From: Parcubacteria group bacterium
Lineage (GTDB): Bacteria > Patescibacteriota > Minisyncoccia > Minisyncoccales > JAQTPW01
Direction of reading: 5' to 3'
Assembly (NCBI GenBank): GCA_043813215.1
Contig: JBDRLH010000018.1
Coordinates: 1 to 41,878, forward strand
Length of the DNA stretch: 41,878 bases
In this document: piece after piece, positions 1 through 41,878 of the stretch
Layout of the letters: the number at the start of each line of letters is the position of its first letter
Position numbering within the stretch: the stretch's first letter is position 1
The notes under the pieces: generated by a model
The model's database searches: none
Told to the model about the DNA's origin: nothing
Seen by the model: only the letters and a program-made list of their open reading frames with translations
Position numbers and translations under genes: made by a program

Positions 1-106
1 GAAAGTCGCCATTTATGGCTAATACGTAAAGTCATAAATGGGCGGTCGACACGACAGAGTTATAAAAAATTATCAATTAAATTAAACTTACAATTTAAAA
101 CACAAA

Positions 107-3100
107 ATGAGTAAATTAACGAAAAAATTTGTAGCTATCGCTACTGCTCTGACAGTTTCAGTTATGCTTGTTGGGCCCGGTACTGCACAAGGCGCGACAA
201 TTGAAGAATTGAACGCCTTAATTGCCAGCTTATCAGCTCAATTGGCATCTCTGACAGCTCAATTAGCTGCCCTTCAGGGCGGAGGAACGGGTACGGTTTC
301 AGGTTGCACGATTACATCCTTTGACAGAGATTTATCTCAAGGGATGGAGGGCGCTGACGTCAAATGTCTTCAGATTATTCTGAACTCTGATGTTGACACC
401 CGATTAGCAGCCAGCGGAGTCGGCTCTTCCGGTAGCGAAACAACTTACTTCGGCCCTTTAACAAAAGCAGCCGTAGTTAAGCTTCAGAATAAAAACGCCG
501 CCACTATTTTAACCCCGATCGGGTTAACAGCTGGCACAGGATATGTCGGTCCGGCCACCAGGCCAGTATTGAATTCAATGATTGGCACCGGCGGAACAGT
601 TCCGGGCCCGGTCCCGACATCAAATACCGTCAGCTTATCAACTGACACTCCAGGTGCGAGTGCGGTTGCCGCTGGCGCGCAAGACGTTCCATTCACGAAC
701 GTTACATTCACCGCAGGCTCGCAAGCCTACACAGTCACTGCCATCGCGGTTTTAAGAGGAGGCATTTCTCTTAACTCCAATATAACCAATGTAAAATTGT
801 ATGATGGGGCCGTTCAAGTTGGCTCGACTCAAGCTTTAAACAGCGTGACCAATAAAGCCACTTTCAGCAATTTGAATTGGATAATTCCCGCCTATACTGC
901 CAAGACTTTGATTATAAAAGGCAGCATTGCTTCGGGAGCCGGCGCAGGCAACTCCATTGTTTTGGGGATAGCGGCCGCGACTGATATTACAGCTTCAGCC
1001 GCTTTTTCAGCAACTTTCCCAATCAATGGCAATGCCAGAACAGTCGCCACTCAAGCGGTTGGTAGCACGACCGTTGATGTCTTGACCACTCCTGCTGATT
1101 CTCTTCCCAATTCAGGAAGCGTTGAACAGCATGTGGCCACAGTCAGATTAACTACCAGCGCCACCGAAGGCTTCAATATTAATTCCCTAAAGATTACCAA
1201 CGTGGGGACAGCCGGTAATGCGGATATTTCCAATATCAAGATAAAGTATGGCGCTACCTTATTGGGTACAGTAGCCAGTTTAACCAATGGCGCAGCCACC
1301 TTTACTGGAAACCCCTTGATTAACGTTCCGATCAATACTTCTAAACAATTGGACGTTTATGTTGATATTGCCGCAGGAATCAACACTGGCAGGACAATCA
1401 GGTTTGAGGTAACTCAAGCTTTAGATGTTGTGGCCATCGGACAGAATTCCGGAGGCCAGATAACTGTTTTACCTGCCGCTACTTTCCCTGAACAGGCAGC
1501 AGCCCAGACTATTTCTCAAGGCGCTTTGACCATAGCTTTAGACGCCGCGACCAATCCTTCAGCACAGACTTATGTCATCGGAACTAACAACAGGGCATTT
1601 AATGCGATTAAGTTCAGCGCAGGTGCCACCGAAGGCGTCAGAGTAACGCAAATTACTTTGACCTTGGGCGGAACCGCTTCAGCCAGCGACATTTCCAATG
1701 TTGCTCTTTATGACGGCGCTACTTTAATTGCCGGACCTTCCGGAATTTCCGGAAGCACGGTCCAATTCGGCGTCAATACGGTCAATGCTTTCGATGCCAC
1801 GGGTTTATTTGATATAGCTCGCAGCACAAACAAAGTCATTACCGTCAAAGCCGACATCTCTTCAGGCGCTTCATCTAGTGCCGCAGGCACATTAAGCCTT
1901 ACAGCTGCCAACACAAAAGCTGATGGCTTAACATCGCAAAATGATGTTCCAACTGCCAGCATAACTGGCTCAGCCACAGGAAACTCAATGACTATCGGCG
2001 CCTACGGTTCATTAGCCGTCGCTCTTGATCCTTCATCTCCGGCAGCTCAGACAGTTGCCAAGGGAGGATCAACCGAAGTAGTTTTAGCCAGATATTCTCT
2101 GTCAGCCGGTACAGGTGAAGACATCGCTGTCTCAACTCTTATTATCCGATTGTATAGAGATACAGCTAACGCTTCCACTTCTTCTTCCGGAGATGTCACT
2201 AATGTCAGCATTTGGGATGATACGACCCAATTGGGCACAACTGTAGCAGCCCCAGCCGGGAGCGCTACATTCAATGCCAATCTGATCGTTCCAGCCGGAA
2301 CTAAAAAGATTGTCACCGTAAAAGCCATTATTCCTTCAGGATCTGTCGCCGGTGCCATGGTCGCTGATTTAGAGGCCGGCACAGCAGGCGATATAGTTTC
2401 TTCAGGCGTTAATTCTCTGGCTTCTCTTACTGAAACCGGAGATGCTGCAGGAAACTTAATGACTATCGGCACTCCTACTTTAGCTGTCAATACAGCTTCA
2501 GTGCCTATTGCTTCTTCAAAGGTAGTCAATACTCCTGGAGTGACCATAACCACCCTTCTTTTGACAGCCGGTACTGCCGAAGGGGTTACCGTTAATTCGA
2601 TTAGAGTTTCCTTTGACGATGCCGCCACCTTAGATGGCGCAAGCGCTGCTAATAGCAGGCTTTCCAACGTCAAATTGATGGATGGGGTAACTCAAGTTGG
2701 CACGACTATGCAAATTACCGATGGTACTCCTGATTACTCGCAATGGACAGGATTAAGTCTGCCTATTTTGGCCGGTCAGCAAAAAGCCCTTTCAGTTGTC
2801 GTTGATGTAGGTAGCGCAACCGATACTTTCTATTGCGGCGCAGCCACTACCGGTTCAGTAACCGGAGCTGGCACGGTTTCCGGAACTTCAGTTACTTCCA
2901 CGGGTGAACTAAAGGTAGGTACACTTTTGACCATTACTACCGGAGGCACTCTCACTATCGCTGTTTCGGCTGATACTCCTGTTGCCGCAAACATTAAGGT
3001 TGGCGCAACCGAAGGAGCGTCGAATGTTTCCTACTCCAAGATTAAATTCTCAGGAGGCACGGAAAACGTTAAAATCAGCAGATTAGCAGTAACCAGATCA

Positions 3101-3934
3101 GGAGGCTCAGACAACAACTTTGGAGCGATTAAATTGTACACCGGAACTGATACTTTAGTCGGTACGACTTATCTCGCTTCGGGTGTAGCAACATTTAACT
3201 TCAACCCAGGTTCAGAACTTATCGTTCCTGCGGCTGGAGATTTGTATGTTACCGTCAAAGCTGATGTCATGGGTATGTCAACCGGAGCAACTGATGCAAC
3301 TTCTTCAACATTCTATCTTGCCAGCGCAACTACCAGCGTAGATTCTATAGGTGTCAGCTCTCAGACAGCCATTACTGAAAGCACCACTACTCCAGACGTG
3401 GCCGCAGCCAGCAACTTCGGCGCAATGGCTTTATACAAGACCACTGCTTCTGTATCTCTCGCAGGTCCTACGGCTGGCGGTTCAGTTGCCGCTGCTCTCC
3501 AGGAAGTATTGAGAGTTGCCATTACTAATAACGGCCTCTATGATTTGACCGTTACCAAGGTTAACGTAACTCCTTACTTTACCGGAACAGTCGGCACGAC
3601 AACAGTTGATGCGACTAGAGTAGCTTTGTATTGGAGCACTGATTTAGCCACGGCAATTACCAGCACGACCAGTGCTGCCACAATCACGCCGATGCTGCAA
3701 AACGGCACAGCTCTTCTTTTACAACCGATAAGCAACAATACGGTTGCTGCCGGAACAACGAAGACTTTAGTCGTCAAAGCATACACGATTGGTATGGGAG
3801 ACAGCACGACTGTAGACAGTTTCCACATGGATTTAGCAGCCGTTGCCGACTTTGGATGGACTCCAGCAGGCGGTGCACAGGTTATAACCCTGACGCCCGG
3901 AATGCCTATTCAAGGTCCGACCTTGCAGTACTAA
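107..3934 (+). CDS. Giant secreted cell-surface (S-layer-like) protein, 1275 aa
   Basis: Uninterrupted 3828-nt ORF. N-terminal signal peptide MSKLTKKFVAIATALTVSVMLVGPGTAQGA. A/L/Q coiled coil at aa 31-57 and a PG_binding_1-like domain at aa ~67-158. The rest is Thr/Ala/Ser/Gly/Val-rich with seven recurring module signatures. A strong intrinsic terminator follows. Function is inferred from architecture and composition only. Confidence 0.8.
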   Translation: MSKLTKKFVAIATALTVSVMLVGPGTAQGATIEELNALIASLSAQLASLTAQLAALQGGGTGTVSGCTITSFDRDLSQGMEGADVKCLQIILNSDVDTRLAASGVGSSGSETTYFGPLTKAAVVKLQNKNAATILTPIGLTAGTGYVGPATRPVLNSMIGTGGTVPGPVPTSNTVSLSTDTPGASAVAAGAQDVPFTNVTFTAGSQAYTVTAIAVLRGGISLNSNITNVKLYDGAVQVGSTQALNSVTNKATFSNLNWIIPAYTAKTLIIKGSIASGAGAGNSIVLGIAAATDITASAAFSATFPINGNARTVATQAVGSTTVDVLTTPADSLPNSGSVEQHVATVRLTTSATEGFNINSLKITNVGTAGNADISNIKIKYGATLLGTVASLTNGAATFTGNPLINVPINTSKQLDVYVDIAAGINTGRTIRFEVTQALDVVAIGQNSGGQITVLPAATFPEQAAAQTISQGALTIALDAATNPSAQTYVIGTNNRAFNAIKFSAGATEGVRVTQITLTLGGTASASDISNVALYDGATLIAGPSGISGSTVQFGVNTVNAFDATGLFDIARSTNKVITVKADISSGASSSAAGTLSLTAANTKADGLTSQNDVPTASITGSATGNSMTIGAYGSLAVALDPSSPAAQTVAKGGSTEVVLARYSLSAGTGEDIAVSTLIIRLYRDTANASTSSSGDVTNVSIWDDTTQLGTTVAAPAGSATFNANLIVPAGTKKIVTVKAIIPSGSVAGAMVADLEAGTAGDIVSSGVNSLASLTETGDAAGNLMTIGTPTLAVNTASVPIASSKVVNTPGVTITTLLLTAGTAEGVTVNSIRVSFDDAATLDGASAANSRLSNVKLMDGVTQVGTTMQITDGTPDYSQWTGLSLPILAGQQKALSVVVDVGSATDTFYCGAATTGSVTGAGTVSGTSVTSTGELKVGTLLTITTGGTLTIAVSADTPVAANIKVGATEGASNVSYSKIKFSGGTENVKISRLAVTRSGGSDNNFGAIKLYTGTDTLVGTTYLASGVATFNFNPGSELIVPAAGDLYVTVKADVMGMSTGATDATSSTFYLASATTSVDSIGVSSQTAITESTTTPDVAAASNFGAMALYKTTASVSLAGPTAGGSVAAALQEVLRVAITNNGLYDLTVTKVNVTPYFTGTVGTTTVDATRVALYWSTDLATAITSTTSAATITPMLQNGTALLLQPISNNTVAAGTTKTLVVKAYTIGMGDSTTVDSFHMDLAAVADFGWTPAGGAQVITLTPGMPIQGPTLQY
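197..580 (+). other. Coiled-coil + PG_binding_1-like wall-anchor cassette (N-terminal copy, in the surface protein)
   Basis: IEELNALIASLSAQLASLTAQLAALQ is followed by C-x3-F-x-RDL-x5-G-x-DVKCLQ...YFGPLTKAAVVKLQ...LTPIGLTAGTGYVGPATR. This matches the PG_binding_1 pattern (G..V..LQ..L ... fG..T..AV..fQ). It aligns residue-for-residue with the C-terminus of the next gene. Confidence 0.6.
629..3931 (+). repeat. Seven tandem, highly diverged ~150-aa protein modules (period ~450-500 nt) inside the surface-protein gene
   Basis: Three strand-like motifs recur in fixed order with a 148-168 aa period. (a) [AT]-x-E/D-[GDN]-[VIF]-x-[VI]-x-x-[IL], starting near aa 190, 352, 507, 669, 823, 984, 1131. (b) [IV]-[ST]-N-[VI]-x-[LI]-[YWM]-D-G...[LV]G, near aa 226, 374, 529, 697, 852, 1005, 1169. 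(c) K-x-[LIV]-x-V-K-A-x-[IV]-x-x-G, near aa 266, 413, 576, 733, 893, 1045, 1219. The repeat is visible at protein level only; no long nucleotide repeat is seen. Confidence 0.65.
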
Positions 3935-4000
3935 ACTTAGTCTTCCTTGTGGCCCTGATTGCCTCCTCGGCATGATGGGTTAGGCTAAGTAAAAGTAAAC

Positions 4001-4038
4001 AAAAGTCCCTCGGGTTTTACCCGAGGGCTTTTGTTTTT
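4001..4038 (+). terminator. Rho-independent terminator of the surface-protein gene
   Basis: GC-rich stem CCCTCGGG (4007-4014) / CCCGAGGG (4020-4027) with a TTTTA loop, followed by CTTTTGTTTTT (4028-4038) and preceded by an A-run. Confidence 0.8.
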
Positions 4039-4055
4039 GCAGAGTTTTTTTATTT

Positions 4056-4075
4056 TGATATAATGTTTTCAGGTG
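4056..4075 (+). promoter_or_regulatory. Possible extended -10 (TGaTATAAT, 4056-4064) and AGGTG ribosome-binding site (4071-4075) for the protease gene
   Basis: Exact TATAAT at 4059-4064 with TG at 4056-4057. AGGTG sits 6 nt upstream of ATG 4082. The -10 to RBS distance is very short, and AT-rich DNA produces such motifs by chance. Confidence 0.3.
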
Positions 4076-4081
4076 CATATT

Positions 4082-5806
4082 ATGAAAAAAATGATTTCTA
4101 CAAAACAAAAAATATTTTTTATCCTTGTTTTATTTTTTCTGTCGCCCGTTATGGCAAACGCCCAAACCCCGGGGGCAGAAGTTGTTTTTAATATTGAGCC
4201 TTCTTACGATTACGCCGGCAGGCAGGAAGTGGCCGCATTTTTGCAGCAGTCAGGAAGCAACGCTTATTTTTACGTTGAAAGCAATTATTATAAAAATTTA
4301 AGCTCTGATGACAAGGCAAAATTTTCAGAGGCGATTAATAATTTATCTCAGGAGTTTGACAATGTAATTTATCCCAGGTTAAGGGAATTCTATGGTTCGG
4401 AATGGAAGCCGGGGATAGACGGAGATAATAAAATCACGGTTTTGCTTTTTAATATGAAAAATGATGCGGCCGGTTATTTCAATGCTGCAGACGAATACCC
4501 AAAAATCCAGTTTCCCAATTCCAATGAAAGAGAAATGGTTTATTTGAACGCAAGCCAGGCTACCAGCTCTTTGGGAAAGGGTTATTTGGCGCATGAGTTT
4601 GTTCATCTGATAACTTTTTATCAAAAAGATAAAATTAACAGAGTGACGGAAGAAACGTGGTTAAATGAAGCAAGAGCCGAATATGCGCCAACCCTACTGG
4701 GCTATAATGACACCTATGGGGGGAGCATTTTACAAAAGAGAGTGAGTGTTTTTTTGGAAAATCCGGCAGACTCTTTAACTGCCTGGCAGAATAAAAAAGC
4801 CGATTACGGAGTGATAAATCTGTTTGCGTTGTATTTGGTTGATCATTATGGGAAAAATATTCTTTCAGATTCTCTTAAATCGGGCTTGGTAGGCATTCCG
4901 TCCGTCAATGACGCGTTAAAAAGAAGCGGTTTTGCGGATGATTTCAGCGTGATTTTCACCCGCTGGACAATGGCCGTTTTAGTTAATGATTGTTCCTATG
5001 GAGATAATTACTGTTATTTTAATCAGAATCTGAAGAATTTTCGGATGGCCCCTAATATCAATTTTTTACCCTTATCGGGAGAAAGCTCGCTTTCTGTCAA
5101 TAATGCCACTTATAATTGGGCCGGCAACTGGTACAAGATTATCGGCGGCGGCAAAGGAACCCTGACTTTGGATTTTTCCGGCGACGGCAGTGTTTCTTTT
5201 AAGATTCCTTATTTCCTTTGCAATAAAGCGGAAAAATGCCAGATTAATTCTATAATTTTGGATGGATCGCAAAAAGGAAAGATTGTTCTGACTAATTTCA
5301 GCTCAGAATACAACTCTTTGACTTTTATGCCTTCTATCCAAAGTAAATTTTCCGGCTTTGACGGGTTTGAGCCGACTTACGTTTTTTCCTGGAAAATTTC
5401 GGTTTCTGAAAATCCTCAGGAACAAACCGATGCTCAAGTTCTTAATCTTTTGGCGCAAATAGATGTCTTGAGAAAGCAAATTGCCGACCTTCAGGCGCAG
5501 TTGGCAAGCATACTGGGGGATCAGAGCCAAAATTTAACCTGCGAAAAATTTGAAAAAGATCTTTATTTTAGTATGACAAACAGCCAGGATGTAAGATGTC
5601 TCCAAGCTTTTTTAAAGTCCCAAGGAGCAGCTATTTATCCCGAGGGCTTGGTTACCGGCAACTTCTTTTCTTTGACGCAGGCAGCAGTCATCCGTTTTCA
5701 GGAAAAATATGCTTCAGAAATTTTAATCCCCCTGGGCCTACAAAGAGGAACCGGATTTATGGGATCTGCCACCCGTCAAAAAATTAACAATCTTTTATTA
5801 AAATAA
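4082..5806 (+). CDS. Secreted zinc metalloprotease, gluzincin (peptidase MA / M1-like motif), with C-terminal coiled-coil + PG-binding anchor
   Basis: ORF track starts at GTG 4073; ATG 4082 behind AGGTG is preferred. Signal peptide MKKMISTKQKIFFILVLFFLSPVMANA. HEFVH at nt 4592-4606, then WLNEARAEY with the third-ligand Glu at nt 4667-4669 (HExxH-x20-E). This resembles the WLNEGFA motif of M1/Peptidase_MA_2 enzymes. Confidence 0.7.
   Translation: MKKMISTKQKIFFILVLFFLSPVMANAQTPGAEVVFNIEPSYDYAGRQEVAAFLQQSGSNAYFYVESNYYKNLSSDDKAKFSEAINNLSQEFDNVIYPRLREFYGSEWKPGIDGDNKITVLLFNMKNDAAGYFNAADEYPKIQFPNSNEREMVYLNASQATSSLGKGYLAHEFVHLITFYQKDKINRVTEETWLNEARAEYAPTLLGYNDTYGGSILQKRVSVFLENPADSLTAWQNKKADYGVINLFALYLVDHYGKNILSDSLKSGLVGIPSVNDALKRSGFADDFSVIFTRWTMAVLVNDCSYGDNYCYFNQNLKNFRMAPNINFLPLSGESSLSVNNATYNWAGNWYKIIGGGKGTLTLDFSGDGSVSFKIPYFLCNKAEKCQINSIILDGSQKGKIVLTNFSSEYNSLTFMPSIQSKFSGFDGFEPTYVFSWKISVSENPQEQTDAQVLNLLAQIDVLRKQIADLQAQLASILGDQSQNLTCEKFEKDLYFSMTNSQDVRCLQAFLKSQGAAIYPEGLVTGNFFSLTQAAVIRFQEKYASEILIPLGLQRGTGFMGSATRQKINNLLLK
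5429..5797 (+). other. Coiled-coil + PG_binding_1-like wall-anchor cassette (C-terminal copy, in the protease)
   Basis: DAQVLNLLAQIDVLRKQIADLQAQLASILG is followed by C-x3-F-x-KDL...DVRCLQAFL...FFSLTQAAVIRFQ...LIPLGLQRGTGFMGSATR. This is colinear with aa 31-158 of the surface protein, including the Cys pair (C67/C87 versus C490/C509). Confidence 0.6.
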
Positions 5807-5826
5807 GTTATGGTATTTTTTGTGAC

Positions 5827-5858
5827 AATCCTGACACAAAAGCCAGGATTTTTTGTTT
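5827..5858 (+). terminator. Probable intrinsic terminator after the protease gene
   Basis: Stem AATCCTG (5827-5833) / CAGGATT (5844-5850) with a 10-nt loop, followed by TTTTGTTT. The stem is short and the loop long, so this is only moderate. Confidence 0.45.
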
Positions 5859-5890
5859 GACCCAGGTTTATTTCAGCTATAGTTATCCAC

Positions 5891-5929
5891 CTTGACACCA
5901 CTTGACACCTTTTGATGATTTGATAGACT
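5891..5929 (+). promoter_or_regulatory. Tandem CTTGACACC repeat carrying two TTGACA -35 boxes, with a candidate -10 TAGACT
   Basis: CTTGACACCA (5891-5900) is immediately repeated as CTTGACACCT (5901-5910). TTGACA at 5902-5907 lies 16 nt upstream of TAGACT (5924-5929). The site is upstream of the HTH gene and the glycan cluster. Confidence 0.35.
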
Positions 5930-6004
5930 AAAATCAGAAAGAATAGCTACAAATTTTTTCGTTAAATAATTAAAAACGGGGCATAAGCCTTGTTTCTATC
6001 CAAT

Positions 6005-6250
6005 ATGCCAGAAATTAAGCCAAACGAAATTTATACAACCAAAGAAACCCAGGATTTTTTGAAAGTAAGCACGAGCACTATTAAACGTCTGTTAAAAAGC
6101 GGCATAATCAAGGCTTACAAGGTCGGAGGGACTTACCGAATTTGGGGTAGCGACATTTTGATATTAATTTCTCCGAAGATCGAGTCAAAGGTCTACAAAA
6201 TTTATGATAAACTTAGGTCAAAAACCAGAAAAACCATTGAAAAATGGTAA
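6005..6250 (+). CDS. Small excisionase/MerR-superfamily helix-turn-helix DNA-binding protein (HTH_17-like)
   Basis: IYTTKETQDFLKVSTSTIKRLLKSGIIKAYKVGGTYRIWGSDI matches the excisionase-type HTH pattern (helix-turn-helix, then K-x-G-x-x-x-R-I wing). The start could also be TTG 5990. Confidence 0.55.
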   Translation: MPEIKPNEIYTTKETQDFLKVSTSTIKRLLKSGIIKAYKVGGTYRIWGSDILILISPKIESKVYKIYDKLRSKTRKTIEKW

Positions 6251-6347
6251 TTTTTTGTTAAATATTTTTTGGATATTTTGTCCTTGTGGCGAAGCACCCA
6301 CCAGATAATTTTTTCACTCATTCCATAAAAGGATTCGTTCAAAAATT

Positions 6348-6836
6348 ATGAAAAGAAAAAATAAAAAAATTATTGTTGCTACGAGCGGCGGGTTTGACCC
6401 CGTCCATATCGGGCACACAAGATTATTCCAGGAAGCCAAATCCCTTGGCGACGAATTGGTGGTTATTTTGAATAATGACAATTGGCTAAAACAAAAGAAA
6501 GGCTTCGTGTTTATGTCGGAAAAAGAGCGGAAAGAAATTATAGAGGCATTCAAACCCGTTGATAGAGTCATCGTCACTAGGCATTACTCAAACACTAAAG
6601 ACATGAGCATATGCGCCGAATTGGCCGATTTAAAGCCGAACATTTTCGCTAAAGGCGGCGACAGGGACAAAAAGGACGCCGACAACAAATCTTCTTCTCT
6701 CAATCCGGAGCAGGCGCTATGCCAAAGATTAGGCATTAAAATAGTTTTTAACGTCGGACGGGGCGGAAAAATTCAATCAAGCTCTTGGTTGACAAAGAGA
6801 TTTCCCGAATCAATAAAGCGATTTTTTGAAATATGA
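6348..6836 (+). CDS. HIGH-motif nucleotidyltransferase (cytidylyl/adenylyltransferase-like; TagD / RfaE domain II family)
   Basis: ATSGGFDPVHIGHTRLFQEAKSLGDELVVIL carries the literal HIGH signature and the G-x-FD-x-x-H-x-GH pattern of the CTP_transf_like family. Length is 162 aa. Substrate is unknown. Confidence 0.6.
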   Translation: MKRKNKKIIVATSGGFDPVHIGHTRLFQEAKSLGDELVVILNNDNWLKQKKGFVFMSEKERKEIIEAFKPVDRVIVTRHYSNTKDMSICAELADLKPNIFAKGGDRDKKDADNKSSSLNPEQALCQRLGIKIVFNVGRGGKIQSSSWLTKRFPESIKRFFEI

Positions 6837-7600
6837 TCGTATCAAAAAATGAATCCGTCGGCATACTGGGTTTTGGTGAAATAGGCCAAGCCATGGCGGA
6901 ATTTTATGATTCGGCCGATGCACCACGGATAAAAATTAAGGATTTAAACAGAGATGACGACTTAAGGGACGTAAAAATTCTTCATGTTTGTATTCCTTGG
7001 AGCGAAAAATTCGTGCAGATAGTGAAAAATGAAATTAAAAAAGCAAAACCGGCTTTGACAATTATACATTCCACTGTGGCGCCTGGGACAACCCTTCGGC
7101 TCGCTCAGGGCAAGCAAAAAACAATGGTGGTTCATAGTCCAGTAAGAGGGGTTCACCCGCATCTTTTTGAGGGGATTAAAACTTTTGTAAAATATATCGG
7201 CACCGATAATAAAGAGGCGGGAAAATTAGCCCAAAAGCATTTAGAAAATTTAGGCATTAAAACAAAGGTTTTTATGCCGGCCGCCACCACTGAAATTGGA
7301 AAACTCCTGGATACCGCCTATTACGGACTTTGCATCGCCTGGCACGGAGAAATGAAGAAAATTTGCGATAAATTAGGGATAAATTTTGAAGAAGCAGCTT
7401 CTGATTTTAATCAGACCTATAACGAGGGATACAAAAAATTAAGAAAAACCAACGTTCTGCGTCCAGTTTTATATCCGCCAGAAAACGGCATCGGCGGCCA
7501 TTGCGTGATATCTAATGCTGGGATTCTTAAAAAATATTTTAAAAGCGAAGCCTTGAATTTGATTTTAAAATATAAACCCAAAAATAAATCTAGGAGATAA
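6833..7600 (+). CDS. Short NAD-binding dehydrogenase related to the UDP-glucose/GDP-mannose/UDP-ManNAc dehydrogenase family
   Basis: ATGA start/stop overlap with the upstream gene. Rossmann motif GFGEIG near the N-terminus. GIGGHCV resembles the catalytic-Cys GGHC motif of WecC/Cap5O-type sugar dehydrogenases. At 255 aa it has no room for the usual C-terminal domain. Confidence 0.4.
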
Positions 7601-7601
7601 T

Positions 7602-8663
7602 ATGAATAACGAAAAAAGGAAAAAAGCTTTTATCACGGGAATCGGCGGACAAGACGCTTCTTATTTGGCGGAGTTGCTTTTACATAAAGGCTATGAAGTC
7701 CATGGTACAACCAGGTGGGACAGCGTTTTTATTAATAAAAGAATAGAGCATCTTTTCCAGGATCCCCATATTCATGGGGCGCGCCTTTTCCCTCATTACA
7801 GCGATATCACAGACACGGGAAACCTTGAAAGGCTGATTAACCAAATTCAGCCCGATGAGGTTTATCATCTGGCGGCCATGTCTCATGTCAGAGTGAGCTT
7901 TGATATGCCCGAATATACCGCCAACACCGATGCCCTGGGAACTTTGCGGGTTTTGGAAGCGATCAAGAATTCCGGGCTTCCCATAAAGTTCTATATGGCG
8001 GCGAGCTCAGAAATGTTTGGCAGTTCTCAACCCCCCCAGAATGAAAACACTCCCTTTTATCCAAGAAGTCCGTACGCTTGCGCCAAAGCGTTTTCATATT
8101 ACATTACCAGAATGTACAGGGAGGCCTACGGGATTTTTGCCGTCAACGGCATATTGTTTAATCACGAAAGTCCGCGCCGGGGAGAAACTTTTGTCACAAG
8201 GAAAATTACCAGGGCAGCGGCCAGAATAAAAGCCGGTCTTGATAAAAAAATTTATTTAGGCAATCTGGACGCCAAAAGAGATTGGGGCTTTGCCCCCGAA
8301 TACGTTGAGGCGATGTGGCTTATGCTTCAAAAGGATAAATCCGATGATTTCGTCATAGCCACCGGCGAAGCTCACTCCGTCAGAGAACTTTTGGAAGAAG
8401 CTTTTTTATATAGCGGCTTGGGCGACTGGCAGAAATACGTCGAAATTGATCCCAGGTATTTCAGGCCCGCCGAAGTGGAAATTTTGATCGGCAGTGCCCA
8501 AAAAGCCAAGGAAAAAATCGGCTGGGCGGCTAAGGTTAAATTTAAAGATTTGGTACGAATAATGGTCGATGCCGATTTTAGGGCGACAGGGTTGGAAGCG
8601 CCGGGAGAAGGAGATAAAATTTTAAAAGAAAAATTTCCCGATAAATGGTGGGGGATTGATTAA
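7602..8663 (+). CDS. gmd: GDP-mannose 4,6-dehydratase
   Basis: [29 protein letters not shown]-terminus, [28 protein letters not shown] (YxxxK), and [17 protein letters not shown] are all hallmark Gmd motifs. AGGAG RBS upstream. Length 353 aa. Confidence 0.9.
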
Positions 8664-8670
8664 AAATTAA

Positions 8671-9138
8671 ATGATTAGCAAAAATCTATATAAAAAAATT
8701 CAAGAAGTAATTCCGATTTGTTGCGTAGATGTCGTTATTAAAAATGATAAAAAGGAACTCTTGTTATTAAAAAGAAAAAATGAGCCGGCAAAGGGTGAGT
8801 GGTGGATTGTCGGAGGACGGATAAAAAAAGGAGAAACGCTCAGGAAGGCTGTTTTTCGCAAGGTAAAAGAAGAGACCGGATTAAACGTTGTTTTAAAGGG
8901 AATTTTAGGAGTCGGCCCCACTGTTTTCAAAAAAGGAATTTTTGGACAAAGCGTTCATACAATCAATATTGTTTTTTTAACTCTGGCAAAAAGGAAAGAT
9001 AAAATAAGGCTAGATTCCCAAAGCAGTGATTATAAATGGTTTAAAAAAATCAATCGGAACTGGCATCCTCATCTTCAAAAATTCTTAAAATTAGGCCTTC
9101 AAGCAAAGCGAAATTTGTGTTTTGGCCGAATAGGCTAA
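8671..9138 (+). CDS. Nudix hydrolase, GDP-mannose mannosyl hydrolase-like (Gmm/NudD/WcaH type)
   Basis: Nudix box GGRIKKGETLRKAVFRKVKEETGL (G-x5-E-x7-R-x-U-x-EE-x-G-U). Its position directly after gmd matches colanic-acid-type gmd-fcl-gmm clusters. Confidence 0.6.
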   Translation: MISKNLYKKIQEVIPICCVDVVIKNDKKELLLLKRKNEPAKGEWWIVGGRIKKGETLRKAVFRKVKEETGLNVVLKGILGVGPTVFKKGIFGQSVHTINIVFLTLAKRKDKIRLDSQSSDYKWFKKINRNWHPHLQKFLKLGLQAKRNLCFGRIG

Positions 9139-9160
9139 TTTCAAGTTTGCCCTTACTTTC

Positions 9161-10441
9161 ATGGAATATTATAAAAACATAAAAAAATGCCGGATTTGCG
9201 GCTCCAAAGACCTGATCGAAGTTATTCATATTGCCCCTCAATATCTGTCGCCAACCTTTGTAAGGACCAATGAGAAAAACGAACTATCAAAGATTAAAGT
9301 GCCTCTAACCTTGACCTTTTGTGACTGCAAAAGAAACCTCGACGGCTGCGGGCTTCTTCAATTAAAAGAAACCGTTAATCCGGATCTTTTATATAAGAAT
9401 TATTTTTACAGAACTGCCGTGAGTAGTACTATGTGCGAGGATTTACACGAGGTTGTAGAGGATGTTTTAAAGCATGTAAAATTGAATGACGGTGATTATG
9501 TTATTGATATCGGCGCCAATGACTGCACAATGCTGGGCTATTTTCCGTCTTCCTTGAATCGCATAGGGGTGGAACCCGCTAAAAATATTGATTTGAGCAG
9601 CCTCGACCCGTCAATAAAATTTATTAATGACTATTTTTCTAAAAAGACCGTTGAGAATGCTATCAGAAAGGGCTCTGTCAGAGCAATAACCTGTTGCGCA
9701 ATGTTTTATGATCTTGATGACCCAAACAGTTTTGTTTCTGATATTAAATCAATTCTGGCTCCGGACGGGATATGGTGCATTCAGCTCAGTTATTTGCCGC
9801 TTATGCTGAAAAATATGAATTTCTATGATATCTGTAATGAACATCTGGAATATTATTCACTTCATACATTAAAAAATCTGATGAAGCGTCACAGCCTTTC
9901 CATTTTTGACGCCTCGACTAATAATGTTAACGGCGGGAGTATCCGAGTATTTATCAGCCATACTGGAAACAATTATAAACCATCTGTCAATCTGGAGAGA
10001 CTTTATATGGAGGAAGAAAGAATGAACCTCTATGATGCAGCAACTTACAAAGATTTTTATAAAAAAATTTTAGATCTGAAGAATAAAGTCAATAATGTCA
10101 TAACCAAAGAGATAAACAAAGGAAACCTGGTGCTCGGTTTGGGAGCTTCGACCAAAGGGAACGTATTGTTGCAGCTATTCGGCATTACAAAAGAAATGCT
10201 TCCTTATATAAGCGAGAGAAACCCGGAAAAAGTTGGACTGAGAACCTTGGGAACCGATATAGGGCTTATTTCAGAAGAGGACGCCAGAAAACTAAACCCC
10301 AGTTATATGTTGGTGCTCCCCTGGTATTTTAAAAAAGAAATCGTAAAACGCGAAGTAGATTATTTGCGGCATGGCGGAAAACTACTGTTTCCGATGCCAT
10401 ATCCTCATATTGTTGACAAAAACGGAGAAACAAATTTATAA
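9161..10441 (+). CDS. NDP-hexose C-methyltransferase (TylCIII/TcaB9-like; Zn-ribbon + class I SAM MT + C-methyltransferase C-terminal domain), copy 1
   Basis: N-terminal CRICGS...C-x-C...C-G zinc-binding module, [18 protein letters not shown]-binding [19 protein letters not shown], and C-terminal [11 protein letters not shown]...[10 protein letters not shown] 426-aa paralogue lies at 37651-38931. Confidence 0.7.
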
Positions 10442-10454
10442 AAAACTTATAATT

Positions 10455-11414
10455 ATGGACTCTTTATCAAAAAATTATTTAACAAACAAAAAGATTTTAG
10501 TTACCGGCGGCGCAGGCTTTTTAGGAAATTTCATTATTAAAAAACTTTCAGAGCGCGGAGTGCCAAAAGAAAATATTTTCATACCTTTATTTGAAAATTA
10601 TGATTTAAGAAAAATGGAAAACTGCCTGAAAGTTGTTGAAAATCAAGATATTGTAATTCATTTGGCCGCTAAAGTCGGAGGCATTGAATATAGCAGCAAG
10701 AATCCCGGGCAGATGTTTTATGACACTGCCATCATAGGCATCCAATTAATGGAAGCCGCCAGGCAGGCAAATGTAAAAAAGTTCGTTGCCATTGGATCAG
10801 TTTGCGCCTATCCGAAATTTACTCCGGTACCCTTTAAAGAAGAAGATCTTTGGTCGGGCTACCCCGAGGAAACCAATGCCGCCTACGGGATAGCCAAAAG
10901 AGCGCTTCTAGCTCAAGCCCAAGCTTATCGAAACCAATACGGATTTAATGCCGTTTATCTTATATTGGTAAATCTATACGGTCCGGGTGATAATTTTGAC
11001 CCTCAATCTTCCCACGTTATTCCGGCTTTGATCAAAAAAGTTTATGAGGCCAAAAGCCAAGGAAAAAATTATATCAAAGTTTGGGGTTCAGGCAAGGCAA
11101 CTAGAGAATTCCTGTATGCCGAAGACGCCGCAGAGGGCATCTTGCTGGCTACTGAAAAATATAACAAATCAGAGCCGGTTAATTTGGGCACAGGCAAAGA
11201 AATTCCCATTAAAGAATTGGCTGAATTAATTTGCAGAATAATGGATTTTGGAGGCGAGATTCGTTGGGATGCCGCAAAACCAGACGGCCAGCCCAGACGT
11301 TGTTTGGATGTTTCTAAAGCTGAAAAAGAATTCGGCTTTAAAGCTGCCATGCCATTCAAAGAAGGTCTGAAAAAAATCATTGATTGTTATGTGGAAAACC
11401 ATGAAACTAAATAA
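10455..11414 (+). CDS. GDP-4-keto-6-deoxy-mannose epimerase/reductase family (GDP-L-fucose synthase Fcl / GDP-L-colitose synthase ColC-like), copy 1
   Basis: The ORF track begins at 10371, but ATG 10455 (MDSLSK...) follows the upstream stop. [11 protein letters not shown] Rossmann motif, GSVCAYP (Cys aligned with E. coli GMER C109, nt 10803-10805), YGIAK (YxxxK), NLYGPGDNF...SSHVIPALI (His aligned with H179), and [14 protein letters not shown]. Confidence 0.8.
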
Positions 11415-12204
11415 CTCCGAATTTTTTAAATTGGAGATTATGATAACCGATTTCTGCAATTTAGATTGCCGACTATGTTCTCAGGGAATTCCCTTAATGA
11501 AAAATAAAAAAATTATATCTTTGGATGATTTAAAGAGAATGAGCAAGCTTGTGGAGCCGTTTGAATTCCACACCGTCAAGATTTGCGGGGGCGAGCCGAC
11601 ATCTCATCCTCAATTCGAAAAGATTTGCGACAATCTCAAGAGACTATTTCCTGCCGATTACTATTATTTGGCAACAAACGGTTTTTGGTTAGAGAAATTT
11701 ATCAATCAGATAAAAGTATTTAATATTATTGAATTGAGTCACTATCCTGGGAAAAATGATGAGATATTCGAGAAGTTAGCAAAACTGAAGATCCCCAATT
11801 TGGCGGCCATAAGAAAAAAAGAATATCAAGAGATAATGGATGTTTATCAAGAAAATAATTTAAACAAAACCGATATTTATAAAAGATGTCCCTATAAAGA
11901 AATACAAATTGTTCAAGACAGGATATATACTTGCTGTAATATATTTGGCCAGGCCATGCGCCAGAACATTGATCTTGATAAAATTAGCGTCCTTTTTGAT
12001 GAAAATTGGCGGCAAAACCTATCCAAAATTGACATAGAGCCTTATTGCCAGCGCTGTTTTATAGATGTGCCCGGGCCTGCCAGAGTTGCTCTATATGAGA
12101 TCGAAACAGGAATCGGGCGCTGGCTGAAAAAGAATTTTAAACCACTAAGTAAACTCATCCGCTGGTTAAAAATTCAAAAGCGGCAAATTAAAAGCAATAA
12201 TTAA
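11401..12204 (+). CDS. Small radical SAM enzyme with a C-terminal Cys-rich (twitch-like) region
   Basis: CNLDCRLC (CX3CX2C, nt 11455-11478), then GGEP, and C-terminal ...RIYTCCN... and CQRCF. These parallel the DGEVRMCC / CARCE motifs of the two larger paralogues. Start taken at ATG 11401, which overlaps the fcl-like stop; the track start 11380 is also possible. Confidence 0.65.
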
Positions 12205-12221
12205 AATCATAAGAAATTAAT

Positions 12222-13535
12222 ATGGCAGACATTAAAGTTAAAATCCAAAAAGAAATAAATAATCTGGTCAAAAAATATTTTTCTTTACCCGGGGAAAATT
12301 TTATTTCAAAAAAAATAAAAATTCCTTTGAATATCCCTACTTTTGGCTGGCAGGAAGTCAATGAAGCCATAGACTCTTTGCTTTCAACCTACGTTACCAT
12401 GAATGAAAAGGTTTATAGGTTTGAAGATATGTTCGCAAAATATCTAGGAGCAAAGCATGCCGTAATGGTGAATTCAGGATCTAGTGCAAACCTCATAGCT
12501 TTGTCTGTTTTAAGCAACCCGACTGTTAAAAACCGGATAAAGCCGGGTGATGAAATAATAACTCCGGCCGTAACCTGGTCAACTACCGTTTTTCCGATTA
12601 TTAACGTCGGGGCAAAGCCCGTTTTAGTAGATGTAAATTTAAATGATTTTAGTATAAATCCCGAATTAATTGAAAAGGCAATTACTAAAAAAACAAAAGC
12701 CATAATGCCTGTTCACCTTCTGGGAAATCCAGCCGACATGACAACTATTATGAAAATTGCCAAAAAACACGATTTATTCGTCATAGAAGACGCTTGCGAA
12801 GCCCATGGAGCACAACATTATGGAAAAAAGGTTGGAACTTTTGGTGATATGAGCACTTTTTCGTTTTTCTTTTCCCATCATATCAGCACAATAGAAGGAG
12901 GCATGGTGGTGACTAATAATGATGAATATGCTGAATTGGCAAAAATGCTTAGGGCACACGGCTGGATTAGGGAATTAAAAGATAAAGGAAAAATCGCCAA
13001 AAAATATAAAAAAATACACAAAAACTATCTGTTCGTAAACATTGGCTACAATCTCAGGCCAACCGCCCTGCAGGGAGCTTTTGGGATTCATCAGATCGGA
13101 AAGCTGGAAAATATTATAAAAATTAGGAGAAAAAATGCTGATTTTTGGTCCGATAAACTTTCAGAATATTCAGATTATCTGATGTCGCCCCAAAAAAAAG
13201 AAAAAAAAGGCGAAAGAAGGGTTTGGTTTGGTTACCCAATTATTATTAAAGAAAGAGCGGGATTTAATCGAAAAGAGCTAACCGATTTTTTAGAAAGCAA
13301 AGGTATCGAAACTCGGCCGATTATGGCTGGTAACTTGGCTGAGCAACCAGCCATGAAACTATTTAATTATCGGATAGCTAGCAGACTGGATAATTCCGAA
13401 ATCATTATGAAGAAAGCTTTCTTTTTTGGCAATCACCAGGGCGTCAGGAAAATAGAAAAGGAATATTTGGTGAGATGTTTTGTTCAGTTTTTGAAGCAGA
13501 AAAGTAAATTACGAAATAGATATGAGAATAAATAG
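12222..13535 (+). CDS. PLP/PMP-dependent NDP-4-keto-6-deoxyhexose 3-dehydratase (ColD / E1 RfbH-DdhC type) of the DegT/DnrJ/EryC1 family
   Basis: NSGSSANLIAL, VIEDACEAHG and FSFFFSHHISTIEGGMVV. Aligned with PseC in this same window (LSFHPVKTITTGEGGMVL), the Schiff-base Lys is replaced by His (H219/H220, nt 12876-12881). That substitution is the signature of the 3-dehydratase subgroup. Length 437 aa with only two Cys. Confidence 0.65.
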   Translation: MADIKVKIQKEINNLVKKYFSLPGENFISKKIKIPLNIPTFGWQEVNEAIDSLLSTYVTMNEKVYRFEDMFAKYLGAKHAVMVNSGSSANLIALSVLSNPTVKNRIKPGDEIITPAVTWSTTVFPIINVGAKPVLVDVNLNDFSINPELIEKAITKKTKAIMPVHLLGNPADMTTIMKIAKKHDLFVIEDACEAHGAQHYGKKVGTFGDMSTFSFFFSHHISTIEGGMVVTNNDEYAELAKMLRAHGWIRELKDKGKIAKKYKKIHKNYLFVNIGYNLRPTALQGAFGIHQIGKLENIIKIRRKNADFWSDKLSEYSDYLMSPQKKEKKGERRVWFGYPIIIKERAGFNRKELTDFLESKGIETRPIMAGNLAEQPAMKLFNYRIASRLDNSEIIMKKAFFFGNHQGVRKIEKEYLVRCFVQFLKQKSKLRNRYENK

Positions 13536-15012
13536 TTTCACCAATCTTCGAGCTCTTTTGCTTGATAATAAAACGACCAAGCAAACGATTTTTAAAAATA
13601 CTTTTTGGGTTGCTTTAGCGTCCGCAATTGGGGATTTTTCTAAATTTATCTTAATAATATACGTTACCAGAATTTTAGGGGCAACCGAGTTTGGAAAATT
13701 TGCTTTTGCCCTATCTTTTATTTCGTTGTTTTTTATATTTAATAATTTCGGTCTTTCTAGCATAGTGACGCGCGAATTTTCTCGCGGAGAGGAAAAGGAA
13801 AAAGATTTTTCTTCAATTATATCTTTAAGGATTCTGTTGGGTTTGGGTGCTACCGCCTTGATTCTTATAGGCTCTTTTTTTATTACTCCGGATCCAATTA
13901 TTAGAAAGGTTATATGGGTTTTGGCTGTTTTTAGTCAAATAAGTAATTTTTCTTTGATAATTTATGCTTTTTTTGGAGCTCGGCAGAAAATGGAATATGA
14001 ATCTTGGAGTATAATTTTAGAGGCAGCCACGGTAACCGCCGTTGGATTTTTCGTGATTTTTAATTTCCCGTCAATTTTAAATTTAAGTTATAGCTATTTG
14101 TTGTCCGTGGTATTTAGCTTGATTCTTGCTTTAACTCTTCTTCATTTTAAAGTTTTTCGTCTCAGAATTTCTTGGAACGTATCTGTTTGGAAAAAATATT
14201 TAGCAATGTCTTGGCCTCTTGGTTTAATCAGTTTATTTTCTATAATTTACATTTCTATCGATTCGGTAATGCTGGGATATTTGGGTAAAATTACAGAGAA
14301 CGGTTGGTATAGCGCTGCTTACAAAATGGCTCTTTTTACCACGATGCCGATGGGCATAATCGCTACAAGTTTTTTTCCGGTTTTGAGCAAATTTTTTGAA
14401 GAATCAAAAGAAAAATTTCAAACCGTTTGGGATTATTATATGGAAATAATAATTTCATTGGCAATTCCTCTTGTAGCTGGCGGCATACTGCTTGCCCCCA
14501 GGATTATTGATTTTCTTTACGGCAAGAATTTTTACCCCTCAGTTTTAGCGTTCCAGATTTTAATGATTATGGCCGGTATTATTTTCTTCTCAAAACCGTT
14601 TACTCAAATTTTAGTCGCTTCAAATCAGCAAAAAAAAGTTTTTTGGATTACGCTCATGGGAGCATTGACTAATATTGTTTTGAATTTAATCTTAATCCCG
14701 AGATATAGCTTATACGGCGCGGCAGTAGCCACCGTGATTACTTATTTTTTAATGTTATTTTTACTTTTTTCCTTTATTTTAAAATTTACTTCGCTTCAGT
14801 TATTGAATTTAAGGTTATTTTTTAGTTTTATTATCATTAGTTTTTCAACCGCCGTAATGTCTTTTACGATATCCCGTCCTCAAATTTATAATCTTAACAT
14901 TTTTTTTTCCATAATAATCGGAACCACAGTTTATTTTATTGCGCTTTATTTTTTGGAAAAAATCTTAAGACGCTTAGGATTAAAGACGTTTAATTTATAT
15001 GAATCAAGGTAA
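13522..15012 (+). CDS. Wzx-type oligosaccharide flippase (MOP/polysaccharide biosynthesis protein family)
   Basis: 496 aa, hydrophobic throughout with roughly 12-14 helix-length segments. The N-terminal TIFKNTFWVALASAIG...ILIIYVTRILG pattern is typical of Wzx/RfbX. It overlaps both neighbours by 14 nt. Confidence 0.65.
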   Translation: MRINSFTNLRALLLDNKTTKQTIFKNTFWVALASAIGDFSKFILIIYVTRILGATEFGKFAFALSFISLFFIFNNFGLSSIVTREFSRGEEKEKDFSSIISLRILLGLGATALILIGSFFITPDPIIRKVIWVLAVFSQISNFSLIIYAFFGARQKMEYESWSIILEAATVTAVGFFVIFNFPSILNLSYSYLLSVVFSLILALTLLHFKVFRLRISWNVSVWKKYLAMSWPLGLISLFSIIYISIDSVMLGYLGKITENGWYSAAYKMALFTTMPMGIIATSFFPVLSKFFEESKEKFQTVWDYYMEIIISLAIPLVAGGILLAPRIIDFLYGKNFYPSVLAFQILMIMAGIIFFSKPFTQILVASNQQKKVFWITLMGALTNIVLNLILIPRYSLYGAAVATVITYFLMLFLLFSFILKFTSLQLLNLRLFFSFIIISFSTAVMSFTISRPQIYNLNIFFSIIIGTTVYFIALYFLEKILRRLGLKTFNLYESR

Positions 15013-15967
15013 GGAAACAATTTTGGTTACAGGAGGTGCGGGCTTTATAGGATCTCATCTTTCAAAAAAGCTGATGGATTTGGGATATCAAATTGTCATA
15101 GTCGATAATTTCAATTCGTATTACGATCCTTCACTCAAAGAAAGAAGGATTTCAGAATTATTAAAAGGCTACAACTTCAAACTCTACAGAGAGGACATAA
15201 AGAATGCAAGAGCTTTAAGAAAAATTTTTTTGGAAAATAAAATAGACAAAATTTGTCATTTAGCCGCCCAGGCCGGCGTGAGATATTCGCTTATTGATCC
15301 TTTTATTTACGAAGAGTCAAACGTAAGAGGAACTTTAAATCTATTGGAACTGGCTAGAGAATTTAGAATAAAAGGATTTATTTTCGCTTCCAGCTCTTCT
15401 GTTTACGGCGCTAGCAAAAAAATACCTTTTAAAGAGAGCGATCCGATAGACAAACCTATTTCTGTTTATGCGGCAACAAAAAAAGCGGGAGAAGCCCTTG
15501 TTTTTAGTTATCATCATTTGTACAAAATTTCTGCGACAGTTCTTCGTTTTTTCAGCGTTTACGGCCCTTTTTGGCGGCCAGATTTGGCTTTGTGCAAATT
15601 TGCAACCCTGATTCATAACGATAAACCAATCGAGGTTTACAACTTCGGAAAAATGCAGAGAGACTTCACTTATATAGACGACATAGTAAACGGGATAGTG
15701 GTCGCCGTCAAAAAAAATTATCCTTGGGGAATATTCAATTTAGGAAGAGGCAAAGCTGTCCAACTTACCAAATTCATAACTTTAATTGAAAAAGAGATGG
15801 GAAAAAAGGCGTCAAAAAAAATGTTGCCGATGCAGCCTGGAGACATCGGTAAGGTTTGGTCAGATATTTCCAGCGCGAAGAAAAAATTGAATTATCGTCC
15901 GAAAACCGGAATCGCCGGAGGCGTTAAAAAAACAATAGATTGGTATAAAGATTACCTCAAAATTTAA
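14999..15967 (+). CDS. NAD-dependent SDR epimerase, UDP-glucuronate 4-epimerase-like
   Basis: [32 protein letters not shown] (characteristic of the GlcA/GalA 4-epimerase subgroup), ASSSSVYG, YAATKKAGE (YxxxK), RFFSVYGP. Confidence 0.65.
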   Translation: MNQGKETILVTGGAGFIGSHLSKKLMDLGYQIVIVDNFNSYYDPSLKERRISELLKGYNFKLYREDIKNARALRKIFLENKIDKICHLAAQAGVRYSLIDPFIYEESNVRGTLNLLELAREFRIKGFIFASSSSVYGASKKIPFKESDPIDKPISVYAATKKAGEALVFSYHHLYKISATVLRFFSVYGPFWRPDLALCKFATLIHNDKPIEVYNFGKMQRDFTYIDDIVNGIVVAVKKNYPWGIFNLGRGKAVQLTKFITLIEKEMGKKASKKMLPMQPGDIGKVWSDISSAKKKLNYRPKTGIAGGVKKTIDWYKDYLKI

Positions 15968-15971
15968 AAAT

Positions 15972-16988
15972 ATGCCAAGAGATCAAAAAACAATCGTCAA
16001 TTCCGGGCATTATCAATTTTTAGGGACAGATAAATTTGATGACGGTGAAAAATCATTTGGTAAGGATTACCTTGCCTATCGGGAGAAGTGGAAAGAACAC
16101 CCTCAAAAAGGAATAGTGGGCGAGTTTCCTCTTCACCTTGATATCGAATCAACCAACAGCTGCAATTTAAGATGCCCAATGTGCGGCCGAAATTTTATGA
16201 AAGAAAAATTAGGCTTCATCGATTGGAATTTATTTGTAAAAATTGTTGACGAAGCGGCAAAATATCATCTTCCCTCAATAAAACTTAATTATCGCGGAGA
16301 ACCATTGCTGCATCCTAAGATTTCGGAAATGGTAAAATATGCCAAAAAGAAAGGGATTTTAGAGGTGCAATTTAACACCAACGGGCTTTTATTGAACGAA
16401 AAAAAAGCTAAAGAACTTATAGAGGCAGGTATAGATAGAATTATTTTTTCCTTTGATGCCGCCGATAAAAAAATCTATGAAAAAATCAGAAGAGGTTCTA
16501 ATTACAATATAGTTATAAAAAATATAAAGAAATTAGCCGAGATTAGGAATAAAAAAGGATTAAAAAGGCCCTTAATAAGAGTCCAGATGGTAAAAATGAG
16601 AATTAACAAAAAAGAGGTCGAATCTTTTATAAATATGTGGCTTCCGGTCGCGAATAGAGTTTCTGTAAGTACTGAAAGAAATCTTTTAGGAAGAAAAAAG
16701 AAATTAAAACACTTTTCCTGCCCTCAAATCTGGCAGAGATTGATGGTTTGTTGGGATGGCGAGGTCAGAATGTGTTGCGGAGATTGGTACGGAGAAATTA
16801 TTTTAGGAAACGCCAAGAAGAATAGCCTTTATAAAATCTGGCATGGTAAAAAATTAAATGAAATCAGAAAGCTTCATTTAGAAGGCAGATTTAATAAGAT
16901 ATCGCTTTGCGCTCGTTGCGAAGTCAATACGCCGAGATTTGATTCAGAGCTCCAGAAATTAGTGGAGAAAATTAATTCTTCAAAATAA
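15972..16988 (+). CDS. Radical SAM enzyme with SPASM/twitch-type auxiliary-cluster domain, paralogue A
   Basis: CNLRCPMC (CX3CX2C, nt 16161-16184), YRGEPLLHP, C-terminal C-x12-G-x4-C-C (CPQIWQRLMVCWDGEVRMCC) and CARCE. Roughly 70-75 percent amino-acid identity by eye to 22964-23992. Confidence 0.75.
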   Translation: MPRDQKTIVNSGHYQFLGTDKFDDGEKSFGKDYLAYREKWKEHPQKGIVGEFPLHLDIESTNSCNLRCPMCGRNFMKEKLGFIDWNLFVKIVDEAAKYHLPSIKLNYRGEPLLHPKISEMVKYAKKKGILEVQFNTNGLLLNEKKAKELIEAGIDRIIFSFDAADKKIYEKIRRGSNYNIVIKNIKKLAEIRNKKGLKRPLIRVQMVKMRINKKEVESFINMWLPVANRVSVSTERNLLGRKKKLKHFSCPQIWQRLMVCWDGEVRMCCGDWYGEIILGNAKKNSLYKIWHGKKLNEIRKLHLEGRFNKISLCARCEVNTPRFDSELQKLVEKINSSK

Positions 16989-16990
16989 TC

Positions 16991-17788
16991 ATGGTAGAAA
17001 TAAATTCAAAAAATAAAGTCGTAATTCTTATCGCCGTCAGAATGAAGTCCGCTCGCTTGCCGAAGAAAGCCGTGGTTAAAATTGAAAGTAAATCGGCAAT
17101 AGAACATTTATTGGACAGGTTAAAATTAGCTAAAATTCCCAAGGCGATTGTGATTTGCACAACTAAAAACAGAGAAGACGATATTTTGGTTAAAATCGCC
17201 AAGAAAAATGGAGTTAAATGTTTCAGAGGCAGCAAAGAAGATGTTTTAGCCAGGTTTATCGGAGCGGCCGATGAAGAAAAAGCCGAAATAGTCGTTAGGG
17301 TGACGGGTGATAATATTTTAGTAGATCCTGTTTATCTGGATAAAATGATTAAATACCACATTAAAAACAAAGCAGATTATACCAGAACCGAAGGATTGCC
17401 TTCGGGAGTAAAATGCGAAGTGATGTCGGTCGCGGCTCTTAAAAAGACACGTAAACTTGCAGAAAGGCCTGAAAATAGTGAATATATGACGTGGTACTTC
17501 ACTAAAAATCCCGAATTTTTCAAGATTGCGACAATGCCGGTTCCTGAAAAATATTCCCGGCTGCGTTACCGGCTGACGATAGACGAGCCGAACGATTATA
17601 AGCTCCTGAAAATAATTTTTAAGAAGCTTTACAAAAAAGGGGAAAAACCATTTTTATGGCCTGAAATTGTGGAATTTTTAGACAAAAATCCCAAGCTCTT
17701 GGAAATCAACGCCAAAGTCGCCCACAAAGATTTTGCTAGAATGAAAAAAGAAATCAATATTAAATTAAAGAAAAAGCAATATGCCTAA
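16991..17788 (+). CDS. SpsF/NeuA/KdsB-family cytidylyltransferase (CTP_transf_3), copy 1
   Basis: VILIAVRMKSARLPKKA N-terminal nucleotide-binding motif, ICTTKNREDD, VRVTGDNILVDP. Length 265 aa. Confidence 0.65.
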   Translation: MVEINSKNKVVILIAVRMKSARLPKKAVVKIESKSAIEHLLDRLKLAKIPKAIVICTTKNREDDILVKIAKKNGVKCFRGSKEDVLARFIGAADEEKAEIVVRVTGDNILVDPVYLDKMIKYHIKNKADYTRTEGLPSGVKCEVMSVAALKKTRKLAERPENSEYMTWYFTKNPEFFKIATMPVPEKYSRLRYRLTIDEPNDYKLLKIIFKKLYKKGEKPFLWPEIVEFLDKNPKLLEINAKVAHKDFARMKKEINIKLKKKQYA

Positions 17789-19160
17789 AATAAGCGTTTA
17801 TACGCCAACTTACAATTGTGCAAGATACTTAAAGACTGCCATCAATAGTATTCTTAAGCAGACCTATCAAGATTTTGAATTGATAATTATTGACGATGCC
17901 AGCAGTGATAATACTTGTGACATTCTCGATGATTATAAAAATAATCCGAAAATTAAAATATTCAGAAATGAAAAAAATATTGGTTTTGTGAGATCGGCGA
18001 TAAGAGCCATAGAGAAAGCCAATGGAGAATATATTATGAGATTAGACGCCGACGACTATCTCGATGAGAATGCCTTATTTGTTATGGCCAACATCTTGGA
18101 CAATCATCCGGAATTTGGAATGGTTTATCCCGATTACTTCGAAATCGACGAGAAGGGGAATATAATCGATTATTTCAGGAAAAACAAAATCGGAGAGGAA
18201 ATTAAATTAATGGATTTGCCGGCCAACGGTGCCTGCACATTAATGAGAAAATCCTGTTATAAATCTATCGGGGGATATCGTGACGATATCAGAATGCAGG
18301 ACAAATATGACATATGGATAAAATTCCTTAAAAAATTTGAGCCGTATAATGTAAATCTTCCATTGTTTTATTACAGAAGACACGGAGGTAATATTTCAAA
18401 TAATGCAAAAAAGATATTACAGACGAGAAGATATATAAAAGAAAAATTTATCGAAAAGAAATATAAAAAAACAAAGCCCAAAATTCTGGCAATAATACCC
18501 ACCAGGGCTAAATTTCCAATATACTCTGATTTTCCTATAAGAAAAATTGCCGGCAAACCTTTGATTTATTATCCAATAAGGGCGATAAAGGGGATTTCTT
18601 TGATTAAAAAAGCAATTTTTGTTACGGAAGATAAAGACTTAGCAAAAGAAGCAAAAAAGCATAATATCGAAACCATGATAAGGCCGGAAGAACTTGCCAC
18701 TTCCAGAATAGGCATTGAACCCACTATAAAATATGTTCTTAATCAAGTGAAGAAAAAAAATAAATTTATTCCGGATATCGTGGTAATTCTTTTTATAACC
18801 TCCCCCCTCATTACTTCTGAGCACGTAAAAGCGGCGATCGATACCCTGATGATTTATGATGCTGACAGTATAATTTCGGTTCAAGAAGATAAAAGATTTC
18901 ATCATAAACACGGAAGGTATGGCTTGGAGCCGATTTTTGAAAAAAGATTGCTACGCCAAGAAAAAGATTTGCTTTTTGAAGAAATTGGTTCCTTGGTAGT
19001 GACCAAAAGAAAATTTATAACAGATAAAAATTTGTTTGGGAAAAAAATTGGGCACATCGCTTTGGCCGATGAGGAGGCGATAGACATTGATAATAAATTT
19101 AAATTTTGGTTGGCCGAGCAGATTATTAAAAACAGGAATAAGATTAATAAATTAACTTAA
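17781..19160 (+). CDS. Fusion protein: N-terminal GT2 glycosyltransferase + C-terminal NeuA/KdsB-like cytidylyltransferase domain
   Basis: aa 1-230: ISVYTPTYNCARYLKTAINSILKQTYQDFELIIIDDASSDNT and RLDADD (DxD). From aa ~235: ILAIIPTRAKFPIYSDFPIRKIAGKPLIYY, VTEDK, ILFITSPLITSEHV. The domain boundary is near nt 18474. Confidence 0.65.
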   Translation: MPKISVYTPTYNCARYLKTAINSILKQTYQDFELIIIDDASSDNTCDILDDYKNNPKIKIFRNEKNIGFVRSAIRAIEKANGEYIMRLDADDYLDENALFVMANILDNHPEFGMVYPDYFEIDEKGNIIDYFRKNKIGEEIKLMDLPANGACTLMRKSCYKSIGGYRDDIRMQDKYDIWIKFLKKFEPYNVNLPLFYYRRHGGNISNNAKKILQTRRYIKEKFIEKKYKKTKPKILAIIPTRAKFPIYSDFPIRKIAGKPLIYYPIRAIKGISLIKKAIFVTEDKDLAKEAKKHNIETMIRPEELATSRIGIEPTIKYVLNQVKKKNKFIPDIVVILFITSPLITSEHVKAAIDTLMIYDADSIISVQEDKRFHHKHGRYGLEPIFEKRLLRQEKDLLFEEIGSLVVTKRKFITDKNLFGKKIGHIALADEEAIDIDNKFKFWLAEQIIKNRNKINKLT

Positions 19161-19184
19161 ATAATAATTAAATAATTTAAATAT

Positions 19185-20009
19185 ATGCAAGAAAACACAA
19201 ATCAATTCGCGTTGCGCAGGCAGTGGGGGCCAAATTTTAATATCCCTAATGTTTTAAAAACTAATTTTGAACAACCATCGGAAATGGTGGTAATTGGCGG
19301 TCCTTGCGCTATTGAGTCTCCTGAGCAAATTGATAAAATTGTTCCGGAAATTTCAAAAGAGGTGACTTATTTCAGGGGAGGAGTTTTCAGGGCCGGCACA
19401 TATCCGCCAAAAGAAATTGGCTGGAACTGGGATTTATTAAAGTATTACAATCAAAAAGCAAAAGAATTCGGGAAAACAAATGCTGTCGATGTTTTGGATT
19501 TAAGGGATATCGATAAAATTGAACCTTATCTTGGAGCTTTTCAGGTAGGGATGAGGGCGGCTCAAAATTATGTTTTACTGGATGAATTATCAAAGCAGGA
19601 AAAACCGGTATTTTTAAAAAGAGGCGCTTGGGAAAAGTTAGACGAATGGCTTGGTTCTTTAGAATATTTAGTCAAAAGAGGAAAGAAAAATATTTATCTT
19701 ATTGAAAGGGGCATTGTCGGTTTTGACAACCATACGAGATATACTTTGGCCATATCTTCCATTCCCTCAATTAAAGCTATTTGCAACGTGCCGATTATTA
19801 TTGATGCCTGTCACGGAACAGGCAGAAGGGATATAGTGCCCGCTATGACTTATGCCGGAATCGGGGCCGGCGCCGCCGGAATTTTATTGGAAACTCATTA
19901 TGATCCAGAAAATGCCATGGGAGCTGATGCAGCCCAAACGATTAATTTCCAAACTTTTCACAAGACAGTGGCAAGGGCAAAAGAAATTTATGATATTGTC
20001 AGAAAATAA
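19185..20009 (+). CDS. DAHP synthase type I-beta / KDO8P synthase-fold PEP-utilising aldolase (divergent)
   Basis: IGGPCAIES, FQVGMRAAQNY, FLKRG, IERGIVGF..TRYTL, IIDACHGTGRRDIV, LLETHYDPENAMGADAAQ. The metal-ligand pattern Cys41/His210/Glu236/Asp248 is retained. The canonical KPRT(S)P motif reads RAGTYP (aa 69-74). Confidence 0.65.
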   Translation: MQENTNQFALRRQWGPNFNIPNVLKTNFEQPSEMVVIGGPCAIESPEQIDKIVPEISKEVTYFRGGVFRAGTYPPKEIGWNWDLLKYYNQKAKEFGKTNAVDVLDLRDIDKIEPYLGAFQVGMRAAQNYVLLDELSKQEKPVFLKRGAWEKLDEWLGSLEYLVKRGKKNIYLIERGIVGFDNHTRYTLAISSIPSIKAICNVPIIIDACHGTGRRDIVPAMTYAGIGAGAAGILLETHYDPENAMGADAAQTINFQTFHKTVARAKEIYDIVRK

Positions 20010-20010
20010 T

Positions 20011-21096
20011 ATGAAGCGAGACCTAAAAATTTTAGCAGATTTAGAAGAGAGGCTTGAAAAGTTTTTGGCTTTGGCAAAAAACGAAATTCATTCAAAGCCC
20101 TGGCTGGTCGTCGTGCTGATGCACGAGTATTACAGGAATCTTTATCCCCAAGATCCTTATCTTCCGTTTGACAAAAAAATATCAAATACAAGTAGAATAA
20201 AGTCTGTCTTAGAAAAGAACATTGAAATTTTAAAAAAGACAGATTATATTAAATCCTATTTTCCTAAAATTACCAGTTTGGATAATTTTGTGTCGGAAAA
20301 GCTTGATAATTATAAAAGTAAAACAAAAGGAAAAACTCAAAAAGTTTATGATATGCTCTGGAAAAAATTCAGCACAGCAAATTATTTGGAAGAAGCAAAA
20401 AGAATAATCATTGATAGGTTCAAAAACAGTAAATTTAATTTCCCGAAACTTAAAGGCAAAACGATCTTAGATCTCGGATGCGGGAGTGGGAGATATACAA
20501 TTGCTCTTACTTTGTTGACCGGAGCTAAAAAAGTTTACGGGATTGATTTAGACAGAGAGTCGATTAAAAGATGTAAAAAGATCGTAAATAAGGCAGGAAT
20601 TTCAAATATAGAATTCAAAGTTGCGGATGTTTTAGATATTCCCTTTGAAGATAATTTTTTCGATTTTATTTTTTGCAATGGCGTCTTGCATCATACTCTT
20701 GATATGAAAAAAGGGATGAGGGAATTTTATCGAGTATTGAAACCAAAATCCCGCGCCTATTTATATTTATATGGCGATGGAGGGATTTTTTGGCAGACAA
20801 GAAAAATGGCGCCTAAAATAATGAAAAAAATTCCTCAAGAATATACAATGGCAGTTTTAGACATAATAGGATTACCTAAATCACGTTTTTTATTCACCGA
20901 TAATTGGTATGTTCCCTTAGAACGACATACCACTAGAAAATATCTGGAAAGTTATCTTAAAAAAATAGGATTTTCAGCAATAGAAAAAATTATAAGCGGT
21001 CGACCTACCGACCTTGATAGTGTTGTCGCGCTTAATCATCAGGATTCGAAAATCATATGGGGCGACGGGGAACTTCGGTATTTTGTTGAAAAATAA
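20011..21096 (+). CDS. Class I SAM-dependent methyltransferase with a ~190-aa N-terminal extension
   Basis: The track ORF starts at 19852 inside the previous gene; ATG 20011 lies 1 nt after the upstream stop. ILDLGCGSGRYTIAL (motif I), YGIDLD, FDFIFCNGVLHH, LKPKSRAYLYLYG. Confidence 0.7.
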   Translation: MKRDLKILADLEERLEKFLALAKNEIHSKPWLVVVLMHEYYRNLYPQDPYLPFDKKISNTSRIKSVLEKNIEILKKTDYIKSYFPKITSLDNFVSEKLDNYKSKTKGKTQKVYDMLWKKFSTANYLEEAKRIIIDRFKNSKFNFPKLKGKTILDLGCGSGRYTIALTLLTGAKKVYGIDLDRESIKRCKKIVNKAGISNIEFKVADVLDIPFEDNFFDFIFCNGVLHHTLDMKKGMREFYRVLKPKSRAYLYLYGDGGIFWQTRKMAPKIMKKIPQEYTMAVLDIIGLPKSRFLFTDNWYVPLERHTTRKYLESYLKKIGFSAIEKIISGRPTDLDSVVALNHQDSKIIWGDGELRYFVEK

Positions 21097-21105
21097 TAAA
21101 AAATT

Positions 21106-22959
21106 ATGTGTGGAATTTTTGGAACAATAAATAGTAAAAAAACCAAAGAAATCGGCCGGATCGCCTTTGAACTTTTGCGTCACAGAGGTCCTGACGACAG
21201 GGGCATAATTACTTTTCCCCAAGGCATGATGCTGAATACAAGGCTGTCTATTATTGATTTGAGTCCGACTGGCCACCAGCCGATGGTAAGTCGCGATGAG
21301 AATATATATCTAGTCTTTAACGGAGAAATATACAATTACCTTGAACTGAAAGATGAATTAAAAAGAGATTATATTTTTAGGACTAATACCGATACGGAGG
21401 TTATAATAGCTGCTTATCAAAAATGGGGTGAAAATTGTCTGAATAAATTTCGGGGGATGTTTGCTTTCGGGCTTTGGGATAAAAAACAAAAAAAGCTTTT
21501 TTGCGCAACAGATCGTTTTAGCATTAAACAGATATATTATTATTGCGATAAAAACACTTTTATTTTTTCTTCGGAAATAAAACCTATTTTGGCGAGTGGC
21601 GTAAAAGCCAAGCCAAACGACCAGGCTATTTATGATTTTTTATCGTTTGGATTCCAAGACCATGATGAAAATACTTTTTTCAAAAATATCTACCAACTGA
21701 GGCCCGCTCACTATCTTTTATTTAAAGACGGAAAGTTAAAAATGAAAAGATATTGGGATAAAAAAGAAGAAGAAATAGGAATTCTTAAGGAAAACAAAAA
21801 AGAAATTTTAAATAAATTAGATAAAAAATTAAGAGAAACAATCGCTTATCATTTAAGGAGCGACGTGGAGGTGGGATTAAGTTTGAGTTCAGGCTTGGAT
21901 TCAAATATGGTGAGAGCGATAGCCACTGATTTACTCGGTTCCTCCAAAAGAATTAAATGCTTTAATTTTAGTTTTGTAAATACTATTTATGACGAAAAAG
22001 AAAGATTGGTTAAACTAAATTTAAAAGATAAAAGATGCGATTTTTATTCGACTCCCATAACGCCTGACGATTTCTTTAAAAATTATTCGGAATTGATTTA
22101 TATAATAGAGGAACCGATCAGCGGATTGGGGATTTATGCTTATTGGCTGAATTGCCAGCACGTCCACGAAAGAGGAATAAAAGTATTGCTTGACGGACAA
22201 GGAGGTGATGAGGCCTTCGGGGGATATAAATATTATTATTATCACAGGTTTCTGAATCTCTGGAAGAGAAAACGCCTTAAAGAGCTACAAGAAGAAATAA
22301 AAGCTTTCAATTTAATAAACCAAGACAATATTAAATTTCCAGACGCTGATTTTGATAAATTTCTTCAAAAGAATACAATCTTCGGAGCGATGAAAGCTCC
22401 CGATGGAACATCCTTGGCAGCTGACTATTTAGCTTCTGGTTTTGCTAAAAAATTCAAGAAAAGAAACATAAAACCAGAAAAAAAATTCGAAAGCTCCCTG
22501 AGGAATGCAATCTATAACGATCTTATTTATTTCAAAATTCCAAAATTGCTACGTTTTCAAGATAAAGCCTCAATGTCATGGTCGGTGGAAACAAGAGTCC
22601 CTTTTTTAGACCATGAATTAATTGATCTTGCGTTTTCTTTGCCGGAAGAATGTCTTTTAAGAAATGGAGTAGGCAAATATGCATTCAAAAAGATTGGCGA
22701 AAGATATATCGAGCAATCTTTGATGAAAATTCCGAAACTCTATGTAGCAACTCCGCAAAGGGAATGGATAAGGCATGATCTTAAAAAAGAAATAATCAAA
22801 ATGATTGATGATTCGGTTTTGCAAAAAGAAGGGTATGTTGATGCTAAAAAACTAAAAGCAGAATACAACAATTATCTTCAGCAAAAAGACTTGGGAAATT
22901 CATTTTTTATTTGGAAATTTTTTTCACTAGAGCTTTGGTATAGAAATTTTATTAGATAA
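21106..22959 (+). CDS. Asparagine synthase (glutamine-hydrolysing) family amidotransferase, AsnB-like
   Basis: MCGIFG N-terminus (Cys2 Ntn nucleophile), RGPDD, FNGEIYNY, SLSSGLDS PP-loop. Length 617 aa. Confidence 0.8.
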   Translation: MCGIFGTINSKKTKEIGRIAFELLRHRGPDDRGIITFPQGMMLNTRLSIIDLSPTGHQPMVSRDENIYLVFNGEIYNYLELKDELKRDYIFRTNTDTEVIIAAYQKWGENCLNKFRGMFAFGLWDKKQKKLFCATDRFSIKQIYYYCDKNTFIFSSEIKPILASGVKAKPNDQAIYDFLSFGFQDHDENTFFKNIYQLRPAHYLLFKDGKLKMKRYWDKKEEEIGILKENKKEILNKLDKKLRETIAYHLRSDVEVGLSLSSGLDSNMVRAIATDLLGSSKRIKCFNFSFVNTIYDEKERLVKLNLKDKRCDFYSTPITPDDFFKNYSELIYIIEEPISGLGIYAYWLNCQHVHERGIKVLLDGQGGDEAFGGYKYYYYHRFLNLWKRKRLKELQEEIKAFNLINQDNIKFPDADFDKFLQKNTIFGAMKAPDGTSLAADYLASGFAKKFKKRNIKPEKKFESSLRNAIYNDLIYFKIPKLLRFQDKASMSWSVETRVPFLDHELIDLAFSLPEECLLRNGVGKYAFKKIGERYIEQSLMKIPKLYVATPQREWIRHDLKKEIIKMIDDSVLQKEGYVDAKKLKAEYNNYLQQKDLGNSFFIWKFFSLELWYRNFIR

Positions 22960-22963
22960 AATT

Positions 22964-23992
22964 ATGAAAAAAATAAAAAAACAAAACAATACTATTATTA
23001 ATTCTGGTTATTTCGAGTTTTTAGGAACAGATAAAATTAAGGACGGAGAGAAGTCTTTCGGTCCAGAATATTTTGCTTATCGTAAAAAATGGCGAGAATT
23101 TCCCGAAAAGAAAATTGTCGCTGATTTCCCGCTTCATTTAGATATTGAATCAACCAATGCTTGCAATTTAAAATGTCCAATGTGCGGCCGGAATTGGATG
23201 AAAGAAAAAATCGGCTACATAAACTGGAATCTTTTTACTAAAATTATTGACGAAGCCGCAAAATATCATCTTCCCTCGGTTAAGTTTAACTACCGGGGAG
23301 AGCCCTTGCTTCATCCCGATATTGCCAAGATGATCAAATACGCCAAAGATAAAGGAATCTTAGAGGTTCAATTTAATACCAATGGATTTTTACTTAGCGA
23401 GAAGAAGGCAGAGGAATTAATTGATGCCGGCTTGGATAGAATAATTTTTTCTTTTGATGGGGCAACCAAAAAAACTTACGAGAAAATTAGAAAGGGTTCT
23501 AATTATGAACGAGTAATAAACAACATTAAAAATTTAGTTAGTCTTCGTAATGAAAAAGGATTAAAACGTCCCTTGACCAGAGTTCAAATGGTAAAAATGT
23601 CAATCAATGAAAAAGAAGTGGAAGATTTTATTCGGATGTGGCTTCCTATTTGTAATCGAGTTGCCATAAATCTTGAGGTTAATCTTTTAGGAAGCGAAGA
23701 GACTAAAACTAAAATACATTTTCCTTGCACTCAAATCTGGCAGAGATTAATGATTTGTTGGGACGGAGAAGTGAGGGTGTGTTGCAAAGATTGGTATGGA
23801 AAGCACCCCATAGGTAATGTTAAAAAAACAAGTATTTATAATATCTGGCACAGTGAAAAATTAAACAAAGTAAGGAAGTTTCATTCTGAAGGAAATTTTA
23901 ATCGGATTCCGGCTTGTGCTCACTGTGAAATGAATATTCCGAGATTGGATCTTAAATTGCAGAAACTCCTTAAAAAATACAACACTAAATAG
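22964..23992 (+). CDS. Radical SAM enzyme with SPASM/twitch-type auxiliary-cluster domain, paralogue B
   Basis: CNLKCPMC (nt 23162-23185), YRGEPLLHP, CTQIWQRLMICWDGEVRVCC and CAHCE. Colinear with 15972-16988 along its whole length. Confidence 0.75.
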   Translation: MKKIKKQNNTIINSGYFEFLGTDKIKDGEKSFGPEYFAYRKKWREFPEKKIVADFPLHLDIESTNACNLKCPMCGRNWMKEKIGYINWNLFTKIIDEAAKYHLPSVKFNYRGEPLLHPDIAKMIKYAKDKGILEVQFNTNGFLLSEKKAEELIDAGLDRIIFSFDGATKKTYEKIRKGSNYERVINNIKNLVSLRNEKGLKRPLTRVQMVKMSINEKEVEDFIRMWLPICNRVAINLEVNLLGSEETKTKIHFPCTQIWQRLMICWDGEVRVCCKDWYGKHPIGNVKKTSIYNIWHSEKLNKVRKFHSEGNFNRIPACAHCEMNIPRLDLKLQKLLKKYNTK

Positions 23993-24005
23993 TAAAAAAA
24001 GATTT

Positions 24006-25679
24006 ATGTCCCACCTTCAGTCAAAAATTTTTAAAATAATAAAAAAATTAAAAAATTTCGTACACAGGCACGAGACATTGGAAAAATCCCTTCTTTTTAT
24101 TTGGGGTATTTTTTGGATCTTTCGAGCAAAATTCATTTTTAGAAAGATAAAACATAATCCAGTAAAAAGAAGTTTTAAAGCTATTATTTTAGGGGTAAGA
24201 ACAATTCCCACAACAAATTTAGTTTATTTTGATGCGATTTTTGGGCACGCTTTTGAAAAGCTAGGCTGCCAAGTCCGCATGCTCTATTGTGACGGGCTTT
24301 TAGATTCTTGTGATGCTGATACAGTTTTCCGAAGTCAAAGACCCCAATGTTTTGTTTGTAAAAAATTGGGAGGGTTGGTAAAGGATGCCTTAAATCTTGA
24401 CTGTATTTCTTACTGCCAATACATATCAGAATCGGACATTAAAGAGATAAAAGAAAAAGCAAAGAAGCTTGATGAAAAAGATTTATTAAATTACAAATAT
24501 CTTGGGGTTGACGTCGGCAGGCATGCGCGCGCTTCAGCTATCAGGCATTTTCTTTTCGGAAAATTAGATTTGAGTAATCCTGCTCATATTGATTTTTTAA
24601 GGAAGAAACTTGTTTATGCGATGATTTCTACAAAGATAGCTGAAGGTCTTGTCGCCAAAGAAAAGCCAGATGTTATTTTTATGCTCCACGGAATTTATAG
24701 CACCTGGGGAACGTTTTTACATTATTTCCGCTCTAAGGGTATCGAGACTATTATTTATACCGAAATGTTGTTACGAATCGGTTATTTTATCTTTAATCGG
24801 AATAGTGAACAACACAGATTGGTTTCAGAAAAAATTTGGTCTGATTTTAGGCGTCTTCCCCTGAGAAAGGAAGAGGAGACAATGGTCGATGATTATTTTA
24901 CAAAGCGGTTTAAAGGAGATATGGGCGATCAGAAGATTTATGAAAAACATTTTGATAATAAAATTAAAAAACAAGTTCTTTTAGAATTTTTGTCAAAAAA
25001 GAAATATACTAGGCGGTATGTAATATATCCTAATTTGGCTTGGGATGGTCTGGTGGAGGGGCCGAAATCTAAAATTTTTAACAATATTTTTTCTTGGCTT
25101 GATGCGACAATCGAGTTCTTTAAAACAAATAAAGACTACCAATTTATCATAAAGCCCCCTCCGACGGAGCGCGTTTTTGAAAGATGCAGCAAGGATATCG
25201 CCGACTATATCATTGAAAAACACGGCCCTTTACCGGAAAATATAATCGTACTTAAACCGGATGTTCCCCTAAGAACACATGATTTGGTCGACCACAATAC
25301 AATTGGCATTGTTTTTAACGGAACCTGTGGGCTAGAATTGGCAGTGACGGGTATTCCTGTTTTGGTTGTAGCAGATGTCCATTACAGAGAAGCCGGTGTG
25401 GTTTATAATATTAAAACATTGGAGGAATATTTAGGATTGCTTGAAGATCCACAAAAATTAATTTCCTTTGCTAAAAATAACATTAAATTGATTAAAAAAT
25501 ACGCTTATTTTTACCTTTTTAAGACAATGATAAAAATTCCTTTTTATAAGAAAGATAAATTTGCAGAAATTGACTGGAAGATTGTAAAAAATAATGAGAA
25601 ATTATTGGGCGACAATAGTAATATAATAAAAATTTGCAGAAGAATTATAAATAAAGAAGATGTGGCAGAGCCATTGTAA
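24006..25679 (+). CDS. Orphan 557-aa protein, possible GT-B-like / capsule-biosynthesis-type glycosyltransferase
   Basis: Long ORF in a very AT-rich stretch. N-terminal hydrophobic segment LLFIWGIFWIF. C-terminal VFNGTCGLELAVTGIPVLVV resembles the donor-binding end of GT-B enzymes. No catalytic motif was identified with confidence. Confidence 0.3.
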   Translation: MSHLQSKIFKIIKKLKNFVHRHETLEKSLLFIWGIFWIFRAKFIFRKIKHNPVKRSFKAIILGVRTIPTTNLVYFDAIFGHAFEKLGCQVRMLYCDGLLDSCDADTVFRSQRPQCFVCKKLGGLVKDALNLDCISYCQYISESDIKEIKEKAKKLDEKDLLNYKYLGVDVGRHARASAIRHFLFGKLDLSNPAHIDFLRKKLVYAMISTKIAEGLVAKEKPDVIFMLHGIYSTWGTFLHYFRSKGIETIIYTEMLLRIGYFIFNRNSEQHRLVSEKIWSDFRRLPLRKEEETMVDDYFTKRFKGDMGDQKIYEKHFDNKIKKQVLLEFLSKKKYTRRYVIYPNLAWDGLVEGPKSKIFNNIFSWLDATIEFFKTNKDYQFIIKPPPTERVFERCSKDIADYIIEKHGPLPENIIVLKPDVPLRTHDLVDHNTIGIVFNGTCGLELAVTGIPVLVVADVHYREAGVVYNIKTLEEYLGLLEDPQKLISFAKNNIKLIKKYAYFYLFKTMIKIPFYKKDKFAEIDWKIVKNNEKLLGDNSNIIKICRRIINKEDVAEPL

Positions 25680-25690
25680 ATTTAAAGCAT

Positions 25691-26497
25691 ATGAAAGAAA
25701 TCAACTGCCCGAATTGTCAGAGCCAAAAATCTAAAATTGTCCTCGATGTTTCAAAAGAAAAAGATATATATTTGGATTGCTTGAAGATAGATTACAAAAA
25801 GATAAAAAAGCTTTATCTTGAATGTAAGGAATGCGGCTTAATATACAGAAATTCGGCTTTAAATGAGAAAGAGAAAAAATTATTATATAAACACTATAGA
25901 GATGAAAAATTTAAAAAAGAAAATAAATCAGATTATTTTTATAGAATTATTTCTTTACCCAAAAGACAGAGCGAAAACTATCAAAAATGTTTATTTTTGA
26001 AGAAATTTTTAAGAAAGAAAGGCAGTCTTCTGGATATCGGTTGCGGAGCTGGAGCATTCTTATATACTTTCAAGAATTATTATTTCGGCTGGGAAGTTTT
26101 TGGGATTGAACCGACCGAGGGGTTTGCCGATATTGCCAAAGAAAAGGGTATCAGAATTATTTATGGATATTTAAAGAAAAATACATTCAATAGGAAGTTT
26201 GATTTGATTACTTTAAATCATGTATTAGAACACATAGAAGACTTCAAGGAGATGCTGTTGTTGATCAAAAGATATTTTAAAAAAGACGGTTTATTGTATA
26301 TTGAAGTTCCTTCAGCTAGAGAAATAGGACGCGCTCCCAAATCTCACGATCAATTTATGTCTCCCCATCTTATTATTTTTTCTAAAAAGATTTTAGAAAA
26401 TATTCTGGCAAAGTTAGGTTATTCAGTAATAATCTCAGAGGATTTAAGATCAATAAGAAATTACAATACTGTCCGGATAATCGCTAAAATTTCATAA
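25691..26497 (+). CDS. Zn-ribbon + class I SAM-dependent methyltransferase
   Basis: CPNCQS...CKECG zinc ribbon, LLDIGCGAGAFL motif I, FDLITLNHVLEHIEDF. Paralogous to the C-terminal half of 38928-40487. Confidence 0.7.
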   Translation: MKEINCPNCQSQKSKIVLDVSKEKDIYLDCLKIDYKKIKKLYLECKECGLIYRNSALNEKEKKLLYKHYRDEKFKKENKSDYFYRIISLPKRQSENYQKCLFLKKFLRKKGSLLDIGCGAGAFLYTFKNYYFGWEVFGIEPTEGFADIAKEKGIRIIYGYLKKNTFNRKFDLITLNHVLEHIEDFKEMLLLIKRYFKKDGLLYIEVPSAREIGRAPKSHDQFMSPHLIIFSKKILENILAKLGYSVIISEDLRSIRNYNTVRIIAKIS

Positions 26498-26504
26498 TTT
26501 TATT

Positions 26505-27692
26505 ATGAAAGTAAAACTTTTTATATGTCATCATCCCGGTAGTTTATTGTTGTATAAAAATCTTATTCAAATAATAAGGAAATACGATAAAGACACCAAA
26601 ATTATATTATTTAAGGTAAATCACCCTTATTTTAGAGGGTTTAATTTCGGATATTATGGGAAATATTTTGATGAGATTAGAGAATTCCACTTTATAGATT
26701 ACCAAAAAAATTTTTTAAAGGGATTTTGGAAAATATTAATATTTCAAAAAAAATTAAAAATGGCGATTTCTAATTTATTATTAAATTTTGAAAAAATAGA
26801 CTTGTTTTTAGATGATTCAGCCTATCTGCCGATCAATATTTTTCTTTACAATTTAAGTAAACAAAAAAATATTAAGAACATTATTAAATTCAGGATGACG
26901 GATCCGGAACTTTCTTATGTTAAAACAGACAAGCTGAAAACTTTTTTATGTAATTTATATTCTTTCCCCTTCGGGCATTATAAAATTAAAGCGATCAGTA
27001 CGTTGGGCGGAAAATTTCTAAACTATATTTATGTTGATAAAATCCCAGGAATTGTTTTCAAAATAGGAAGTCCGATTCTTAGTGAAGAAAATAATCTTGA
27101 GCATAAAGGAAAAAATATTTTACCCTATCCAGTTTCGGTTGAGGGCTCTGAGGGTTCATCGGCTGCAAAAAAAGATATGATCATTGTATTGGGTAAAAAG
27201 AGTGTTTTTAACGATCTTTCTGAGTACCTTCCTGATTATAAAATATATGTTAAAAAATTGACCGTTCTTTTTGATGCCATAGGCGACAAATACTTAGATT
27301 GTGAGTTATATTATAAACCTCATCCCGTTGACAAGGGGCAAATTATGCCGGGGATTGATACTAAAAAATATAATTTATTTGATGATTCAGTTAATACTCA
27401 GATATTAATCGACAAATACCGGACAAGAATAAAAGCAATTTATGCGTTTTCTTCTAGTTCACTGATGTCGGGATCTTTTTTTGGCATATCTTCATATAGT
27501 TTTTATAGATATCTTTGCAATCAAGCAGGAACGGAGAGATTTAATAGTTATTTTAATCAAAATAATCTAAAATCCAGATTCCTTTACCACATATCAGATT
27601 TAGAAGAAATAGGGAAAATAGATAAGTTAGAACGTCCCAAAATAGATTCAGAAAAATTAGAAAAAATATATAGAAAGGTCTTAAATGTTTAA
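26505..27692 (+). CDS. Orphan 395-aa protein, candidate GT52-like nonulosonic-acid (sialyl-type) transferase
   Basis: The order of conserved blocks resembles Neisseria Lst as recalled: LFICHH... N-terminus, FLDDS (D/E-D/E-G-like), IIVLGKK, YYKPHP (HP motif, nt 27321-27326), IYAFSSSSLMSG (S-S/T motif). This rests on memory of the family only. Confidence 0.35.
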   Translation: MKVKLFICHHPGSLLLYKNLIQIIRKYDKDTKIILFKVNHPYFRGFNFGYYGKYFDEIREFHFIDYQKNFLKGFWKILIFQKKLKMAISNLLLNFEKIDLFLDDSAYLPINIFLYNLSKQKNIKNIIKFRMTDPELSYVKTDKLKTFLCNLYSFPFGHYKIKAISTLGGKFLNYIYVDKIPGIVFKIGSPILSEENNLEHKGKNILPYPVSVEGSEGSSAAKKDMIIVLGKKSVFNDLSEYLPDYKIYVKKLTVLFDAIGDKYLDCELYYKPHPVDKGQIMPGIDTKKYNLFDDSVNTQILIDKYRTRIKAIYAFSSSSLMSGSFFGISSYSFYRYLCNQAGTERFNSYFNQNNLKSRFLYHISDLEEIGKIDKLERPKIDSEKLEKIYRKVLNV

Positions 27693-27716
27693 AAAAATAA
27701 TTAATAAACCAATATT

Positions 27717-28697
27717 ATGAATTTTGACAATAAAACAATTTTAATTACCGGGGGAGCGGGATCTTTCGGCCAAAAATTTACTGAGATTACTTTAAAAGAG
27801 CATAATCCGAGAACGGTGCGCATTTATGATAATAGGGAATTGGCAGAAGTAGAGATGGAAAGGAAATTTAATGATAAACGCCTTAGATTTTTAGTCGGCG
27901 ATGTCAGGGATAAAAATAGACTTAGCAGGGCAATGAACGGAGTTGATATTGTAGTTCATGCCGCCGCTTTGAAGCATGTTCCCATATGCGAATACAATCC
28001 CATGGAAGCAGTCAGAACTAATATTGAGGGCGCAATAAACGTTGTTGATGCTGCCATTGATAATTCAATCGAAAGAGTAATAGCAATTAGTACGGACAAA
28101 GCAGTTTATCCCATTAATTTATACGGAGCAACTAAAATGGTGGCTGAAAAAATATTTACCCATGGGAATTTTTATAGTGGCGAAAGGAAAACTATGTTTT
28201 CCTGCGCCCGTTATGGAAATGTTATTGGAAGCTCGGGAAGCGTTGTGCCATTATTTTTTGAGCAGAGGAAAAACGGAGAAATCACAATCACCGATGAAAG
28301 AATGACCAGATTCTGGATTACTTTGGGGCAAGGCGCTCATTTTGTTATCAAATGCATCGAAATGATGAAGGGGGGTGAAATATTTGTTCCCAGAATTCCC
28401 AGTATGAAGATTTTAGATTTAGCCGAAATAGTAGCCCCTGGAGCCACCAGAAAGATTTTGGGCATACGCCCCGGAGAAAAATTAGATGAAGTTTTGATTA
28501 CCGAAGAAGAGGCGAGGCACACAAAAGAGTTTGAAGATTATTTTATCATTGAACCCGAGGCTCCTTTCCAAAGGAGAATTAGCATTTCAGAGGGCGAATC
28601 ACTTCCCGATGGATTCAAATACACCAGTAGTAATAATGACAAATGGATTACTACAGAAGAAATAGAAGGTATTTTAAAAAATTTAGAAACAAAATAA
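27717..28697 (+). CDS. pseB: UDP-N-acetylglucosamine 4,6-dehydratase (inverting), PseB/FlaA1 type
   Basis: KTILITGGAGSFGQKF, VVHAAALKHVPICEYNP, ISTDKAV.P.NLYGATKMVAEK. 326-aa short-form Polysacc_synt_2 protein, directly followed by pseC. Confidence 0.8.
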   Translation: MNFDNKTILITGGAGSFGQKFTEITLKEHNPRTVRIYDNRELAEVEMERKFNDKRLRFLVGDVRDKNRLSRAMNGVDIVVHAAALKHVPICEYNPMEAVRTNIEGAINVVDAAIDNSIERVIAISTDKAVYPINLYGATKMVAEKIFTHGNFYSGERKTMFSCARYGNVIGSSGSVVPLFFEQRKNGEITITDERMTRFWITLGQGAHFVIKCIEMMKGGEIFVPRIPSMKILDLAEIVAPGATRKILGIRPGEKLDEVLITEEEARHTKEFEDYFIIEPEAPFQRRISISEGESLPDGFKYTSSNNDKWITTEEIEGILKNLETK

Positions 28698-28699
28698 AA

Positions 28700-29848
28700 A
28701 TGAAAAAATTAATTCCTTACGGCCATCAGTGGATAGACAGCCAAGACATAAAAGAGGTAGTAAAAATATTAAAAAGCGATTGGCTAACGCAAGGCAAAAC
28801 AGTCAAAGAGTTTGAAAGGGCGGTGGCCAGATACTGCGAGGCAAAGTATGCGATAGCTGTTTCTTCAGGGACGGCGGCGCTTTGGGCGGCCTATGCCGCG
28901 GCAGGGATTTCTCCCGGAGACGAAATTATTACCACTCCCTTAACTTTTGCCGCCACAGTTTACACAGCCAGGCATCTTGGCGGAAAACCGGTTTTTGCCG
29001 ATATTCAGGAAGATACTTTAAATATTGATCCCAAGGAAATTGAAAAGAAAATTACCAAAAAAACAAAAATATTGTCGCCAGTTGATTTTGCTGGCCTTCC
29101 CTGTGATTATAACCAAATACAGAAAATAGCCAAAAAGCACAAGCTTTTAATAATCGAAGACGCCGCTCAGGCTTTGGGCGCCGAATATAGAGGTAAAAAG
29201 ATAGGCAGTTTTGCCGATATGACTATTTTGAGCTTTCATCCGGTAAAAACAATCACGACCGGAGAAGGGGGCATGGTTTTAACTAATAATAAAAAGCTCT
29301 ACGAATCTCTCAAGATTTTTAGGAATCACGGAATAATAAAAAAACCCGAAAAGGGGGGATGGTACTACGAAATAGAAAATCCCGGATTTAATTTAAGGAT
29401 TACAGATTTCCAGTGCGCCCTGGGAATCAGCCAATTAAAAAAAGCGGATAAATTTATAAAAAGAAGAAGAGAAATCATCTCAAGATACAATCGCGCCTTC
29501 GGGAATATGAAAGAAATTAGAATACCTATTGAAAAAAGTTATTTAAAGTCGGCTTGGCATATTTATATTATCAGATTACAGCTCGATAAATTAAAAGCAG
29601 GCAGAAAAAAGATATTTGAATCCTTAAGAGAAGAAGGTTTGGGGGTTCAAGTTCACTATATGCCTTTGAACTTGCATCCGTTTTGCCAAAAAGGATCAGA
29701 TATGCTCTATGGGGTCGGTGATTTCCCAATTGCTGAAAAATACTATTCAGAGGCGATTACCTTGCCTCTTTTCCCGAAAATGTCAAATAAAGACATAGCA
29801 TGCGTGATTAAAACCGTAAAAAAAGTGATTAATTTCTATAAAAGATGA
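28700..29848 (+). CDS. pseC: UDP-4-amino-4,6-dideoxy-N-acetyl-beta-L-altrosamine transaminase, PseC type (DegT family)
   Basis: The track ORF starts at 28643; ATG 28700 (MKKLIPYGHQWIDSQDI...) lies 2 nt after the pseB stop. IPYGHQ.I...D, SSGTAAL, IIEDAAQALG, SFHPVKTITTGEGG with Schiff-base Lys183. Confidence 0.8.
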   Translation: MKKLIPYGHQWIDSQDIKEVVKILKSDWLTQGKTVKEFERAVARYCEAKYAIAVSSGTAALWAAYAAAGISPGDEIITTPLTFAATVYTARHLGGKPVFADIQEDTLNIDPKEIEKKITKKTKILSPVDFAGLPCDYNQIQKIAKKHKLLIIEDAAQALGAEYRGKKIGSFADMTILSFHPVKTITTGEGGMVLTNNKKLYESLKIFRNHGIIKKPEKGGWYYEIENPGFNLRITDFQCALGISQLKKADKFIKRRREIISRYNRAFGNMKEIRIPIEKSYLKSAWHIYIIRLQLDKLKAGRKKIFESLREEGLGVQVHYMPLNLHPFCQKGSDMLYGVGDFPIAEKYYSEAITLPLFPKMSNKDIACVIKTVKKVINFYKR

Positions 29849-29891
29849 AGATTTAATTATCTGGACAACAGACACGCAAACTGATAAAATT

Positions 29892-31421
29892 ATGGAGTCT
29901 AAGTTAAAAATAAAAAAGAGAATTGTCTTGATCAAGCCGAAAAATATCTATGGATATAGCGCCTATCCTCCCCTTGGGCTTCTGACAATCGGGACCGTGC
30001 TATACGAGAACGGATATGACGTAGAGATAATAAATGCTGCGGCTCAAAGAAACTATAAAGAACTATTGCTAAAGAAATGCAAAGGCGTCTTGGCGGTCGG
30101 GATAACAAGCTATACTTCAGAGATTAAAAGCGCTCTTGAGATAACAGACATAATAAAGAAAAATTTTAAAGTCCCCATTATTTGGGGAGGATGGCACGCA
30201 ACTCTTTTTCCCGTGCAAACTTGCCAGGACGGAAATGTTGATTTTGTGATAACAAACGAGGGAGATTACTCCATGCTTAGGCTTGTCCGAAGCCTTGAAG
30301 GAAAGAATCGGCTTGAAGACGTACCGGGAATTATTTATAAGAAAGATGGGAAAATATTTATAAATAAATCAACAGGTTGCCTAGATATAGAAACACTGCC
30401 CCTTATAAAATATGATTTAGTAAATGTTTCGGATTATTCCAGTACGAAATTGACTGATTACTTCAGCAGGGCGAAAAATGTTTGGTTGCCCTATCAATCG
30501 AGCAGAGGCTGTCCTCACAGATGCACTTTTTGCATAAATACCGTAACAAACAACAACATTTACCGGAAGAAAAGCGCAAGAAAAGTTATAGAAGAAGTTA
30601 GGAGTTTCATAAAAAAATATGGATTAACTCATCTTCGGATAATAGATGATAATTTTTTTGTAGATTGCAGAAGGGTTAAAGAAATATGCGAAGGTTTTAT
30701 AAAAAATAAGTTTAACATAACCTGGGATGCAGAATGTCGAGTGGATTATTTTAAAGAGGGCCATCTTGATGATAAACTTTTATCACTTTGTGCCAAAAGC
30801 GGGCTTATAGAATTAACTCTTGGCTGCGAATCTGGGTCGCAAAAAATACTGGATTTAATGAAAAAAGATGTCAAAGTTGAACAAATCGTAAACTGCGTGA
30901 CGCAATGCCGCAAATACAAAATTATACCAAGATGCTCTTTTATGGTTGGCATTCCCGGCGAGAGTAAAGAGGACATTTTTATGACCGCAAGATTAATAAA
31001 TAAGTTAAGAAAAATAGAGCCAAGAATGGCCTGGGGCGTGGCTACTTTTAGACCGTATCCAAAGAGTGAAATGTGCGAAGACCTGAAGAAAAAGGGTGTT
31101 TTCAGGGAGCCAAAAAATCTAAGGGAATGGACCACCAAAAAATATGTTGAATATTATACAGAGAGGAATTACAAACAACCCTGGCAGACTCATCCAGAAC
31201 TCGCTTATAATATGAGTTTTTTCTACACGCTTGCCGGGGGAGTTTTATTAACAAACCAACAGATAAAATTTAATATATTAAAGAAAATAAATTCGTTTTT
31301 TATAAAATTAGCAGAAAAACGTACGGAGTATTTATTTTTTAAGTTGCCCATAGACAGATATTTTTATAGTTTCTTTCATAGAATGTATTACAAATATGAT
31401 GCTTACAAAAGAAAAAAATAA
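29892..31421 (+). CDS. B12-binding-domain radical SAM enzyme (class B, methyltransferase-like)
   Basis: N-terminal Rossmann-like cobalamin-binding region (VLIKP...PPLGLLTIGTVL...GITSYT). YQSSRGCPHRCTFC (CX3CX2C, nt 30510-30533). Length 509 aa. Confidence 0.7.
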   Translation: MESKLKIKKRIVLIKPKNIYGYSAYPPLGLLTIGTVLYENGYDVEIINAAAQRNYKELLLKKCKGVLAVGITSYTSEIKSALEITDIIKKNFKVPIIWGGWHATLFPVQTCQDGNVDFVITNEGDYSMLRLVRSLEGKNRLEDVPGIIYKKDGKIFINKSTGCLDIETLPLIKYDLVNVSDYSSTKLTDYFSRAKNVWLPYQSSRGCPHRCTFCINTVTNNNIYRKKSARKVIEEVRSFIKKYGLTHLRIIDDNFFVDCRRVKEICEGFIKNKFNITWDAECRVDYFKEGHLDDKLLSLCAKSGLIELTLGCESGSQKILDLMKKDVKVEQIVNCVTQCRKYKIIPRCSFMVGIPGESKEDIFMTARLINKLRKIEPRMAWGVATFRPYPKSEMCEDLKKKGVFREPKNLREWTTKKYVEYYTERNYKQPWQTHPELAYNMSFFYTLAGGVLLTNQQIKFNILKKINSFFIKLAEKRTEYLFFKLPIDRYFYSFFHRMYYKYDAYKRKK

Positions 31422-32166
31422 AAAGTCCAATATAGTTGCAATAATAGCAGTTAGAATGGGATCCAAAAGGTTATATGGAAAACCCTTATATACCATAGAA
31501 AATAAGCCAGTTGTCGGCCATCTAATAGACATATTTAGGAAGATACCGGAGATAAACTCCGTAGTGCTGGCGACATCAGATAAAGAAGAAAACAAAGTTT
31601 TTGTGGAATATGCCAAGAAAAACAAACTCTTTTGCCACGTAGATTTTAACCGTGACGAGGAGGATGTACTCGGACGTCTTATAAGAGCCGCCGAAGCAGT
31701 AAACGCAGAGCATGTAGTGAGAGCAACGAGCGAGGGACCAATAAGATACCACAACATTGGTGAAACAATAAAGCAGCATCTTGAAGGCGGCGCAGATATG
31801 ACTTTCACGGAAAAATTACCTACCGGAACAAACGTTGAAATATTAAGTCTATCGGCGATGAAGAAGGCGTATGAATTCAATGATAAATATCACTGTGCCG
31901 CGGCCTCACTCTGCATGTTTGAGCACCCCGAGATGTTTAAAATAGAGATATTAACTCCGCCAAAGGGCGTACAAAGGCCGGATATAGACCTGGATGTAGA
32001 TACAAAAGAAAATCTTCTTGCCATGAGGGAGATATTCAAAAATGTAAAAAAAGATAAAAATGGATTTGTGGGGGTAGAAGATGCCCTCGATTTCTTAAAG
32101 GGGAAACCACATTTGGTAGAAATGCTTACGGGCGGTCATAAGCCCGAGGGAAGGATCTGGCGATAG
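31396..32166 (+). CDS. SpsF/NeuA-family cytidylyltransferase (candidate CMP-pseudaminic acid synthetase role), copy 2
   Basis: VAIIAVRMGSKRLYGKP, LATSDKEEN, VVRATSEGP. Overlaps the previous gene by 26 nt. Locally GC-richer than its neighbours. Confidence 0.6.
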   Translation: MMLTKEKNKKSNIVAIIAVRMGSKRLYGKPLYTIENKPVVGHLIDIFRKIPEINSVVLATSDKEENKVFVEYAKKNKLFCHVDFNRDEEDVLGRLIRAAEAVNAEHVVRATSEGPIRYHNIGETIKQHLEGGADMTFTEKLPTGTNVEILSLSAMKKAYEFNDKYHCAAASLCMFEHPEMFKIEILTPPKGVQRPDIDLDVDTKENLLAMREIFKNVKKDKNGFVGVEDALDFLKGKPHLVEMLTGGHKPEGRIWR

Positions 32167-32217
32167 CACAAAGAGTTCTGTATTTATTCAACAGCGGACT
32201 ATAAAAATATAAATGAA

Positions 32218-32895
32218 ATGAATTATATTATTGCCACCATAAAATCCTGGAATTTGTCTTATTTTAAAAAAATAAAAAAAAGTAATAAAGAAAACCACTG
32301 GTTTTTGATTAGCAAGAAAGAAAATTTGACATTTGACAGAGTAAAAAAAATTAATCCTCGATATATTTTTTTCCCTCACTGGTCTTGGATCATTCCGGAA
32401 GAAATCTGGAAAAATTATGAATGCGTAGTTTTCCATATGACTGACTTGCCCTATGGAAGAGGCGGATCTCCCTTACAAAATTTAATTATTAGAGGTCATA
32501 AAAAAACAAAAATATCAAGTCTTAAAGTTGGCCAAGGTATGGATACCGGAGGTATTTATTTAAAAAGGGATTTAAGTTTACATGGCAACGCCGAAGAAAT
32601 TTATAAACGGGCTGCAAAAATAATTTTTTTTCAAATGATCCCCTCTATTATAAAAAATAACTTATTTCCTCAAAAACAGGTCGGTAGGGCAATCGTCTTC
32701 CGCCGAAGGAATCCCAAACAAAGCAAAATATTAAATAATATGGATCTCAAAAAAACTTATGACCTAATTCGAATGTTGGATGCAGAAGGCTACCCTAAGG
32801 CATTTTTGGATACCAAAAGACTAAAAATCGAATTCTCTAAAGCTAAAATTAAAAAAAATAAACTATTAGCTAATGTGGAAATTTATGAAAAATAA
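32218..32895 (+). CDS. Formyltransferase-fold protein (Formyl_trans_N-like) with an incomplete catalytic triad
   Basis: VVFHMTDLPYGRGGSPLQNLI aligns with the N-x-H-x-SLLP-x-x-RG-x-x-P motif, and GMDTGGIY with the catalytic Asp 36 residues after the His. The Asn two residues before the His is Val (nt 32428-32430). Confidence 0.55.
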   Translation: MNYIIATIKSWNLSYFKKIKKSNKENHWFLISKKENLTFDRVKKINPRYIFFPHWSWIIPEEIWKNYECVVFHMTDLPYGRGGSPLQNLIIRGHKKTKISSLKVGQGMDTGGIYLKRDLSLHGNAEEIYKRAAKIIFFQMIPSIIKNNLFPQKQVGRAIVFRRRNPKQSKILNNMDLKKTYDLIRMLDAEGYPKAFLDTKRLKIEFSKAKIKKNKLLANVEIYEK

Positions 32896-33577
32896 TATTT
32901 TAGTAATTGCCGCCCATCCTGATGATGAAGTCTTGGGATGCGGGGGAACAATAGCAAAATATGTAAGAGAAGGCAGCAAAGTTTATTGTCTTTTTTTGGG
33001 TAGAGGCAAGGCCTCAAGGAATTTCGGTAAAAAACCTATTTTTATTAAAAAAGAACAAATAATTTTAGAAAAAGAAACCCAAAAAGCCGCTAAGATTTTA
33101 GGGATTTCCGAAATATTTTTTGAAAATTTTCCCGACCAGCAATATGACCGCGTTCCTCTTTTGAAAATTGTTAAAGCAATAGAGAAACTAAAAGAAAAAA
33201 TAAAGCCAGAAATAGTTTTCAGCCATCATTCCGGCGATCTTAACAAAGATCACCGACTCACCTGCGAGGCAGTAATGACTGCTTTTCGACCGCTTCCTAA
33301 AGAGAAAGTCAAAGCTATTTATTTTTTTGAAACCCCATCCTCAACCGAGTGGGGCATTCCCAAAAGAAAAAATTATTTTGCGCCAAATATTTTTATAGAT
33401 ATTTCCAACGTTTTCCAAAAAAAGAAAAAAGCCCTTCAGGCCTATAAAAGTGAAATTAGATCCTACCCCCATCCTCGTTCTCTCAGGGGCATAGAAATTA
33501 TTGCTAGGCGATGGGGAATGGCCTCCGGTAAAAATTTAGCAGAAGCTTTTGAATTATTAAGAGAAATTAAAGATTAA
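32885..33577 (+). CDS. LmbE/PIG-L family N-acetyl-sugar deacetylase
   Basis: ILVIAAHPDDEVLGCGGTIAKY (AHPDDE zinc motif) and HHSGDLNKDH. Start could be 32873 or 32885; both overlap the upstream gene. Confidence 0.75.
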   Translation: MKNNILVIAAHPDDEVLGCGGTIAKYVREGSKVYCLFLGRGKASRNFGKKPIFIKKEQIILEKETQKAAKILGISEIFFENFPDQQYDRVPLLKIVKAIEKLKEKIKPEIVFSHHSGDLNKDHRLTCEAVMTAFRPLPKEKVKAIYFFETPSSTEWGIPKRKNYFAPNIFIDISNVFQKKKKALQAYKSEIRSYPHPRSLRGIEIIARRWGMASGKNLAEAFELLREIKD

Positions 33578-33581
33578 TTTT

Positions 33582-34034
33582 ATGATTTCTTTAAGAAAAA
33601 TAAATTTTTATGACATTGAATTGTTATGGCATTTAAGAAACCAACCGGATGTTTATAAATATTTTCGTCAAAATCGGCGGGTTTCTTGGGAAAAACACAT
33701 CAAATGGATAATGCCGATAATTTTGGGGATGGCAAAAAAAGATTTTTTCATGATTCAACACGAATCACTGCCAATTGGACAGATCCGTTTTGATTATCAG
33801 AAAAACAAGGAAGCCAAAGTAAGCATTGCTATTTTAAAAGAATTTAGGGGAAGGGGAATAAGCAGAGAAAGTTTTAAAAAAGCTGTTAAATTAGTCAAAA
33901 AAGAAAAGAAGTTAAAAACTATTATAGCCGAAGTCCATAAAAACAATATTCCTTCCCAAAGATTCTTTGAAAAATTAAATTTTAAATTAAAAGAGAAAAA
34001 AGGAAATTGGTTGAAATATACGCAACATTTTTAA
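33582..34034 (+). CDS. pseH: GNAT N-acetyltransferase, PseH-like
   Basis: LRKINFYDIELLWHLRNQPDVYKYF...SWEKHIKWI matches the PseH-type N-terminus. RGRGIS is an acetyl-CoA-binding motif. Located immediately upstream of pseI. Confidence 0.55.
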   Translation: MISLRKINFYDIELLWHLRNQPDVYKYFRQNRRVSWEKHIKWIMPIILGMAKKDFFMIQHESLPIGQIRFDYQKNKEAKVSIAILKEFRGRGISRESFKKAVKLVKKEKKLKTIIAEVHKNNIPSQRFFEKLNFKLKEKKGNWLKYTQHF

Positions 34035-34046
34035 AAAATAAAAAAA

Positions 34047-35105
34047 ATGAACAAAATTAGATTTAAAATTGGCAACAGAACGGTAGGGGTCGATTATCCG
34101 GTTTTGGTTATAGCTGAAGTATCGGCCAATCACAACGGAAGCTTAAAAAGGGCAAAGGAAATAGTAAAAACCGCCTGTGAGCTCGGAGCAGGAGCCATTA
34201 AAATTCAGACCTATACCGCCGATACCATGACTTTGCCTTCGGATAAAGAACCGTTTCAAATCAAGGTTAATCCTGCCTGGAAAGGAAGAACATTATACGA
34301 TCTTTATGAATCAGCCTACACGCCATGGGAATGGGACGCCGAGTTAAAGCAAGTAGCGGAGAGTTATGGCATCCCCCTTCTTTCTACTGCTTATGATGAT
34401 GCGTCGGTAGATTTTCTGGAAAAATTGGGAGTTCCCGCTTATAAAATTGCTTCTTTTGAAAATACCGATTTAGAGCTTCTAAAGAAAGTGGCTCAGACCA
34501 AAAAACCGGTGATTATCTCTCGAGGAATGTCTACTTTAGCCGAATTGACTGAAGCCATTTCGACTTTGCGAAAAAATGGCGCTCCAGATATCGCAGTCTT
34601 GCATTGCGTCAGTTCTTATCCGGCCAAACCCGAAGAGATGAACCTTGCCACTATTTCTGATATCGGGGAGAGGTTTAAGGTGGTGCCCGGCCTTTCGGAT
34701 CACACTATCACTACCTCCACCGCCGTGGCGGCGGTAGCCCTGGGAGCCTGCATTATTGAGAAACACTTTACCTTAAGAAGGGCTGACGGTGGATTTGATG
34801 CCGCTTTCTCCTTAGAACCAAAAGAATTTGAAGAACTGATAAAATCTGTCAAAGATATAAAGAAAGCTTTCGGAAAAGTTTCCTATGAAGTGGGGAGCGG
34901 CGAGTCGGAGAACATTGTTTTTAAAAGGTCGCTCTGGGTGATAAAACCGATTAAAAAAGGAGAGAAATTTACAAGAAACAATGTCGGTCGTTTTCGTCCC
35001 GGCAACGGCTTGCCCGTTAAATCCCTGTCGCAGGTTTTAAGTAAAGTTGCCAAGAGGAATATAACAGCTAATACTCCAATGAGCTGGGATTTAGTTGAAG
35101 AATAA
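34047..35105 (+). CDS. pseI: Pseudaminic acid synthase (NeuB family, with C-terminal SAF domain)
   Basis: VIAEVSANHNGSLKRAKEIV, AIKIQTYTADTMTL.SDKE.F.IK, LYDLYESAYTPWEW, YKIASFE, GLSDH, IEKHFTL. The IKIQTYT and LY.LYE..TP.EW blocks match C. jejuni PseI better than NeuB, as recalled from memory. Confidence 0.8.
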   Translation: MNKIRFKIGNRTVGVDYPVLVIAEVSANHNGSLKRAKEIVKTACELGAGAIKIQTYTADTMTLPSDKEPFQIKVNPAWKGRTLYDLYESAYTPWEWDAELKQVAESYGIPLLSTAYDDASVDFLEKLGVPAYKIASFENTDLELLKKVAQTKKPVIISRGMSTLAELTEAISTLRKNGAPDIAVLHCVSSYPAKPEEMNLATISDIGERFKVVPGLSDHTITTSTAVAAVALGACIIEKHFTLRRADGGFDAAFSLEPKEFEELIKSVKDIKKAFGKVSYEVGSGESENIVFKRSLWVIKPIKKGEKFTRNNVGRFRPGNGLPVKSLSQVLSKVAKRNITANTPMSWDLVEE

Positions 35106-35112
35106 AAATTTT

Positions 35113-35787
35113 ATGAAGGTAAGTATTGTTATCCGAGCCTATAATTCAGAAAAAACTATTAAAAAAGCGGTGAATAGTGCATTAAGCCAAGATTTTCCCA
35201 AAAAGGAGCTTGAAGTTATCGTTATTAATGACGGTTCAACCGATAAGACTTTAAAGATTTTGAAAGATTATAAAAAGAAAATTCGCTTGATCAGCCAGAA
35301 AAATCAAGGAGCAATTCCTGCGGCCAACCGAGGGTTTATGGCGGCCCGAGGAGAATATATTATTTTATTGGATTCTGATGATTTTTTTAAACCAACAATT
35401 TTGAAAGAAATGGTTGCAATTTTAGATAAAAATCCAAATATCGATTTTGTTTACTGTGATTATTATGAGAAAAGTCCCAGAGGAAATATAAAAATTATTT
35501 CAACTAAGAATATTTTTAATACAATAGCCGGTGGAATAATCTTCAAAAGAAGAAAATTAGCAAAAGAAGGATTTTATAATGAAAGGATTAAATTTGTTGA
35601 GTATGATTTGCTACTTAAGACTCAAAATAAGTGGAAGGGGTGTCATATTTCTAGACCTTTATTTTATTATGTCAGAAGAAAAGAGAGTATAGCCAGCAAC
35701 AGAAAGTGGCTGAAAAAAGCCCTGGCCGAATTAAAAAAATTGCATCCTCAAAAAATCAAAGAAATTAAAAAAATCAGAAAATATTAA
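35113..35787 (+). CDS. GT2 family glycosyltransferase
   Basis: The track ORF starts at 35095 inside pseI; ATG 35113 is preferred. VSIVIRAYNSEKTIKKAVNSALSQDFPKKELEVIVINDGSTDKT and LLDSDD (DxD). Confidence 0.75.
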   Translation: MKVSIVIRAYNSEKTIKKAVNSALSQDFPKKELEVIVINDGSTDKTLKILKDYKKKIRLISQKNQGAIPAANRGFMAARGEYIILLDSDDFFKPTILKEMVAILDKNPNIDFVYCDYYEKSPRGNIKIISTKNIFNTIAGGIIFKRRKLAKEGFYNERIKFVEYDLLLKTQNKWKGCHISRPLFYYVRRKESIASNRKWLKKALAELKKLHPQKIKEIKKIRKY

Positions 35788-35798
35788 TTTTTTCGTTT

Positions 35799-36650
35799 AT
35801 GCTAACTATTGCCACTGTCCCCAAGCCGTTTAAAAATCCGCATATAAACATTATTCAGCGGAATGCCATTCAAAGCTGGTTGCTTCTTGAACCCCGGCCA
35901 CAAGTAATTTTATTCGGCAATGATGAGGGAATAGCCGAAGCGGCGAAAGAGTTTGGGGTTTTGCATGTTCCAGAAATTGAAAATGAGTTTGGCATTCCTC
36001 TTCTAAACCGCGTATACAGTTTGGCTCAAAAGGCATCATCCGGTCGGTTTGTCGCTCATATCAACACCGATATTATTTTAATGAGCGATTTTATGAAAGC
36101 TCTCGGCTCAATTAAGTTCGCTTCGTTTTTGATGACCGGCAGGAGATGGGATATAAACATTAAAGAACCAATTCAATTTAAGGAGACTGATTGGGAGAAA
36201 AGATTTCGTCAAAGGCTTATCTTAGAGGGGAAATTACACGGACTAGCTGGCGTGGAATATTTTGTTTTCCCTCGGAATCTGGATCTTAATCTGCCGCCTT
36301 TTGTTGCCGGTCGTCCTGGATATGACAACTGGCTTGTTTATAAAGCCAGATCTAGCAATATACCGGTCATTGATGCAAGCAAGGTTGTAATAGCTGCGCA
36401 TCAAAACCATGATTACAGTCATCGTGCGGGAGGAGAAAAGGGTATTTTGAAAAAAGCAGAAGGTAAACGAAATATTAAATTAGCCGGTGGTTTCGCTAAA
36501 ATGTTAACTCTCCGAGACGCTGACTGGGTTCTTACTCCACAAGGTGTAAAAAAACCAGAATTCCCGAGGAGAATCTTAAGCAAATTATCATTGTTTTATC
36601 CCTGGAGAATTTTATTATCGATTAAACGGAAAATACAAAATACCATCTGA
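35799..36650 (+). CDS. Hypothetical protein, possibly a GT-A-like nucleotide-sugar transferase
   Basis: 283-aa ORF tightly packed between GT genes. HINTDIILMSDF may be a DxD-like segment. No family was recognised. Confidence 0.3.
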   Translation: MLTIATVPKPFKNPHINIIQRNAIQSWLLLEPRPQVILFGNDEGIAEAAKEFGVLHVPEIENEFGIPLLNRVYSLAQKASSGRFVAHINTDIILMSDFMKALGSIKFASFLMTGRRWDINIKEPIQFKETDWEKRFRQRLILEGKLHGLAGVEYFVFPRNLDLNLPPFVAGRPGYDNWLVYKARSSNIPVIDASKVVIAAHQNHDYSHRAGGEKGILKKAEGKRNIKLAGGFAKMLTLRDADWVLTPQGVKKPEFPRRILSKLSLFYPWRILLSIKRKIQNTI

Positions 36651-36710
36651 TTTTTTATTTTTTTGTTTTGATATTTATGATATGATTAATTTTACGAAAA
36701 ATTTTTTGAA

Positions 36711-37646
36711 ATGATCAAGTTAAAAGATAAAAAAATTTTGCTTACGGGCGGGTCGGGCTTTATTGGAAAACACATTATTAATAATTTGGTTCAAAAACGC
36801 AACGTACCGCGAGAAAATATTTTTGTTCCCACCATCAAGGAATATGATTTGAGAGAATTGAAAAATTGCCAGAAAGTGGTTGGAAATCAAGACATTGTCA
36901 TCCATCTGGCTGCCGTAACCGGAAATATTGAACTGCACAGACTGCATCCCGGCAGAATTTTTTACGATAATATTATAATGGGTATCCAGCTTGTGGAGGC
37001 AGCCAGGATTGCCGGAATCGAGAAGTTTATAGGAATAGGCAGTGTCACTGCTTATCCTGAAAAAGCCACATCACCTTTTAAGGAAGAGCAGTTCTGGGAT
37101 GGGTATCCGGCAAAAATTCATGCCCCTTATGGTTTTGCCAAAAAAATGTTGTTGGTTCAGGGGCAGGCTTATAGAGAAGAATATGGTTTCAATGTCATTC
37201 ATTTATTATTGACCAGTGTTTATGGGCCGGGAACAAATCCCCAAAGCGGCTATGTAATTTCTTCAATAATTGAGAAAATTCAGAAGGCAAAAAAAGAGGG
37301 CAGGAATTTTATTGAGGTCTGGGGAACAGGAAAGCCAATAAGGGATTTTCTTTATGTTGAGGACGCGGCCGAGGGGATTATTTTGGCAACAGAAAAATAC
37401 GATAGACTCGAACCGATGAATATCGGATCAGGCATAGAGATTTCAACTAAAAATTTGATTAATTTGATTTGCGAATTAATGGATTTCAAAGGCGAAATTC
37501 GTTGGGATGCCACAAAACCTGATGGCCAGTTAAAAAGAATGATAGATGTTTCCAAGGCTAAAAATGAACTCGGCTTTACCGCTTCCACGTCTCTTGAGGT
37601 AGGATTAAAGAAAACCATTGAATGGCATTTGAAAAATTTAAAATAA
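36711..37646 (+). CDS. Fcl/GMER-family SDR, copy 2, lacking the epimerase Cys/His dyad (predicted reductase-only or altered chemistry)
   Basis: ILLTGGSGFIG, YGFAK (YxxxK), KPDGQLKRMIDVSK. GSVTAYP has Thr113 (nt 37047-37049) where copy 1 and E. coli GMER have Cys. GPGTNPQSGYVISSI has Tyr181 (nt 37251-37253) in place of His. Confidence 0.7.
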   Translation: MIKLKDKKILLTGGSGFIGKHIINNLVQKRNVPRENIFVPTIKEYDLRELKNCQKVVGNQDIVIHLAAVTGNIELHRLHPGRIFYDNIIMGIQLVEAARIAGIEKFIGIGSVTAYPEKATSPFKEEQFWDGYPAKIHAPYGFAKKMLLVQGQAYREEYGFNVIHLLLTSVYGPGTNPQSGYVISSIIEKIQKAKKEGRNFIEVWGTGKPIRDFLYVEDAAEGIILATEKYDRLEPMNIGSGIEISTKNLINLICELMDFKGEIRWDATKPDGQLKRMIDVSKAKNELGFTASTSLEVGLKKTIEWHLKNLK

Positions 37647-37650
37647 AATT

Positions 37651-38931
37651 ATGGCAACGAATATTTCCAAAACAATAAAAAAGTGTCGGGTCTGTGGTTC
37701 AAAAAATATAATTTCCCTTCTTTTTTTAGGACGTCTTCATATTTCAAATTTTATTGATAATAAAGAAGGCAATCATAAAATAAAAAAGATAGGCAGGCAA
37801 CCTCTTGAATTGGTAATGTGCAATCCTGATTTAAAGGGTTGCGGATTGATTCAATTAAAGCATACGTGCTCACCAGAACTACTTTATAGGAATTATTGGT
37901 ATCGTTCAGGCGTTAATCGGAGCATGACAGAGGCCCTTTCAGACATCGCTCAAAAAGCAGAAAAAATAGCAAAACCTAGAAGCGGTGATTATATTATTGA
38001 TATCGGTTCTAACGATGCGACTCTTTTCTGTTTCTATAAAACTAAAAATCTTAATCTTGTTGGCTTTGAACCGGCTAGAAATCTTATGTCTTACGCTAAA
38101 AAGAATTGTCCCGCAGGCAAATATATTAATGATTTCTTCAGTTTCAAAGCTTGGCAAAAAAAATTTTTTGGCAAAAAAGCCAAAATTATAACAGCTATCG
38201 CCATGTTTTATGATTTAAACAATCCCAATGAATTTGTTTCCGATATAGTTAAATGTTTGGATAAAAAAGGAGTGTTTATTATCCAGATGAGTTATTTGCC
38301 GTCAATGCTCCAGCAGAATGCCTTTGATAATATTTGTCACGAACATTTGGAATATTATTCGCTCACCTCCCTGAATAATCTGTTAAAAAGACACGGATTA
38401 GAAGTCTTTGATGCAGAATTAAACGATATCAACGGCGGAAGTTTCCGTATCTACATTCAGTACAAGGGATATAGGCCGATAAATAATCGTGTTCATAAAT
38501 TAGAGAAACTAGAAGAGAGATTAAAGCTCTCCAGTAAAAAAACCTATAAAATCTTTGCCTCAAGAATTTTCGCTCTAAGAAAAAAAATAAATAATTTCAT
38601 AAAAAACGAAACTCGGCTGGGCAAACGAGTTTATATTTATGGTGCTTCGACCAAGGGCAATACCCTTTTGCAATTCTTTAATTTAAACAAGGATTTAATA
38701 AAAGCAGCCGCTGACCGAAATCTCGACAAATGGGGTAAAAAAACAGTAGGCACTTTAATTCCTATTATTTCTGAAGAGCAGGCCCGAAAAGAGCGTCCGG
38801 ATTACTTTCTGATTCTTCCCTGGCATTTTTTGAAAGAATTTATTCAACGCGAAAAAGACTATCTTAGGTCAGGAGGAAAATTTATTGTTCCTCTGCCGCA
38901 ATTTAAAATTATCAGCAAGAAAGATTTATGA
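37651..38931 (+). CDS. NDP-hexose C-methyltransferase (TylCIII/TcaB9-like), copy 2
   Basis: CRVCGS...C...GCG zinc module, [54 protein letters not shown]. 426 aa, the same length as copy 1. Confidence 0.7.
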   Translation: MATNISKTIKKCRVCGSKNIISLLFLGRLHISNFIDNKEGNHKIKKIGRQPLELVMCNPDLKGCGLIQLKHTCSPELLYRNYWYRSGVNRSMTEALSDIAQKAEKIAKPRSGDYIIDIGSNDATLFCFYKTKNLNLVGFEPARNLMSYAKKNCPAGKYINDFFSFKAWQKKFFGKKAKIITAIAMFYDLNNPNEFVSDIVKCLDKKGVFIIQMSYLPSMLQQNAFDNICHEHLEYYSLTSLNNLLKRHGLEVFDAELNDINGGSFRIYIQYKGYRPINNRVHKLEKLEERLKLSSKKTYKIFASRIFALRKKINNFIKNETRLGKRVYIYGASTKGNTLLQFFNLNKDLIKAAADRNLDKWGKKTVGTLIPIISEEQARKERPDYFLILPWHFLKEFIQREKDYLRSGGKFIVPLPQFKIISKKDL

Positions 38932-40487
38932 AAGCTGTAATTATTATTCCAACCTATAATGAAAAAGAAAATATTGCCCAGATCGTTTCAGAAATTTTTG
39001 AATTATTGCCGGGAATTTCTATTTTGGTCGTAGACGACAATTCTCCCGATGGCACAGCTGATATTGTTAAAAATTTGCAAAAAGACTTTCTGAATTTATC
39101 ACTATTGTTAAGAAATAAAAAAGAGGGTTTGGGCAGGGCATATATAAATGCATTTGAAGAAATATTGAAAGACAAAAATGTCAAAAAAATTGTGATGATG
39201 GATGCTGATTTTTCTCATAATCCCAAATATTTGCCAGAAATATTAAAAACAGCTGATAATTTTGATGTTGTTATCGGCTCCCGATATATAAACGGAGGAA
39301 AAACGGAGGGTTGGGAACTGTGGCGGAGAATTTTAAGCAGGGGAGCCAATTTTTATTGTCAGCTCGTAACCCATCTTCCGATTTTCGATTATACCTCCGG
39401 TTTTAATGTGATTAATACCAATTTTTTAAGAAAAATTGATTTTTCGAAAATCAATATTTCAGGATACGCCTTTTTAATAGAGCTTAAGTATTTATTGTGG
39501 AAAGAAGGTGCTTCTTTAAAAGAAGTTCCGATAGTATTAAAAAATCGTTTCGGGGGAGAATCAAAGTTTTCGGGCCACATCATCAATGAGGGAATTTTAG
39601 CTCCTTGGAAGATGATTTTCAAAAAAATAAATAAAGAGTGTCCCTTATGTAATAAAAAAACTGCTGTTTTTTTTACCCAGAAAAAATCTTATACTTTTTA
39701 CAAATGCAAAGATTGTGGCTTGATTTTTATTTTCCCAATGCCCGAAAATCATTTAAAAATATATTCCCAGGATTATTTTACTGGTGCTAAAAAAGGTTTT
39801 GGATATGTGGACTACGAGGTTGATAAAAAAGCGATGTCCGCCACCCTCAATTCTTATTTAGATAAAATAGAAAAATTCATATCAAAAAATGGCAAGCTCC
39901 TGGATGTCGGCGCTGCCACCGGTTTTTTTATGGAGTTGGCAGAAAAAAGGGGATGGAAGGTTCAGGGATTAGAAATTTCCGAGTACGCCGCCAAAAAAGC
40001 CAGAGAAAAAGGTTTGGATGTGGCAACTGGAACCTTAGAAAACGCTAATTTTAAGGAAGATTATTTTAATTTGATTACTTTTTGGGATGTTGTTGAACAT
40101 TTGTCGGGCCCCAAATCGACATTGTCATTAGCTTACAAAATTTTAGAAAAAGATGGGATAATAGCCATCAATACTCCGGACTCGGGAAGTTTTATTGCCA
40201 AGTTTCTTAACAAAGGCTGGCACCTATTGGTTCCGCCAGAACATTTATTTTTATTTAATTCAAAAAATCTCAGTAGCGTATTAAAAGAAATTGGTTTTGA
40301 AATATTATTTGTCGGCAAAATTGGGAAAAAATTTACCTTGCAATATGCAATTCAAATATTAGCTAATAAACAAAAATTCTTTGTTTTCGATTGGCTGGCA
40401 AATTTTTTCAGAAATAACTTTTTAGGTAAATTGATTATTCCGTTTAGTCTGGGAGATAATTTTTTCGTTTTAGGATATAAAAAATAA
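38928..40487 (+). CDS. Fusion protein: Dpm1/GtrB-like polyprenol-phosphate glycosyltransferase (GT2) + Zn-ribbon + class I SAM methyltransferase
   Basis: aa 1-230: VIIIPTYNEKENI, ILVVDDNSPDGT, MMDADFSHNPKYLP. From aa 238 (nt ~39636): CPLC...CKDCG, LLDVGAATGFFM, FNLITFWDVVEHL. ATGA overlap with the upstream gene. Confidence 0.7.
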   Translation: MKAVIIIPTYNEKENIAQIVSEIFELLPGISILVVDDNSPDGTADIVKNLQKDFLNLSLLLRNKKEGLGRAYINAFEEILKDKNVKKIVMMDADFSHNPKYLPEILKTADNFDVVIGSRYINGGKTEGWELWRRILSRGANFYCQLVTHLPIFDYTSGFNVINTNFLRKIDFSKINISGYAFLIELKYLLWKEGASLKEVPIVLKNRFGGESKFSGHIINEGILAPWKMIFKKINKECPLCNKKTAVFFTQKKSYTFYKCKDCGLIFIFPMPENHLKIYSQDYFTGAKKGFGYVDYEVDKKAMSATLNSYLDKIEKFISKNGKLLDVGAATGFFMELAEKRGWKVQGLEISEYAAKKAREKGLDVATGTLENANFKEDYFNLITFWDVVEHLSGPKSTLSLAYKILEKDGIIAINTPDSGSFIAKFLNKGWHLLVPPEHLFLFNSKNLSSVLKEIGFEILFVGKIGKKFTLQYAIQILANKQKFFVFDWLANFFRNNFLGKLIIPFSLGDNFFVLGYKK

Positions 40488-40494
40488 CCCTTCC

Positions 40495-41766
40495 ATGATA
40501 AATATTTCGAAAATTTTTATAAAAATAGATAATTTATTTAAGAACAAAAAGATTTTACTCCTGATTTGTCTTCTTCTTCTATCTTTTCAATTATGCTACA
40601 GTTTTCTTTATCCTACTCACGGACCTAGGGGCAAGGCCTGGCTGTCTCTCCCTGACTTGATTTCCCATGAAAAATCTCCGCTTGATGCTTCCGAAGGGCT
40701 GCTAATTACTAAAGCCTACGGACTTTTAAGTAATTATTATATCAATGCCGACGGGGGGCAATATCTGCTTTTAGCTAATAATTTCCCCAATTATTATATC
40801 GGAAACAATCCCGTTATTTTAGACAGGCCGTTTTATTCTTTTTTAATTGCCGTTATCGCTTTTTTGCCACGCTTATTCTTTGATTCTTATGCAACGCTTT
40901 TTGCTTCGGCAATTTTTCTTAATTTTATTCTGGGTTTCTTTTCGGTTGTATTATTTTACTATCTTTGTGAAAAATTAATCAGTTCCCGAGTGGCTCTCCT
41001 GTCGTCCTTACTGTTAATTTTCTCTCCATATTTTCATTTTTGGCTAGTCCAACCCGTGCCGAACATATTTACCATTTTTATAATTGTAGCCACTCTTGTT
41101 CTCTTGGAAAAATATATTAAAAATCCATCAAGTCTTAAGCTTATTGTTTTCTCTTTGATTATCGGCGTGTTTATGTTGGGGAAAATGATTTTTGCCATGC
41201 CGATTTTTATTCTTTTCTCTGCTTTTTATTTCAAGAGATACAAGGAGGGAATAATATTTTTAATAATTCACTTGATTCCTCTGATTTTTTGGTATTTATT
41301 TGTTGTAACAAAGCTCGGAATACCTTATTACATCAATGAAGCAGATTACGGTGTGGGCGTATGGTTGCTTGATGCTTTTCATTCTCCGTGGTATAAAACT
41401 TTTGAAATCTTCCTTAGTGTTTTGCCCCAGTTTGTCTATGTAGTAATTTATGCGTTTTTATTGATACCGGTGATTTTTAGCATCTTCGGTTTCAAAAAAC
41501 TGATTTTTAAAATCGGGCACTTTTTTGCTTTGAATTTTATTCTTTCTTTCTTGATATTATTATTTATAATGAATCTTTATTCCCCGCGTTATGGATTTTT
41601 TCTTTATCCCATAGTTTATCCTTCTGCCGTTTTGGGGATAGACCAAATAGCGGAATTTTTTAAAAAATATAAAAATTGGTATTCCGCAGTTTTTTATTTA
41701 GTGGTATTTATATTTTTAATAGTCATTTCTAATGCCGATATTTATAAAATTTTTCCCTACGGATAA
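40495..41766 (+). CDS. Polytopic integral membrane protein, candidate GT-C-type glycosyltransferase or glycan polymerase/ligase
   Basis: 423 aa, hydrophobic throughout with roughly 10-12 helix-length segments. The first loop contains acidic PLDASEG. It immediately follows the polyprenol-phosphate-sugar synthase fusion. No family was recognised with confidence. Confidence 0.35.
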   Translation: MINISKIFIKIDNLFKNKKILLLICLLLLSFQLCYSFLYPTHGPRGKAWLSLPDLISHEKSPLDASEGLLITKAYGLLSNYYINADGGQYLLLANNFPNYYIGNNPVILDRPFYSFLIAVIAFLPRLFFDSYATLFASAIFLNFILGFFSVVLFYYLCEKLISSRVALLSSLLLIFSPYFHFWLVQPVPNIFTIFIIVATLVLLEKYIKNPSSLKLIVFSLIIGVFMLGKMIFAMPIFILFSAFYFKRYKEGIIFLIIHLIPLIFWYLFVVTKLGIPYYINEADYGVGVWLLDAFHSPWYKTFEIFLSVLPQFVYVVIYAFLLIPVIFSIFGFKKLIFKIGHFFALNFILSFLILLFIMNLYSPRYGFFLYPIVYPSAVLGIDQIAEFFKKYKNWYSAVFYLVVFIFLIVISNADIYKIFPYG

Positions 41767-41784
41767 TTAAATTTTTATAACTCT

Positions 41785-41878
41785 ATGATTAAGATAACTT
41801 ATATAAAAAAAATAATTATAGTAATTGGGATAGTAATGATTGTTGTTGTCGGTGGCTGGCTGGTGTTTTCTGACAAGA
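41785..41878 (+). CDS. 5' end of a further gene encoding an N-terminally membrane-anchored protein (truncated by the window edge)
   Basis: ATG 41785, then MIKITYIKKIIIVIGIVMIVVVGGWLVFSDK. The frame is still open at the end of the window. Confidence 0.35.
   Translation, partial: MIKITYIKKIIIVIGIVMIVVVGGWLVFSDK

Follow-up and report, generated by a model that had tools for sequence, protein, structure and literature searches.

Results

Layout of the Locus

The window is one whole contig of 41,878 bp from a Parcubacteria (CPR/Patescibacteria) MAG, the source organism being an uncultivated, tiny bacterium. The ORF listing and gap table give 34 successive plus-strand ORFs between 6348 and 41766, bearing out the tight packing described in an earlier note on this DNA, and all minus-strand ORFs of ≥90 aa in the window are nested within plus-strand genes. 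Only 3 of the 33 gaps exceed 25 nt (43, 51, and 60 nt), and every overlap reported previously holds to the nucleotide (ATGA at 6833 and 38928, 14 nt at 13522 and 14999, and 26 nt at 31396). Four further overlaps of greater length (−71, −158, −55, and −35 nt) are a by-product of choosing the longest ORF: each of these frames has a later ATG (10455, 20011, 28700, and 35113) lying 1–13 nt past the preceding stop, and these ATGs are the probable starts of the first Fcl-like reductase/epimerase, the SAM methyltransferase of the 19852 block, PseC, and the soluble GT2 (35095), respectively. Because a further ORF near 41836 overruns the contig end, 35.4 kb is a lower bound for the cluster. GC content changes from ~0.48 in the surface-protein gene to 0.30–0.39 in the cluster, whose gene content is mosaic.

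Table 1. Features of the 41,878-bp window and the evidence or content that defines them
Positions	Strand	Feature	Evidence or content
107..3934	+	1275-aa secreted surface protein	signal peptide, coiled coil, PG_binding_1-like domain, ~1000 aa of beta-rich repeats
4007..4027	+	intrinsic-terminator-like hairpin	9-bp stem, 7 GC pairs, then T run; 3' of surface-protein gene
4073..5806	+	577-aa secreted protein	HExxH motif (weak Peptidase_MA_2 match), C-terminal coiled coil and PG_binding_1
5990..6250	+	86-aa HTH_17 (excisionase/MerR-like) DNA-binding protein	Pfam HTH_17 E = 7e-11; head of glycan cluster
6348..7600	+	cytidylyl/adenylyl-transferase-like (162 aa) and short nucleotide-sugar-dehydrogenase-like (255 aa) proteins	profile matches
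7602..13535	+	GDP-sugar module 1	Gmd, NUDIX, sugar C-methyltransferase, Fcl-like, radical-SAM, RfbH/ColD-like PLP enzyme
13522..15012	+	Wzx-type MOP flippase, polytopic	Polysacc_synt E = 4.8e-34, at or above curated cutoff; many predicted TM segments
14999..20009	+	putative CMP-3-deoxy-ulosonic-acid module	SDR, radical-SAM/SPASM, CTP_transf_3, GT2-cytidylyltransferase fusion, DAHP/Kdo8P-synthase-family aldolase
19852..23992	+	SAM methyltransferase, AsnB-type glutamine amidotransferase, second radical-SAM/SPASM	profile matches
24006..25679	+	557-aa CPR-specific GT-B-fold protein	AF2 pLDDT 90.6; best TM-scores to WbbB beta-Kdo transferase
25691..26497	+	SAM methyltransferase	middle of conserved trio 24006/methyltransferase/26505
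26505..27692	+	395-aa CPR-specific GT-B-fold protein	AF2 pLDDT 88.4
27717..35105	+	pseudaminic-acid module	PseB, PseC, B12-radical-SAM methylase-type, cytidylyltransferase, formyltransferase-like, PIG-L deacetylase, PseH-like GNAT, PseI
35095..36650	+	soluble GT2 glycosyltransferase and 283-aa protein	GT2 by profile
36711..41766	+	terminal block	second Fcl-like, second C-methyltransferase, GT2-methyltransferase fusion (38928), PMT_2 GT-C
41836..41878	+	truncated further ORF	begins near 41836, cut by contig end

Glycan Genes

Gene families were assigned by Pfam and NCBIfam profiles with curated cutoffs (Table 1). The GDP-, UDP-, and CMP-sugar chemistry, Wzx flippase, and GT-C-like membrane protein claimed previously were all recovered, confirming the cluster as a genuine multi-pathway glycan locus. 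It encodes four radical-SAM enzymes and five methyltransferase domains (nine SAM-using domains), the flippase, two GT-B-fold proteins, the PMT_2 GT-C, and three detectable GT2 domains (17781, 35095, and 38928) rather than the "at least four" of the earlier note. Two related loci, L007 and L010, encode homologues of the 255-aa dehydrogenase-like protein (64–67% identity) at the matching position. Within GDP-sugar module 1, Gmd is matched at equivalog level (489 bits against a cutoff of 415), whereas the PLP 3-dehydrase/aminotransferase stays below the RfbH cutoff (369 against 423); the NUDIX protein resembles GDP-mannose mannosyl hydrolase. In the putative ulosonic-acid module, the SDR is of the epimerase/dehydratase type, CTP_transf_3 denotes a cytidylyltransferase, the radical-SAM/SPASM and cytidylyltransferase pair jointly span the "spiro-SPASM" model TIGR04321, and the DAHP-synthase-like protein scores below its curated cutoff. 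The AsnB-type amidotransferase that follows is identified by Pfam/NCBIfam at or above the curated cutoff, and the second radical-SAM/SPASM enzyme is 70% identical to the first (15972).

PseB, PseC, and PseI are equivalog matches (467, 472, and 440 bits against cutoffs of 408, 424, and 340), whereas the PseH-like GNAT (56.7 against 93.1) and PseF fall below theirs. Profile annotation found no PseG in the window, and its role is possibly taken by the GT-B protein 26505. The latter has no Pfam match, and its fold resembles UDP-GlcNAc 2-epimerases and a polysialyltransferase (TM ~0.5), making it a candidate PseG-type UDP-sugar hydrolase or nonulosonic-acid transferase on the basis of the model. 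Protein 24006, likewise judged by its modeled fold, is a candidate CMP-ulosonic-acid (Kdo/NulO-type) glycosyltransferase; it has no Pfam match at default settings, the faint Capsule_synth hit having E = 0.027. Both GT-B folds are newly recognized, from confident models. The 24006 family comprises 57 homologues, the named ones all from CPR and some with PF05159, and the 37 homologues of 26505 share contigs with it. In another related locus (L009), a Methyltransf_23 gene lies between the 24006 and 26505 homologues, its similarity to 25691 being undetectable by tblastn. The 283-aa protein has 50–54% identical homologues in L010 and L094.

The terminal block is kept at 67–85% identity in the related loci L091–L094. 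Its PMT_2 GT-C membrane glycosyltransferase (29.8 against a cutoff of 26.1; ~11 TM segments) lies directly 3' of gene 38928, the N-terminal GT2 domain of which has AglJ, PpgS, Dol-P-hexose transferase, and ArnC as its best NCBIfam matches, all below cutoff; the polyprenol-phosphate-sugar synthase proposed in the earlier note thus stands as a resemblance. By profile annotation the window contains no initiating transferase, Wzy, Wzz, or export genes, no Wzy_C-type O-oligosaccharyltransferase, and no pilin or pilus genes. The absence of the first group, already noted previously, applies to the window only. In L094, the genes that come after the GT-C gene encode an EamA/SMR-like membrane protein of 123 aa, a DPM/AglJ-like GT2, another PMT_2 GT-C, and, 4.4 kb beyond the first GT-C, a 197-aa Bac_transf protein (TIGR03025, 214 bits). 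The earlier note had suggested searching the flanks for the initiating transferase; the contig ends first, and because this relative carries Bac_transf past the GT-C, the absence is probably a contig-end artifact.

Surface Protein and Conserved Linkage

The protein at the start of the window has 24.5% Ser+Thr, against a mean of 9% for the other window proteins, and is acidic (pI 4.64; 124 kDa; 3 Cys). Its composition is S-layer-like, and it is a candidate S-layer-type protein and putative glycan acceptor. Its description as a Thr/Ser-rich, secreted, wall-anchored neighbor agrees with its composition, signal peptide, and PG-binding domain, the S-layer role being suggested by composition. We found 344 homologues, nearly all from CPR and named "peptidoglycan-binding" or "beta strand repeat-containing," and no sequence relative in the PDB. 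CPR Parcubacteria lack LPS genes (PMC5220378), some members are reported to have S-layers (PMC13293708), and Patescibacteria S-layer proteins have been predicted (10.1101/2024.05.28.596244).

The 2.4-kb spacer described between this gene and the cluster also holds two genes, one for a wall-anchored HExxH protein of 577 aa and one for an HTH_17 protein of 86 aa. The former, translation of which probably begins at an internal ATG only a few codons in, shares 36% identity over 137 aa with the anchoring module of the surface protein, and homologues of it come after the surface protein in L001, L007, and L008 (13 of 37 loci overall). The HTH_17 gene, which encodes a candidate regulator, is found at the equivalent position in L001, L007, and L010 (9 of 37 loci). 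Because the surface-protein gene has its own strong terminator-like hairpin, it would be transcribed apart from the downstream genes, and the cluster appears to be a separate transcription unit.

The surface-protein homologues scanned for synteny in species-representative genomes are 29–54% identical, with enough flank at 37 loci downstream and 42 upstream. Two or more glycan genes within ~7 kb were found downstream at 21 of 37 loci and upstream at 0 of 42 (Fisher p = 1.7e-9, uncorrected for phylogenetic non-independence). All seven annotated neighborhoods have the homologue and then a glycan cluster at most ~4 kb past its stop codon, either directly adjoining or separated from it by one to three genes for small or wall proteins. 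The co-occurrence proposed in the earlier note is therefore frequent but not universal: at 16 of the 37 loci, the available flank contains one detectable glycan gene or none. Of these, ~9–10 have truly unrelated neighbors (HisRS, M16 peptidase, FtsA), and roughly one relative in four is without the adjacency. The reverse case that the earlier note had set against its proposal, a surface protein with no linked cluster, thus does occur.

Glycan gene content differs among genomes and the flanks are conserved; L001 has a surface protein 53% and a 577-aa protein 72% identical to ours, yet a different sugar set. Of the 37 loci, 11 have a ligase/oligosaccharyltransferase-like Wzy_C-TPR gene downstream of the gene for the surface protein; in L010, an annotated Paceibacterota locus, no other gene comes between the two. 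One Paceibacterota genome has a cluster, ≥33 kb long, that begins 2.9 kb past the homologue, after Wzy_C-TPR and HTH_17 genes, and has the module 24006/methyltransferase/26505/PseB/PseC in common with ours.

Discussion

Among known systems, the slg loci of Geobacillus stearothermophilus NRS 2004/3a, Paenibacillus alvei, and Aneurinibacillus thermoaerophilus likewise have a sugar and glycosyltransferase cluster close downstream of a large acidic Ser/Thr-rich surface-protein gene, lipid-carrier assembly (here proposed), and a Wzy_C-family gene (WsaB/WsfB class), which related CPR loci carry downstream of the surface-protein gene. The CPR cluster differs in its phylum, its PG_binding_1 anchor, a size two to three times larger, its nine SAM-using domains, its pseudaminic and ulosonic-acid chemistry, and its GT-C step; the window has neither Wzy_C nor an initiating transferase, and S-layer status and glycosylation are here predictions. 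PseB, PseC, and PseI with methyl, formyl, and amido tailoring recall the O-glycosylation locus of Tannerella forsythia, whose S-layer glycan ends in a modified Pse/Leg, and the CMP-pseudaminic acid pathway and tailoring enzymes recall the flagellin glycosylation islands of Campylobacter and Helicobacter, again in a protein-glycosylation context. Unlike these, the CPR locus is without Maf-type transferases, flagella, and PseG, matches PseH and PseF at family level only, and has extra radical-SAM/SPASM and B12-radical-SAM enzymes. An AglJ/PpgS/ArnC-like GT2 directly before a PMT_2 GT-C is reminiscent of Haloferax AglD/AglS and AglJ, mycobacterial PpgS/Rv3779 and Ppm1/Pmt, ArnC/ArnT/ArnEF, and GtrABC, and the small EamA/SMR-like protein of L094 is like ArnE/F in size and family; the CPR GT2, however, carries a fused SAM methyltransferase, lacks C-terminal TM helices, and scores below cutoffs. 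With Wzx/Wzy O-antigen and capsule loci (e.g. galF-gnd in Enterobacteria) the locus shares a fixed position, conserved flanks, replaced sugar genes, low GC, and Wzx, but it belongs to a group without lipid A/LPS machinery, the window has no Wzy or Wzz, and a surface-protein module (ECF sigma, DUF5667, surface protein) makes up its conserved flank.

The explanation that we favor, with about an even chance of being right, is a glycan locus at a conserved, content-variable site directly downstream of a large PG-anchored Ser/Thr-rich (S-layer-type) protein, its product being O-linked to envelope protein. The gene families, the tight packing on one strand, the truncation at the contig end, and the conserved linkage are observed directly, whereas we infer which sugars are made, in what sequence the steps occur and, most of all, what the acceptor is. 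Cytoplasmic enzymes would make two GDP-6-deoxyhexose derivatives (colitose/fucose-like and C-methylated), a CMP-pseudaminic acid with formyl, amido, or methyl tailoring and, probably, a CMP-3-deoxy-ulosonic acid. An oligosaccharide would be started by a Bac_transf-type phosphoglycosyltransferase encoded just past the contig end, built on a polyprenol carrier by the GT2 and GT-B transferases, and flipped across the membrane by Wzx. The GT2/methyltransferase fusion may supply a polyprenol-phosphate sugar that the GT-C adds outside the membrane, and the glycan would end up O-linked to envelope protein, chiefly the 1275-aa neighbor. By linkage and analogy, this coat protein is the most likely target, which would make the locus an slg-like locus in CPR. 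The S-layer glycosylation system of the earlier note is thus partly supported: the multi-pathway glycan locus, the linkage, and the analogy speak for it with a putative acceptor, and the absence of an oligosaccharyltransferase from the window and the quarter of relatives without the adjacency speak against it. Also against it are the lack of an initiating transferase and Wzy in the window, the terminator behind the surface-protein gene, and the below-cutoff scores of PseH, PseF, RfbH, the DAHP-synthase-like protein, and the AglJ-like domain.

Somewhat doubtful, in our judgment, is a non-protein envelope glycopolymer (secondary cell-wall polymer, capsule-like polysaccharide, or lipoglycan) on peptidoglycan or lipid, the adjacency then reflecting a grouping of envelope genes or an interaction between polymer and protein layer as in Firmicutes S-layer/SCWP loci. 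The Wzx architecture and the initiating Bac_transf of relatives are generic to polysaccharide synthesis, Wzy_C proteins can act as polymerases or ligases instead of transferring oligosaccharides to protein, ArnT and other GT-C/PMT_2 relatives use lipid acceptors, a substantial minority of relatives do not show the adjacency, and, judging from the terminator, surface-protein gene and cluster are not co-transcribed. Such a polymer fits less well with the absence of LCP ligase, Wzz, Wzy, ABC exporter, and Wza-type genes from the window and the annotated related neighborhoods, or with an anchor of the PG_binding_1 type in place of the SCWP-requiring SLH or CWB2 modules; moreover, the Wzy_C proteins bear TPR domains and are encoded downstream of the surface-protein gene, directly adjoining it in L010.

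Protein glycosylation could also be general, with other exported proteins such as type IV pilins as its main targets and the large neighbor as one substrate among many, or none; this we consider unlikely. Glycans with pseudaminic acid are established on both pilins and flagellins, as are general O-glycosylation systems in Neisseria and Tannerella; the GT-C enzyme TfpW glycosylates a pilin, and type IV pilins are abundant in CPR. Type IV pili are encoded in CPR genomes (PMC5220378). The conserved positional partner, however, is the large surface protein and not a pilin: the annotated relatives have no adjacent pilin or pilus gene except for a weak T4SS_pilin match ~10 kb upstream in L002, and the window has none. 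Already disfavored, and very improbable, is a coincidental adjacency, the cluster having arrived by horizontal transfer as an island functionally unrelated to its neighbor. The drop in GC and the mosaic content would suit such an island, but O-antigen clusters and other variable glycan loci at fixed sites typically show both, and the adjacency recurs over many species-level lineages with the strong downstream bias described above.

Organization of the cluster and its linkage to the surface-protein gene

The ORF list and gap table bear out the single-strand run described in the earlier note, with 34 successive + strand ORFs spanning 6348-41766, and the overlaps are exactly as listed there: 4 nt at 6833 and 38928 (window genes are named by start coordinate), 14 nt at 13522 and 14999, and 26 nt at 31396. 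Only three intergenic gaps exceed 25 nt, every minus-strand ORF of at least 90 aa is nested inside a + strand gene, and taking the in-frame ATGs at 10455, 20011, 28700 and 35113 as starts removes four long apparent overlaps. The window is the entire contig, without further flanking sequence, and an additional ORF starting near 41836 is truncated by the contig end, so the 35.4 kb is a lower bound. Exact-sequence look-ups with GT-C and the 577-aa protein gave no match, probably owing to different start codons. Scanning the window for Rfam families and tRNAs gave no matches.

The proposed association of the cluster with the 1275-aa surface protein held throughout the annotated set, where seven of seven homologue neighbourhoods (32-53% identity) end in a co-directional nucleotide-sugar/glycosyltransferase cluster. 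Their common order is HTH_DeoR-like gene, ECF sigma, DUF5667, surface protein and glycan cluster, with a 577-aa protein or a Wzy_C-TPR protein, and HTH_17, as optional genes before the cluster, whose content varies among the seven. Locus L001 keeps the 577-aa protein (72% identity) and HTH_17 (67%), and its cluster starts with UDP-sugar dehydrogenase, GFO oxidoreductase, hexapeptide acetyltransferase, DegT, Wzx, 2-epimerase and AsnB. In Paceibacterota STC_63 (JAQTZP010000002.1) the cluster covers at least 33 kb, begins 2.9 kb past the homologue and holds the 24006/methyltransferase/26505/PseB/PseC module; the gene next to that of the surface protein there, in locus L010, encodes a 788-aa Wzy_C-TPR protein.

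Full-length surface-protein alignments were too divergent to seed a wider scan, and an alignment of the N-terminal 330 aa was used, which gives only ~7 kb of downstream flank. With one genome per species, 292 relatives were found and 80 loci kept, and their ORFs were labelled by BLASTP against window proteins and reference glycan genes. The 37 loci that combine a full-length homologue with 5 kb or more of downstream sequence include 21 with at least two glycan genes within ~7 kb downstream, compared with 0 of 42 upstream (Fisher p = 1.7e-9, from counts that ignore shared ancestry); two loci have one such gene and 14 have none. Wzy_C-TPR, the 577-aa protein and HTH_17 occur downstream in 11, 13 and 9 of the 37, respectively. 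Some lineages truly lack the adjacency, since a Pfam check of the 14 found HisRS, M16 peptidase, AI-2E transporter and FtsA; flank length is limiting in four of them (L012, L033, L041 and L080). Overall, it resembles a surface-glycan locus of fixed site and variable content, with the large wall-anchored protein as its conserved partner.

Features of the window and of related loci
Feature	Locus	Coordinates	Strand	Content
Surface protein	window	107-3934		1275 aa
Hairpin	window	4007-4027		9-bp GC-rich stem, T run
577-aa protein	window	4073-5806		secreted
HTH_17 protein	window	5990-6250		86 aa
Gene 6833	window	6833-7600		255 aa
Module A	window	7602-13535	+	Gmd, NUDIX, Methyltransf_13/14 sugar C-methyltransferase, Fcl-like, radical-SAM, RfbH/ColD-like PLP enzyme
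Module B	window	14999-23992	+	SDR, radical-SAM/SPASM, CTP_transf_3, GT2-cytidylyltransferase fusion, aldolase, methyltransferase, AsnB-type amidotransferase, second radical-SAM/SPASM
Radical-SAM/SPASM and CTP_transf_3 genes	window	15972-17788; 22964-23992
GT2-cytidylyltransferase fusion	window	17781-19160
Module C	window	24006-35105	+	24006, methyltransferase, 26505, PseB, PseC, B12-radical-SAM, cytidylyltransferase, formyltransferase-like, PIG-L deacetylase, PseH-like GNAT, PseI
CTP_transf_3 gene	window	31396-32166
Module D	window	35095-41766	+	soluble GT2, 283-aa protein, second Fcl-like, second C-methyltransferase, GT2/methyltransferase fusion, PMT_2 GT-C
Gene 35799	window	35799-36650		283 aa, soluble
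Sigma/DUF5667 module	L001	5482-6822
Sigma/DUF5667 module	L002	8500-9765
Sigma/DUF5667 module	L006	8445-9712
Sigma/DUF5667 module	L007	8625-9818
Sigma/DUF5667 module	L008	8453-9772
Sigma/DUF5667 module	L010	8404-9744
Surface-protein homologue and nearby genes	L004	1054-6657; 10001-13906
E1 subunit genes	L094	16321-19561		TPP-dependent 2-oxoacid dehydrogenase E1 alpha and beta
Genes past GT-C	L094			123-aa EamA/SMR-like, DPM/AglJ-like GT2, second PMT_2 GT-C, 332-aa GT2, methyltransferase, 197-aa Bac_transf, then NeuB and DegT

The surface protein and its direct neighbours

The surface protein, annotated at NCBI as 'hypothetical protein' (ABIG40_01505), begins with a signal peptide and a coiled coil, followed by a PG_binding_1-like domain and then ~1000 residues of beta-rich repeats. 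Ser and Thr make up 24.5% of its residues, compared with a mean of 9% for the other window proteins, and it has a pI of 4.64, a mature mass of 124 kDa and three Cys residues. This composition and predicted architecture would fit an S-layer protein. The hairpin and T run after its stop codon indicate that the gene is probably monocistronic. The adjacent 577-aa protein has an HExxH motif (LAHEFVHLI), matches Peptidase_MA_2 weakly and ends in a coiled coil with PG_binding_1 that is 36% identical over 137 aa to the surface-protein module; it may act in processing as a wall-anchored protease. The HTH_17 protein follows it.

With few exceptions among the annotated relatives, and in 26 of the 37 scanned loci, ECF-type sigma-70 and DUF5667 genes lie directly 5' of the surface-protein homologue; a weak HTH_DeoR-like gene usually comes before them. 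This arrangement suggests that the coat protein is under sigma/anti-sigma control. The window begins just 3' of the position of this module, and literature searches on DUF5667 gave nothing relevant.

Named homologues are nearly all from Paceibacterota, Nealsonbacteria, Spechtbacteria and the like, with a few under unrelated phyla. Several homologues in a CPR-type sigma/DUF5667 context sit on contigs in non-CPR bins (L011, L012, L034, L064 and L084, also P0006 and P0108), the bins being Planctomycetes, Aminicenantia, Desulfobacteraceae, Gammaproteobacteria and Syntrophales MAGs; these are probably contamination by CPR contigs. The L004 homologue is without the N-terminal coiled coil and PG-binding part, and a sortase and a CLIPPER-repeat protein are encoded nearby, which points to another mode of anchoring in this lineage.

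Sugar-synthesis modules

Gene content was assigned with Pfam and NCBIfam profiles and, as in slg (S-layer glycosylation) loci, nucleotide-sugar genes and glycosyltransferases share a single cluster. In Module A, Gmd scores 489 bits against an NCBIfam cutoff of 415 and the NUDIX protein resembles GDP-mannose mannosyl hydrolase; we infer a C-methylated 6-deoxy or 3,6-dideoxy GDP-hexose as the product. The Module B aldolase is of the DAHP/Kdo8P-synthase family, and from the module we infer synthesis of a CMP-3-deoxy-ulosonic acid with amidation chemistry. Module C contains all three equivalogs PseB (TIGR03589, 466.6; cutoff 407.75), PseC (TIGR03588, 472.1; cutoff 423.5) and PseI (TIGR03586, 439.8; cutoff 340.25) of the CMP-pseudaminic acid pathway. 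The PseH-like GNAT scores 56.7 against a cutoff of 93.1, and a profile search of the window proteins gave no PseG match, leaving 26505 as a GT-B-fold candidate only. There are two CTP_transf_3 proteins, and the C-terminal domain of 17781 scores 55.6 against PseF (cutoff 205.7). The Fcl-like protein and C-methyltransferase of Module D are 57% and 46% identical to their Module A counterparts. SAM-using domains total nine (four radical-SAM enzymes and five methyltransferase domains), and the count of GT2 domains, put earlier at four or more, is corrected to three.

Proteins 24006 (557 aa) and 26505 (395 aa) lie on either side of a methyltransferase and have no Pfam matches. Their families, with 57 and 37 members, respectively, are found together on the same contigs, and every named member of the 24006 family is CPR. 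Confident AlphaFold models built from the family alignments (pLDDT 90.6 for 24006 and 88.4 for 26505) predict that both are GT-B folds. The top TM-scores of 24006 are to the WbbB beta-Kdo transferase domain and it has a faint Capsule_synth match, which fits a candidate CMP-ulosonic-acid transferase; 26505, encoded directly 5' of PseB, resembles UDP-GlcNAc 2-epimerases and a polysialyltransferase and is a candidate PseG-type hydrolase or nonulosonic-acid transferase, both assignments being drawn from fold similarity at TM ~0.5. PDB sequence searches with the surface protein, 24006, 26505, 35799 and GT-C returned nothing usable.

Membrane steps and the initiating transferase

Wzx and GT-C are the only polytopic proteins in the window. 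Wzx at 13522 (Polysacc_synt, 118.5 bits) provides the flippase of a Wzx/Wzy-dependent polysaccharide locus. Neither Wzy nor Wzz was matched by Pfam or NCBIfam profiles or represented by an additional polytopic protein in the window, and a Wzy_C O-oligosaccharyltransferase of the WsaB/WsfB type is also absent from it. GT-C scores 29.8 bits against PMT_2 (gathering score 26.1), with ~11 predicted TM segments, and is directly preceded by 38928, whose N-terminal GT2 domain has AglJ (55 bits versus 325), PpgS, Dol-P-hexose transferase and ArnC as top matches, all far under cutoff. The pair recalls AglD/AglS, PpgS/Rv3779, Ppm1/Pmt and ArnC/ArnT. The other GT2 considered as a polyprenol-phosphate sugar synthase, 35095, was rejected, as it has no TM helices and generic GT2 matches only. 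No small flippase of the GtrA or ArnE/F type was found within the window; a 123-aa EamA/SMR-like protein follows GT-C in L094 and L095, two contigs matched through GT-C.

A metagenome scan with GT-C as the query recovered five related contigs, on which the Fcl-like/C-methyltransferase/GT2-methyltransferase/GT-C block is kept at 67-85% identity and the cluster extends past GT-C. In L094 this extension includes a 332-aa GT2 with two C-terminal TM helices and, 4.4 kb past GT-C, a Bac_transf phosphoglycosyltransferase (TIGR03025, 214 bits). The reported absence of an initiating phosphoglycosyltransferase (WsaP/WsfP type) is thus confirmed for the window but not for the related cluster and, because the clusters of relatives continue past GT-C, is most simply, and probably, explained by loss at the contig end.

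Possible acceptors of the glycan

The slg loci of Geobacillus and Paenibacillus are the closest analogy to the window locus. They adjoin the S-layer gene and employ a Wzy_C-type O-oligosaccharyltransferase; pilA-tfpO, with an oligosaccharyltransferase-like gene beside its presumed target, is a parallel to the CPR arrangement. By linkage and this analogy, the cluster would serve protein O-glycosylation centred on the adjacent 1275-aa protein as candidate acceptor, a reading to which we give an even chance. The Pse chemistry is also reminiscent of Tannerella S-layer glycans and of flagellin glycosylation islands; flagellin glycosylation itself was rejected, with neither Maf nor flagellar genes present. 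Parcubacteria are without LPS genes (PMC5220378), which makes either protein or wall a plausible acceptor. Synthesis of a non-protein wall or lipid glycopolymer seems to us rather unlikely. We regard a general glycosylation system with its main targets elsewhere as improbable and, given the downstream bias, a purely coincidental adjacency as very improbable.

Extending O-glycosylation of the coat protein to the group, we tentatively propose, at somewhat less than an even chance, that Parcubacteria/Paceibacteria share a dedicated, ordered envelope locus and a coat protein O-glycosylated with lineage-specific, heavily methylated glycans. The order would be ECF sigma, DUF5667, major PG-anchored S-layer-type protein, Wzy_C-TPR oligosaccharyltransferase and/or wall-anchored HExxH protein, HTH_17 regulator and hypervariable glycan cluster, and the glycans, with the same reserve, would be of deoxyhexose, pseudaminic-acid and ulosonic-acid types. 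If true, no S-layer glycoprotein system of the Candidate Phyla Radiation would have been genetically defined before this one, which would be likely to determine how these episymbionts attach to hosts and evade phages.

The finding is of interest mainly because the synteny reaches across the group. The CPR/Patescibacteria envelope is poorly understood; its formation and structure were called unclear in a 2017 genome paper (PMC5220378), and a 2026 review briefly mentions S-layers in some species, with glycosylation absent from it (PMC13293708). A preprint presents AlphaFold-predicted Patescibacteria S-layer proteins of 1131-1274 aa (10.1101/2024.05.28.596244), and a look-up of cluster members gave no link between the surface-protein family and its accessions. 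Full-text searches turned up no account of glycosylation loci for S-layers or surface proteins in CPR, nor of nonulosonic acids there. A conserved locus pairing a candidate coat protein with variable glycan genes offers a testable handle on which protein builds the CPR surface layer, on whether that protein is glycosylated and with which sugars, and on whether glycan variability follows host range or phage pressure. It also opens unexplored sugar chemistry, including two CPR-specific GT-B families, split 'spiro-SPASM' pairs, a GT2-cytidylyltransferase fusion and a GT2-methyltransferase fusion that may feed GT-C.

Unusual genes and base composition

The radical-SAM/SPASM proteins and CTP_transf_3 cytidylyltransferases (15972-17788 and 22964-23992 / 31396-32166) match, as products of separate genes, the C- and N-terminal halves of TIGR04321, a fused 'spiro-SPASM' family without known function; their occurrence within a glycan cluster hints that spiro-SPASM proteins act on CMP-sugars. 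In 17781 a GT2 is fused to a PseF/KdsB-like cytidylyltransferase domain and may join ulosonic-acid activation and transfer in one polypeptide. The match of protein 6833 to nucleotide-sugar dehydrogenases is confined to their central part, but a pseudogene reading was rejected in view of conserved homologues of similar length (244-246 aa, 64-67% identity, same position in L007 and L010), and the protein represents a distinct short family. Protein 35799 has no match in Pfam, NCBIfam or PDB; its homologues (50-54% identical) sit within the GDP-sugar modules of L010 and L094, making it a candidate new sugar-tailoring enzyme. Among the Pse/NeuB genes of L094 lie genes for E1 subunits, which may be the source of an unusual N-acyl group on a nonulosonic acid.

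GC content is ~0.48 in the surface-protein gene (1-4000) versus 0.30-0.36 in mid-cluster (13000-28000). The fall is partly a composition effect of the Ala/Gly/Thr-rich protein and would also fit horizontal exchange of glycan modules.

Follow-up and report, generated by a model that had tools for sequence, protein, structure and literature searches.

Judged from their sequences, the six genes at positions 7602-13535 of the window, by which we mean the whole stretch of 41,878 nucleotides of Parcubacteria DNA analysed here, rather likely encode a deoxysugar pathway that starts from GDP-mannose and resembles the colitose route with a C-methylation added, and its product would most likely be a GDP-3,6-dideoxy-3-C-methylhexose. 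The checks on the dehydratase and on the context of the methyltransferase were both favourable, and this makes a C-methylated dideoxyhexose carried on GDP the best reading. The six open reading frames, all on the + strand and located where a preliminary description of this DNA had placed them, follow the order Gmd, Gmm-like Nudix hydrolase, TylCIII/TcaB9-type C-methyltransferase (MT1), Fcl-like protein (Fcl1), radical SAM protein and ColD-type 3-dehydratase, and the six gene assignments of that description were all upheld by Pfam, NCBIfam and PDB comparisons and by motif residues. Because this set of genes is found again in independent loci, the genes do not lie side by side by chance.

The six genes are part of a packed stretch of 11 consecutive genes, from 6348 to 16988, with intergenic gaps of -14 to +22 nt and no excess of terminator-like sites. 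The first of these genes (6348..6836, + strand) encodes a small cytidylyl/adenylyl-transferase-like protein (CTP_transf_like, Pfam PF01467, 58.6 bits) which among the NCBIfam models matches RfaE domain II best, with 69 bits, far under the cut-off. It overlaps by 4 nt the next gene (6833..7600, +), which codes for a truncated NDP-sugar-dehydrogenase-like protein of 255 aa (Pfam UDPG_MGDP_dh central domain, 27 bits; top PDB match 4r16, E 3.9e-8). The loci most closely related to the window keep such a gene immediately upstream of gmd, with 66-68% identity in L008 and L010/L011 (L numbers denote loci of the comparison set described below). At the other end, the gene for a Wzx-type flippase (13522..15012, +; Pfam Polysacc_synt, 118.5 bits) overlaps the 3-dehydratase gene by 14 nt and would tie the sugar module to the export of a lipid-linked glycan; Wzx also follows the module in L008 and L010/L011 (62-65% identity). 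The window showed neither the GDP-mannose supply genes manB and manC nor any E3-like reductase, RmlA/B or CDP-glucose gene.

Gmd, the GDP-mannose 4,6-dehydratase (7602..8663, +), exceeded the cut-off of the equivalog model TIGR01472 (489 versus 415 bits) and scored 380-430 bits against the solved GDP-mannose 4,6-dehydratases from plant, E. coli and human, with no heptose dehydratase among its matches above the 1e-40 threshold. The Gmm-like Nudix hydrolase (8671..9138, +; Pfam NUDIX, 63.7 bits) matches best, among the NCBIfam models, that for the subfamily of GDP-mannose mannosyl hydrolases, with a score of 65 bits that is under the cut-off of 146; a Nudix gene after gmd is also kept in L008, L010/L011 and L040, and the protein is probably a GDP-sugar housekeeping or regulatory enzyme. 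Fcl1 (ORF 10371-11414, +, probable start 10455), a GDP-L-fucose-synthase/ColC-like epimerase and 4-reductase, reached 281 bits with the GDP-L-fucose synthase model NF047922, below its cut-off of 500, and scored 228 bits against 7ll6 and 182 bits against E. coli GFS. It keeps Ser107, Cys109, Tyr136, Lys140 and His179 of the E. coli enzyme, and the Cys/His dyad earlier described as intact is indeed present as the equivalents of Cys109 and His179.

The 3-dehydratase (12222..13535, +) scored 314 bits against ColD (2gms) versus 257 bits against E1 (3bcx), and an alignment of 369 positions with E. coli ColD gave 44% identity. Its FSHH motif places a His, preceded by Ser, at the site of the Schiff-base Lys of aminotransferases (the position of ColD His188). 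E1 and SpnQ are marked by a four-Cys [2Fe-2S] motif (reviewed in PMC8987622), which is missing here by the criteria of that review, and with only two Cys in total the protein has no cluster of the E1/SpnQ type. The absence of the four-Cys motif, the identity to ColD and the Ser-His in place of Asn/x-Lys argue against an ordinary aminotransferase and for a PMP-dependent GDP-4-keto-6-deoxymannose 3-dehydratase, as originally proposed. In L008, L010, L013 and L040, the place of ColD is taken by a DegT protein that resembles perosamine synthase and has the same Lys-to-His change, a non-orthologous replacement suggesting that selection favours a His-type PMP enzyme in the pathway.

MT1 (9161..10441, +; Pfam Methyltransf_13, Methyltransf_23 and Methyltransf_14) is a TylCIII/TcaB9-type SAM-dependent sugar C-methyltransferase that aligns over its full length to MtmC (4rv9, 196 bits, 29% identity); TcaB9 gave 127 bits and 24% identity. 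It is 56-81% identical to the fetched members of its clade, which come from several phyla and from viral contigs, and by its sequence it belongs to a distinct, large and well-conserved clade associated with GDP-sugar genes. All members of this clade have the equivalents of Tyr76, Glu224 and His225, His181 is changed to Asp in 115 of the 115 members and Tyr222 to Cys in all except one (114/115), in such a way that, compared with the dTDP-sugar enzymes, the catalytic Glu-His pair is kept but the sugar pocket is altered clade-wide. To our knowledge, the characterised members of the TylCIII-type family all act on dTDP-sugars with an O or N substituent at C3; for MT1, gene context and family are what suggest its GDP specificity and the position methylated.

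The comparison set comprised about 40 fetched loci from Patescibacteria, Alphaproteobacteria, DPANN archaea and IMG/VR viral contigs. An MT1-clade methyltransferase was found beside an Fcl-like SDR in about 40 loci, as a rule with Gmd and a His-type DegT-family protein close by, and among the loci read gene by gene none showed dTDP or CDP sugar genes; the possibility, raised beforehand, that the methyltransferase belongs to a dTDP/CDP context was not borne out. This clade-wide linkage supports that the core cassette is real and widespread. Among the 27 non-viral loci with a methyltransferase at least 55% identical to MT1, 26 have the Fcl-like SDR and 15 have Gmd at a distance of no more than 5 kb; in about a third of the loci the fetched flank contained no gmd. 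The DegT-family gene beside the methyltransferase has His at the catalytic position in all non-viral loci with DegT inside the flank, except the marine pair L034/L035. Of the 12 IMG/VR contigs, 11 have the triad of methyltransferase, Fcl-like and Gmd genes, and each of the three DegTs that the fetched flanks include is of His type; the contigs with the cassette are marine viral. Gene order varies: gmd, Nudix, DegT(His), methyltransferase, Fcl, radical SAM in L008 and L010/L011; radical SAM, GT-A, gmd, Nudix, DegT(His), methyltransferase, Fcl in L040. The Alphaproteobacteria have compact islands with only Fcl-like, GT2, methyltransferase and ColD-like genes, and in one of these, L036, GT2 and methyltransferase form an uninterrupted fusion. 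The gene combination is not unique to the window, being present as well in numerous bacteria, in some archaea and on marine viral contigs.

A further pair of SDR and C-methyltransferase genes, diverged from the first, lies at 36711-38931 of the window, on the + strand like its neighbours; the preliminary description of the six genes makes no reference to it. SDR2 (36711..37646), Fcl-like and 57% identical to Fcl1 (NF047922, 204 bits), lacks the epimerase dyad, Cys being replaced by Thr and His by Tyr (IGSVTAYPE and QSGYVISS, versus IGSVCAYPK and QSSHVIPA in Fcl1), and it is probably a reductase only. MT2 (37651..38931; Pfam Methyltransf_13/23/14), also of TylCIII/TcaB9 type, is 46% identical to MT1 and 38-43% to MT1-clade members, which places it in a different clade, and it has the Asp and Cys pocket changes too. 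Upstream lies a GT-A fold glycosyltransferase without a Pfam model (35799..36650; AF2 pLDDT 90.1, top Foldseek matches all GT-A glycosyltransferases), 53% identical over 282 aa to the product of L040 6436-7314, the gene right after the radical SAM gene in that locus. MT2 is followed by a GT2 domain fused to a SAM-methyltransferase domain (38928..40487; Pfam Glycos_transf_2 97 bits, Methyltransf_23 84 bits) and by a PMT_2/ArnT-like GT-C glycosyltransferase (40495..41766; Pfam PMT_2, 29.8 bits).

In the proposed pathway, Gmd, assigned at equivalog level, would use GDP-D-mannose to produce GDP-4-keto-6-deoxy-D-mannose, from which the ColD-type enzyme would strip the 3-OH with PMP, glutamate recycling the cofactor, to give GDP-4-keto-3,6-dideoxymannose. 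The Ser-His signature, the 44% identity to ColD and the two Cys suggest that this step would need neither an Fe-S cluster nor an E3-type reductase. MT1 would put the SAM methyl on the carbon adjoining the 4-keto group, in all likelihood C3, and its turn may come either before the dehydratase or after it, with the 3-deoxy intermediate as substrate. Fcl1, with its dyad intact, would epimerise and reduce C4 to yield GDP-3,6-dideoxy-3-C-methyl-L-hexose ("3-C-methylcolitose"). The Nudix protein may serve as a Gmm-like GDP-sugar hydrolase, and Wzx and the downstream glycosyltransferases would bring the sugar into a surface glycan.

The radical SAM gene (11401..12204, +, start probable) encodes a small twitch-type enzyme (Pfam PF04055) with CX3CX2C (CNLDCRLC) and GGEPT motifs and four invariant C-terminal Cys (C163, C178, C216, C219). 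The top Foldseek matches of its AF2 model (pLDDT 78.8) were SpeY (7wzv, E 6e-11, TM 0.56) and BtrN (4m7t, E 3e-7), so its fold is nearest to these twitch dehydrogenases, and it most likely abstracts H from a sugar carbinol carbon, leading to oxidation or epimerisation. With 46 clusters at E<=1e-30 this is a small family, and only four loci, related to one another, have it together with the cassette: the window, L008/9, L010/11 and L040. It is an accessory gene, accompanying the cassette only in a Patescibacteria-like sub-lineage. Homologues with 44-61% identity lie in NeuB/PseB/PseC clusters without this cassette, and this, together with the lineage restriction, makes its role in the GDP-sugar pathway a putative one: the substrate could about equally well be this GDP-sugar or a nonulosonate made by the same gene cluster. 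That the protein is an integral step of the pathway and not a passenger, for example in carbinol oxidation or epimerisation of the GDP-C-methyl-dideoxyhexose, falls a little short of an even chance. Four non-redundant loci with three different gene orders keep the linkage, a 14-nt overlap with the end of Fcl1 is present in the window as well as in L010, and the closest folds are sugar/cyclitol dehydrogenases; however, it is missing from L013 and from every non-CPR locus with the cassette, five other family members are in NeuB or unrelated contexts, and shared ancestry may explain the linkage, since the four loci come from related organisms. If the step is integral, the CPR product would differ from that of the core cassette elsewhere.

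A doubtful alternative is that Gmd, ColD and Fcl/ColC make plain GDP-L-colitose and that, in a mosaic assembly, MT1 and the radical SAM protein serve another sugar of the very large glycan gene cluster, such as a nonulosonate or other NDP-sugar. The window is a sugar-gene mosaic of about 35 kb, in which several further radical SAM and methyltransferase genes are found along with CMP-transferases and a PseB/PseC/NeuB module; radical SAM homologues have NeuB contexts elsewhere, and in the marine loci the methyltransferase directly follows a NeuB-cupin gene. Yet the methyltransferase clade accompanies the Fcl-like SDR and the His-type DegT even in islands of 3-4 genes without other sugar genes (L014, L036, L038), it directly adjoins the Fcl-like and Gmd genes on viral contigs, and its family chemistry requires a 4-keto sugar, which Gmd and ColD supply. 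MT1 could also C3-methylate GDP-4-keto-6-deoxymannose to a virenose-like 6-deoxy-3-C-methylhexose that keeps its 3-OH, the His-type DegT forming a separate branch (plain colitose) or not being a 3-deoxygenating enzyme. As far as is known, the characterised TylCIII-type enzymes all form a tertiary alcohol or amine at C3 (see also PMC3539893), His-type enzymes, as SpnQ illustrates, are capable of other activities (PMC8987622), and two methyltransferase/SDR pairs versus one dehydratase in the window suggest that at least one branch may bypass the dehydratase. We nevertheless hold this to be improbable, because separate branches hardly explain a His-type DegT co-inherited with the methyltransferase almost without exception, non-orthologous replacement included, and the pocket changes of His181 to Asp and of Tyr222 to Cys, relative to the dTDP enzymes, agree with a C3 environment of another kind. 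In Campylobacter, 3,6-dideoxyheptose pathways start from GDP-D-glycero-D-manno-heptose, and the same start here would lead to a C-methyl dideoxyheptose. Close to the cassette, L040 has SIS/GmhA-like, NTP-transferase-HAD and PfkB-CTP_transf (HldE-like) genes, and the first gene of the window operon is RfaE-domain-II-like, but GmhA, HddA, GmhB and HddC genes were not found in the window, and the scores of the dehydratase, above the Gmd equivalog cut-off and high against genuine GDP-mannose dehydratases, make this start very unlikely.

Returning to the C-methylated colitose-type route, the cassette probably makes a branched deoxysugar for which no description was found in the literature. No literature report of a natural 3,6-dideoxy-3-C-methylhexose was found, so the predicted product is without chemical precedent. 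For the virenose of Coxiella, a GDP route with a TylCIII-type enzyme, but without a 3-dehydratase, was proposed in silico, and this GDP-virenose proposal is the nearest precedent for the route predicted here (PMC3539893).

The six open reading frames that the preliminary description had proposed for the operon at 7602-13535 were all found on the plus strand, at the coordinates stated there. The first of them (7602-8663) encodes Gmd, with 489 bits against the TIGR01472 equivalog model (cut-off 415) and 380-430 bits against solved GDP-mannose 4,6-dehydratases. It is followed by a Nudix protein (8671-9138), nearest to the GDP-mannose mannosyl hydrolase subfamily at 65 bits, which is under the cut-off of 146; by the C-methyltransferase MT1 (9161-10441), which matches PF08421, PF13489 and PF08484 (Methyltransf_13, Methyltransf_23 and Methyltransf_14; 45, 43 and 141 bits) and can be aligned over its whole length with MtmC and TcaB9; and by the Fcl-family SDR Fcl1 (probable start at 10455), which keeps Ser107, Cys109, Tyr136, Lys140 and His179 of the E. 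coli GDP-fucose synthase and scores 281 bits, below the Fcl-model cut-off of 500. A small radical SAM protein (probable start at 11401) with CX3CX2C and GGEPT motifs and a DegT-family protein of ColD type (12222-13535) complete the operon. Eleven consecutive genes (6348-16988) are separated by intergenic gaps of -14 to +22 nt, and a promoter and terminator scan of the window, uninformative in itself, gave no excess of terminator-like sites. The nearest homologues come from uncultured bacteria, some of them labelled Candidatus Pacebacteria, Kaiserbacteria or Patescibacteria by their source.

The rest of the window, from about 6.3 kb onwards, is a single plus-strand glycan cluster without a break. 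It comprises a Wzx flippase, SDR epimerases, two paralogous genes of the radical SAM/SPASM type (15972-16988 and 22964-23992), a B12-binding radical SAM gene (29892-31421), CMP-sugar transferases, a KDO8P-synthase-like gene, AsnB, several methyltransferases, a PseB/PseC/NeuB nonulosonate module, glycosyltransferases and a GT-C. Radical SAM genes like the SPASM and B12-binding ones also accompany the comparison loci L003, L007, L008, L010 and L040, and Patescibacteria-like glycan clusters of this kind hold unusually many radical SAM enzymes. The nonulosonic acid module (27717-35105) comprises PseB-like, Lys-type PseC-like, B12-binding radical SAM, CMP-transferase, formyltransferase-like, PIG-L deacetylase, GNAT and NeuB genes, which shows that a sugar of pseudaminic/legionaminic type is made by the cluster as well. 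The G+C content is 47-49% in 1-4000 and falls sharply to 28-43% in 4001-41878, and the first 4 kb encodes a protein of 1275 aa whose BNR-associated and peptidoglycan-binding matches are weak. Upstream of gmd, window 5990-7600 is syntenic with 2303-5153 of L010 (GCA_011050035.1), with HTH_17 excisionase-like, CTP_transf_like and truncated NDP-sugar-dehydrogenase-like genes; the protein encoded by the last of these is 66-68% identical to its homologues, and in this sub-lineage its gene always lies immediately 5' of gmd.

A Lys-to-His change at the Schiff-base position is the hallmark of sugar 3-dehydratases, among which E1 and SpnQ have a four-Cys [2Fe-2S] motif and depend on a reductase, and ColD does neither, its PMP being recycled with glutamate (PMC8987622). 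The DegT-family protein of the operon has Ser-His in place of the Asn/x-Lys of aminotransferases, in such a way that its 'FSHHIST' stands opposite the 'YSHHIAT' of ColD, and the His is borne out by a multiple alignment that includes Lys-type DegTs. The protein shares 44% identity with E. coli ColD, scores higher with ColD than with E1 (314 and 257 bits) and has 2 Cys in 437 aa. By the criteria of that review, the Ser-His pair, the scores and the Cys count support that the enzyme is of ColD type. The possibility of an ordinary aminotransferase, raised at the outset as what would undo the proposal, is at odds with the Ser-His replacement and with the identity to ColD. An E1/E3-type mechanism was ruled out by the 2 Cys and by the absence of a reductase gene in the window, where no gene of ferredoxin-reductase type was found among the scanned ORFs.

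Other loci carry a different enzyme at this point. In L008 (3956-5053), L010/L011 (6663-7763 in L010), L013 (8874-9995), L026 (49-1056) and L040 (8896-9996), a perosamine-synthase-like His-type DegT gene lies between the Nudix and methyltransferase genes. These proteins score ~200 bits with 7b0d, 183-195 bits with 3bn1 and only 115-122 bits with ColD, and they carry 'FSFFVSHSITTGEGG' where aminotransferases have '...xK...'. They appear to be an independent second line of PMP sugar enzymes with the His, one that would fill the pathway slot of ColD as a non-orthologous replacement, from which it can be argued that a PMP enzyme of His type is a specific requirement of the pathway. Yet another variant with the His, the third ('AH'), is present in L003, in L020 and at the start of L040.

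The sugar pocket of the methyltransferase was analyzed in an alignment of 115 MT1-clade members with MtmC and TcaB9. In the METHYLTRANSFERASE pocket, the residues matching Tyr76, Glu224 and His225 of TcaB9 do not vary among MT1, the second C-methyltransferase of the window (MT2) and the 115 clade members. By contrast, His181 of TcaB9 is replaced by Asp in 115 of the 115 members and Tyr222 by Cys in all but one (114/115), both changes being present also in MT1 and MT2. From the TcaB9 mutagenesis literature, we take Tyr76, Glu224 and His225 to have active-site roles and His181 and Tyr222 to be pocket residues, and the pattern would fit a clade that has retained the catalytic machinery with a systematically altered sugar pocket, for a different substrate class. 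Placement of the methyltransferase in a dTDP or CDP pathway, considered from the start as an alternative, is not what its surroundings indicate: the scanned ORFs of the window included no RmlA/RmlB, CDP-glucose or E3-reductase gene, and the clade is associated with genes for Gmd and for Fcl-like and ColD-like proteins. An annotated Azospirillum neighbourhood is ambiguous, having a GDP-type SDR alongside rfbCBDA.

The core cassette, formed by an MT1-clade C-methyltransferase and an Fcl-like SDR, usually with Gmd and a His-type DegT-family gene, is widespread and real. The search with MT1 gave more than 7,000 matches, and the 120 listed were all at least 60% identical. The loci compared were 21 from reference genomes of Patescibacteria, Xanthobacteraceae and other Alphaproteobacteria, Planctomycetota and DPANN archaea, to which further metagenomic contexts and 12 IMG/VR viral contigs were added. 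Of the 27 non-viral loci with a methyltransferase at least 55% identical, 26 have an Fcl-like SDR and 15 have a Gmd of at least 45% identity no further than 5 kb away; the triad of methyltransferase, Fcl-like SDR and Gmd was present on 11 of the 12 viral contigs. Wherever the fetched flank of these loci includes a DegT-family gene close to the methyltransferase, the catalytic residue of its product is His, with the exception of the marine L034/35, where a Lys-type DegT fragment of 218 aa is found 5.5 kb upstream. The gene combination therefore recurs in other loci and is more general than the preliminary description had it.

The viral contigs (L041-L052; 17-190 kb, predicted viral) carry a marine branch of the methyltransferase clade, with the order methyltransferase, Fcl-like SDR, Gmd in 11/12 and with a His-type DegT wherever the flank extends far enough (L045, L050 and L051), and the cassette may represent viral glycan-modification genes. 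Plasmid and phage collections held no MT1-clade member, the best identities being 40% and 38%. In Alphaproteobacteria, compact islands of Fcl-like, small GT2, methyltransferase and ColD-like genes adjoin smc, and the small GT2 resembles AglJ/Dol-P-hexose-transferase. Also in this group, a GT2 similar to polyprenyl-phosphate sugar synthases is fused N-terminally to the C-methyltransferase in L036 (7519-9573) and in the database proteins P0127, P0129, P0131 and P0135; the L036 fusion was confirmed as a single reading frame without interruption, and its sister loci have two neighbouring genes.

The radical SAM family of the operon is small, with 17 matches in a word-indexed search and, in a set of 1.84 billion representatives, 46 clusters matching at E<=1e-30. 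C19, C23, C26 and the 'GGEPT' motif are conserved across the 17 homologues, and C163, C178, C216 and C219 are invariant, in a region that would be right for auxiliary [4Fe-4S] ligands and where the pLDDT is 59-90. The AF2 model of the protein (pLDDT 78.8) had SpeY (E 6e-11) and BtrN (E 3e-7) as its best Foldseek matches, with a TM of only ~0.56 and 14-16% identity, and phmmer gave an E of 1.8e-6 against SpeY. SpeY and BtrN are twitch radical SAM dehydrogenases acting on sugar or cyclitol carbinols, and the modelled likeness to them points to resemblance rather than membership. The enzyme probably oxidises or epimerises a sugar carbon, and we see about an even chance that its substrate is the GDP-sugar of this operon.

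Its gene lies beside gmd, Nudix, DegT-family, C-methyltransferase and Fcl-like genes in L008/L009, L010/L011 and L040, in two gene orders, neither of them that of the window. Homologues in L001/2, L003/4 and L007 are found in NeuB/PseB/PseC-type clusters without cassette genes, and the contexts in L005/6 and L012 differ from both groups. One Patescibacteria-like sub-lineage thus has the radical SAM gene as an accessory. Of the operon as first proposed, the core cassette holds and recurs widely, but the radical SAM gene falls outside this conserved core, having other homologues in NeuB clusters. Directly after the radical SAM gene of L040 there is a Pfam-less protein with a homologue in the window (35799-36650, 53% identical), the latter being a GT-A fold glycosyltransferase according to its AF2 model (pLDDT 90.1) and Foldseek. 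The database proteins P0153 (929 aa), P0154 (1979 aa) and P0155 (563 aa) join a small radical SAM domain to GT-A-like and other domains, and could be real multidomain glycan-tailoring enzymes or read-through calls with an alternative genetic code. As Rosetta-stone evidence they were treated with caution, a gene-calling artefact being possible; continuous frames were confirmed only for the L040 adjacency and the L036 fusion of GT2 and methyltransferase. Identity of P0154 with a 1979-aa gene at the end of L034 was rejected, as there is no similarity.

We consider it fairly probable that Gmd, the ColD-type enzyme, MT1 and Fcl1 form a route to a C-methylated dideoxyhexose on GDP. Gmd, assigned at the annotation level, would produce GDP-4-keto-6-deoxymannose, from which the ColD-type enzyme would remove the 3-OH; MT1 would then methylate the carbon beside the 4-keto group, most likely C3, and epimerisation and reduction by Fcl1 would give GDP-3,6-dideoxy-3-C-methyl-L-hexose. 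We infer the last three steps from signatures and co-inheritance, which support the C-methylated sugar of the preliminary description as far as genomics reaches. MT1 could act before or after the dehydratase, because PMP-driven elimination needs no C3 hydrogen. The same enzymes could be thought to end in unbranched GDP-L-colitose, a product against which the co-inherited C-methyltransferase would argue. A GDP-heptose substrate was also considered, prompted by heptose-nucleotide genes in L040 and an RfaE-II-like gene at 6348, and was set aside, the dehydratase being a canonical Gmd and the window having no heptose genes.

A second module is found at 36711-41766, preceded by the GT-A gene and formed by a second Fcl-like SDR (SDR2), MT2, a fusion of GT2 with a SAM-methyltransferase and a PMT_2/ArnT-like GT-C. 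SDR2 is 57% identical to Fcl1, with its epimerase dyad altered (Cys to Thr, His to Tyr), and MT2 is 46% identical to MT1 and belongs to a different clade. The window has in total one Gmd and one His-type DegT, suggesting that both pairs of methyltransferase and SDR may draw on the same GDP-4-keto intermediates, in such a way that one pair would lead to an epimerised sugar and the other to a non-epimerised one. Split transketolase-like pairs, with N- and C-terminal halves, adjoin His-type DegT and SDR genes in L040 (1861-3625 and 19782-21108) and at the ends of the L001/L003 loci, a hint that these organisms may also have a two-carbon branched-chain sugar chemistry.

As a joint reading, which we offer tentatively and hold to be possible rather than probable, the MT1 clade would mark an undescribed GDP-sugar pathway spread across Patescibacteria, Alphaproteobacteria, Planctomycetota, DPANN archaea and marine viral contigs, in which a ColD-type or convergent His-type PMP enzyme and a dedicated, pocket-remodelled methyltransferase make a 3-deoxy-3-C-methyl 6-deoxyhexose, a class unreported in nature, and in which that GDP-sugar is modified further, in a Patescibacteria-like sub-lineage, by a new twitch radical SAM enzyme resembling BtrN and SpeY. 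The literature searched, outside which many subscription-journal papers lie so that its silence is weak evidence, held no report of a natural 3,6-dideoxy-3-C-methylhexose and, with the same gap, no paper joining a sugar 3-C-methyltransferase to a colitose/3-dehydratase route. If true, a nucleotide-sugar pathway and a branched deoxysugar would be added to the known set, and MT1 would be the first TylCIII-type C-methyltransferase acting on a GDP-sugar, and on a heteroatom-free carbon. As the cassette is common in environmental genomes and present on viral contigs, the sugar could be widespread as a determinant of the cell surface, possibly in ultra-small bacteria, in Alphaproteobacteria of soils and in marine microbes, and could have a bearing on phage recognition and host interaction. 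The GDP-specific C-methyltransferase, the perosamine-synthase-like His-type PMP lineage and the small new twitch radical SAM family would be targets for enzymology.

The closest characterised system is the GDP-L-colitose pathway (Gmd, ColD and ColC) of E. coli O55, Yersinia pseudotuberculosis and Vibrio cholerae O139, with which the operon shares Gmd, a ColD-type PMP 3-dehydratase and a Gmm-like Nudix gene nearby; Fcl1, an Fcl-family SDR with its Cys/His dyad, would be the putative counterpart of ColC. The operon differs from this pathway in the C-methyltransferase, whose gene is flanked by those for the Nudix and Fcl-like proteins and is inherited together with the dehydratase in different phyla, in the inserted twitch radical SAM gene, in the extra C-methyl branch of the predicted product, and in that sister loci carry the perosamine-synthase-like His-type enzyme in place of ColD. 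With the CDP-3,6-dideoxyhexose pathway (E1/DdhC and E3) it has in common a His-type PMP 3-dehydratase of the same length class (437 aa) that aligns with E1 over its full length, whereas the enzyme lacks the four-Cys [2Fe-2S] motif, no E3-like reductase or CDP-glucose gene was found among the scanned ORFs of the window, and ColD outscores E1.

The nearest conceptual precedent for C-methylation on GDP is the in-silico proposal for GDP-virenose in Coxiella burnetii, which includes Gmd, the TylCIII-like CBU_0691, reportedly 42-44% identical to TylCIII, EryBIII and AviG1, and a GDP-4-keto-6-deoxymannose epimerase/reductase (PMC3539893, PMC3204966). Both schemes have a TylCIII-type C-methylation of a GDP-4-keto-6-deoxyhexose that an Fcl-type enzyme finishes; the product of the Coxiella one, which has no 3-dehydratase, would retain the 3-OH, whereas the window operon has a ColD-type dehydratase, and MT1, at only 24-29% identity to the solved dTDP enzymes, stands in a clade of its own. 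GDP-evalose, considered as a further precedent, was unsupported, 2-deoxy-D-evalose being made via a dTDP route according to the paper found. Compared with the dTDP-sugar 3-C-methyltransferases TylC3, TcaB9, KijD1 and MtmC, MT1 has the same three domains (Zn-binding, SAM and C-terminal) and presumably the same enolate attack on SAM beside a 4-keto group, but its identity to the solved enzymes is low (29% to MtmC, 24% to TcaB9), its clade is surrounded by GDP-mannose instead of dTDP-glucose enzymes, and its substrate, unlike theirs, is likely to have no heteroatom at C3. Finally, the radical SAM protein is like BtrN of butirosin and SpeY of spectinomycin biosynthesis in its size (~260 aa), its CX3CX2C motif and its context of carbohydrate biosynthesis, and its four C-terminal Cys may suit one auxiliary [4Fe-4S] cluster; the context is glycan clusters of uncultured bacteria in its own case and aminoglycoside/aminocyclitol clusters in theirs.

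Follow-up and report, generated by a model that had tools for sequence, protein, structure and literature searches.

What might two related radical SAM enzymes contribute to an operon for surface glycan biosynthesis? The question is raised by a 41,878-nucleotide stretch of DNA from a bacterium of the Parcubacteria group, analysed here and referred to as the window, which encodes a twitch-type radical SAM enzyme of 338 aa, rSAM-A (copy A, 15972..16988, + strand), and its paralog of 342 aa, rSAM-B (copy B, 22964..23992, + strand). An earlier note on this DNA had read them as recently duplicated enzymes that bracket a six-gene module and act on carbohydrates. Here we present evidence that the family to which both belong very probably tailors a sugar in ulosonic acid pathways. 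Our fuller proposal, that rSAM-A and rSAM-B represent a large family of BtrN-like twitch enzymes tailoring ulosonic or nonulosonic acid intermediates for the surface glycans of anaerobes, is offered more tentatively, at somewhat less than even confidence.

Anatomy and age of the two copies

Both open reading frames are present on the + strand, and their products are colinear, with 70% identity over 322 aa (E 8e-180); the strings quoted from them in the earlier note, FPLHLDIESTN[SA]CNL[RK]CPMCGRN and GILEVQFNTNG, are found in the translations. The description of the copies as near-identical was overstated, with identities of 70% for protein and 71% for DNA, and that of a recent duplication fails. 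Third codon positions are only 52% identical between the copies, and orthologs in other organisms (81% and 79-81% identity) are nearer to each copy than its paralog, so that rSAM-A and rSAM-B are old paralogs rather than recent duplicates.

Searches with radical SAM and SPASM models, which the earlier note had called for, placed both copies above both Pfam cut-offs (Radical_SAM PF04055, 80.6 and 81.4 bits against a gathering cut-off of 29.5; SPASM, 50.8 and 52.7 bits against 21.5). The CX3CX2C motif corresponds to C64-x3-C68-x2-C71 in rSAM-A, has its equivalent in rSAM-B and is invariant across 61 homologs, and the C-terminal cysteine pattern described in the earlier note is present as C250-x12-G-x4-C268C269 ... 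C313-x2-C316. Past the radical SAM core exactly four cysteines are conserved family-wide, C250, C268, C313 and C316 (rSAM-A numbering), the putative auxiliary-cluster ligands, and these are enough for one auxiliary cluster, a second not being possible. The full SPASM motif CX2CX5CX3C was not found in rSAM-A or rSAM-B, where only CX2C occurs, since no cysteine lies past C316. Judged from sequence, the four cysteines of the truncated SPASM domain would match a single auxiliary [4Fe-4S] cluster with a full set of ligands, such as BtrN has. Taking the twitch subclass as defined by a truncated SPASM domain and one auxiliary cluster (PMC9012708), the earlier assignment of both copies to it, with a predicted single auxiliary cluster, holds by virtue of homology to the first half of SPASM and ligands for one auxiliary cluster only. 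The family further conserves an N-terminal segment of ~50 aa with a Y..YR..W.E.P motif.

The AF2 model of rSAM-A (pLDDT 95) had 144 PDB matches at E<=0.001 in a fold search, and the best 50 of the 144 were all radical SAM enzymes, in keeping with the partial TIM-barrel fold of that superfamily. BtrN is the best PDB match both by profile (E 7.6e-25, both domains covered) and by fold (Foldseek E 4e-15, target TM 0.78, with the pLDDT-95 model as query), which upholds the analogy with BtrN drawn previously.

A third radical SAM enzyme, encoded in a GDP-sugar module (11401..12204, + strand), had been counted as a further member of the family. Its twitch-like cysteine layout stands (CX3CX2C followed by C163...C178C179...C216-x2-C219, conserved in its own 17 homologs), but its membership does not, and it represents a separate small family. 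Identity to copy A is only 26% and confined to the radical SAM core, as is the profile-profile alignment with the rSAM-A/B family (128 columns, core columns 8-138); there is no Pfam SPASM match, and BtrN is not among its PDB matches. With no homology beyond the core, we rejected its inclusion. Its position after an epimerase gene is conserved in locus L061.

Gene neighbourhoods in the window and across relatives

Copy A probably heads a module of its own, comprising five genes on the + strand. The first encodes an SpsF-like cytidylyltransferase (16991..17788; Pfam CTP_transf_3, E 1.8e-23), a conserved partner of radical SAM enzymes of this family; its homologs carry the name SpsF and occur on the same contigs as radical SAM homologs. 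In the next gene (17781..19160; Pfam Glycos_transf_2 and CTP_transf_3) a GT2 glycosyltransferase is fused to a PseF-like cytidylyltransferase, and the C-terminal part of the product matches the full-length PseF model (E 5.7e-15); the same fusion recurs in L001, L003, L005, L008-L011, L031 and L062. A DAHP-synthase-like PEP aldolase (19185..20009; Pfam DAHP_synth_1, E 1.2e-39) stands in for the NeuB of the conserved module; it scores 231 bits with the NCBIfam model for 3-deoxy-7-phosphoheptulonate synthase (cut-off 335) and only 68 bits with that for Kdo8P synthase, and a 65%-identical ortholog occupies the equivalent position in L062. The module is completed by a class I SAM methyltransferase (20011..21096; Pfam Methyltransf_31/11/25) and an AsnB-like glutamine amidotransferase (21106..22959; NCBIfam asn_synth_AEB, 408 bits, above the cut-off of 267), and in L063 an AsnB gene lies directly upstream of the radical SAM gene. 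We count five genes between the copies rather than the six reported earlier; the open reading frame given as starting at 19852 most likely begins at 20011, leaving a 1-nt gap to the upstream gene.

Copy B is followed, also on the + strand, by a conserved 557-aa protein, unk557 (24006..25679), which may be a transferase with a CMP-sugar donor. It gave no Pfam or NCBIfam match at the thresholds used, only a faint Capsule_synth match (E 0.027), and its single-sequence AF2 model is unusable (pLDDT 36); its orthologs are 78% identical and adjacent to the radical SAM gene in L065, and 62% identical in L062. Next come a methyltransferase with an N-terminal zinc ribbon (25691..26497; Pfam Methyltransf_23), homologs of which directly follow the radical SAM gene in L001 and L006, and a 395-aa protein, unk395 (26505..27692), which has no Pfam match and is conserved in the B-type module, with a 58%-identical ortholog directly upstream of the rSAM-B ortholog in L065. 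These lead into a pseudaminic acid module recognised by Pfam and NCBIfam matches (27717..35105, + strand), in which Pfam identifies PseB-like (27717-28697), PseC-like (28700-29848), B12-binding radical SAM (29892-31421), SpsF-like cytidylyltransferase (31396-32166), formyltransferase-like (32218-32895), PIG-L deacetylase (32873-33577) and GNAT (33582-34034) proteins, followed by PseI (34047-35105; 440 bits, above the cut-off of 340). The B12-binding enzyme is the fourth radical SAM gene of the window and was absent from the earlier note. In L065, which holds the closest relative of copy B (81%), the order is unk395, rSAM-B, unk557, PseB, PseC and the B12-binding radical SAM gene, and this order indicates that copy B heads the pseudaminic acid module rather than closing the module of copy A. 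The apparent bracketing is thus probably coincidental; the two copies probably do not enclose one module, and each heads its own.

Throughout the rSAM-A/rSAM-B stretch, gaps between genes range from -8 to 24 nt, every open reading frame of at least 20 aa lies inside a large gene, and, in agreement with the earlier note, a free-standing small open reading frame was not found; the tight packing of the operon leaves no room for a peptide gene. This bears on the proposal that rSAM-A and rSAM-B are peptide or protein maturases, RiPP-type or anSME-like, whose target lies elsewhere and whose location in a glycan operon is incidental. Peptide maturases are numerous among SPASM-domain enzymes, the fold matches include SuiB, SkfB and anSME, and the best NCBIfam matches are to 'maturase' models; however, those matches lie far below their cut-offs and cover the core only, the motif for a second auxiliary cluster is absent, the N-terminal extension of only ~50 aa is judged too short for a peptide-recognition domain, and glycan context conserved across >10 phyla is joined by fusions to sugar enzymes. 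The maturase reading was already disfavoured, and we regard it as very improbable. Grouping with known maturases together with a precursor peptide, which the earlier note had named as evidence against its reading, was not seen: maturase models score far below their cut-offs, and no precursor peptide was found. A carbohydrate substrate remains likelier than a peptide, given the lack of room for a peptide gene, the synteny with NeuB and CTP_transf_3 across phyla and the fusions to both.

Among database sequences the family has 570 homologs at E<=1e-10. Twitch/SPASM enzymes acting on sugars had been described as rare in cell-surface glycan loci, which is true of characterised enzymes only, as glycan genes are present in every rSAM-A/B-family locus examined. 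Context was counted in 34 non-redundant loci of anaerobic archaea and bacteria, each with 3 kb or more of sequence on both flanks. Within 5 kb, CTP_transf_3 occurs in 71% of these, a NeuB or DAHP-synthase type enzyme in 50% and either in 76%, the remaining 24% having neither NeuB nor CTP_transf_3; CTP_transf_3 is directly adjacent to the radical SAM gene in 35%, and 29% have a B12-binding radical SAM gene within the same 5-kb distance. Counted across 61 loci, a CTP_transf_3 gene adjoins the radical SAM gene in 23, and all ten of ten adjacent genes of ~250 aa score above the Pfam CTP_transf_3 threshold. The loci are spread over Hadesarchaea, Aenigmatarchaeota, Woesearchaeota, Methanolobus, Methanoperedens, Omnitrophota, Planctomycetia, Desulfobacterales and Patescibacteria, and one ortholog (L038) comes from a cultured organism, Methanolobus psychrotolerans YSF-03. 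Fusions sought among the top 150 profile matches joined the radical SAM enzyme to CTP_transf_3 (P0239, one uninterrupted open reading frame), NeuB and SAF (P0334), 2-Hacid_dh (P0238 and P0307) and an FkbM methyltransferase (P0218). Adjacency and fusion show functional coupling, not which intermediate is the substrate.

Candidate chemistry and substrate

The adjacency or fusion of relatives to a sugar synthase and a CMP-activating enzyme argues that radical chemistry probably operates in a pathway for which none is known. Within the window, copy A is paired with the DAHP-synthase-like aldolase and two cytidylyltransferase domains, and copy B with a full set of pseudaminic acid genes. The family most likely carries out radical tailoring of a (CMP-)ulosonic acid intermediate, probably by oxidising a secondary alcohol. 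Reductive cleavage of SAM would generate a 5'-deoxyadenosyl radical, which would abstract hydrogen at one of the carbinol carbons of the ulosonic acid. The acid could be free, having left the synthase but not yet reached the CMP-transferase, or already CMP-linked. The substrate radical would then be oxidised, passing an electron to the auxiliary cluster, and the resulting keto sugar acid could be elaborated by neighbours such as a DegT aminotransferase, a SAM methyltransferase, the AsnB-like amidotransferase or a dehydrogenase. BtrN, whose substrate is a carbohydrate-like small molecule, and its partner BtrS, a DegT-family aminotransferase in 2-deoxystreptamine synthesis, provide a parallel for oxidation followed by elaboration. 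By analogy with BtrN, we tentatively propose, with rather less than even confidence, that the chemistry of the family is a two-electron oxidation of the same type.

A redox-neutral alternative, which appears unlikely, is that the family epimerises the same (CMP-)ulosonic acid, or a hexose precursor, to a different stereoisomer. By analogy with NeoN and the peptide epimerases, the 5'-deoxyadenosyl radical would remove the hydrogen of a stereocentre and a protein thiol would return one to the opposite face. Such a thiol could be supplied by C269, which lies beside the ligand C268 and is retained without exception by the 61 aligned members (>=42% identity); since the aligned BtrN residue is Phe, a non-cysteine, C269 would be free to act as hydrogen donor. 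EpeE, a radical epimerase, is among the fold matches, and the known nonulosonic acid families (Leg, 4eLeg, 8eLeg, Pse, Aci and Fus) differ in stereochemistry only. However, C269, like the Asp after the cluster ligand (D271), is conserved in the closer subfamily only, and C269 is missing from more distant members, including the NeuB and 2-Hacid_dh fusions. Furthermore, BtrN, an oxidase, is clearly a better match than any epimerase, and the fusion with an NAD-type dehydrogenase is more readily understood as an oxidation-reduction pair.

Other radical sugar chemistry has precedents in AprD4 or viperin for dehydration or deoxygenation and in BlsE for decarboxylation, and could also comprise C-C bond formation or adenosylation to give a higher-carbon or branched sugar acid; the enzyme might then cooperate with the methyltransferase or the B12 radical SAM enzyme encoded nearby. 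Sequence or fold comparison gave significant matches to BlsE, DesII, MoaA and viperin, the B12-binding gene is found near the radical SAM gene at the frequency given above, and in several cases a methyltransferase adjoins the enzyme or is fused to it. We nevertheless consider such chemistry rather unlikely, as these matches rank below BtrN and are mostly confined to the radical SAM core. In addition, a four-cysteine auxiliary cluster, to which the four conserved cysteines here correspond, accompanies the two-electron oxidation of BtrN, whereas the three-cysteine cluster with an open iron site of MoaA-type chemistry does not (PMC9012708).

At ~45% identity the context of the family shifts, to a phosphonate cluster in L063 (AsnB, rSAM, B12-rSAM, PEP-mutase::nucleotidyltransferase and a phosphonopyruvate-decarboxylase-like gene) and to the gene order HAD hydrolase, glycerate kinase, HpcH aldolase, rSAM in L064, so that the substrate may vary, or may be a substituent rather than a sugar acid. 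Under the latter proposal the enzymes would act on a small acid or phosphonate, whether as such or nucleotide-activated, that becomes attached to the glycan afterwards, such as glycerate, a lactate-type 2-hydroxyacid or a cytidylylated phosphonate. Two independent fusions with D-2-hydroxyacid dehydrogenase agree with this, but the direct fusions to NeuB and CTP_transf_3, the dominance across the family of adjacency to CMP-ulosonate synthetase-like genes and the absence of phosphonate or glycerate genes from the window make it improbable.

Returning to ulosonic acid tailoring, the biosyntheses described for sialic-acid-like sugars (Neu, Leg, Pse and their relatives) all rely, to our knowledge, on conventional chemistry with NAD, PLP and acetyl-CoA. 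The ties of a widespread radical SAM enzyme, through synteny and gene fusion, to the synthase and to CMP activation would imply that anaerobes make undescribed derivatives of these sugars, especially CPR bacteria, DPANN archaea, Hadesarchaea and methanogens. It is conceivable, if doubtful, that a radical step new to sialic-acid-type biosynthesis, with a partner methyltransferase or B12 radical SAM enzyme, makes a new class of oxidised, branched or chain-extended sugars from free or CMP-linked acids; if true, such sugars would cover the cell surfaces of CPR bacteria, of DPANN and methanogenic archaea and of further strictly anaerobic organisms. As a concrete enzyme for testing, the family adds to the short list of carbohydrate-acting twitch enzymes, and the Methanolobus ortholog makes experiments feasible.

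Comparison with known systems

BtrN (PDB 4M7T), the 2-deoxy-scyllo-inosamine dehydrogenase of the butirosin pathway, has in common with rSAM-A/B the radical SAM core and the twitch domain, and the cysteine positions of its twitch segment (chain residues 168-237) align with C250, C268, C313 and C316. The conserved N-terminal segment of ~50 aa is an addition of the rSAM-A/B family, the extra C269 belongs to its closer subfamily, and identity is only ~20%, so that the chemistry of rSAM-A/B is extrapolated from fold and cluster ligation. BtrN belongs to an aminoglycoside cluster, whereas the rSAM-A/B family resides in surface-glycan operons beside CMP-sugar-acid genes; given this nonulosonic acid rather than 2-deoxystreptamine context and the low identity, we rejected orthology with BtrN and a role as DOIA dehydrogenase.

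Pfam-level domains aside, no curated NCBIfam family reaches its own cut-off for rSAM-A/B, and neither our literature search nor the curated families yielded an account of the family. The best-scoring NCBIfam model, TIGR04317 (tungsten-cofactor oxidoreductase maturase), gave 144-145 bits against a cut-off of 380 and matched only model positions 6-170 of 349, its N-terminal half, and membership was rejected. The sole curated model that matches rSAM-A/B nearly full length, with its own C-terminal half (model positions 223-503, E ~2e-24), is TIGR04321 'spiro-SPASM', for which our literature search returned no paper. As its N-terminal half matches the window cytidylyltransferase genes at 16991 (E 3e-15) and 31396, TIGR04321 appears to be the same gene pair in fused form; the window genes are unfused and in the opposite order, and rSAM-A and rSAM-B, which score 86 and 83 bits where the cut-off is 250, are not members. 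Their context nonetheless suggests a function for this family.

Full SPASM maturases (anSME, PqqE, AlbA, SuiB and MftC) likewise have the radical SAM core and first SPASM half in common with rSAM-A/B, but are defined by seven or eight cysteines including CX2CX5CX3C and by a cognate peptide or protein substrate gene. With CX2C only, no precursor-peptide gene and equivalog models far below their cut-offs, rSAM-A/B was rejected as a member of this group.

Of the canonical nonulosonic acid pathways (Neu, Leg and Pse), the window encodes PseB-, PseC-, PseH-, PseI- and PseF-like enzymes, and the radical SAM gene is syntenic with such genes in the window and in relatives. We know of no described Neu, Leg or Pse pathway with a radical SAM step, and found no paper treating radical SAM together with nonulosonic acids. 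A likeness in pathway logic only may be drawn with Fom1/Fom3 of fosfomycin biosynthesis, in which cytidylylation precedes a radical SAM step and the radical enzyme uses the CMP group as its handle. Fom3 is not a twitch enzyme but a B12-dependent methyltransferase; what the two systems have in common is the pairing of a cytidylyltransferase and a radical SAM enzyme, and L063 combines a member of the rSAM-A/B family with both a B12 radical SAM enzyme and a Fom1-like PEP-mutase::nucleotidyltransferase.

Twitch-type radical SAM enzymes with a BtrN-like architecture

The two open reading frames singled out in the earlier note are both present as described: rSAM-A (15972-16988, + strand, 338 aa) and rSAM-B (22964-23992, + strand, 342 aa) encode colinear proteins that share 70% identity over 322 residues (E 8e-180) and score above the gathering thresholds of both the Pfam Radical_SAM and SPASM models. 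Their CX3CX2C motif corresponds to C64/C68/C71 and their C-terminal pattern to C250-x12-G-x4-C268C269 ... C313-x2-C316; no cysteine lies beyond C316, so the proteins lack the CX2CX5CX3C half that would complete a SPASM domain. All 61 aligned homologs (42-81% identical) carry C250, C268, C269, C313 and C316, but not all carry C260. The more distant members of the family formed by the two copies and their homologs (the A/B family) retain, among cysteines following the core, only C250, C268, C313 and C316. Four cysteines are what one fully ligated auxiliary [4Fe-4S] cluster needs, which defines the twitch domain and is the case in BtrN (PMC9012708). C269 and D271, both lost in distant members, were rejected as family-wide catalytic residues.

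Searching the PDB with the family profile placed BtrN at the top (E 7.6e-25) with both domains covered, followed by core-only matches to GDGT-MAS, BlsE, MoaA and PqqE. Similarly, the 61-sequence alignment gave a confident AlphaFold model (pLDDT 95, pTM 0.93), which retrieved BtrN first in Foldseek (4M7T, E 4e-15, target TM 0.78), ahead of SuiB, BlsE, MoaA, SkfB, DesII and anSME. Among NCBIfam models, 56-63 matched rSAM-A and rSAM-B and none came close to its cut-off; the highest score, to TIGR04317 (144 bits versus a cut-off of 380), involved the N-terminal half only. TIGR04321 ('spiro-SPASM') was the only model to cover nearly the full length (86 bits versus 250), and its N-terminal half matches the cytidylyltransferases of the window while its C-terminal half matches rSAM-A and rSAM-B. 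This curated model represents the cytidylyltransferase and radical SAM pair as a fusion.

A third radical SAM enzyme (11401-12204) had been described as a smaller family member with the same layout. The layout holds as a description of the cysteines, because its own small family (17 proteins; where the source name is informative, it points once to a Pacebacteria bacterium and once to an unclassified bacterium) conserves C163, C178, (C179), C216 and C219. Family membership does not hold: identity to the A/B family is 26% and limited to the radical SAM core, profile-profile comparison aligned 128 core columns, Pfam gave no SPASM match, and the best PDB matches were 7WZV and MoaA rather than BtrN. 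The core-only alignment and these PDB matches rule it out as an A/B family member. The enzyme belongs to the GDP-sugar module, a position that is conserved in a related locus, L061.

Two modules of a glycan operon and an old duplication

Glycan-biosynthesis genes of low GC content (0.28-0.43) make up a single long + strand operon from approximately 6348 to the end of the window. At the head of this operon is an 86-aa HTH_17 protein with a TTG start (5990-6250, + strand), and 81-aa HTH_17 genes occupy the equivalent place in four related loci (L060, L061, L062 and L066); this protein may regulate the operon. Further upstream are a 1275-aa secreted, S-layer-like protein rich in Ala, Thr, Ser and Gly (107-3934, + strand), whose GC content of 0.47-0.49 exceeds that of the operon, and a 577-aa protein (4073-5806, + strand) with a weak C-terminal peptidoglycan-binding domain match (E 1.6e-4, below the Pfam cut-off). 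In L060 too, the operon is preceded by a 584-aa protein, which matches PG_binding_1 faintly. Both of these window proteins are possible targets of the glycan.

The earlier note had read the two radical SAM genes as a recent duplication bracketing one six-gene module, an interpretation that our analyses do not support. DNA identity between the copies is 71% and falls to 52% at third codon positions, a neighbour-joining tree places them in separate subclades, and each has a closer relative elsewhere: P0002 for copy A (81% identical) and P0021 for copy B (79% in the full alignment, 81% in the BLAST alignment). The duplication is thus old. Only five genes lie between the copies, and the contig carrying P0021 holds unk395, rSAM-B, unk557, PseB, PseC and a B12 radical SAM gene, every one orthologous to its counterpart in the window (58-83% identity; unk395 and unk557 are 395-aa and 557-aa proteins of no known family). 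Single-copy relatives show the orders flippase-(SDR)-rSAM-cytidylyltransferase-GT2::cytidylyltransferase-DAHP-synthase-like (L062) and rSAM-cytidylyltransferase-HAD-NeuB (L061). These gene orders indicate that rSAM-A and rSAM-B each head their own module, such that the apparent bracket is probably two modules side by side; on codon-position identity, tree and gene orders together, we rejected both a recent tandem duplication and a single bracketed module. Further old paralog pairs in the window (C-methyltransferases 46%, epimerase/reductases 57% and cytidylyltransferases 35% identical) make module duplication a general feature of the operon. The sugar C-methyltransferases and epimerase/reductases constitute a second old paralogous module pair (9161-11414 and 36711-38931, + strand), with the gene order reversed.

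Module A comprises six genes including rSAM-A, which is followed by an SpsF-like cytidylyltransferase, a GT2::PseF-like fusion, a DAHP-synthase-like aldolase, a methyltransferase and an AsnB-like amidotransferase. The natural fusion of GT2 with a PseF-like CMP-sugar synthetase (17781-19160, + strand) recurs from archaea to bacteria (L001, L003, L005, L008-L011, L031 and L062); we know of no GT2 enzyme that uses CMP-sugars. The DAHP-synthase-like enzyme (19185-20009, + strand), standing where relatives carry NeuB, scores 231 bits against a true DAHP synthase cut-off of 335 and only 68 as a Kdo8P synthase; its product may be an unusual 3-deoxy sugar acid. The longest frame of the methyltransferase (19852-21096, + strand) overlaps the preceding gene by 158 nt; translation more likely begins at the ATG at 20011, which leaves a 1-nt gap.

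In module B, rSAM-B is followed by unk557, a methyltransferase, unk395, PseB, PseC (probably starting at 28700, not 28643), a B12 radical SAM enzyme, a cytidylyltransferase, a formyltransferase-like protein, PIG-L, GNAT and PseI (440 bits versus a cut-off of 340). For unk557, Pfam and NCBIfam gave no match beyond a faint one to Capsule_synth (E 0.027), comparison with the GT-B-like neighbours of 560-680 aa in L001, L005 and L006 revealed no similarity, and a single-sequence AF2 model reached a pLDDT of 36. The B12-binding enzyme, the fourth radical SAM gene of the window (29892-31421, + strand), lies within the pseudaminic acid module, immediately 5' of the cytidylyltransferase gene. Among 34 non-redundant related loci flanked by 3 kb or more on each side, 29% have a B12 radical SAM gene no further than 5 kb from the twitch gene. 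Position and co-occurrence together suggest that the sugar on which the twitch enzyme would act is also C-methylated.

Coupling to genes for ulosonic acid synthesis and CMP transfer

The A/B family has 570 homologs at E<=1e-10 in a word-indexed search, and the best 150 matches in a search of cluster representatives all exceed 285 bits. A reference-genome scan yielded 53 loci, of which almost all lie in metagenome-assembled genomes from groups known as anaerobes; the groups represented include Hadesarchaea, Aenigmatarchaeota, Woesearchaeota, Methanolobus (with the cultured M. psychrotolerans), Methanoperedens, Methanoregula, Omnitrophota, Planctomycetia, Desulfobacterales, Syntrophus and Patescibacteria. 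Among members at least 50% identical, rSAM-(methyltransferase)-NeuB-cytidylyltransferase-GT2::cytidylyltransferase-NeuB is a recurrent gene order. Taking the family as a whole, 23 of 61 loci have a gene of approximately 250 aa immediately next to the radical SAM gene, and all ten such genes tested pass the Pfam CTP_transf_3 threshold, being PseF- or KdsB-like. Within 5 kb in the same 34 loci, CTP_transf_3 genes occur in 71%, NeuB- or DAHP-synthase-type genes in 50%, and one or the other in 76%.

Gene fusions provide independent support for this functional coupling. Among the best 150 profile matches, the radical SAM enzyme is fused to CTP_transf_3 (P0239, a single uninterrupted frame in its contig), to NeuB and SAF (P0334), to a D-2-hydroxyacid dehydrogenase (P0238 and P0307) and to an FkbM methyltransferase (P0218). 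In sum, the twitch radical SAM enzymes of this family have four cysteines at the auxiliary site and are functionally linked to the genes for the ulosonic acid synthase and the CMP-transferase. The same 150 matches include three tandem double radical SAM/SPASM proteins, all from outside the window (P0242, P0341 and P0344), and in several loci (L060, L027, L041, L053, L056 and L057) two such genes of the same or a related family are adjacent or a few kb apart; paired copies may work jointly or sequentially.

The conserved sugar-gene context also bears on a role as RiPP-type or sulfatase-maturase-type peptide maturases. In the region of the two copies the genes are tightly packed (gaps of -8 to 24 nt), and every frame of at least 20 aa falls within one of the large genes; together with the missing second auxiliary cluster and the conserved context, this makes such a role very unlikely. 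Substrate specificity probably varies within the family, since some members at approximately 45% identity differ in context, one lying with a glycerate kinase and an aldolase and another in a phosphonate cluster (L063; GCA_053536115.1, JAIYHW010000024.1, 7158-16202) ordered AsnB, twitch rSAM, B12 rSAM, PEP-mutase::nucleotidyltransferase, a phosphonopyruvate decarboxylase-like thiamine-pyrophosphate enzyme, nucleotidyltransferase and aminotransferase.

Proposed chemistry and relation to known pathways

The central proposal of the earlier note, a twitch enzyme acting on carbohydrate, survives through the conserved context and the fusions to sugar genes, and we consider it quite likely that the family tailors sugars in ulosonic acid pathways. 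More tentatively, the reaction could be an oxidation. The 5'-deoxyadenosyl radical would take a carbinol hydrogen from a sugar acid that is either CMP-linked or still free, once the synthase has acted and before the CMP-transferase does; a free acid at that point would account for the fusions to both enzymes. As in BtrN, the auxiliary cluster would then mediate oxidation of the substrate radical to a ketone, on which a neighbouring aminotransferase, methyltransferase, amidotransferase or dehydrogenase could act. Epimerisation is a rival to which C269 lends support, but this residue is absent from distant members; other radical chemistry, or a non-sugar substituent as the substrate, are further alternatives to oxidation of the sugar acid.

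Our literature searches returned no paper joining radical SAM with nonulosonic acid, none on 'spiro-SPASM', and none combining radical SAM, SPASM, polysaccharide and cytidylyltransferase; among the papers listed by broader searches none mentioned radical SAM, and one further search gave only a Legionella LPS paper in which a radical SAM ORF of no relation to this family appears. Carbohydrate-acting twitch enzymes are already known, BtrN being an example. BtrN lacks the N-terminal segment of approximately 50 aa (motif Y..YR..W.E.P) conserved across the A/B family. To our knowledge, no described Neu, Leg or Pse pathway includes a radical SAM step; what is new here is an uncharacterised, widespread and anaerobe-associated family tied to the synthesis of sialic-acid-like sugars.

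Follow-up and report, generated by a model that had tools for sequence, protein, structure and literature searches.

A putative ulosonic-acid synthase of the DAHP-synthase fold, lacking the phosphate-anchor arginine and encoded in a conserved, largely phage-borne cassette

A contig of a Parcubacteria group bacterium (JBDRLH010000018.1) carries, among genes for glycan synthesis, a gene for a protein resembling DAHP synthase (DAHPS), an enzyme otherwise at home in the shikimate pathway. What does such an enzyme make there? The first-pass annotation of the contig (41,878 nucleotides, the whole of which is referred to here as the window) had listed the signature motifs of the type I-beta DAHPS/KDO8PS fold, had noted that the KPRT block is lost, and had proposed that PEP is condensed with a different, possibly non-phosphorylated sugar, giving a Kdo- or heptulosonate-like acid that is then CMP-activated on a route independent of pseI. 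We found that the gene belongs to a distinct clade of the DAHP-synthase family, named xAGTY for the loop that stands in place of KPRTS. The evidence supports its being the synthase that provides an ulosonic acid within a cassette that is conserved, mobile, and carried largely by phages, with the enzymatic function inferred. A new building block for glycans, and not aromatic amino acids, is the most likely outcome of its activity; its substrate and product remain unidentified.

The synthase belongs to the DAHP_synth_1 superfamily (Pfam PF00793, 136.3 bits against a gathering score of 25.5, E 1.2e-39, amino acids 33–263). Each signature motif quoted in the first-pass annotation is present at the position given for it. 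The DAHPS of P. furiosus (1ZCO) aligned with the synthase in HMMER at E 1.3e-48, without gaps at the active site. An AF2 model of the synthase (pLDDT 95.1) was matched by Foldseek to solved DAHPS I-beta structures (TM 0.82–0.85, rmsd 1.7–1.8) more closely than to KDO8PS (TM about 0.79, rmsd 2.5). KDO8PS entries in the PDB matched at merely E 3e-9, no KANRS loop was present, identity to E. coli KdsA was 21%, and neither KDO8PS model reached its cut-off (TIGR01362, 61 versus 314; NF003543, 67.6 versus 242). The claim of an I-beta DAHPS/KDO8PS-type fold therefore held, on the DAHPS I-beta rather than the KDO8PS side. The synthase shares the TIM-barrel and 33–36% sequence identity with the type I-beta enzymes of P. 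furiosus (1ZCO), T. maritima (1RZM), and A. pernix (1VS1), and like the Pyrococcus enzyme it consists of an unadorned catalytic core of ~270 amino acids. Condensation of PEP with an aldehyde is inferred from these relationships, enzyme activity being untested. The gene ends in a TAA codon at 20007–20009, and the ATG of the next gene follows at 20011.

Table 1. Features of the window (nucleotide positions) and sequence motifs of the synthase (amino acid positions).
Feature	Position	Strand	Remarks
Radical SAM/SPASM enzyme, cassette ortholog	15972..16988	+	Auxiliary-cluster domain resembles BtrN; predicted sugar-tailoring, chemistry unassigned
KdsB/NeuA-family (CTP_transf_3) cytidylyltransferase	16991..17788	+	Pfam E 1.8e-23; PDB 6OEW 'Cytidylyltransferase' E 5e-34
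GT2 fused to a second, PseF-like cytidylyltransferase domain	17781..19160	+	GT2 (cassette ortholog) aa 1-230; PseF-like domain aa ~235-450
Synthase	19185..20009	+	ATG start, 274 aa; xAGTY-clade DAHPS fold, predicted PEP-aldose condensing / ulosonic-acid synthase
Synthase motif GPCAIES	aa 39-45
Synthase motif GGVFRAGTYP	aa 65-74
Synthase motif QVGMRAAQN	aa 120-128
Synthase motif KRG	aa 145-147
Synthase motif ERG	aa 174-176
Synthase motif DACHGTGRRD	aa 207-216
Synthase motif ETHYDPE	aa 236-242
Class I SAM methyltransferase	20011..21096	+	Subfamily differs from phage-cassette methyltransferase
AsnB-type glutamine amidotransferase, accessory	21106..22959	+	Not in phage cassettes
Second radical SAM/SPASM enzyme	22964..23992	+	Paralog of 15972-16988, about 69-70% identical
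Methyltransf_23 methyltransferase	25691..26497	+	Matches core of phage Zn-ribbon-MTase-TPR protein: 24% identity, E 6.5e-10
PseI	34047..35105		439.8 bits versus cut-off 340.25

The catalytic residues of the synthase are retained. C41, H210, E236, and D248 align with residues of 1ZCO that we take to be the metal ligands of the P. furiosus enzyme, and the spacing between the His and the Glu is 26 residues in both proteins; the first-pass annotation had compared this spacing with Thermotoga DAHPS. The PEP-binding residues are R64, R124, K145, and R175. None of these metal or PEP residues varied among 120 homologs, and the same Cys/His/Glu/Asp site and Arg/Lys set are common to the clade and to canonical type I-beta DAHPS.

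What has been lost across the clade is the arginine that anchors the phosphate. In the K-P-R-T/S-S loop of DAHPS, the Arg and Thr bind the phosphate of E4P, and the Lys is catalytic. RAGTY of the synthase (R69-A70-G71-T72-Y73) falls exactly on KPRTS of 1ZCO in the HMMER alignment, with no indel in the loop. Across an alignment of 162 clade members and 76 canonical type I-beta DAHPS, position 71 is Gly in 100% of the clade and Arg in 100% of canonical enzymes, and there are similar divisions at positions 70 (Ala 98%, Pro 100%), 69 (Arg 96%, Lys 100%), and 73 (Tyr 91%, Ser 99%); T72 is kept in both. The reported loss of KPRT thus held, with Gly replacing Arg in 162/162 relatives. The changes concentrate in this loop, which contains four of the nine group-specific positions (K69R, P70A, R71G, and S73Y); F129Y and A244S are among the rest. 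The family also has an N-terminal motif of its own, [KR][RN]-x-[WF]-G-P, which holds a conserved basic pair. For the synthase, the argument about the pocket rests on alignment alone, as the coordinates of the AF2 model were not inspected.

Two simpler accounts of the altered loop were rejected. A KPRT motif that is present but shifted was ruled out by the ungapped alignment of the loop, and a one-off degenerate pseudo-enzyme was ruled out by the family-wide conservation. A point that goes beyond the first-pass annotation is that Arg69 is not strictly invariant: a few clade members have Ser, Phe, or Lys at this position, those with Ser or Phe being in phage. Residue 69 corresponds to the Lys that is catalytic in KPRT, and Ser or Phe there is unexpected for an essential residue, a point against our interpretation.

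The synthase fell short of the cut-off of every curated DAHPS model, namely NF006421 (230.6 versus 335), TIGR01361 for type I-beta DAHPS (218.8 versus 267.75), NF009239 (189.1 versus 279), and NF041229 for the BagF/FevY secondary-metabolite DAHPS paralogs (153.1 versus 700). A family HMM gave 320–453 bits for clade members and at most 287 for canonical enzymes, and the relatives were monophyletic (NJ bootstrap 89/100), with the synthase inside their clade. Other loop variants exist as well, namely KPCTF, KPCTY, and KPATY, together with SYGTY and RYGTY in more distant proteins (P0131 and P0135). Membership in xAGTY was defined by an x-A-G-T/H-Y/F loop, a family HMM score >319 bits, placement within the clade, and neighboring cytidylyltransferase and GT2 genes. 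The synthase meets this definition, scoring 422.8 bits and lying inside the bootstrap-89 clade, with the cytidylyltransferase 2.2 kb and the GT2 1.4 kb upstream.

Might the gene nevertheless encode an ordinary DAHPS for aromatic amino acids, or be an auxiliary metabolic gene with which phages enhance the synthesis of these amino acids? In favor of this, homologs are named '3-deoxy-7-phosphoheptulonate synthase' or 'AroA' in their sources, the top curated models and top PDB matches are DAHPS, and K01626 is listed in virome surveys as an amino-acid auxiliary metabolic gene. Against it stand the scores below every curated DAHPS cut-off, the loss of the E4P-phosphate Arg from all members, and the separation of the xAGTY clade in the tree. 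In addition, no shikimate or other aromatic-pathway gene was found in the window, as first claimed, or in any of the related loci that were read, and a cytidylyltransferase/GT2/radical SAM cassette accompanies the gene in 33/35 loci. We regard this alternative as all but excluded. It is also very unlikely that the synthase is the sole DAHPS of a shikimate-competent genome, because most members are located in phages, though the rest of this genome was not inventoried. If our assignment is right, viral 'DAHP synthase' genes are being misread by automatic annotation as auxiliary metabolic genes of aromatic amino-acid synthesis.

The clade is large and mostly viral, a further point absent from the first-pass annotation, and it is poorly represented in reference collections. 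A scan of GTDB species representatives yielded mostly ordinary KPRTSP DAHPS and only two true xAGTY members, both on phage-like contigs binned into MAGs. The cultured phages of INPHARED had host-type DAHPS only (≤41% identity), PHROGs gave only a weak match to a generic DAHPS family, and in BFVD only giant-virus KDO8PS was matched. No member from a cultured organism was found among the relatives, and hence the cassette has no link to a known glycan. Nothing on the clade or the cassette was found in the full-text literature searched, although absence there is no proof of absence.

The neighbors named in the first-pass annotation (cytidylyltransferases, methyltransferase, amidotransferase, and radical SAM enzymes) are all real. 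The cytidylyltransferase at 16991..17788 is the ortholog of the one found in every cassette (BLAST to L116, L117, L119, L001, and the phage cytidylyltransferase-GT2 fusion), and this cassette enzyme scores best against KdsB models. We predict that it CMP-activates the product of the synthase and that the GT2 encoded immediately downstream transfers it. The radical SAM enzyme matched only generic SPASM or twitch entries in NCBIfam and the PDB (Tes, BtrN, MoaA, and BlsE). The Methyltransf_23 protein is the only homolog in the window of the core of the phage Zn-ribbon-MTase-TPR protein. The AsnB-type amidotransferase could possibly amidate a glycan carboxylate.

This arrangement recurs widely. 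Radical SAM, cytidylyltransferase, and GT2 genes occur within 7 kb of the synthase gene in 33/35 loci, the contigs of the other two being cut at the gene, and the context is one of glycan or phage genes in 35/35. The partner genes are orthologous among CPR, jumbo-phage-like, and phage loci. Most xAGTY members occur in phage genomes of ~40–45 kb, directly after tail-fibre genes, where the cassette also has a Zn-ribbon methyltransferase bearing TPR repeats; the cassette is likewise found in CPR and other bacterial glycan loci. One phage cassette, at L002:7345-12198, comprises five genes, and P0090 is a phage ortholog of the synthase. Different lineages fuse the partners in different combinations: cytidylyltransferase-GT2 in phages, the same two domains in the opposite order in the window, radical SAM-cytidylyltransferase in L116, cytidylyltransferase-2-hydroxyacid dehydrogenase (2-Hacid_dh), and synthase-methyltransferase in P0124. 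These fusions, several of them independent, and the gene linkage are established. CMP activation of the product, as first proposed, is supported by this context and is still inferred.

Accessory genes vary among loci. The CPR-like locus L122 lacks a radical SAM gene and has Wzm/Wzt_C neighbors, and some bacterial loci include genes for a PfkB kinase or for HldE/GmhA-like proteins. Since AsnB, 2-hydroxyacid dehydrogenase, heptose genes, and Wzt_C are each missing from some loci, what the accessory genes suggest about the identity of the sugar amounts to ideas only.

The window also encodes a complete and separate Pse module, with PseB, PseC, and PseI above curated cut-offs. Given this module, and given that a NeuB-like gene is absent from 26/28 phage cassettes and a KdsA gene is found in 0/28, the proposal of a second ulosonic-acid route, independent of pseI, is supported. 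In the Nitrospirae loci L008 and L009 and in two phage loci, a NeuB-like gene adjoins the DAHPS-like gene, and the cytidylyltransferase may possibly serve the NeuB-like enzyme there.

A related question is whether the synthase replaces NeuB, condensing PEP with a 2-acetamido (6-deoxy)hexose to form a nine-carbon nonulosonic acid instead of a Kdo- or DAH-like acid of seven or eight carbons. This is suggested by the NCBI name of one homolog ('N-acetylneuraminate synthase family protein'), by weak precomputed NeuB Pfam matches on many homologs, by P0128, a related KPCTYP variant whose C-terminal region weakly resembles a SAF domain (18.9 bits versus a cut-off of 21), and by the PseF-like character of the window's second cytidylyltransferase domain. 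However, the synthase itself had no match to the NeuB family (PF03102) or to the SAF domain in Pfam at E ≤ 0.01, the cassette cytidylyltransferase is closest to KdsB models, and the phage cassettes encode no NeuC/PseG-type hydrolase or other enzyme making or releasing N-acetylhexosamines. Where NeuB-like genes co-occur, they are extra rather than replaced. We consider replacement of NeuB unlikely.

Our main reading, to which we assign a probability of roughly 0.6, is that the xAGTY synthase makes an ulosonic acid from a non-phosphorylated aldose and supplies it to a CMP-activation and transfer cassette. The enzyme would be metal-dependent and built on the type I-beta barrel, with its PEP and metal chemistry unaltered. 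With Gly replacing the Arg to which the terminal phosphate of erythrose-4-P or arabinose-5-P is anchored, and with the hydroxyls of Y73, Y129, and S244 predicted to line the aldose side, the substrate would most likely be an aldose without a terminal phosphate. The products would be phosphate and a free 3-deoxy-2-ulosonic acid, as for bacterial NeuB and PseI but on a DAHPS scaffold. The adjacent KdsB/NeuA-family cytidylyltransferase would then CMP-activate the acid, the co-conserved GT2 would transfer it, and the radical SAM/SPASM enzyme and methyltransferases would tailor it; in phages, the glycan decorated by the mobile cassette would be that of the host or of the virion. The non-phosphorylated substrate, the Kdo- or heptulosonate-like nature of the product, its CMP activation, its transfer by the GT2, and the biological role are all inferences; the first two, put forward in the first-pass annotation, have not been shown.

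Another alternative is that the aldose may still be phosphorylated (A5P-, E4P-, or hexose-6-P-like), with the phosphate site rebuilt from R69, T72/Y73, or the N-terminal [KR][RN] and with a host phosphatase acting on the product ahead of its CMP activation, as happens on the routes to Kdo and to human sialic acid. R69 keeps the loop positively charged, T72 is shared by both groups, and the basic N-terminal motif is particular to the family; R69 or the N-terminal basic pair could conceivably still bind a phosphate or carboxylate. Moreover, aldose phosphates are plentiful in cells and free aldoses few, and the kinase and heptose-type genes of some bacterial loci would be consistent with a phosphorylated substrate. 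Against this, an Arg present in 100% of canonical enzymes is Gly in 100% of the clade, and some members have Ser or Phe in place of R69. Among the phage loci with Pfam calls on their genes, none showed a KdsC-like phosphatase. The N-terminal segment of I-beta DAHPS lies at the end of the barrel opposite the active site, which by inference would put the basic pair far from the aldose. On balance, a phosphorylated substrate appears unlikely.

A more remote alternative is that the electrophile is not a sugar but a small or carboxylated aldehyde, possibly derived from the BtrN-like radical SAM enzyme or a 2-hydroxyacid dehydrogenase, and that the product is an ulosaric-type diacid (e.g., Dha-like) or a non-glycosyl substituent. 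Neighbors that act on carboxylates or 2-hydroxyacids (AsnB in the window and the 2-Hacid_dh fusion), the weak similarity of the radical SAM enzyme to the decarboxylase BlsE and to BtrN, and the absence of aldose-supplying genes from the phages could be read in this way. However, AsnB and 2-Hacid_dh are accessory and lie outside the universal core, CMP activation of the KdsB/NeuA type needs a ring-forming ulosonic acid, and there is no direct evidence for such an electrophile. We consider it very unlikely.

An ulosonic acid made from a free aldose, as in our main reading, invites comparison with three known systems. From type I-beta DAHPS the synthase differs in having RAGTY rather than KPRTS, F129Y, A244S, and its own N-terminal motif, and in a context of CMP-sugar and glycosyltransferase genes rather than the shikimate pathway. 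With the KdsA/KdsB pathway to Kdo it shares the logic of PEP and an aldose giving a 3-deoxy-ulosonic acid, followed by CMP activation by a CTP_transf_3 enzyme and transfer by a glycosyltransferase; unlike that pathway, the cassette has no KdsD isomerase or KdsC phosphatase, and the synthase has no KANRS motif. Kdo transferases belong to GT30, GT99, or GT107, whereas the predicted transferase of the cassette is a GT2, and use of CMP-sugars is not known among GT2 enzymes, which counts against GT2 as the transferase. The predicted chemistry is that of NeuB, PseI, and LegI, metal-dependent enzymes that condense PEP with an aldose lacking a phosphate and whose free acid goes straight to CMP activation. 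They too occur in glycan loci, but they belong to a different branch of the superfamily.

A bolder reading, which taken as a whole could as easily prove wrong as right, is that xAGTY synthase, KdsB-like cytidylyltransferase, GT2, radical SAM/SPASM enzyme, and Zn-ribbon methyltransferase with TPR repeats form a mobile, mainly phage-borne cassette that builds, tailors, and transfers an unknown, probably methylated, 3-deoxy-ulosonic acid. Beside KdsA and NeuB, the synthase would then represent a third type of enzyme making sugar acids for glycans, one that evolved independently, having arisen from a shikimate-pathway enzyme through loss of the phosphate anchor, and the cassette would let phages re-decorate either the envelope of the host or the virions themselves. 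The Wzm/Wzt_C neighbors in L122 suggest one possible variant, in which the acid caps and terminates the chains of glycans exported by an ABC transporter.

DAHPS, KDO8PS, and NeuB are a textbook case of the evolution of substrate specificity and are antibiotic targets. Should our interpretation be correct, xAGTY would be a natural DAHPS barrel without its phosphate anchor, showing how an enzyme was recruited from amino-acid metabolism into glycan synthesis, and would offer a ready scaffold for making unusual ulosonic acids. It would also imply that CPR bacteria and phage-infected cells contain a CMP-activated sugar acid not yet described, with two unusual features in its pathway: a GT2 that possibly takes a CMP donor, and radical SAM chemistry on a sugar acid. 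The position of the cassette beside tail fibres in dozens of ~40–45 kb environmental phages would point to remodelling of surface glycans.

The pairing of cytidylyltransferase and radical SAM domains has a counterpart in TIGR04321, the 'spiro-SPASM protein' of spirochetes, in which a cytidylyltransferase-like domain is fused to a radical SAM/SPASM domain and whose function is unknown; no paper on it was found in the full-text literature searched. Its N-terminal half resembles the cytidylyltransferase at 16991–17788 and its C-terminal half the radical SAM enzymes at 15972–16988 and 22964–23992. All of these matches are below the cut-off (56–86 versus 250), and in the window the domains are on separate proteins. 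In L116, a cytidylyltransferase and a radical SAM domain are likewise fused, in reversed order.

The synthase is encoded by an ORF that starts with ATG and was confirmed to be real. The window that holds it is a 41,878-bp contig from a 'Parcubacteria group bacterium' MAG, whose deposited record lists this protein as hypothetical. Its TAA stop codon (20007–20009) is followed at position 20011 by the start of the methyltransferase gene, and the two genes are therefore tightly coupled in one operon. A mechanical ORF list extends the methyltransferase to 414 amino acids (19852–21096), with a 158-nt overlap with the synthase, but the ATG at 20011, one base past the synthase stop, is most likely the start.

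Amino acids 33–263 of the synthase match Pfam DAHP_synth_1 (E 1.2e-39). The top match among solved structures, as searched by sequence, is P. furiosus DAHPS (1ZCO, E 1.3e-48), whereas KDO8P synthases match no better than E 3e-9. AlphaFold2, supplied with 120 homologs, produced a confident model (pLDDT 95.1, pTM 0.91) that resembles type I-beta DAHPS structures (TM 0.82–0.85, rmsd 1.7–1.8 Å) more closely than KDO8PS (TM ~0.79, rmsd ~2.5 Å). C41, H210, E236, and D248 align with the four metal ligands of Pyrococcus DAHPS, and the synthase and 1ZCO share a His-to-Glu spacing of 26. The first-pass annotation had reported the signature motifs of this fold and a rewritten KPRT motif; all quoted motifs were found in place, and the alignment with 1ZCO sets RGGVFRAGTYP of the synthase on RGGAFKPRTSP with zero gaps. 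The synthase keeps the DAHPS I-beta barrel together with its metal and PEP sites but lacks the loop Arg that is universally conserved in canonical enzymes. In established structures of DAHPS and KDO8PS, this Arg binds the aldose phosphate.

The altered loop is a family trait. Nearly all of the best 120 homologs (43–100% identity to the synthase, 247–293 amino acids) read RGGVFRAGTYP. G71 is invariant among them, R69 occurs in 119, A70 and T72 in 116 each, and position 73 is Tyr in 109 and Phe in 11; no variation occurs at the metal ligands or at PEP-binding residues R64, R124, K145, and R175. Comparison of 162 members of this xAGTY clade (relatives having x-A-G-T-Y in place of KPRTS) with 76 canonical I-beta enzymes revealed only nine positions fixed differently, four of which are the loop itself: K69R (96% of the clade; 100% of canonical enzymes), P70A (98%; 100%), R71G (100%; 100%), and S73Y (91%; 99%). 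In the same comparison, F129Y and A244S add hydroxyls beside conserved active-site motifs. Position 69 is the equivalent of the catalytic Lys, and an essential residue is not normally so variable; here it is also Ser (loci L094, L095, L103, and L106 and protein representative P0126), Phe (L090), or Lys (P0110 and P0124). Members also share F-x-x-[KR]-[RN]-x-[WF]-G-P, an N-terminal motif specific to the family.

The synthase has the fold of DAHPS, a surrounding layout similar to that of the Kdo pathway, and a working mode predicted to be shared with NeuB, yet it failed tests of membership in the functional families of DAHPS, KDO8PS, and NeuB. Every curated NCBIfam model scored it below its cut-off (DAHPS NF006421, 230.6 bits against 335; DAHPS TIGR01361, 218.8 against 267.75; KDO8PS TIGR01362, 61 against 314; BagF/FevY NF041229, 153.1 against 700). 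A family HMM gave 320–453 bits for members and at most 287 bits for canonical enzymes. Only about eight of 1.84 billion 50%-identity representatives exceeded 300 bits, and the clade is therefore compact. In a neighbor-joining tree of 100 catalytic domains (pairwise <70% identity, rooted on E. coli KdsA), 83 xAGTY sequences were monophyletic with bootstrap support of 89/100; no maximum-likelihood tree supplements this. Database names within the family range from 'hypothetical' to '3-deoxy-7-phosphoheptulonate synthase', 'AroA', and 'N-acetylneuraminate synthase family protein', and the literature searched contained no description of the clade or its cassette.

Loops lacking the Arg but keeping Lys-Pro (KPCTF, KPCTY, and KPATY) occur in other DAHPS I-beta-like proteins, whose grouping with the xAGTY clade is not robust (28/100). 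KPCTF is found in Nitrospirae MAGs (L008:1564–2406 and L009:5127–5963) within a similar cassette of TPR-methyltransferase, glycosyltransferase, radical SAM/SPASM, DAHPS-like, NeuB-SAF, GT2, two cytidylyltransferase, and methyltransferase genes. P0128 (KPCTYP) carries a SAF-like domain at its C-terminal end, although the match is weak (18.9 bits; cut-off 21), and KPATY occurs in a Planctomycetota MAG (L014:9833–10810) without glycan context.

The synthase lies within a long same-strand glycan locus of the window.

Features of the window, with profile scores where available
Feature	Coordinates	Remarks
Large protein, 1275 aa	107–3934	Sub-threshold BNR_assoc_N match only
Large protein, 577 aa	4073–5806	Peptidoglycan-binding domain
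NDP-sugar tailoring set	6348–13535, 36711–38931	
GDP-mannose 4,6-dehydratase-type enzyme	7602–8663	Tailoring set
NUDIX protein	8671–9138	Tailoring set
Two C-methyltransferases	9161–10441, 37651–38931	Tailoring set; Zn-binding domains
Small radical SAM	11380–12204	Tailoring set
DegT aminotransferase	12222–13535	Tailoring set
Radical SAM/SPASM enzyme	15972–16988	
CTP_transf_3 cytidylyltransferase	16991–17788	
GT2–cytidylyltransferase fusion	17781–19160	Second cytidylyltransferase domain, PseF-like
Synthase	19185–20009 (+)	274 aa
SAM methyltransferase	20011–21096	
AsnB-type amidotransferase	21106–22959	
Second radical SAM/SPASM paralog	22964–23992	
PseB	within 27717–35105	466.6 bits (cut-off 407.75)
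PseC	within 27717–35105	472.1 bits (cut-off 423.5)
PseI	within 27717–35105	439.8 bits (cut-off 340.25)
PseH-like GNAT	within 27717–35105	
B12-binding radical SAM	29892–31421	Unusual extra of Pse module
Pse module cytidylyltransferase	31396–32166	
Formyltransferase	32218–32895	Unusual extra of Pse module
PIG-L-type deacetylase	32873–33577	Unusual extra of Pse module

BLAST identified the cytidylyltransferase at 16991–17788 and the GT2 portion of the neighboring fusion as orthologs of cassette genes in other loci. The cytidylyltransferase matches PDB 6OEW ('Cytidylyltransferase', E 5e-34). Together with the adjoining radical SAM/SPASM enzyme, it corresponds to the two halves of TIGR04321 ('spiro-SPASM'), a fusion of unknown function; L116:6793–8598 has both domains fused in reversed order. 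The auxiliary-cluster domain of the radical SAM enzyme matches BtrN (E 8e-12) and its remaining matches are generic; oxidation, epimerization, deoxygenation, and decarboxylation are all possible.

Context was compared in 35 loci encoding clade members. In 33 of these, radical SAM/SPASM, cytidylyltransferase, and GT2 genes occur within 7 kb of each other, and the other two contigs start at the synthase gene. Linkage of the synthase to a KdsB/NeuA-family cytidylyltransferase and GT2 is in this sense obligatory. The same partners recur as fusions: CT-GT2 in phages, GT2-CT in the window and close relatives, radical SAM/SPASM-CT in L116, and CT-2-hydroxyacid dehydrogenase in L119. P0124, a 769-amino acid metagenomic representative with the loop KAGTYP, fuses the synthase to a Zn-ribbon-Methyltransf_23-TPR protein, the one found after the synthase in phage cassettes. 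CPR-like locus L122 has no radical SAM within 10 kb, which leaves synthase, cytidylyltransferase, and GT2 as the irreducible core. There, the CT, GT2-CT, and synthase genes adjoin a phosphoglycosyl transferase (Bac_transf initiating transferase) and a Wzm/Wzt(Wzt_C) exporter (L122:5802–7899). β-Kdo is a chain-terminating cap in some O-antigens, and by analogy the sugar acid may serve as one here.

Viruses contribute most clade members. One arrangement recurs in 30 IMG/VR contigs, the majority of them 31–48 kb, and in several metagenome contigs: tail-fiber-like genes, radical SAM, CT-GT2, a 121-amino acid helical protein, synthase, and the Zn-ribbon-MTase-TPR protein, followed on the opposite strand by a DNA polymerase A module. 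Two 'genome' matches, from Nannocystis sp. (L006) and Endomicrobiia (L007) MAGs, have this same architecture and, with L005 (P0064, Gammaproteobacteria MAG), the gene order of ~40–45 kb phages; L005 and L006 have tail-fiber-like genes ahead of the cassette, and in L006 DNA polymerase A comes after it. The three sit in bins from widely different phyla, a pattern suggestive of prophages or of phage contigs binned in error. The gene was absent from the cultured phages of INPHARED.

Several further loci bear mention. L118, a 176-kb contig that resembles a jumbo phage, carries the cassette, a ThyX gene split by an intein/HNH element (15114–16787), and dCMP deaminase. A short NeuB-barrel-like ORF (227–230 amino acids) without SAF lies directly upstream of the synthase in two phage loci, L113 (9322–10005), where SDHT and EKH are kept, and L099 (9300–9992), where they have degenerated to SDKT and EKC. 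P0012, a close homolog of CPR type (79% identity), lies on a 2.7-kb contig of a Njordarchaeales MAG.

An aromatic-pathway DAHPS would be the conventional reading, and at least one virome study placed viral K01626 among amino-acid auxiliary metabolic genes, although membership of those genes in this clade is not established. No shikimate genes occurred in any related locus read, a survey that did not cover the rest of the source MAG. KdsA was found in none of 28 phage cassettes, and a NeuB-like gene was absent from 26. We consider it very likely that the synthase belongs to glycan cassettes rather than being a DAHPS of the aromatic pathway.

As to substrate, the first-pass annotation had predicted a different, possibly nonphosphorylated or modified, aldose. 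We likewise infer that the synthase would condense PEP with an aldose lacking a terminal phosphate, yielding a free 3-deoxy-2-ulosonic acid. The same logic applies to NeuB: no phosphatase would be needed, and none was seen in the phage loci whose genes carried Pfam calls. The acid would then be CMP-activated and transferred, and the radical SAM enzyme and methyltransferases would tailor the sugar or glycan. To our knowledge, no GT2 enzyme uses a CMP-sugar donor. We favor this whole chain only modestly (probability ~0.6). The synthase would accordingly represent a new specificity class, its specificity being inferred, among α-carboxyketose synthases; the cassette around it is carried largely by phages and is undescribed.

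The window's Pse route is separate, with PseB, PseC, and PseI scoring above their cut-offs. The first-pass annotation was accurate in describing a second ulosonic-acid route, independent of this one, at the locus. No canonical PseG was seen in the window's Pse module. With its unusual extra enzymes, the module may produce a C-methylated or N-formylated pseudaminic acid. The NDP-sugar tailoring set could likewise supply a branched amino-deoxy sugar to the same glycan, and the two large proteins whose genes precede the glycan locus are possible surface proteins, to which the glycan might be attached.

Follow-up and report, generated by a model that had tools for sequence, protein, structure and literature searches.

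A fucose-synthase-family branch with an altered epimerisation dyad, encoded beside a C-methyltransferase in a predicted surface-glycosylation cassette

The second of two GDP-L-fucose-synthase-like proteins encoded in the window, a stretch of 41,878 nucleotides of a Parcubacteria group bacterium, belongs to a conserved but uncharacterised branch of the fucose synthase family in which the sugar pocket has been rebuilt. This protein, Fcl2 (311 aa, 36711-37646; all window genes given with coordinates lie on the + strand), has Thr and Tyr at the positions of the Cys/His epimerisation dyad, and a predicted sugar C-methyltransferase gene (C-MT2) starts 4 nt past its end. We consider it reasonably probable that Fcl2 is a GDP-4-keto-6-deoxy-(C-methyl)hexose 4-reductase that lacks epimerase activity and feeds lipid-linked glycosylation. 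The cassette as a whole probably makes a methyl-branched 6-deoxy sugar and, by way of a lipid carrier, attaches it to the cell surface in uncultured bacteria of the Patescibacteria type.

Dyad replacement and the sugar pocket of Fcl2

Fcl2 is an extended SDR (PF01370, E = 6e-46) with the GxxGxxG motif present as GGSGFIG at residues 13-19. Its paralogue Fcl1 (10455-11414) also matches PF01370, and the best NCBIfam model for both copies is GDP-L-fucose synthase (EC 1.1.1.271; NF047922), although both fall below its equivalog cut-off of 500 bits (204.4 for Fcl2 and 281.2 for Fcl1). The AF2 model of Fcl2 (pLDDT 93.6) has the GDP-L-fucose synthase fold, with TM scores of 0.89-0.93 to the E. coli enzyme (GMER/WcaG/Fcl, 1E6U) and the human enzyme (GFS/TSTA3, 4BL5), and it fits GFS and the Campylobacter jejuni C4 reductases discussed below equally well (TM 0.84-0.93). 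The reductase triad is shared too: Ser111, Tyr140 and Lys144 stand opposite GMER S107/Y136/K140, so that the YxxxK motif is retained, as had been read from the sequence. The human GFS GDP contacts V187, K194, W208, R215 and K282, whose roles are described in PMC12362431 and PMC7949155, correspond to V182, K189, W204, R211 and R276 of Fcl2.

Fcl2 departs from GDP-L-fucose synthase at the dyad, Cys109/His179 in GMER. The sequence-only reading had placed Thr113 and Tyr181 at these positions, and the codons agree, as do alignments to the E. coli and human enzymes: Thr113 (ACT, 37047-37049) takes the place of the general base of epimerisation, which is Cys109 in GMER and Cys116 in human GFS, and Tyr181 (TAT, 37251-37253) that of the general acid, which is His179 in GMER and His186 in human GFS. 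The 2-residue deletion described nearby is seen in the same alignments just before residue 181, where Fcl2 has GTN--PQSGY against a stretch of ten residues. Fcl1 does keep the pair, with verified codons for Cys117 (TGC, 10803-10805) and His187 (CAC, 11013-11015), and is a ColC/GMER-like epimerase-reductase. Two further changes fall in the sugar pocket, at positions where Asn79 and Asn140 line the pocket of human GFS (PMC12362431). These are His76 (CAC, 36936-36938), opposite human Asn79 and E. coli Asn72, and His137 (CAT, 37119-37121), opposite human Asn140 and E. coli Asn133 and three positions ahead of the catalytic Tyr140.

The replacements are shared by a group of 35 among 121 close homologues, here called the T/Y clade. 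Within it position 113 is Thr in 33 members and Ala in two, and position 181 is Tyr in 34 and Phe in one, whereas all 86 sequences outside have Cys and His. Position 76 is His in 34/35 and position 137 is His in 32/35 (Asn in the other three), as against Asn in 85/86 of the Cys/His relatives at each. All 35 members have the NAD(P) motif, the triad and the GDP contacts unchanged. At Fcl2 positions 76/113/137/169/181 the canonical signature N-C-N-N-H is thus H-T-H-S/N-Y in the T/Y clade, which offers a simple rule for telling canonical fucose synthases from variants; the database name 'GDP-L-fucose synthase' is almost certainly wrong for the T/Y proteins. In a census of 152 aligned sequences, consisting of the 150 nearest representatives of clusters at 50% identity and both window copies, the dyad was Cys/His in 108 and otherwise in 44, so dyad replacement is common and mostly unannotated.

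What the replacement means for catalysis depends mainly on position 113. In human GFS, C116A is dead and C116S is reduced about 10^3-fold, while H186K is nearly wild type in activity; the change of His to Tyr alone therefore tells little, and that of Cys to Thr bears the argument. The closest functional precedent comes from the C. jejuni enzymes DdahC (Thr110/His180) and MlghC (Tyr/Arg), GFS-like C4 reductases with no epimerase activity (PMC7949155). Like Fcl2, these GDP-heptose C4 reductases (PDB 7ANH, 7ANC, 7M13; also 8EWU, 7CXT) are GFS-like extended SDRs with a replaced dyad that work on GDP-4-keto sugars, and DdahC likewise has Thr at the Cys position. They differ in sequence (24-27% identity to Fcl2, at TM 0.84-0.93), in length (about 345-355 aa) and in having a wider heptose pocket and a separate cupin C3/C5 epimerase; neither the cupin partner nor a heptose-sized pocket was found for Fcl2, and no gene of the cupin family was found among the window ORFs or in the cassettes of loci L001-L005. 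Fcl2, unlike DdahC, has Tyr at the His position and two new pocket histidines, and its partners are instead a C-methyltransferase and a set of proteins for lipid-carrier glycosylation.

The new histidines are the basis for a contrary reading. A search of Fcl2 for a substitute Cys/His pair showed that the conserved Cys53, Cys254, His21 and His65 also occur in canonical enzymes, and that His76, His137 and His164 are specific to the T/Y clade; since His76 and His137 fall on sugar-pocket Asn positions, a replacement acid/base pair is retained as a rival explanation. Fcl2 would then still be an epimerase-reductase, with His137 or His76 as base and Tyr181 as acid, a His/Tyr set likened to the pair of RmlC-type epimerases, and would yield an L-series branched sugar by inverting C5 of a 4-keto sugar methylated at C3. 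The clade-wide conservation of the two histidines and the lack of a separate cupin epimerase in the cassette speak for it, as does the near wild-type H186K variant, which indicates that protic residues other than His, such as Tyr181, can serve at the acid position. The weak C3 epimerisation that persists in C116S counts against our preferred reading of Fcl2 as a pure reductase, since Thr113 might keep trace activity. Nevertheless, we judge the replacement acid/base pair unlikely. Catalytic pairs are normally invariant, as Cys/His is in 86/86 canonical sequences, whereas the candidate residues vary even within the T/Y clade (His137 to Asn, Thr113 to Ala, Tyr181 to Phe), and DdahC T110C gained no epimerase activity (PMC7949155). 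Among wider relatives, His-Thr-His is kept and residue 181 drifts (Y/F/L/G), which makes a catalytic role for residue 181 unlikely. A related proposal, in which His76-Thr113-His137, with Tyr181 where present, forms a redesigned acid/base system for C5-only epimerisation of a 3-C-methyl-4-keto sugar followed by reduction, appears quite unlikely to us. If true, the clade would represent previously unknown mono-epimerase/reductases, whose L-series branched 6-deoxyhexoses would go into the lipid-linked glycosylation of patescibacterial surfaces. The prediction made from the sequence, that Fcl2 reduces without epimerising, thus gains from the clade-wide loss of Cys/His, the retained triad and GDP contacts and the DdahC/MlghC precedent, and is weakened by the gain of His76 and His137.

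Ancestry of the two Fcl/C-MT pairs

All four ORFs that the sequence-only reading had described as two inverted pairs are present where it had put them: C-MT1 (9161-10441) with Fcl1, and Fcl2 with C-MT2 (37651-38931). Its estimates by eye, that the paralogues are about half identical and the C-methyltransferases both 426 aa long, were also accurate, with 177/308 identities (57%, E = 3e-136) between Fcl2 and Fcl1 and 193/422 (46%, E = 8e-129) between the C-MTs. The suggestion that one pair recurs as a copy of the other did not survive. In the Fcl tree the T/Y clade is monophyletic and nested among Cys/His enzymes (SH-aLRT 89; inner clade 99), and Fcl2 is 73-82% identical to orthologues from other metagenomes. 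The nearest relatives of Fcl1 are canonical Cys/His enzymes (74% identity to P0033 and 70% to the Cys/His enzyme of L005), and in the C-MT tree C-MT1 falls outside the entire C-MT2 radiation. The phylogeny that had been called for to separate ancient duplication from independent acquisition therefore indicates that both pairs are old paralogues, with no duplication of the pair. The C-MT and Fcl trees resolve the same two subclades, so that the two families have diverged together; 11 Fcl/C-MT pairs lie on contigs of matching size.

These results also bear on whether Fcl2 might be a decaying or dead duplicate of Fcl1 left behind when the C-MT/Fcl pair was recently duplicated in this cluster. Such an origin would fit the occurrence of both families twice in one cluster and the equal length of the C-MTs, but it is highly improbable: Fcl2 is closer to its outside orthologues than to Fcl1, Fcl1 and C-MT1 have their own affinities, the reading frame of Fcl2 is unbroken, and none of the 35 clade members departs from the triad, the NAD(P) motif or the GDP contacts. 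Both the sequence identities and the two trees rule out a recent duplication of the pair, and a pseudogene or dead enzyme is ruled out by the conservation of the triad and of the cofactor and GDP motifs together with the confident model. Because the loss of Cys/His defines a monophyletic, conserved clade, it is not the lesion of a single gene.

What is known of the taxonomic range of the T/Y clade comes from metagenomic contigs and from the names of a few MAGs (Patescibacteria, Nealsonbacteria and one 'Flavobacterium sp.' MAG). No T/Y-clade member was found when GTDB species representatives were scanned with Fcl2 (best match 63% identical); apart from three tandem His-Thr-His relatives, the scan matched canonical gmd-fcl pairs.

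The methyltransferase and glycosyltransferase cassette

All six long contigs compared show one succession of genes: Fcl(T/Y), C-MT, a GT2 resembling Dol-P-Man synthase, and GT-C. Fcl(T/Y) and C-MT are separated by a 4-nt gap or overlap; one contig, L004, has GMD directly upstream. C-MT2 is a TylC3/TcaB9/MtmC-type NDP-4-keto-sugar C-methyltransferase with a PF08421 Zn-ribbon, a class I methyltransferase domain and a C-terminal PF08484 domain, all over cut-offs; C-MT1 likewise carries PF08421, PF13489 and PF08484. C-MT2 aligns from end to end with the three-domain enzymes TcaB9, KijD1 and MtmC (3NDI, 5T64, 4RV9), at E = 1e-55 for MtmC and 5e-35 for TcaB9, and conserves the four Zn-ribbon cysteines (CRVCGS...MCNPDLKGCG) and the Glu-His motif. 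The latter is CHEHLEYY in C-MT2, opposite YDEHFFLF of TcaB9 and YHEHLSYI of MtmC (CNEHLEYY in C-MT1); we take its Glu-His to be the active-site pair Glu224/His225 of TcaB9, with the role assigned in work from the Holden laboratory. TcaB9, KijD1 and MtmC use dTDP-sugars in antibiotic pathways, whereas C-MT2, to judge from just its Fcl, GMD and Dpm1-like neighbours, would use a GDP-sugar in a surface-glycan cassette. MtmC, its nearest solved relative, is reportedly also a 4-ketoreductase (PMC3539893), so the roles of C-MT2 and Fcl2 could be split differently.

The constant neighbourhood bears on the choice between methylated and plain substrates for Fcl2. The sequence-only reading had put reduction of a plain 4-keto sugar first, which is what loss of the dyad alone predicts, and had offered action on a C-methylated intermediate as a second option. 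Under the former, Fcl2 would convert unmethylated GDP-4-keto-6-deoxy-D-mannose to GDP-D-rhamnose or GDP-6-deoxy-D-talose. C-MT2 would belong to a different branch, and the two genes would be neighbours only because they draw on one substrate pool. Variants in tandem with a canonical Fcl (L005/L006, L019, L025, L026) are compatible with this, as is a His-Thr-His relative in L025 that has no C-MT within 7 kb and counts against our preferred reading; C-MT2 relatives at about 60% identity that are paired with non-Fcl SDRs also count against the latter. On the other side stand the C-MT gene following the T/Y gene at 6/6 loci, the matching subclades of the two trees, and the remodelling of five pocket positions, which suggests a substrate other than plain 4-keto-6-deoxymannose. 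Moreover, the GDP-D-rhamnose and GDP-6-deoxy-D-talose synthases known to us are GMD-like, not Fcl-like. We thus regard the plain substrate as distinctly unlikely, and the adjacent C-MT at all six loci favours the C-methylated intermediate.

The GT2 and GT-C genes are the downstream half of the unit and had gone unnoticed in the sequence-only reading. The GT2 protein (519 aa, 38928-40487) joins three parts, a glycosyltransferase (PF00535), a Zn-ribbon and a class I methyltransferase domain (PF13489). Fusion to a methyltransferase is found in the window, L003 and L005, and orthologues of the GT2 stand next after C-MT in five of five related contexts examined as well as in the window. Its N-terminal part resembles Dpm1/ArnC/GtrB-like polyprenyl-phosphate sugar synthases; the best solved relative over residues 1-223 is Pyrococcus furiosus Dol-P-Man synthase, a user of GDP-sugar (5MLZ, E = 2.9e-31), followed by ArnC (E = 3e-8), while NCBIfam matches to AglJ, PpgS and ArnC were all under their cut-offs. 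The following gene encodes a polytopic GT-C-like membrane protein (423 aa, 40495-41766), predicted to transfer the lipid-linked sugar on the outer side of the membrane, with a weak match to PF13231 PMT_2 (E = 8e-7, 29.8 bits against a cut-off of 26.1 bits) and no match in NCBIfam; its orthologues occur in 5/5 related contexts examined (47-72% identical), and hence at all six loci including the window. This succession of a GT2 and a PMT_2-type polytopic protein recalls lipid-carrier systems in which a Dpm1/DPMS, GtrB or ArnC-type GT2 acts with a small flippase and a GT-C such as ArnT or PMT. It differs from the known three-component systems in that the donor would be a branched 6-deoxyhexose and the GT2 is fused to a methyltransferase. 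No small membrane flippase gene of the GtrA or ArnE/F type is present in the window, and a 123-aa SMR/EamA-like gene occurs at 4/6 loci (L001, L002, L004, L005). The window ends 112 nt past the GT-C gene, in an ORF like the DUF4430 gene of L003.

Upstream, Fcl2 is preceded by an AT-rich gap of 60 nt (36651-36710), described earlier as the largest in this part of the cluster and indeed its largest intergenic gap downstream of 6348. A consensus scan for promoters gave no + strand site within it, and the 8 promoter-like sites in the region are no enrichment over the 5.7 +/- 2.5 expected. Beyond the gap lies a conserved, cassette-associated gene for a 283-aa protein (35799-36650) that has no family match in Pfam or NCBIfam; its homologues (46-76% identity) occur in L001, L002, L003 and L005/L006.

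A proposed route and its implications

Taken as an NADPH-dependent GDP-sugar 4-ketoreductase descended from GDP-L-fucose synthase, with C3/C5 epimerisation lost and the adjacent C-methyltransferase as its partner, Fcl2 would act third in a six-step route. The sole GMD of the window (7602-8663; TIGR01472, 489 bits against a cut-off of 415; PF16363) would supply GDP-4-keto-6-deoxy-D-mannose, the presumed pool for both modules. C-MT2 would form an enolate by way of the 4-keto group and add a methyl to C3, or possibly C5, and Fcl2 would then reduce C4 with C5 not inverted, giving a D-series GDP-6-deoxy-C-methylhexose. The GT2 would move this sugar onto polyprenyl phosphate, and its fused methyltransferase may O-methylate it. 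After flipping, for which the 123-aa SMR/EamA-like protein of related loci is a candidate, the GT-C protein would place the sugar on a cell-surface acceptor. The first pair, C-MT1 and Fcl1 together with an E1/RfbH-like 3-dehydratase, is a separate, older module that would draw on the shared GDP-4-keto pool for a different sugar.

The nearest published parallel is the GDP-virenose route of Coxiella burnetii, proposed in silico with Gmd CBU_0689, the TylCIII-like CBU_0691 and Fcl CBU_0688 (PMC3539893). There too a GMD, a TylC3-type C-methyltransferase and an Fcl-like enzyme would lead from GDP-mannose to a 6-deoxy-3-C-methylhexose. However, CBU_0688 keeps Cys109/His179 and so resembles the first pair of the window, not the second, and the Coxiella route feeds O-antigen without a GT2/GT-C lipid-carrier cassette. 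A search of the literature for GDP-sugar C-methyltransferases that have been characterised yielded this in-silico work only.

With GDP-sugar C-methylation so far proposed in silico only, for Coxiella virenose, the set of GMD, C-methyltransferase, reductase, Dol-P-Man-synthase-like GT2 and GT-C offers a compact, testable route to a GDP-activated C-methyl-branched 6-deoxyhexose, and its enzymes could help to make rare branched sugars. For Patescibacteria, a group with little-known envelopes, the cassette suggests that surface glycosylation proceeds by way of a lipid carrier.

Two Fcl/C-methyltransferase pairs in one glycan cluster

A glycan cluster of approximately 35 kb occupies the forward strand of the window from 6348 to its end, with a G+C content of 30-40% compared to 48% in the first 4 kb. 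It carries two pairs of forward-strand genes, each encoding a GDP-L-fucose-synthase-like extended SDR and a sugar C-methyltransferase: C-MT1 (9161-10441, 426 aa) with Fcl1 (10455-11414, 319 aa), and Fcl2 (36711-37646, 311 aa) with C-MT2 (37651-38931, 426 aa). Both methyltransferases contain the three domains (PF08421, PF13489 and PF08484) typical of TylC3/TcaB9-type sugar C-methyltransferases and share 46% identity (E = 8e-129), close to the half estimated by eye in the sequence-only reading; Fcl2 and Fcl1 share 57% (E = 3e-136). GDP-L-fucose synthase is the top NCBIfam match of both Fcl proteins, at scores (281 bits for Fcl1, 204 bits for Fcl2) far under the cut-off of 500.

When aligned with the GDP-L-fucose synthases of E. 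coli (GMER) and human (GFS), Fcl1 keeps the dyad of 3,5-epimerisation, its Cys117 and His187 falling on GMER Cys109 and His179 (human Cys116 and His186). At these positions Fcl2 has Thr113 (ACT, 37047-37049) and Tyr181 (TAT, 37251-37253), with a two-residue deletion just upstream of Tyr181, and its reductase residues Ser111, Tyr140 and Lys144 are intact. What had been described for the two pairs from the sequence alone, including the positions of the four ORFs, is thus confirmed in all details. We also observed that Fcl1 carries Ser80 (10692-10694) in place of a sugar-pocket Asn (human Asn79) present in the E. coli and human enzymes and in 85 of 86 canonical (Cys/His) relatives. Given this replacement the substrate of Fcl1 may also be altered, which would fit its link to a C-methyltransferase and an E1-like 3-dehydratase.

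Conservation and phylogeny of the dyad-less Fcl2

Of the 120 nearest database clusters, 34 have the features of Fcl2 and 86 are canonical; the Fcl2-type clade with Thr/Tyr at the dyad (T/Y group) has 35 members, and there are relatives with the database names Patescibacteria or Nealsonbacteria. The Cys position is occupied by Thr in 33 of the 35 and by Ala in 2, the His position by Tyr in 34 and by Phe in 1, and the two-residue deletion is found in every member but P0031; in the canonical group both Cys and His are present in 86/86. Two residues of the catalytic triad, Tyr and Lys, never vary in either group; the leading one is always Ser in the 35 T/Y members and either Thr or Ser among the canonical sequences. 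In a maximum-likelihood tree the T/Y group is monophyletic (SH-aLRT 89; 99 for an inner 26-member clade with Fcl2) and nested within the radiation of Cys/His enzymes, its sister being a few further sequences that likewise lack the dyad. The nearest relatives of Fcl1 are canonical, namely P0033 (74% identity) and the Fcl of the related contig L005 (70%). This conservation, the monophyly of the group and the kinship of Fcl1 with canonical enzymes indicate that Fcl2 belongs, as an orthologue, to a conserved subfamily of its own, and rule out the alternative that it is a decaying copy of Fcl1.

A remodelled sugar pocket and the question of epimerisation

The sequence-only reading had further predicted that Fcl2 reduces a 4-keto sugar without epimerising it. 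In human GFS, the C116A and H186A variants are both inactive, C116S is approximately 10^3-fold slower and yields mostly C3-epimerised product that has been reduced prematurely, and H186K is almost wild type (PMC12362431). Furthermore, the GFS-like C4 reductases DdahC (Thr110/His180) and MlghC (Tyr/Arg) of C. jejuni have been shown to lack epimerase activity, and none was gained by DdahC T110C (PMC7949155). By analogy with the Cys116 variants and these two reductases, the Cys-to-Thr replacement constitutes a strong argument for the loss of epimerisation; the His-to-Tyr replacement by itself is poor evidence.

The T/Y clade also has two new histidines, His76 (34/35, versus Asn in 85/86 canonical sequences) and His137 (32/35, versus Asn in 85/86). 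Their aligned counterparts are Asn79 and Asn140 in human GFS and Asn72 and Asn133 in E. coli; according to a 2025 kinetic and structural study (PMC12362431), GDP binding moves both human residues so that they line the sugar pocket. The location of the two histidines at sugar-pocket positions gives rise to a rival reading, which the sequence-only reading had itself named as refuting, in which His76 and His137 form a redesigned acid/base system; with biochemical precedent for the Cys-to-Thr replacement on the other side, we consider such a system unlikely and favour reduction without epimerisation. In more distant relatives (P0135, P0210 and tandem genes of the contigs L019, L025 and L026) the His-Thr-His of positions 76/113/137 is kept while residue 181 is Phe, Leu, Gly or an alignment gap, and residue 181 is thus free of the constraint expected for a catalytic acid. 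The inner T/Y clade additionally has Ser169 in place of human Asn172 (E. coli Asn165), and the GDP contacts are all kept, human V187, K194, W208, R215 and K282 corresponding to Fcl2 V182, K189, W204, R211 and R276. A confident AF2 model of Fcl2 (pLDDT 93.6, pTM 0.92) fits the E. coli and human synthases (TM 0.89-0.93) about as well as it fits the GDP-heptose C4 reductases of C. jejuni (8EWU, 7CXT, 7M13, 7ANC and 7ANH; TM 0.84-0.93). Like DdahC and MlghC, Fcl2 may by analogy be read as a reductase-only descendant of GFS, but it belongs to another lineage (24-27% identity) and has neither the heptose-size insertion nor a cupin partner; from GDP-L-fucose synthases it departs in two defining tests, the dyad and the equivalog score.

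In an alignment of the two window copies with the 150 nearest representatives at 50% identity (152 sequences in all), Fcl2 positions 76/113/137/169/181 read N-C-N-N-H in 74, and the Cys/His dyad is kept in 108 and missing from 44, the variants of which include S/H, L/H, N/R, Y/K and C/K. The GDP-fucose synthase annotation is probably wrong for many of the proteins that carry it. Tandem Fcl genes were observed in Saccharibacteria and Patescibacteria species representatives (L019 6053-7921, L025 7001-8862 and L026 1048-2918), one gene being N-C-N-N-H and the other His-Thr-His with Leu, Phe or a gap at 181; a C-methyltransferase gene follows directly in L026, and none lies within 7 kb in L025. 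Further Fcl-like genes, located near canonical gmd-fcl genes in MAGs of Liptonbacteria and of Saccharibacteria (L013 7977-8891 and L025 11922-12845), encode Cys/Lys in place of the dyad, the residue pair of GDP-mannose 3,5-epimerase. In addition, some Fcl-like proteins of 676-700 aa (P0126, P0271 and P0207) are interrupted right ahead of the catalytic Cys by an insertion of ~360-390 aa (...GT(I/V)-(insert)-HN|CAYPK). This insertion has the look of an intein whose +1 extein residue would be the epimerase Cys.

A conserved cassette and its proposed pathway

Fcl2 and C-MT2 are followed on the forward strand by a 519-aa fusion (38928-40487) of an N-terminal GT2 with a C-terminal Zn-ribbon and class I methyltransferase, and by a 423-aa GT-C-like polytopic membrane protein (40495-41766) with a weak PMT_2 (GT-C) match (E = 8e-7). 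The 223 N-terminal residues of the fusion are nearest to the dolichol-phosphate mannose synthase of Pyrococcus furiosus (5MLZ, E = 2.9e-31), which works with a GDP-sugar, and then to ArnC. Judged by its sequence matches, the downstream layout is that of three-component lipid-carrier glycosylation (GT2 polyprenyl-phosphate sugar synthase, small flippase and GT-C transferase). The methyltransferase half of the fusion, preceded by the Zn-ribbon-like stretch, matches the TcaB9 and KijD1 methyltransferase domains (E about 1e-6).

Five contigs with T/Y orthologues were compared (L001-L005), together with L006, a second contig with the same protein as L005. The order Fcl(T/Y), C-MT, GT2, polytopic membrane protein is found in the window and all of these loci, with gaps of 4 nt or overlaps and identities to the window proteins of 61-78%, 65-80%, 51-83% and 47-72%, respectively; a 123-aa SMR/EamA-like membrane protein lies beside the cassette in four. 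In L004 a GDP-mannose 4,6-dehydratase (GMD) gene, its product 76% identical to that of the window, is directly upstream and the locus contains neither a second Fcl nor a cupin epimerase, so that GMD, the cassette and the small membrane protein look like a self-contained unit. In L005/L006 a NUDIX gene and the canonical Fcl related to Fcl1 precede the T/Y gene. The GT2 orthologues of L001, L002 and L004 have 465-472 aa and a hardly recognisable methyltransferase domain. Two flanking genes were also noted: a conserved 283-aa protein (35799-36650), which has no match in Pfam or NCBIfam and has homologues (46-76% identical) beside the cassette in L001, L002, L003 and L005/L006, and an ORF start truncated by the window end (41790-41878, MIKITYIKKIIIVIGIVMIVVVGGW...), which resembles the DUF4430 gene after the GT-C gene in L003, so that synteny with L003 runs on beyond the cassette.

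The longest contigs of 11 T/Y Fcl clusters match in length those of 11 close C-MT2 relatives. In the C-MT tree, C-MT2 falls in a 21-member clade (support 99) containing all T/Y-linked C-MTs, and the same two subclades appear in the Fcl tree, so Fcl(T/Y) and C-MT have co-diverged. C-MT1 lies on a long branch outside the whole C-MT2 radiation, and C-MT2 relatives at ~60% identity are partnered with unrelated SDRs. These placements indicate that the two pairs of the window are old modules that were assembled separately, and the duplication of a single pair is rejected.

Homology, conservation of residues, fold, synteny and co-divergence are what the data show, and all chemical steps in the following proposal are inferred. 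GMD (forward strand, 7602-8663; TIGR01472 score 489 bits, cut-off 415) would supply GDP-4-keto-6-deoxy-D-mannose. C-MT2 would methylate a carbon adjoining the keto group, for which homology to MtmC, TcaB9 and KijD1 suggests C3, C5 being possible, and Fcl2 would reduce C4 with NADPH without epimerisation. The GT2 would load the sugar onto polyprenyl phosphate, and after flipping the GT-C enzyme would pass it to a surface acceptor. The first module, which comprises a NUDIX gene, C-MT1, Fcl1, a radical SAM enzyme and an E1/RfbH-like 3-dehydratase (12222-13535), would draw a different sugar from the same GDP-4-keto pool, retaining the dyad needed to invert C5.

The combination of GMD, C-MT and Fcl has so far been only an in-silico proposal, for Coxiella virenose, with a Cys/His Fcl (PMC3539893), a case that resembles the first pair of the window. 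In the open-access literature we found no paper describing either a GDP-sugar C-methyltransferase by experiment or the Fcl(T/Y)/C-MT/GT2/GT-C cassette. The cassette, while in principle unsurprising, is clean and testable, and its signature is useful as an annotation rule.
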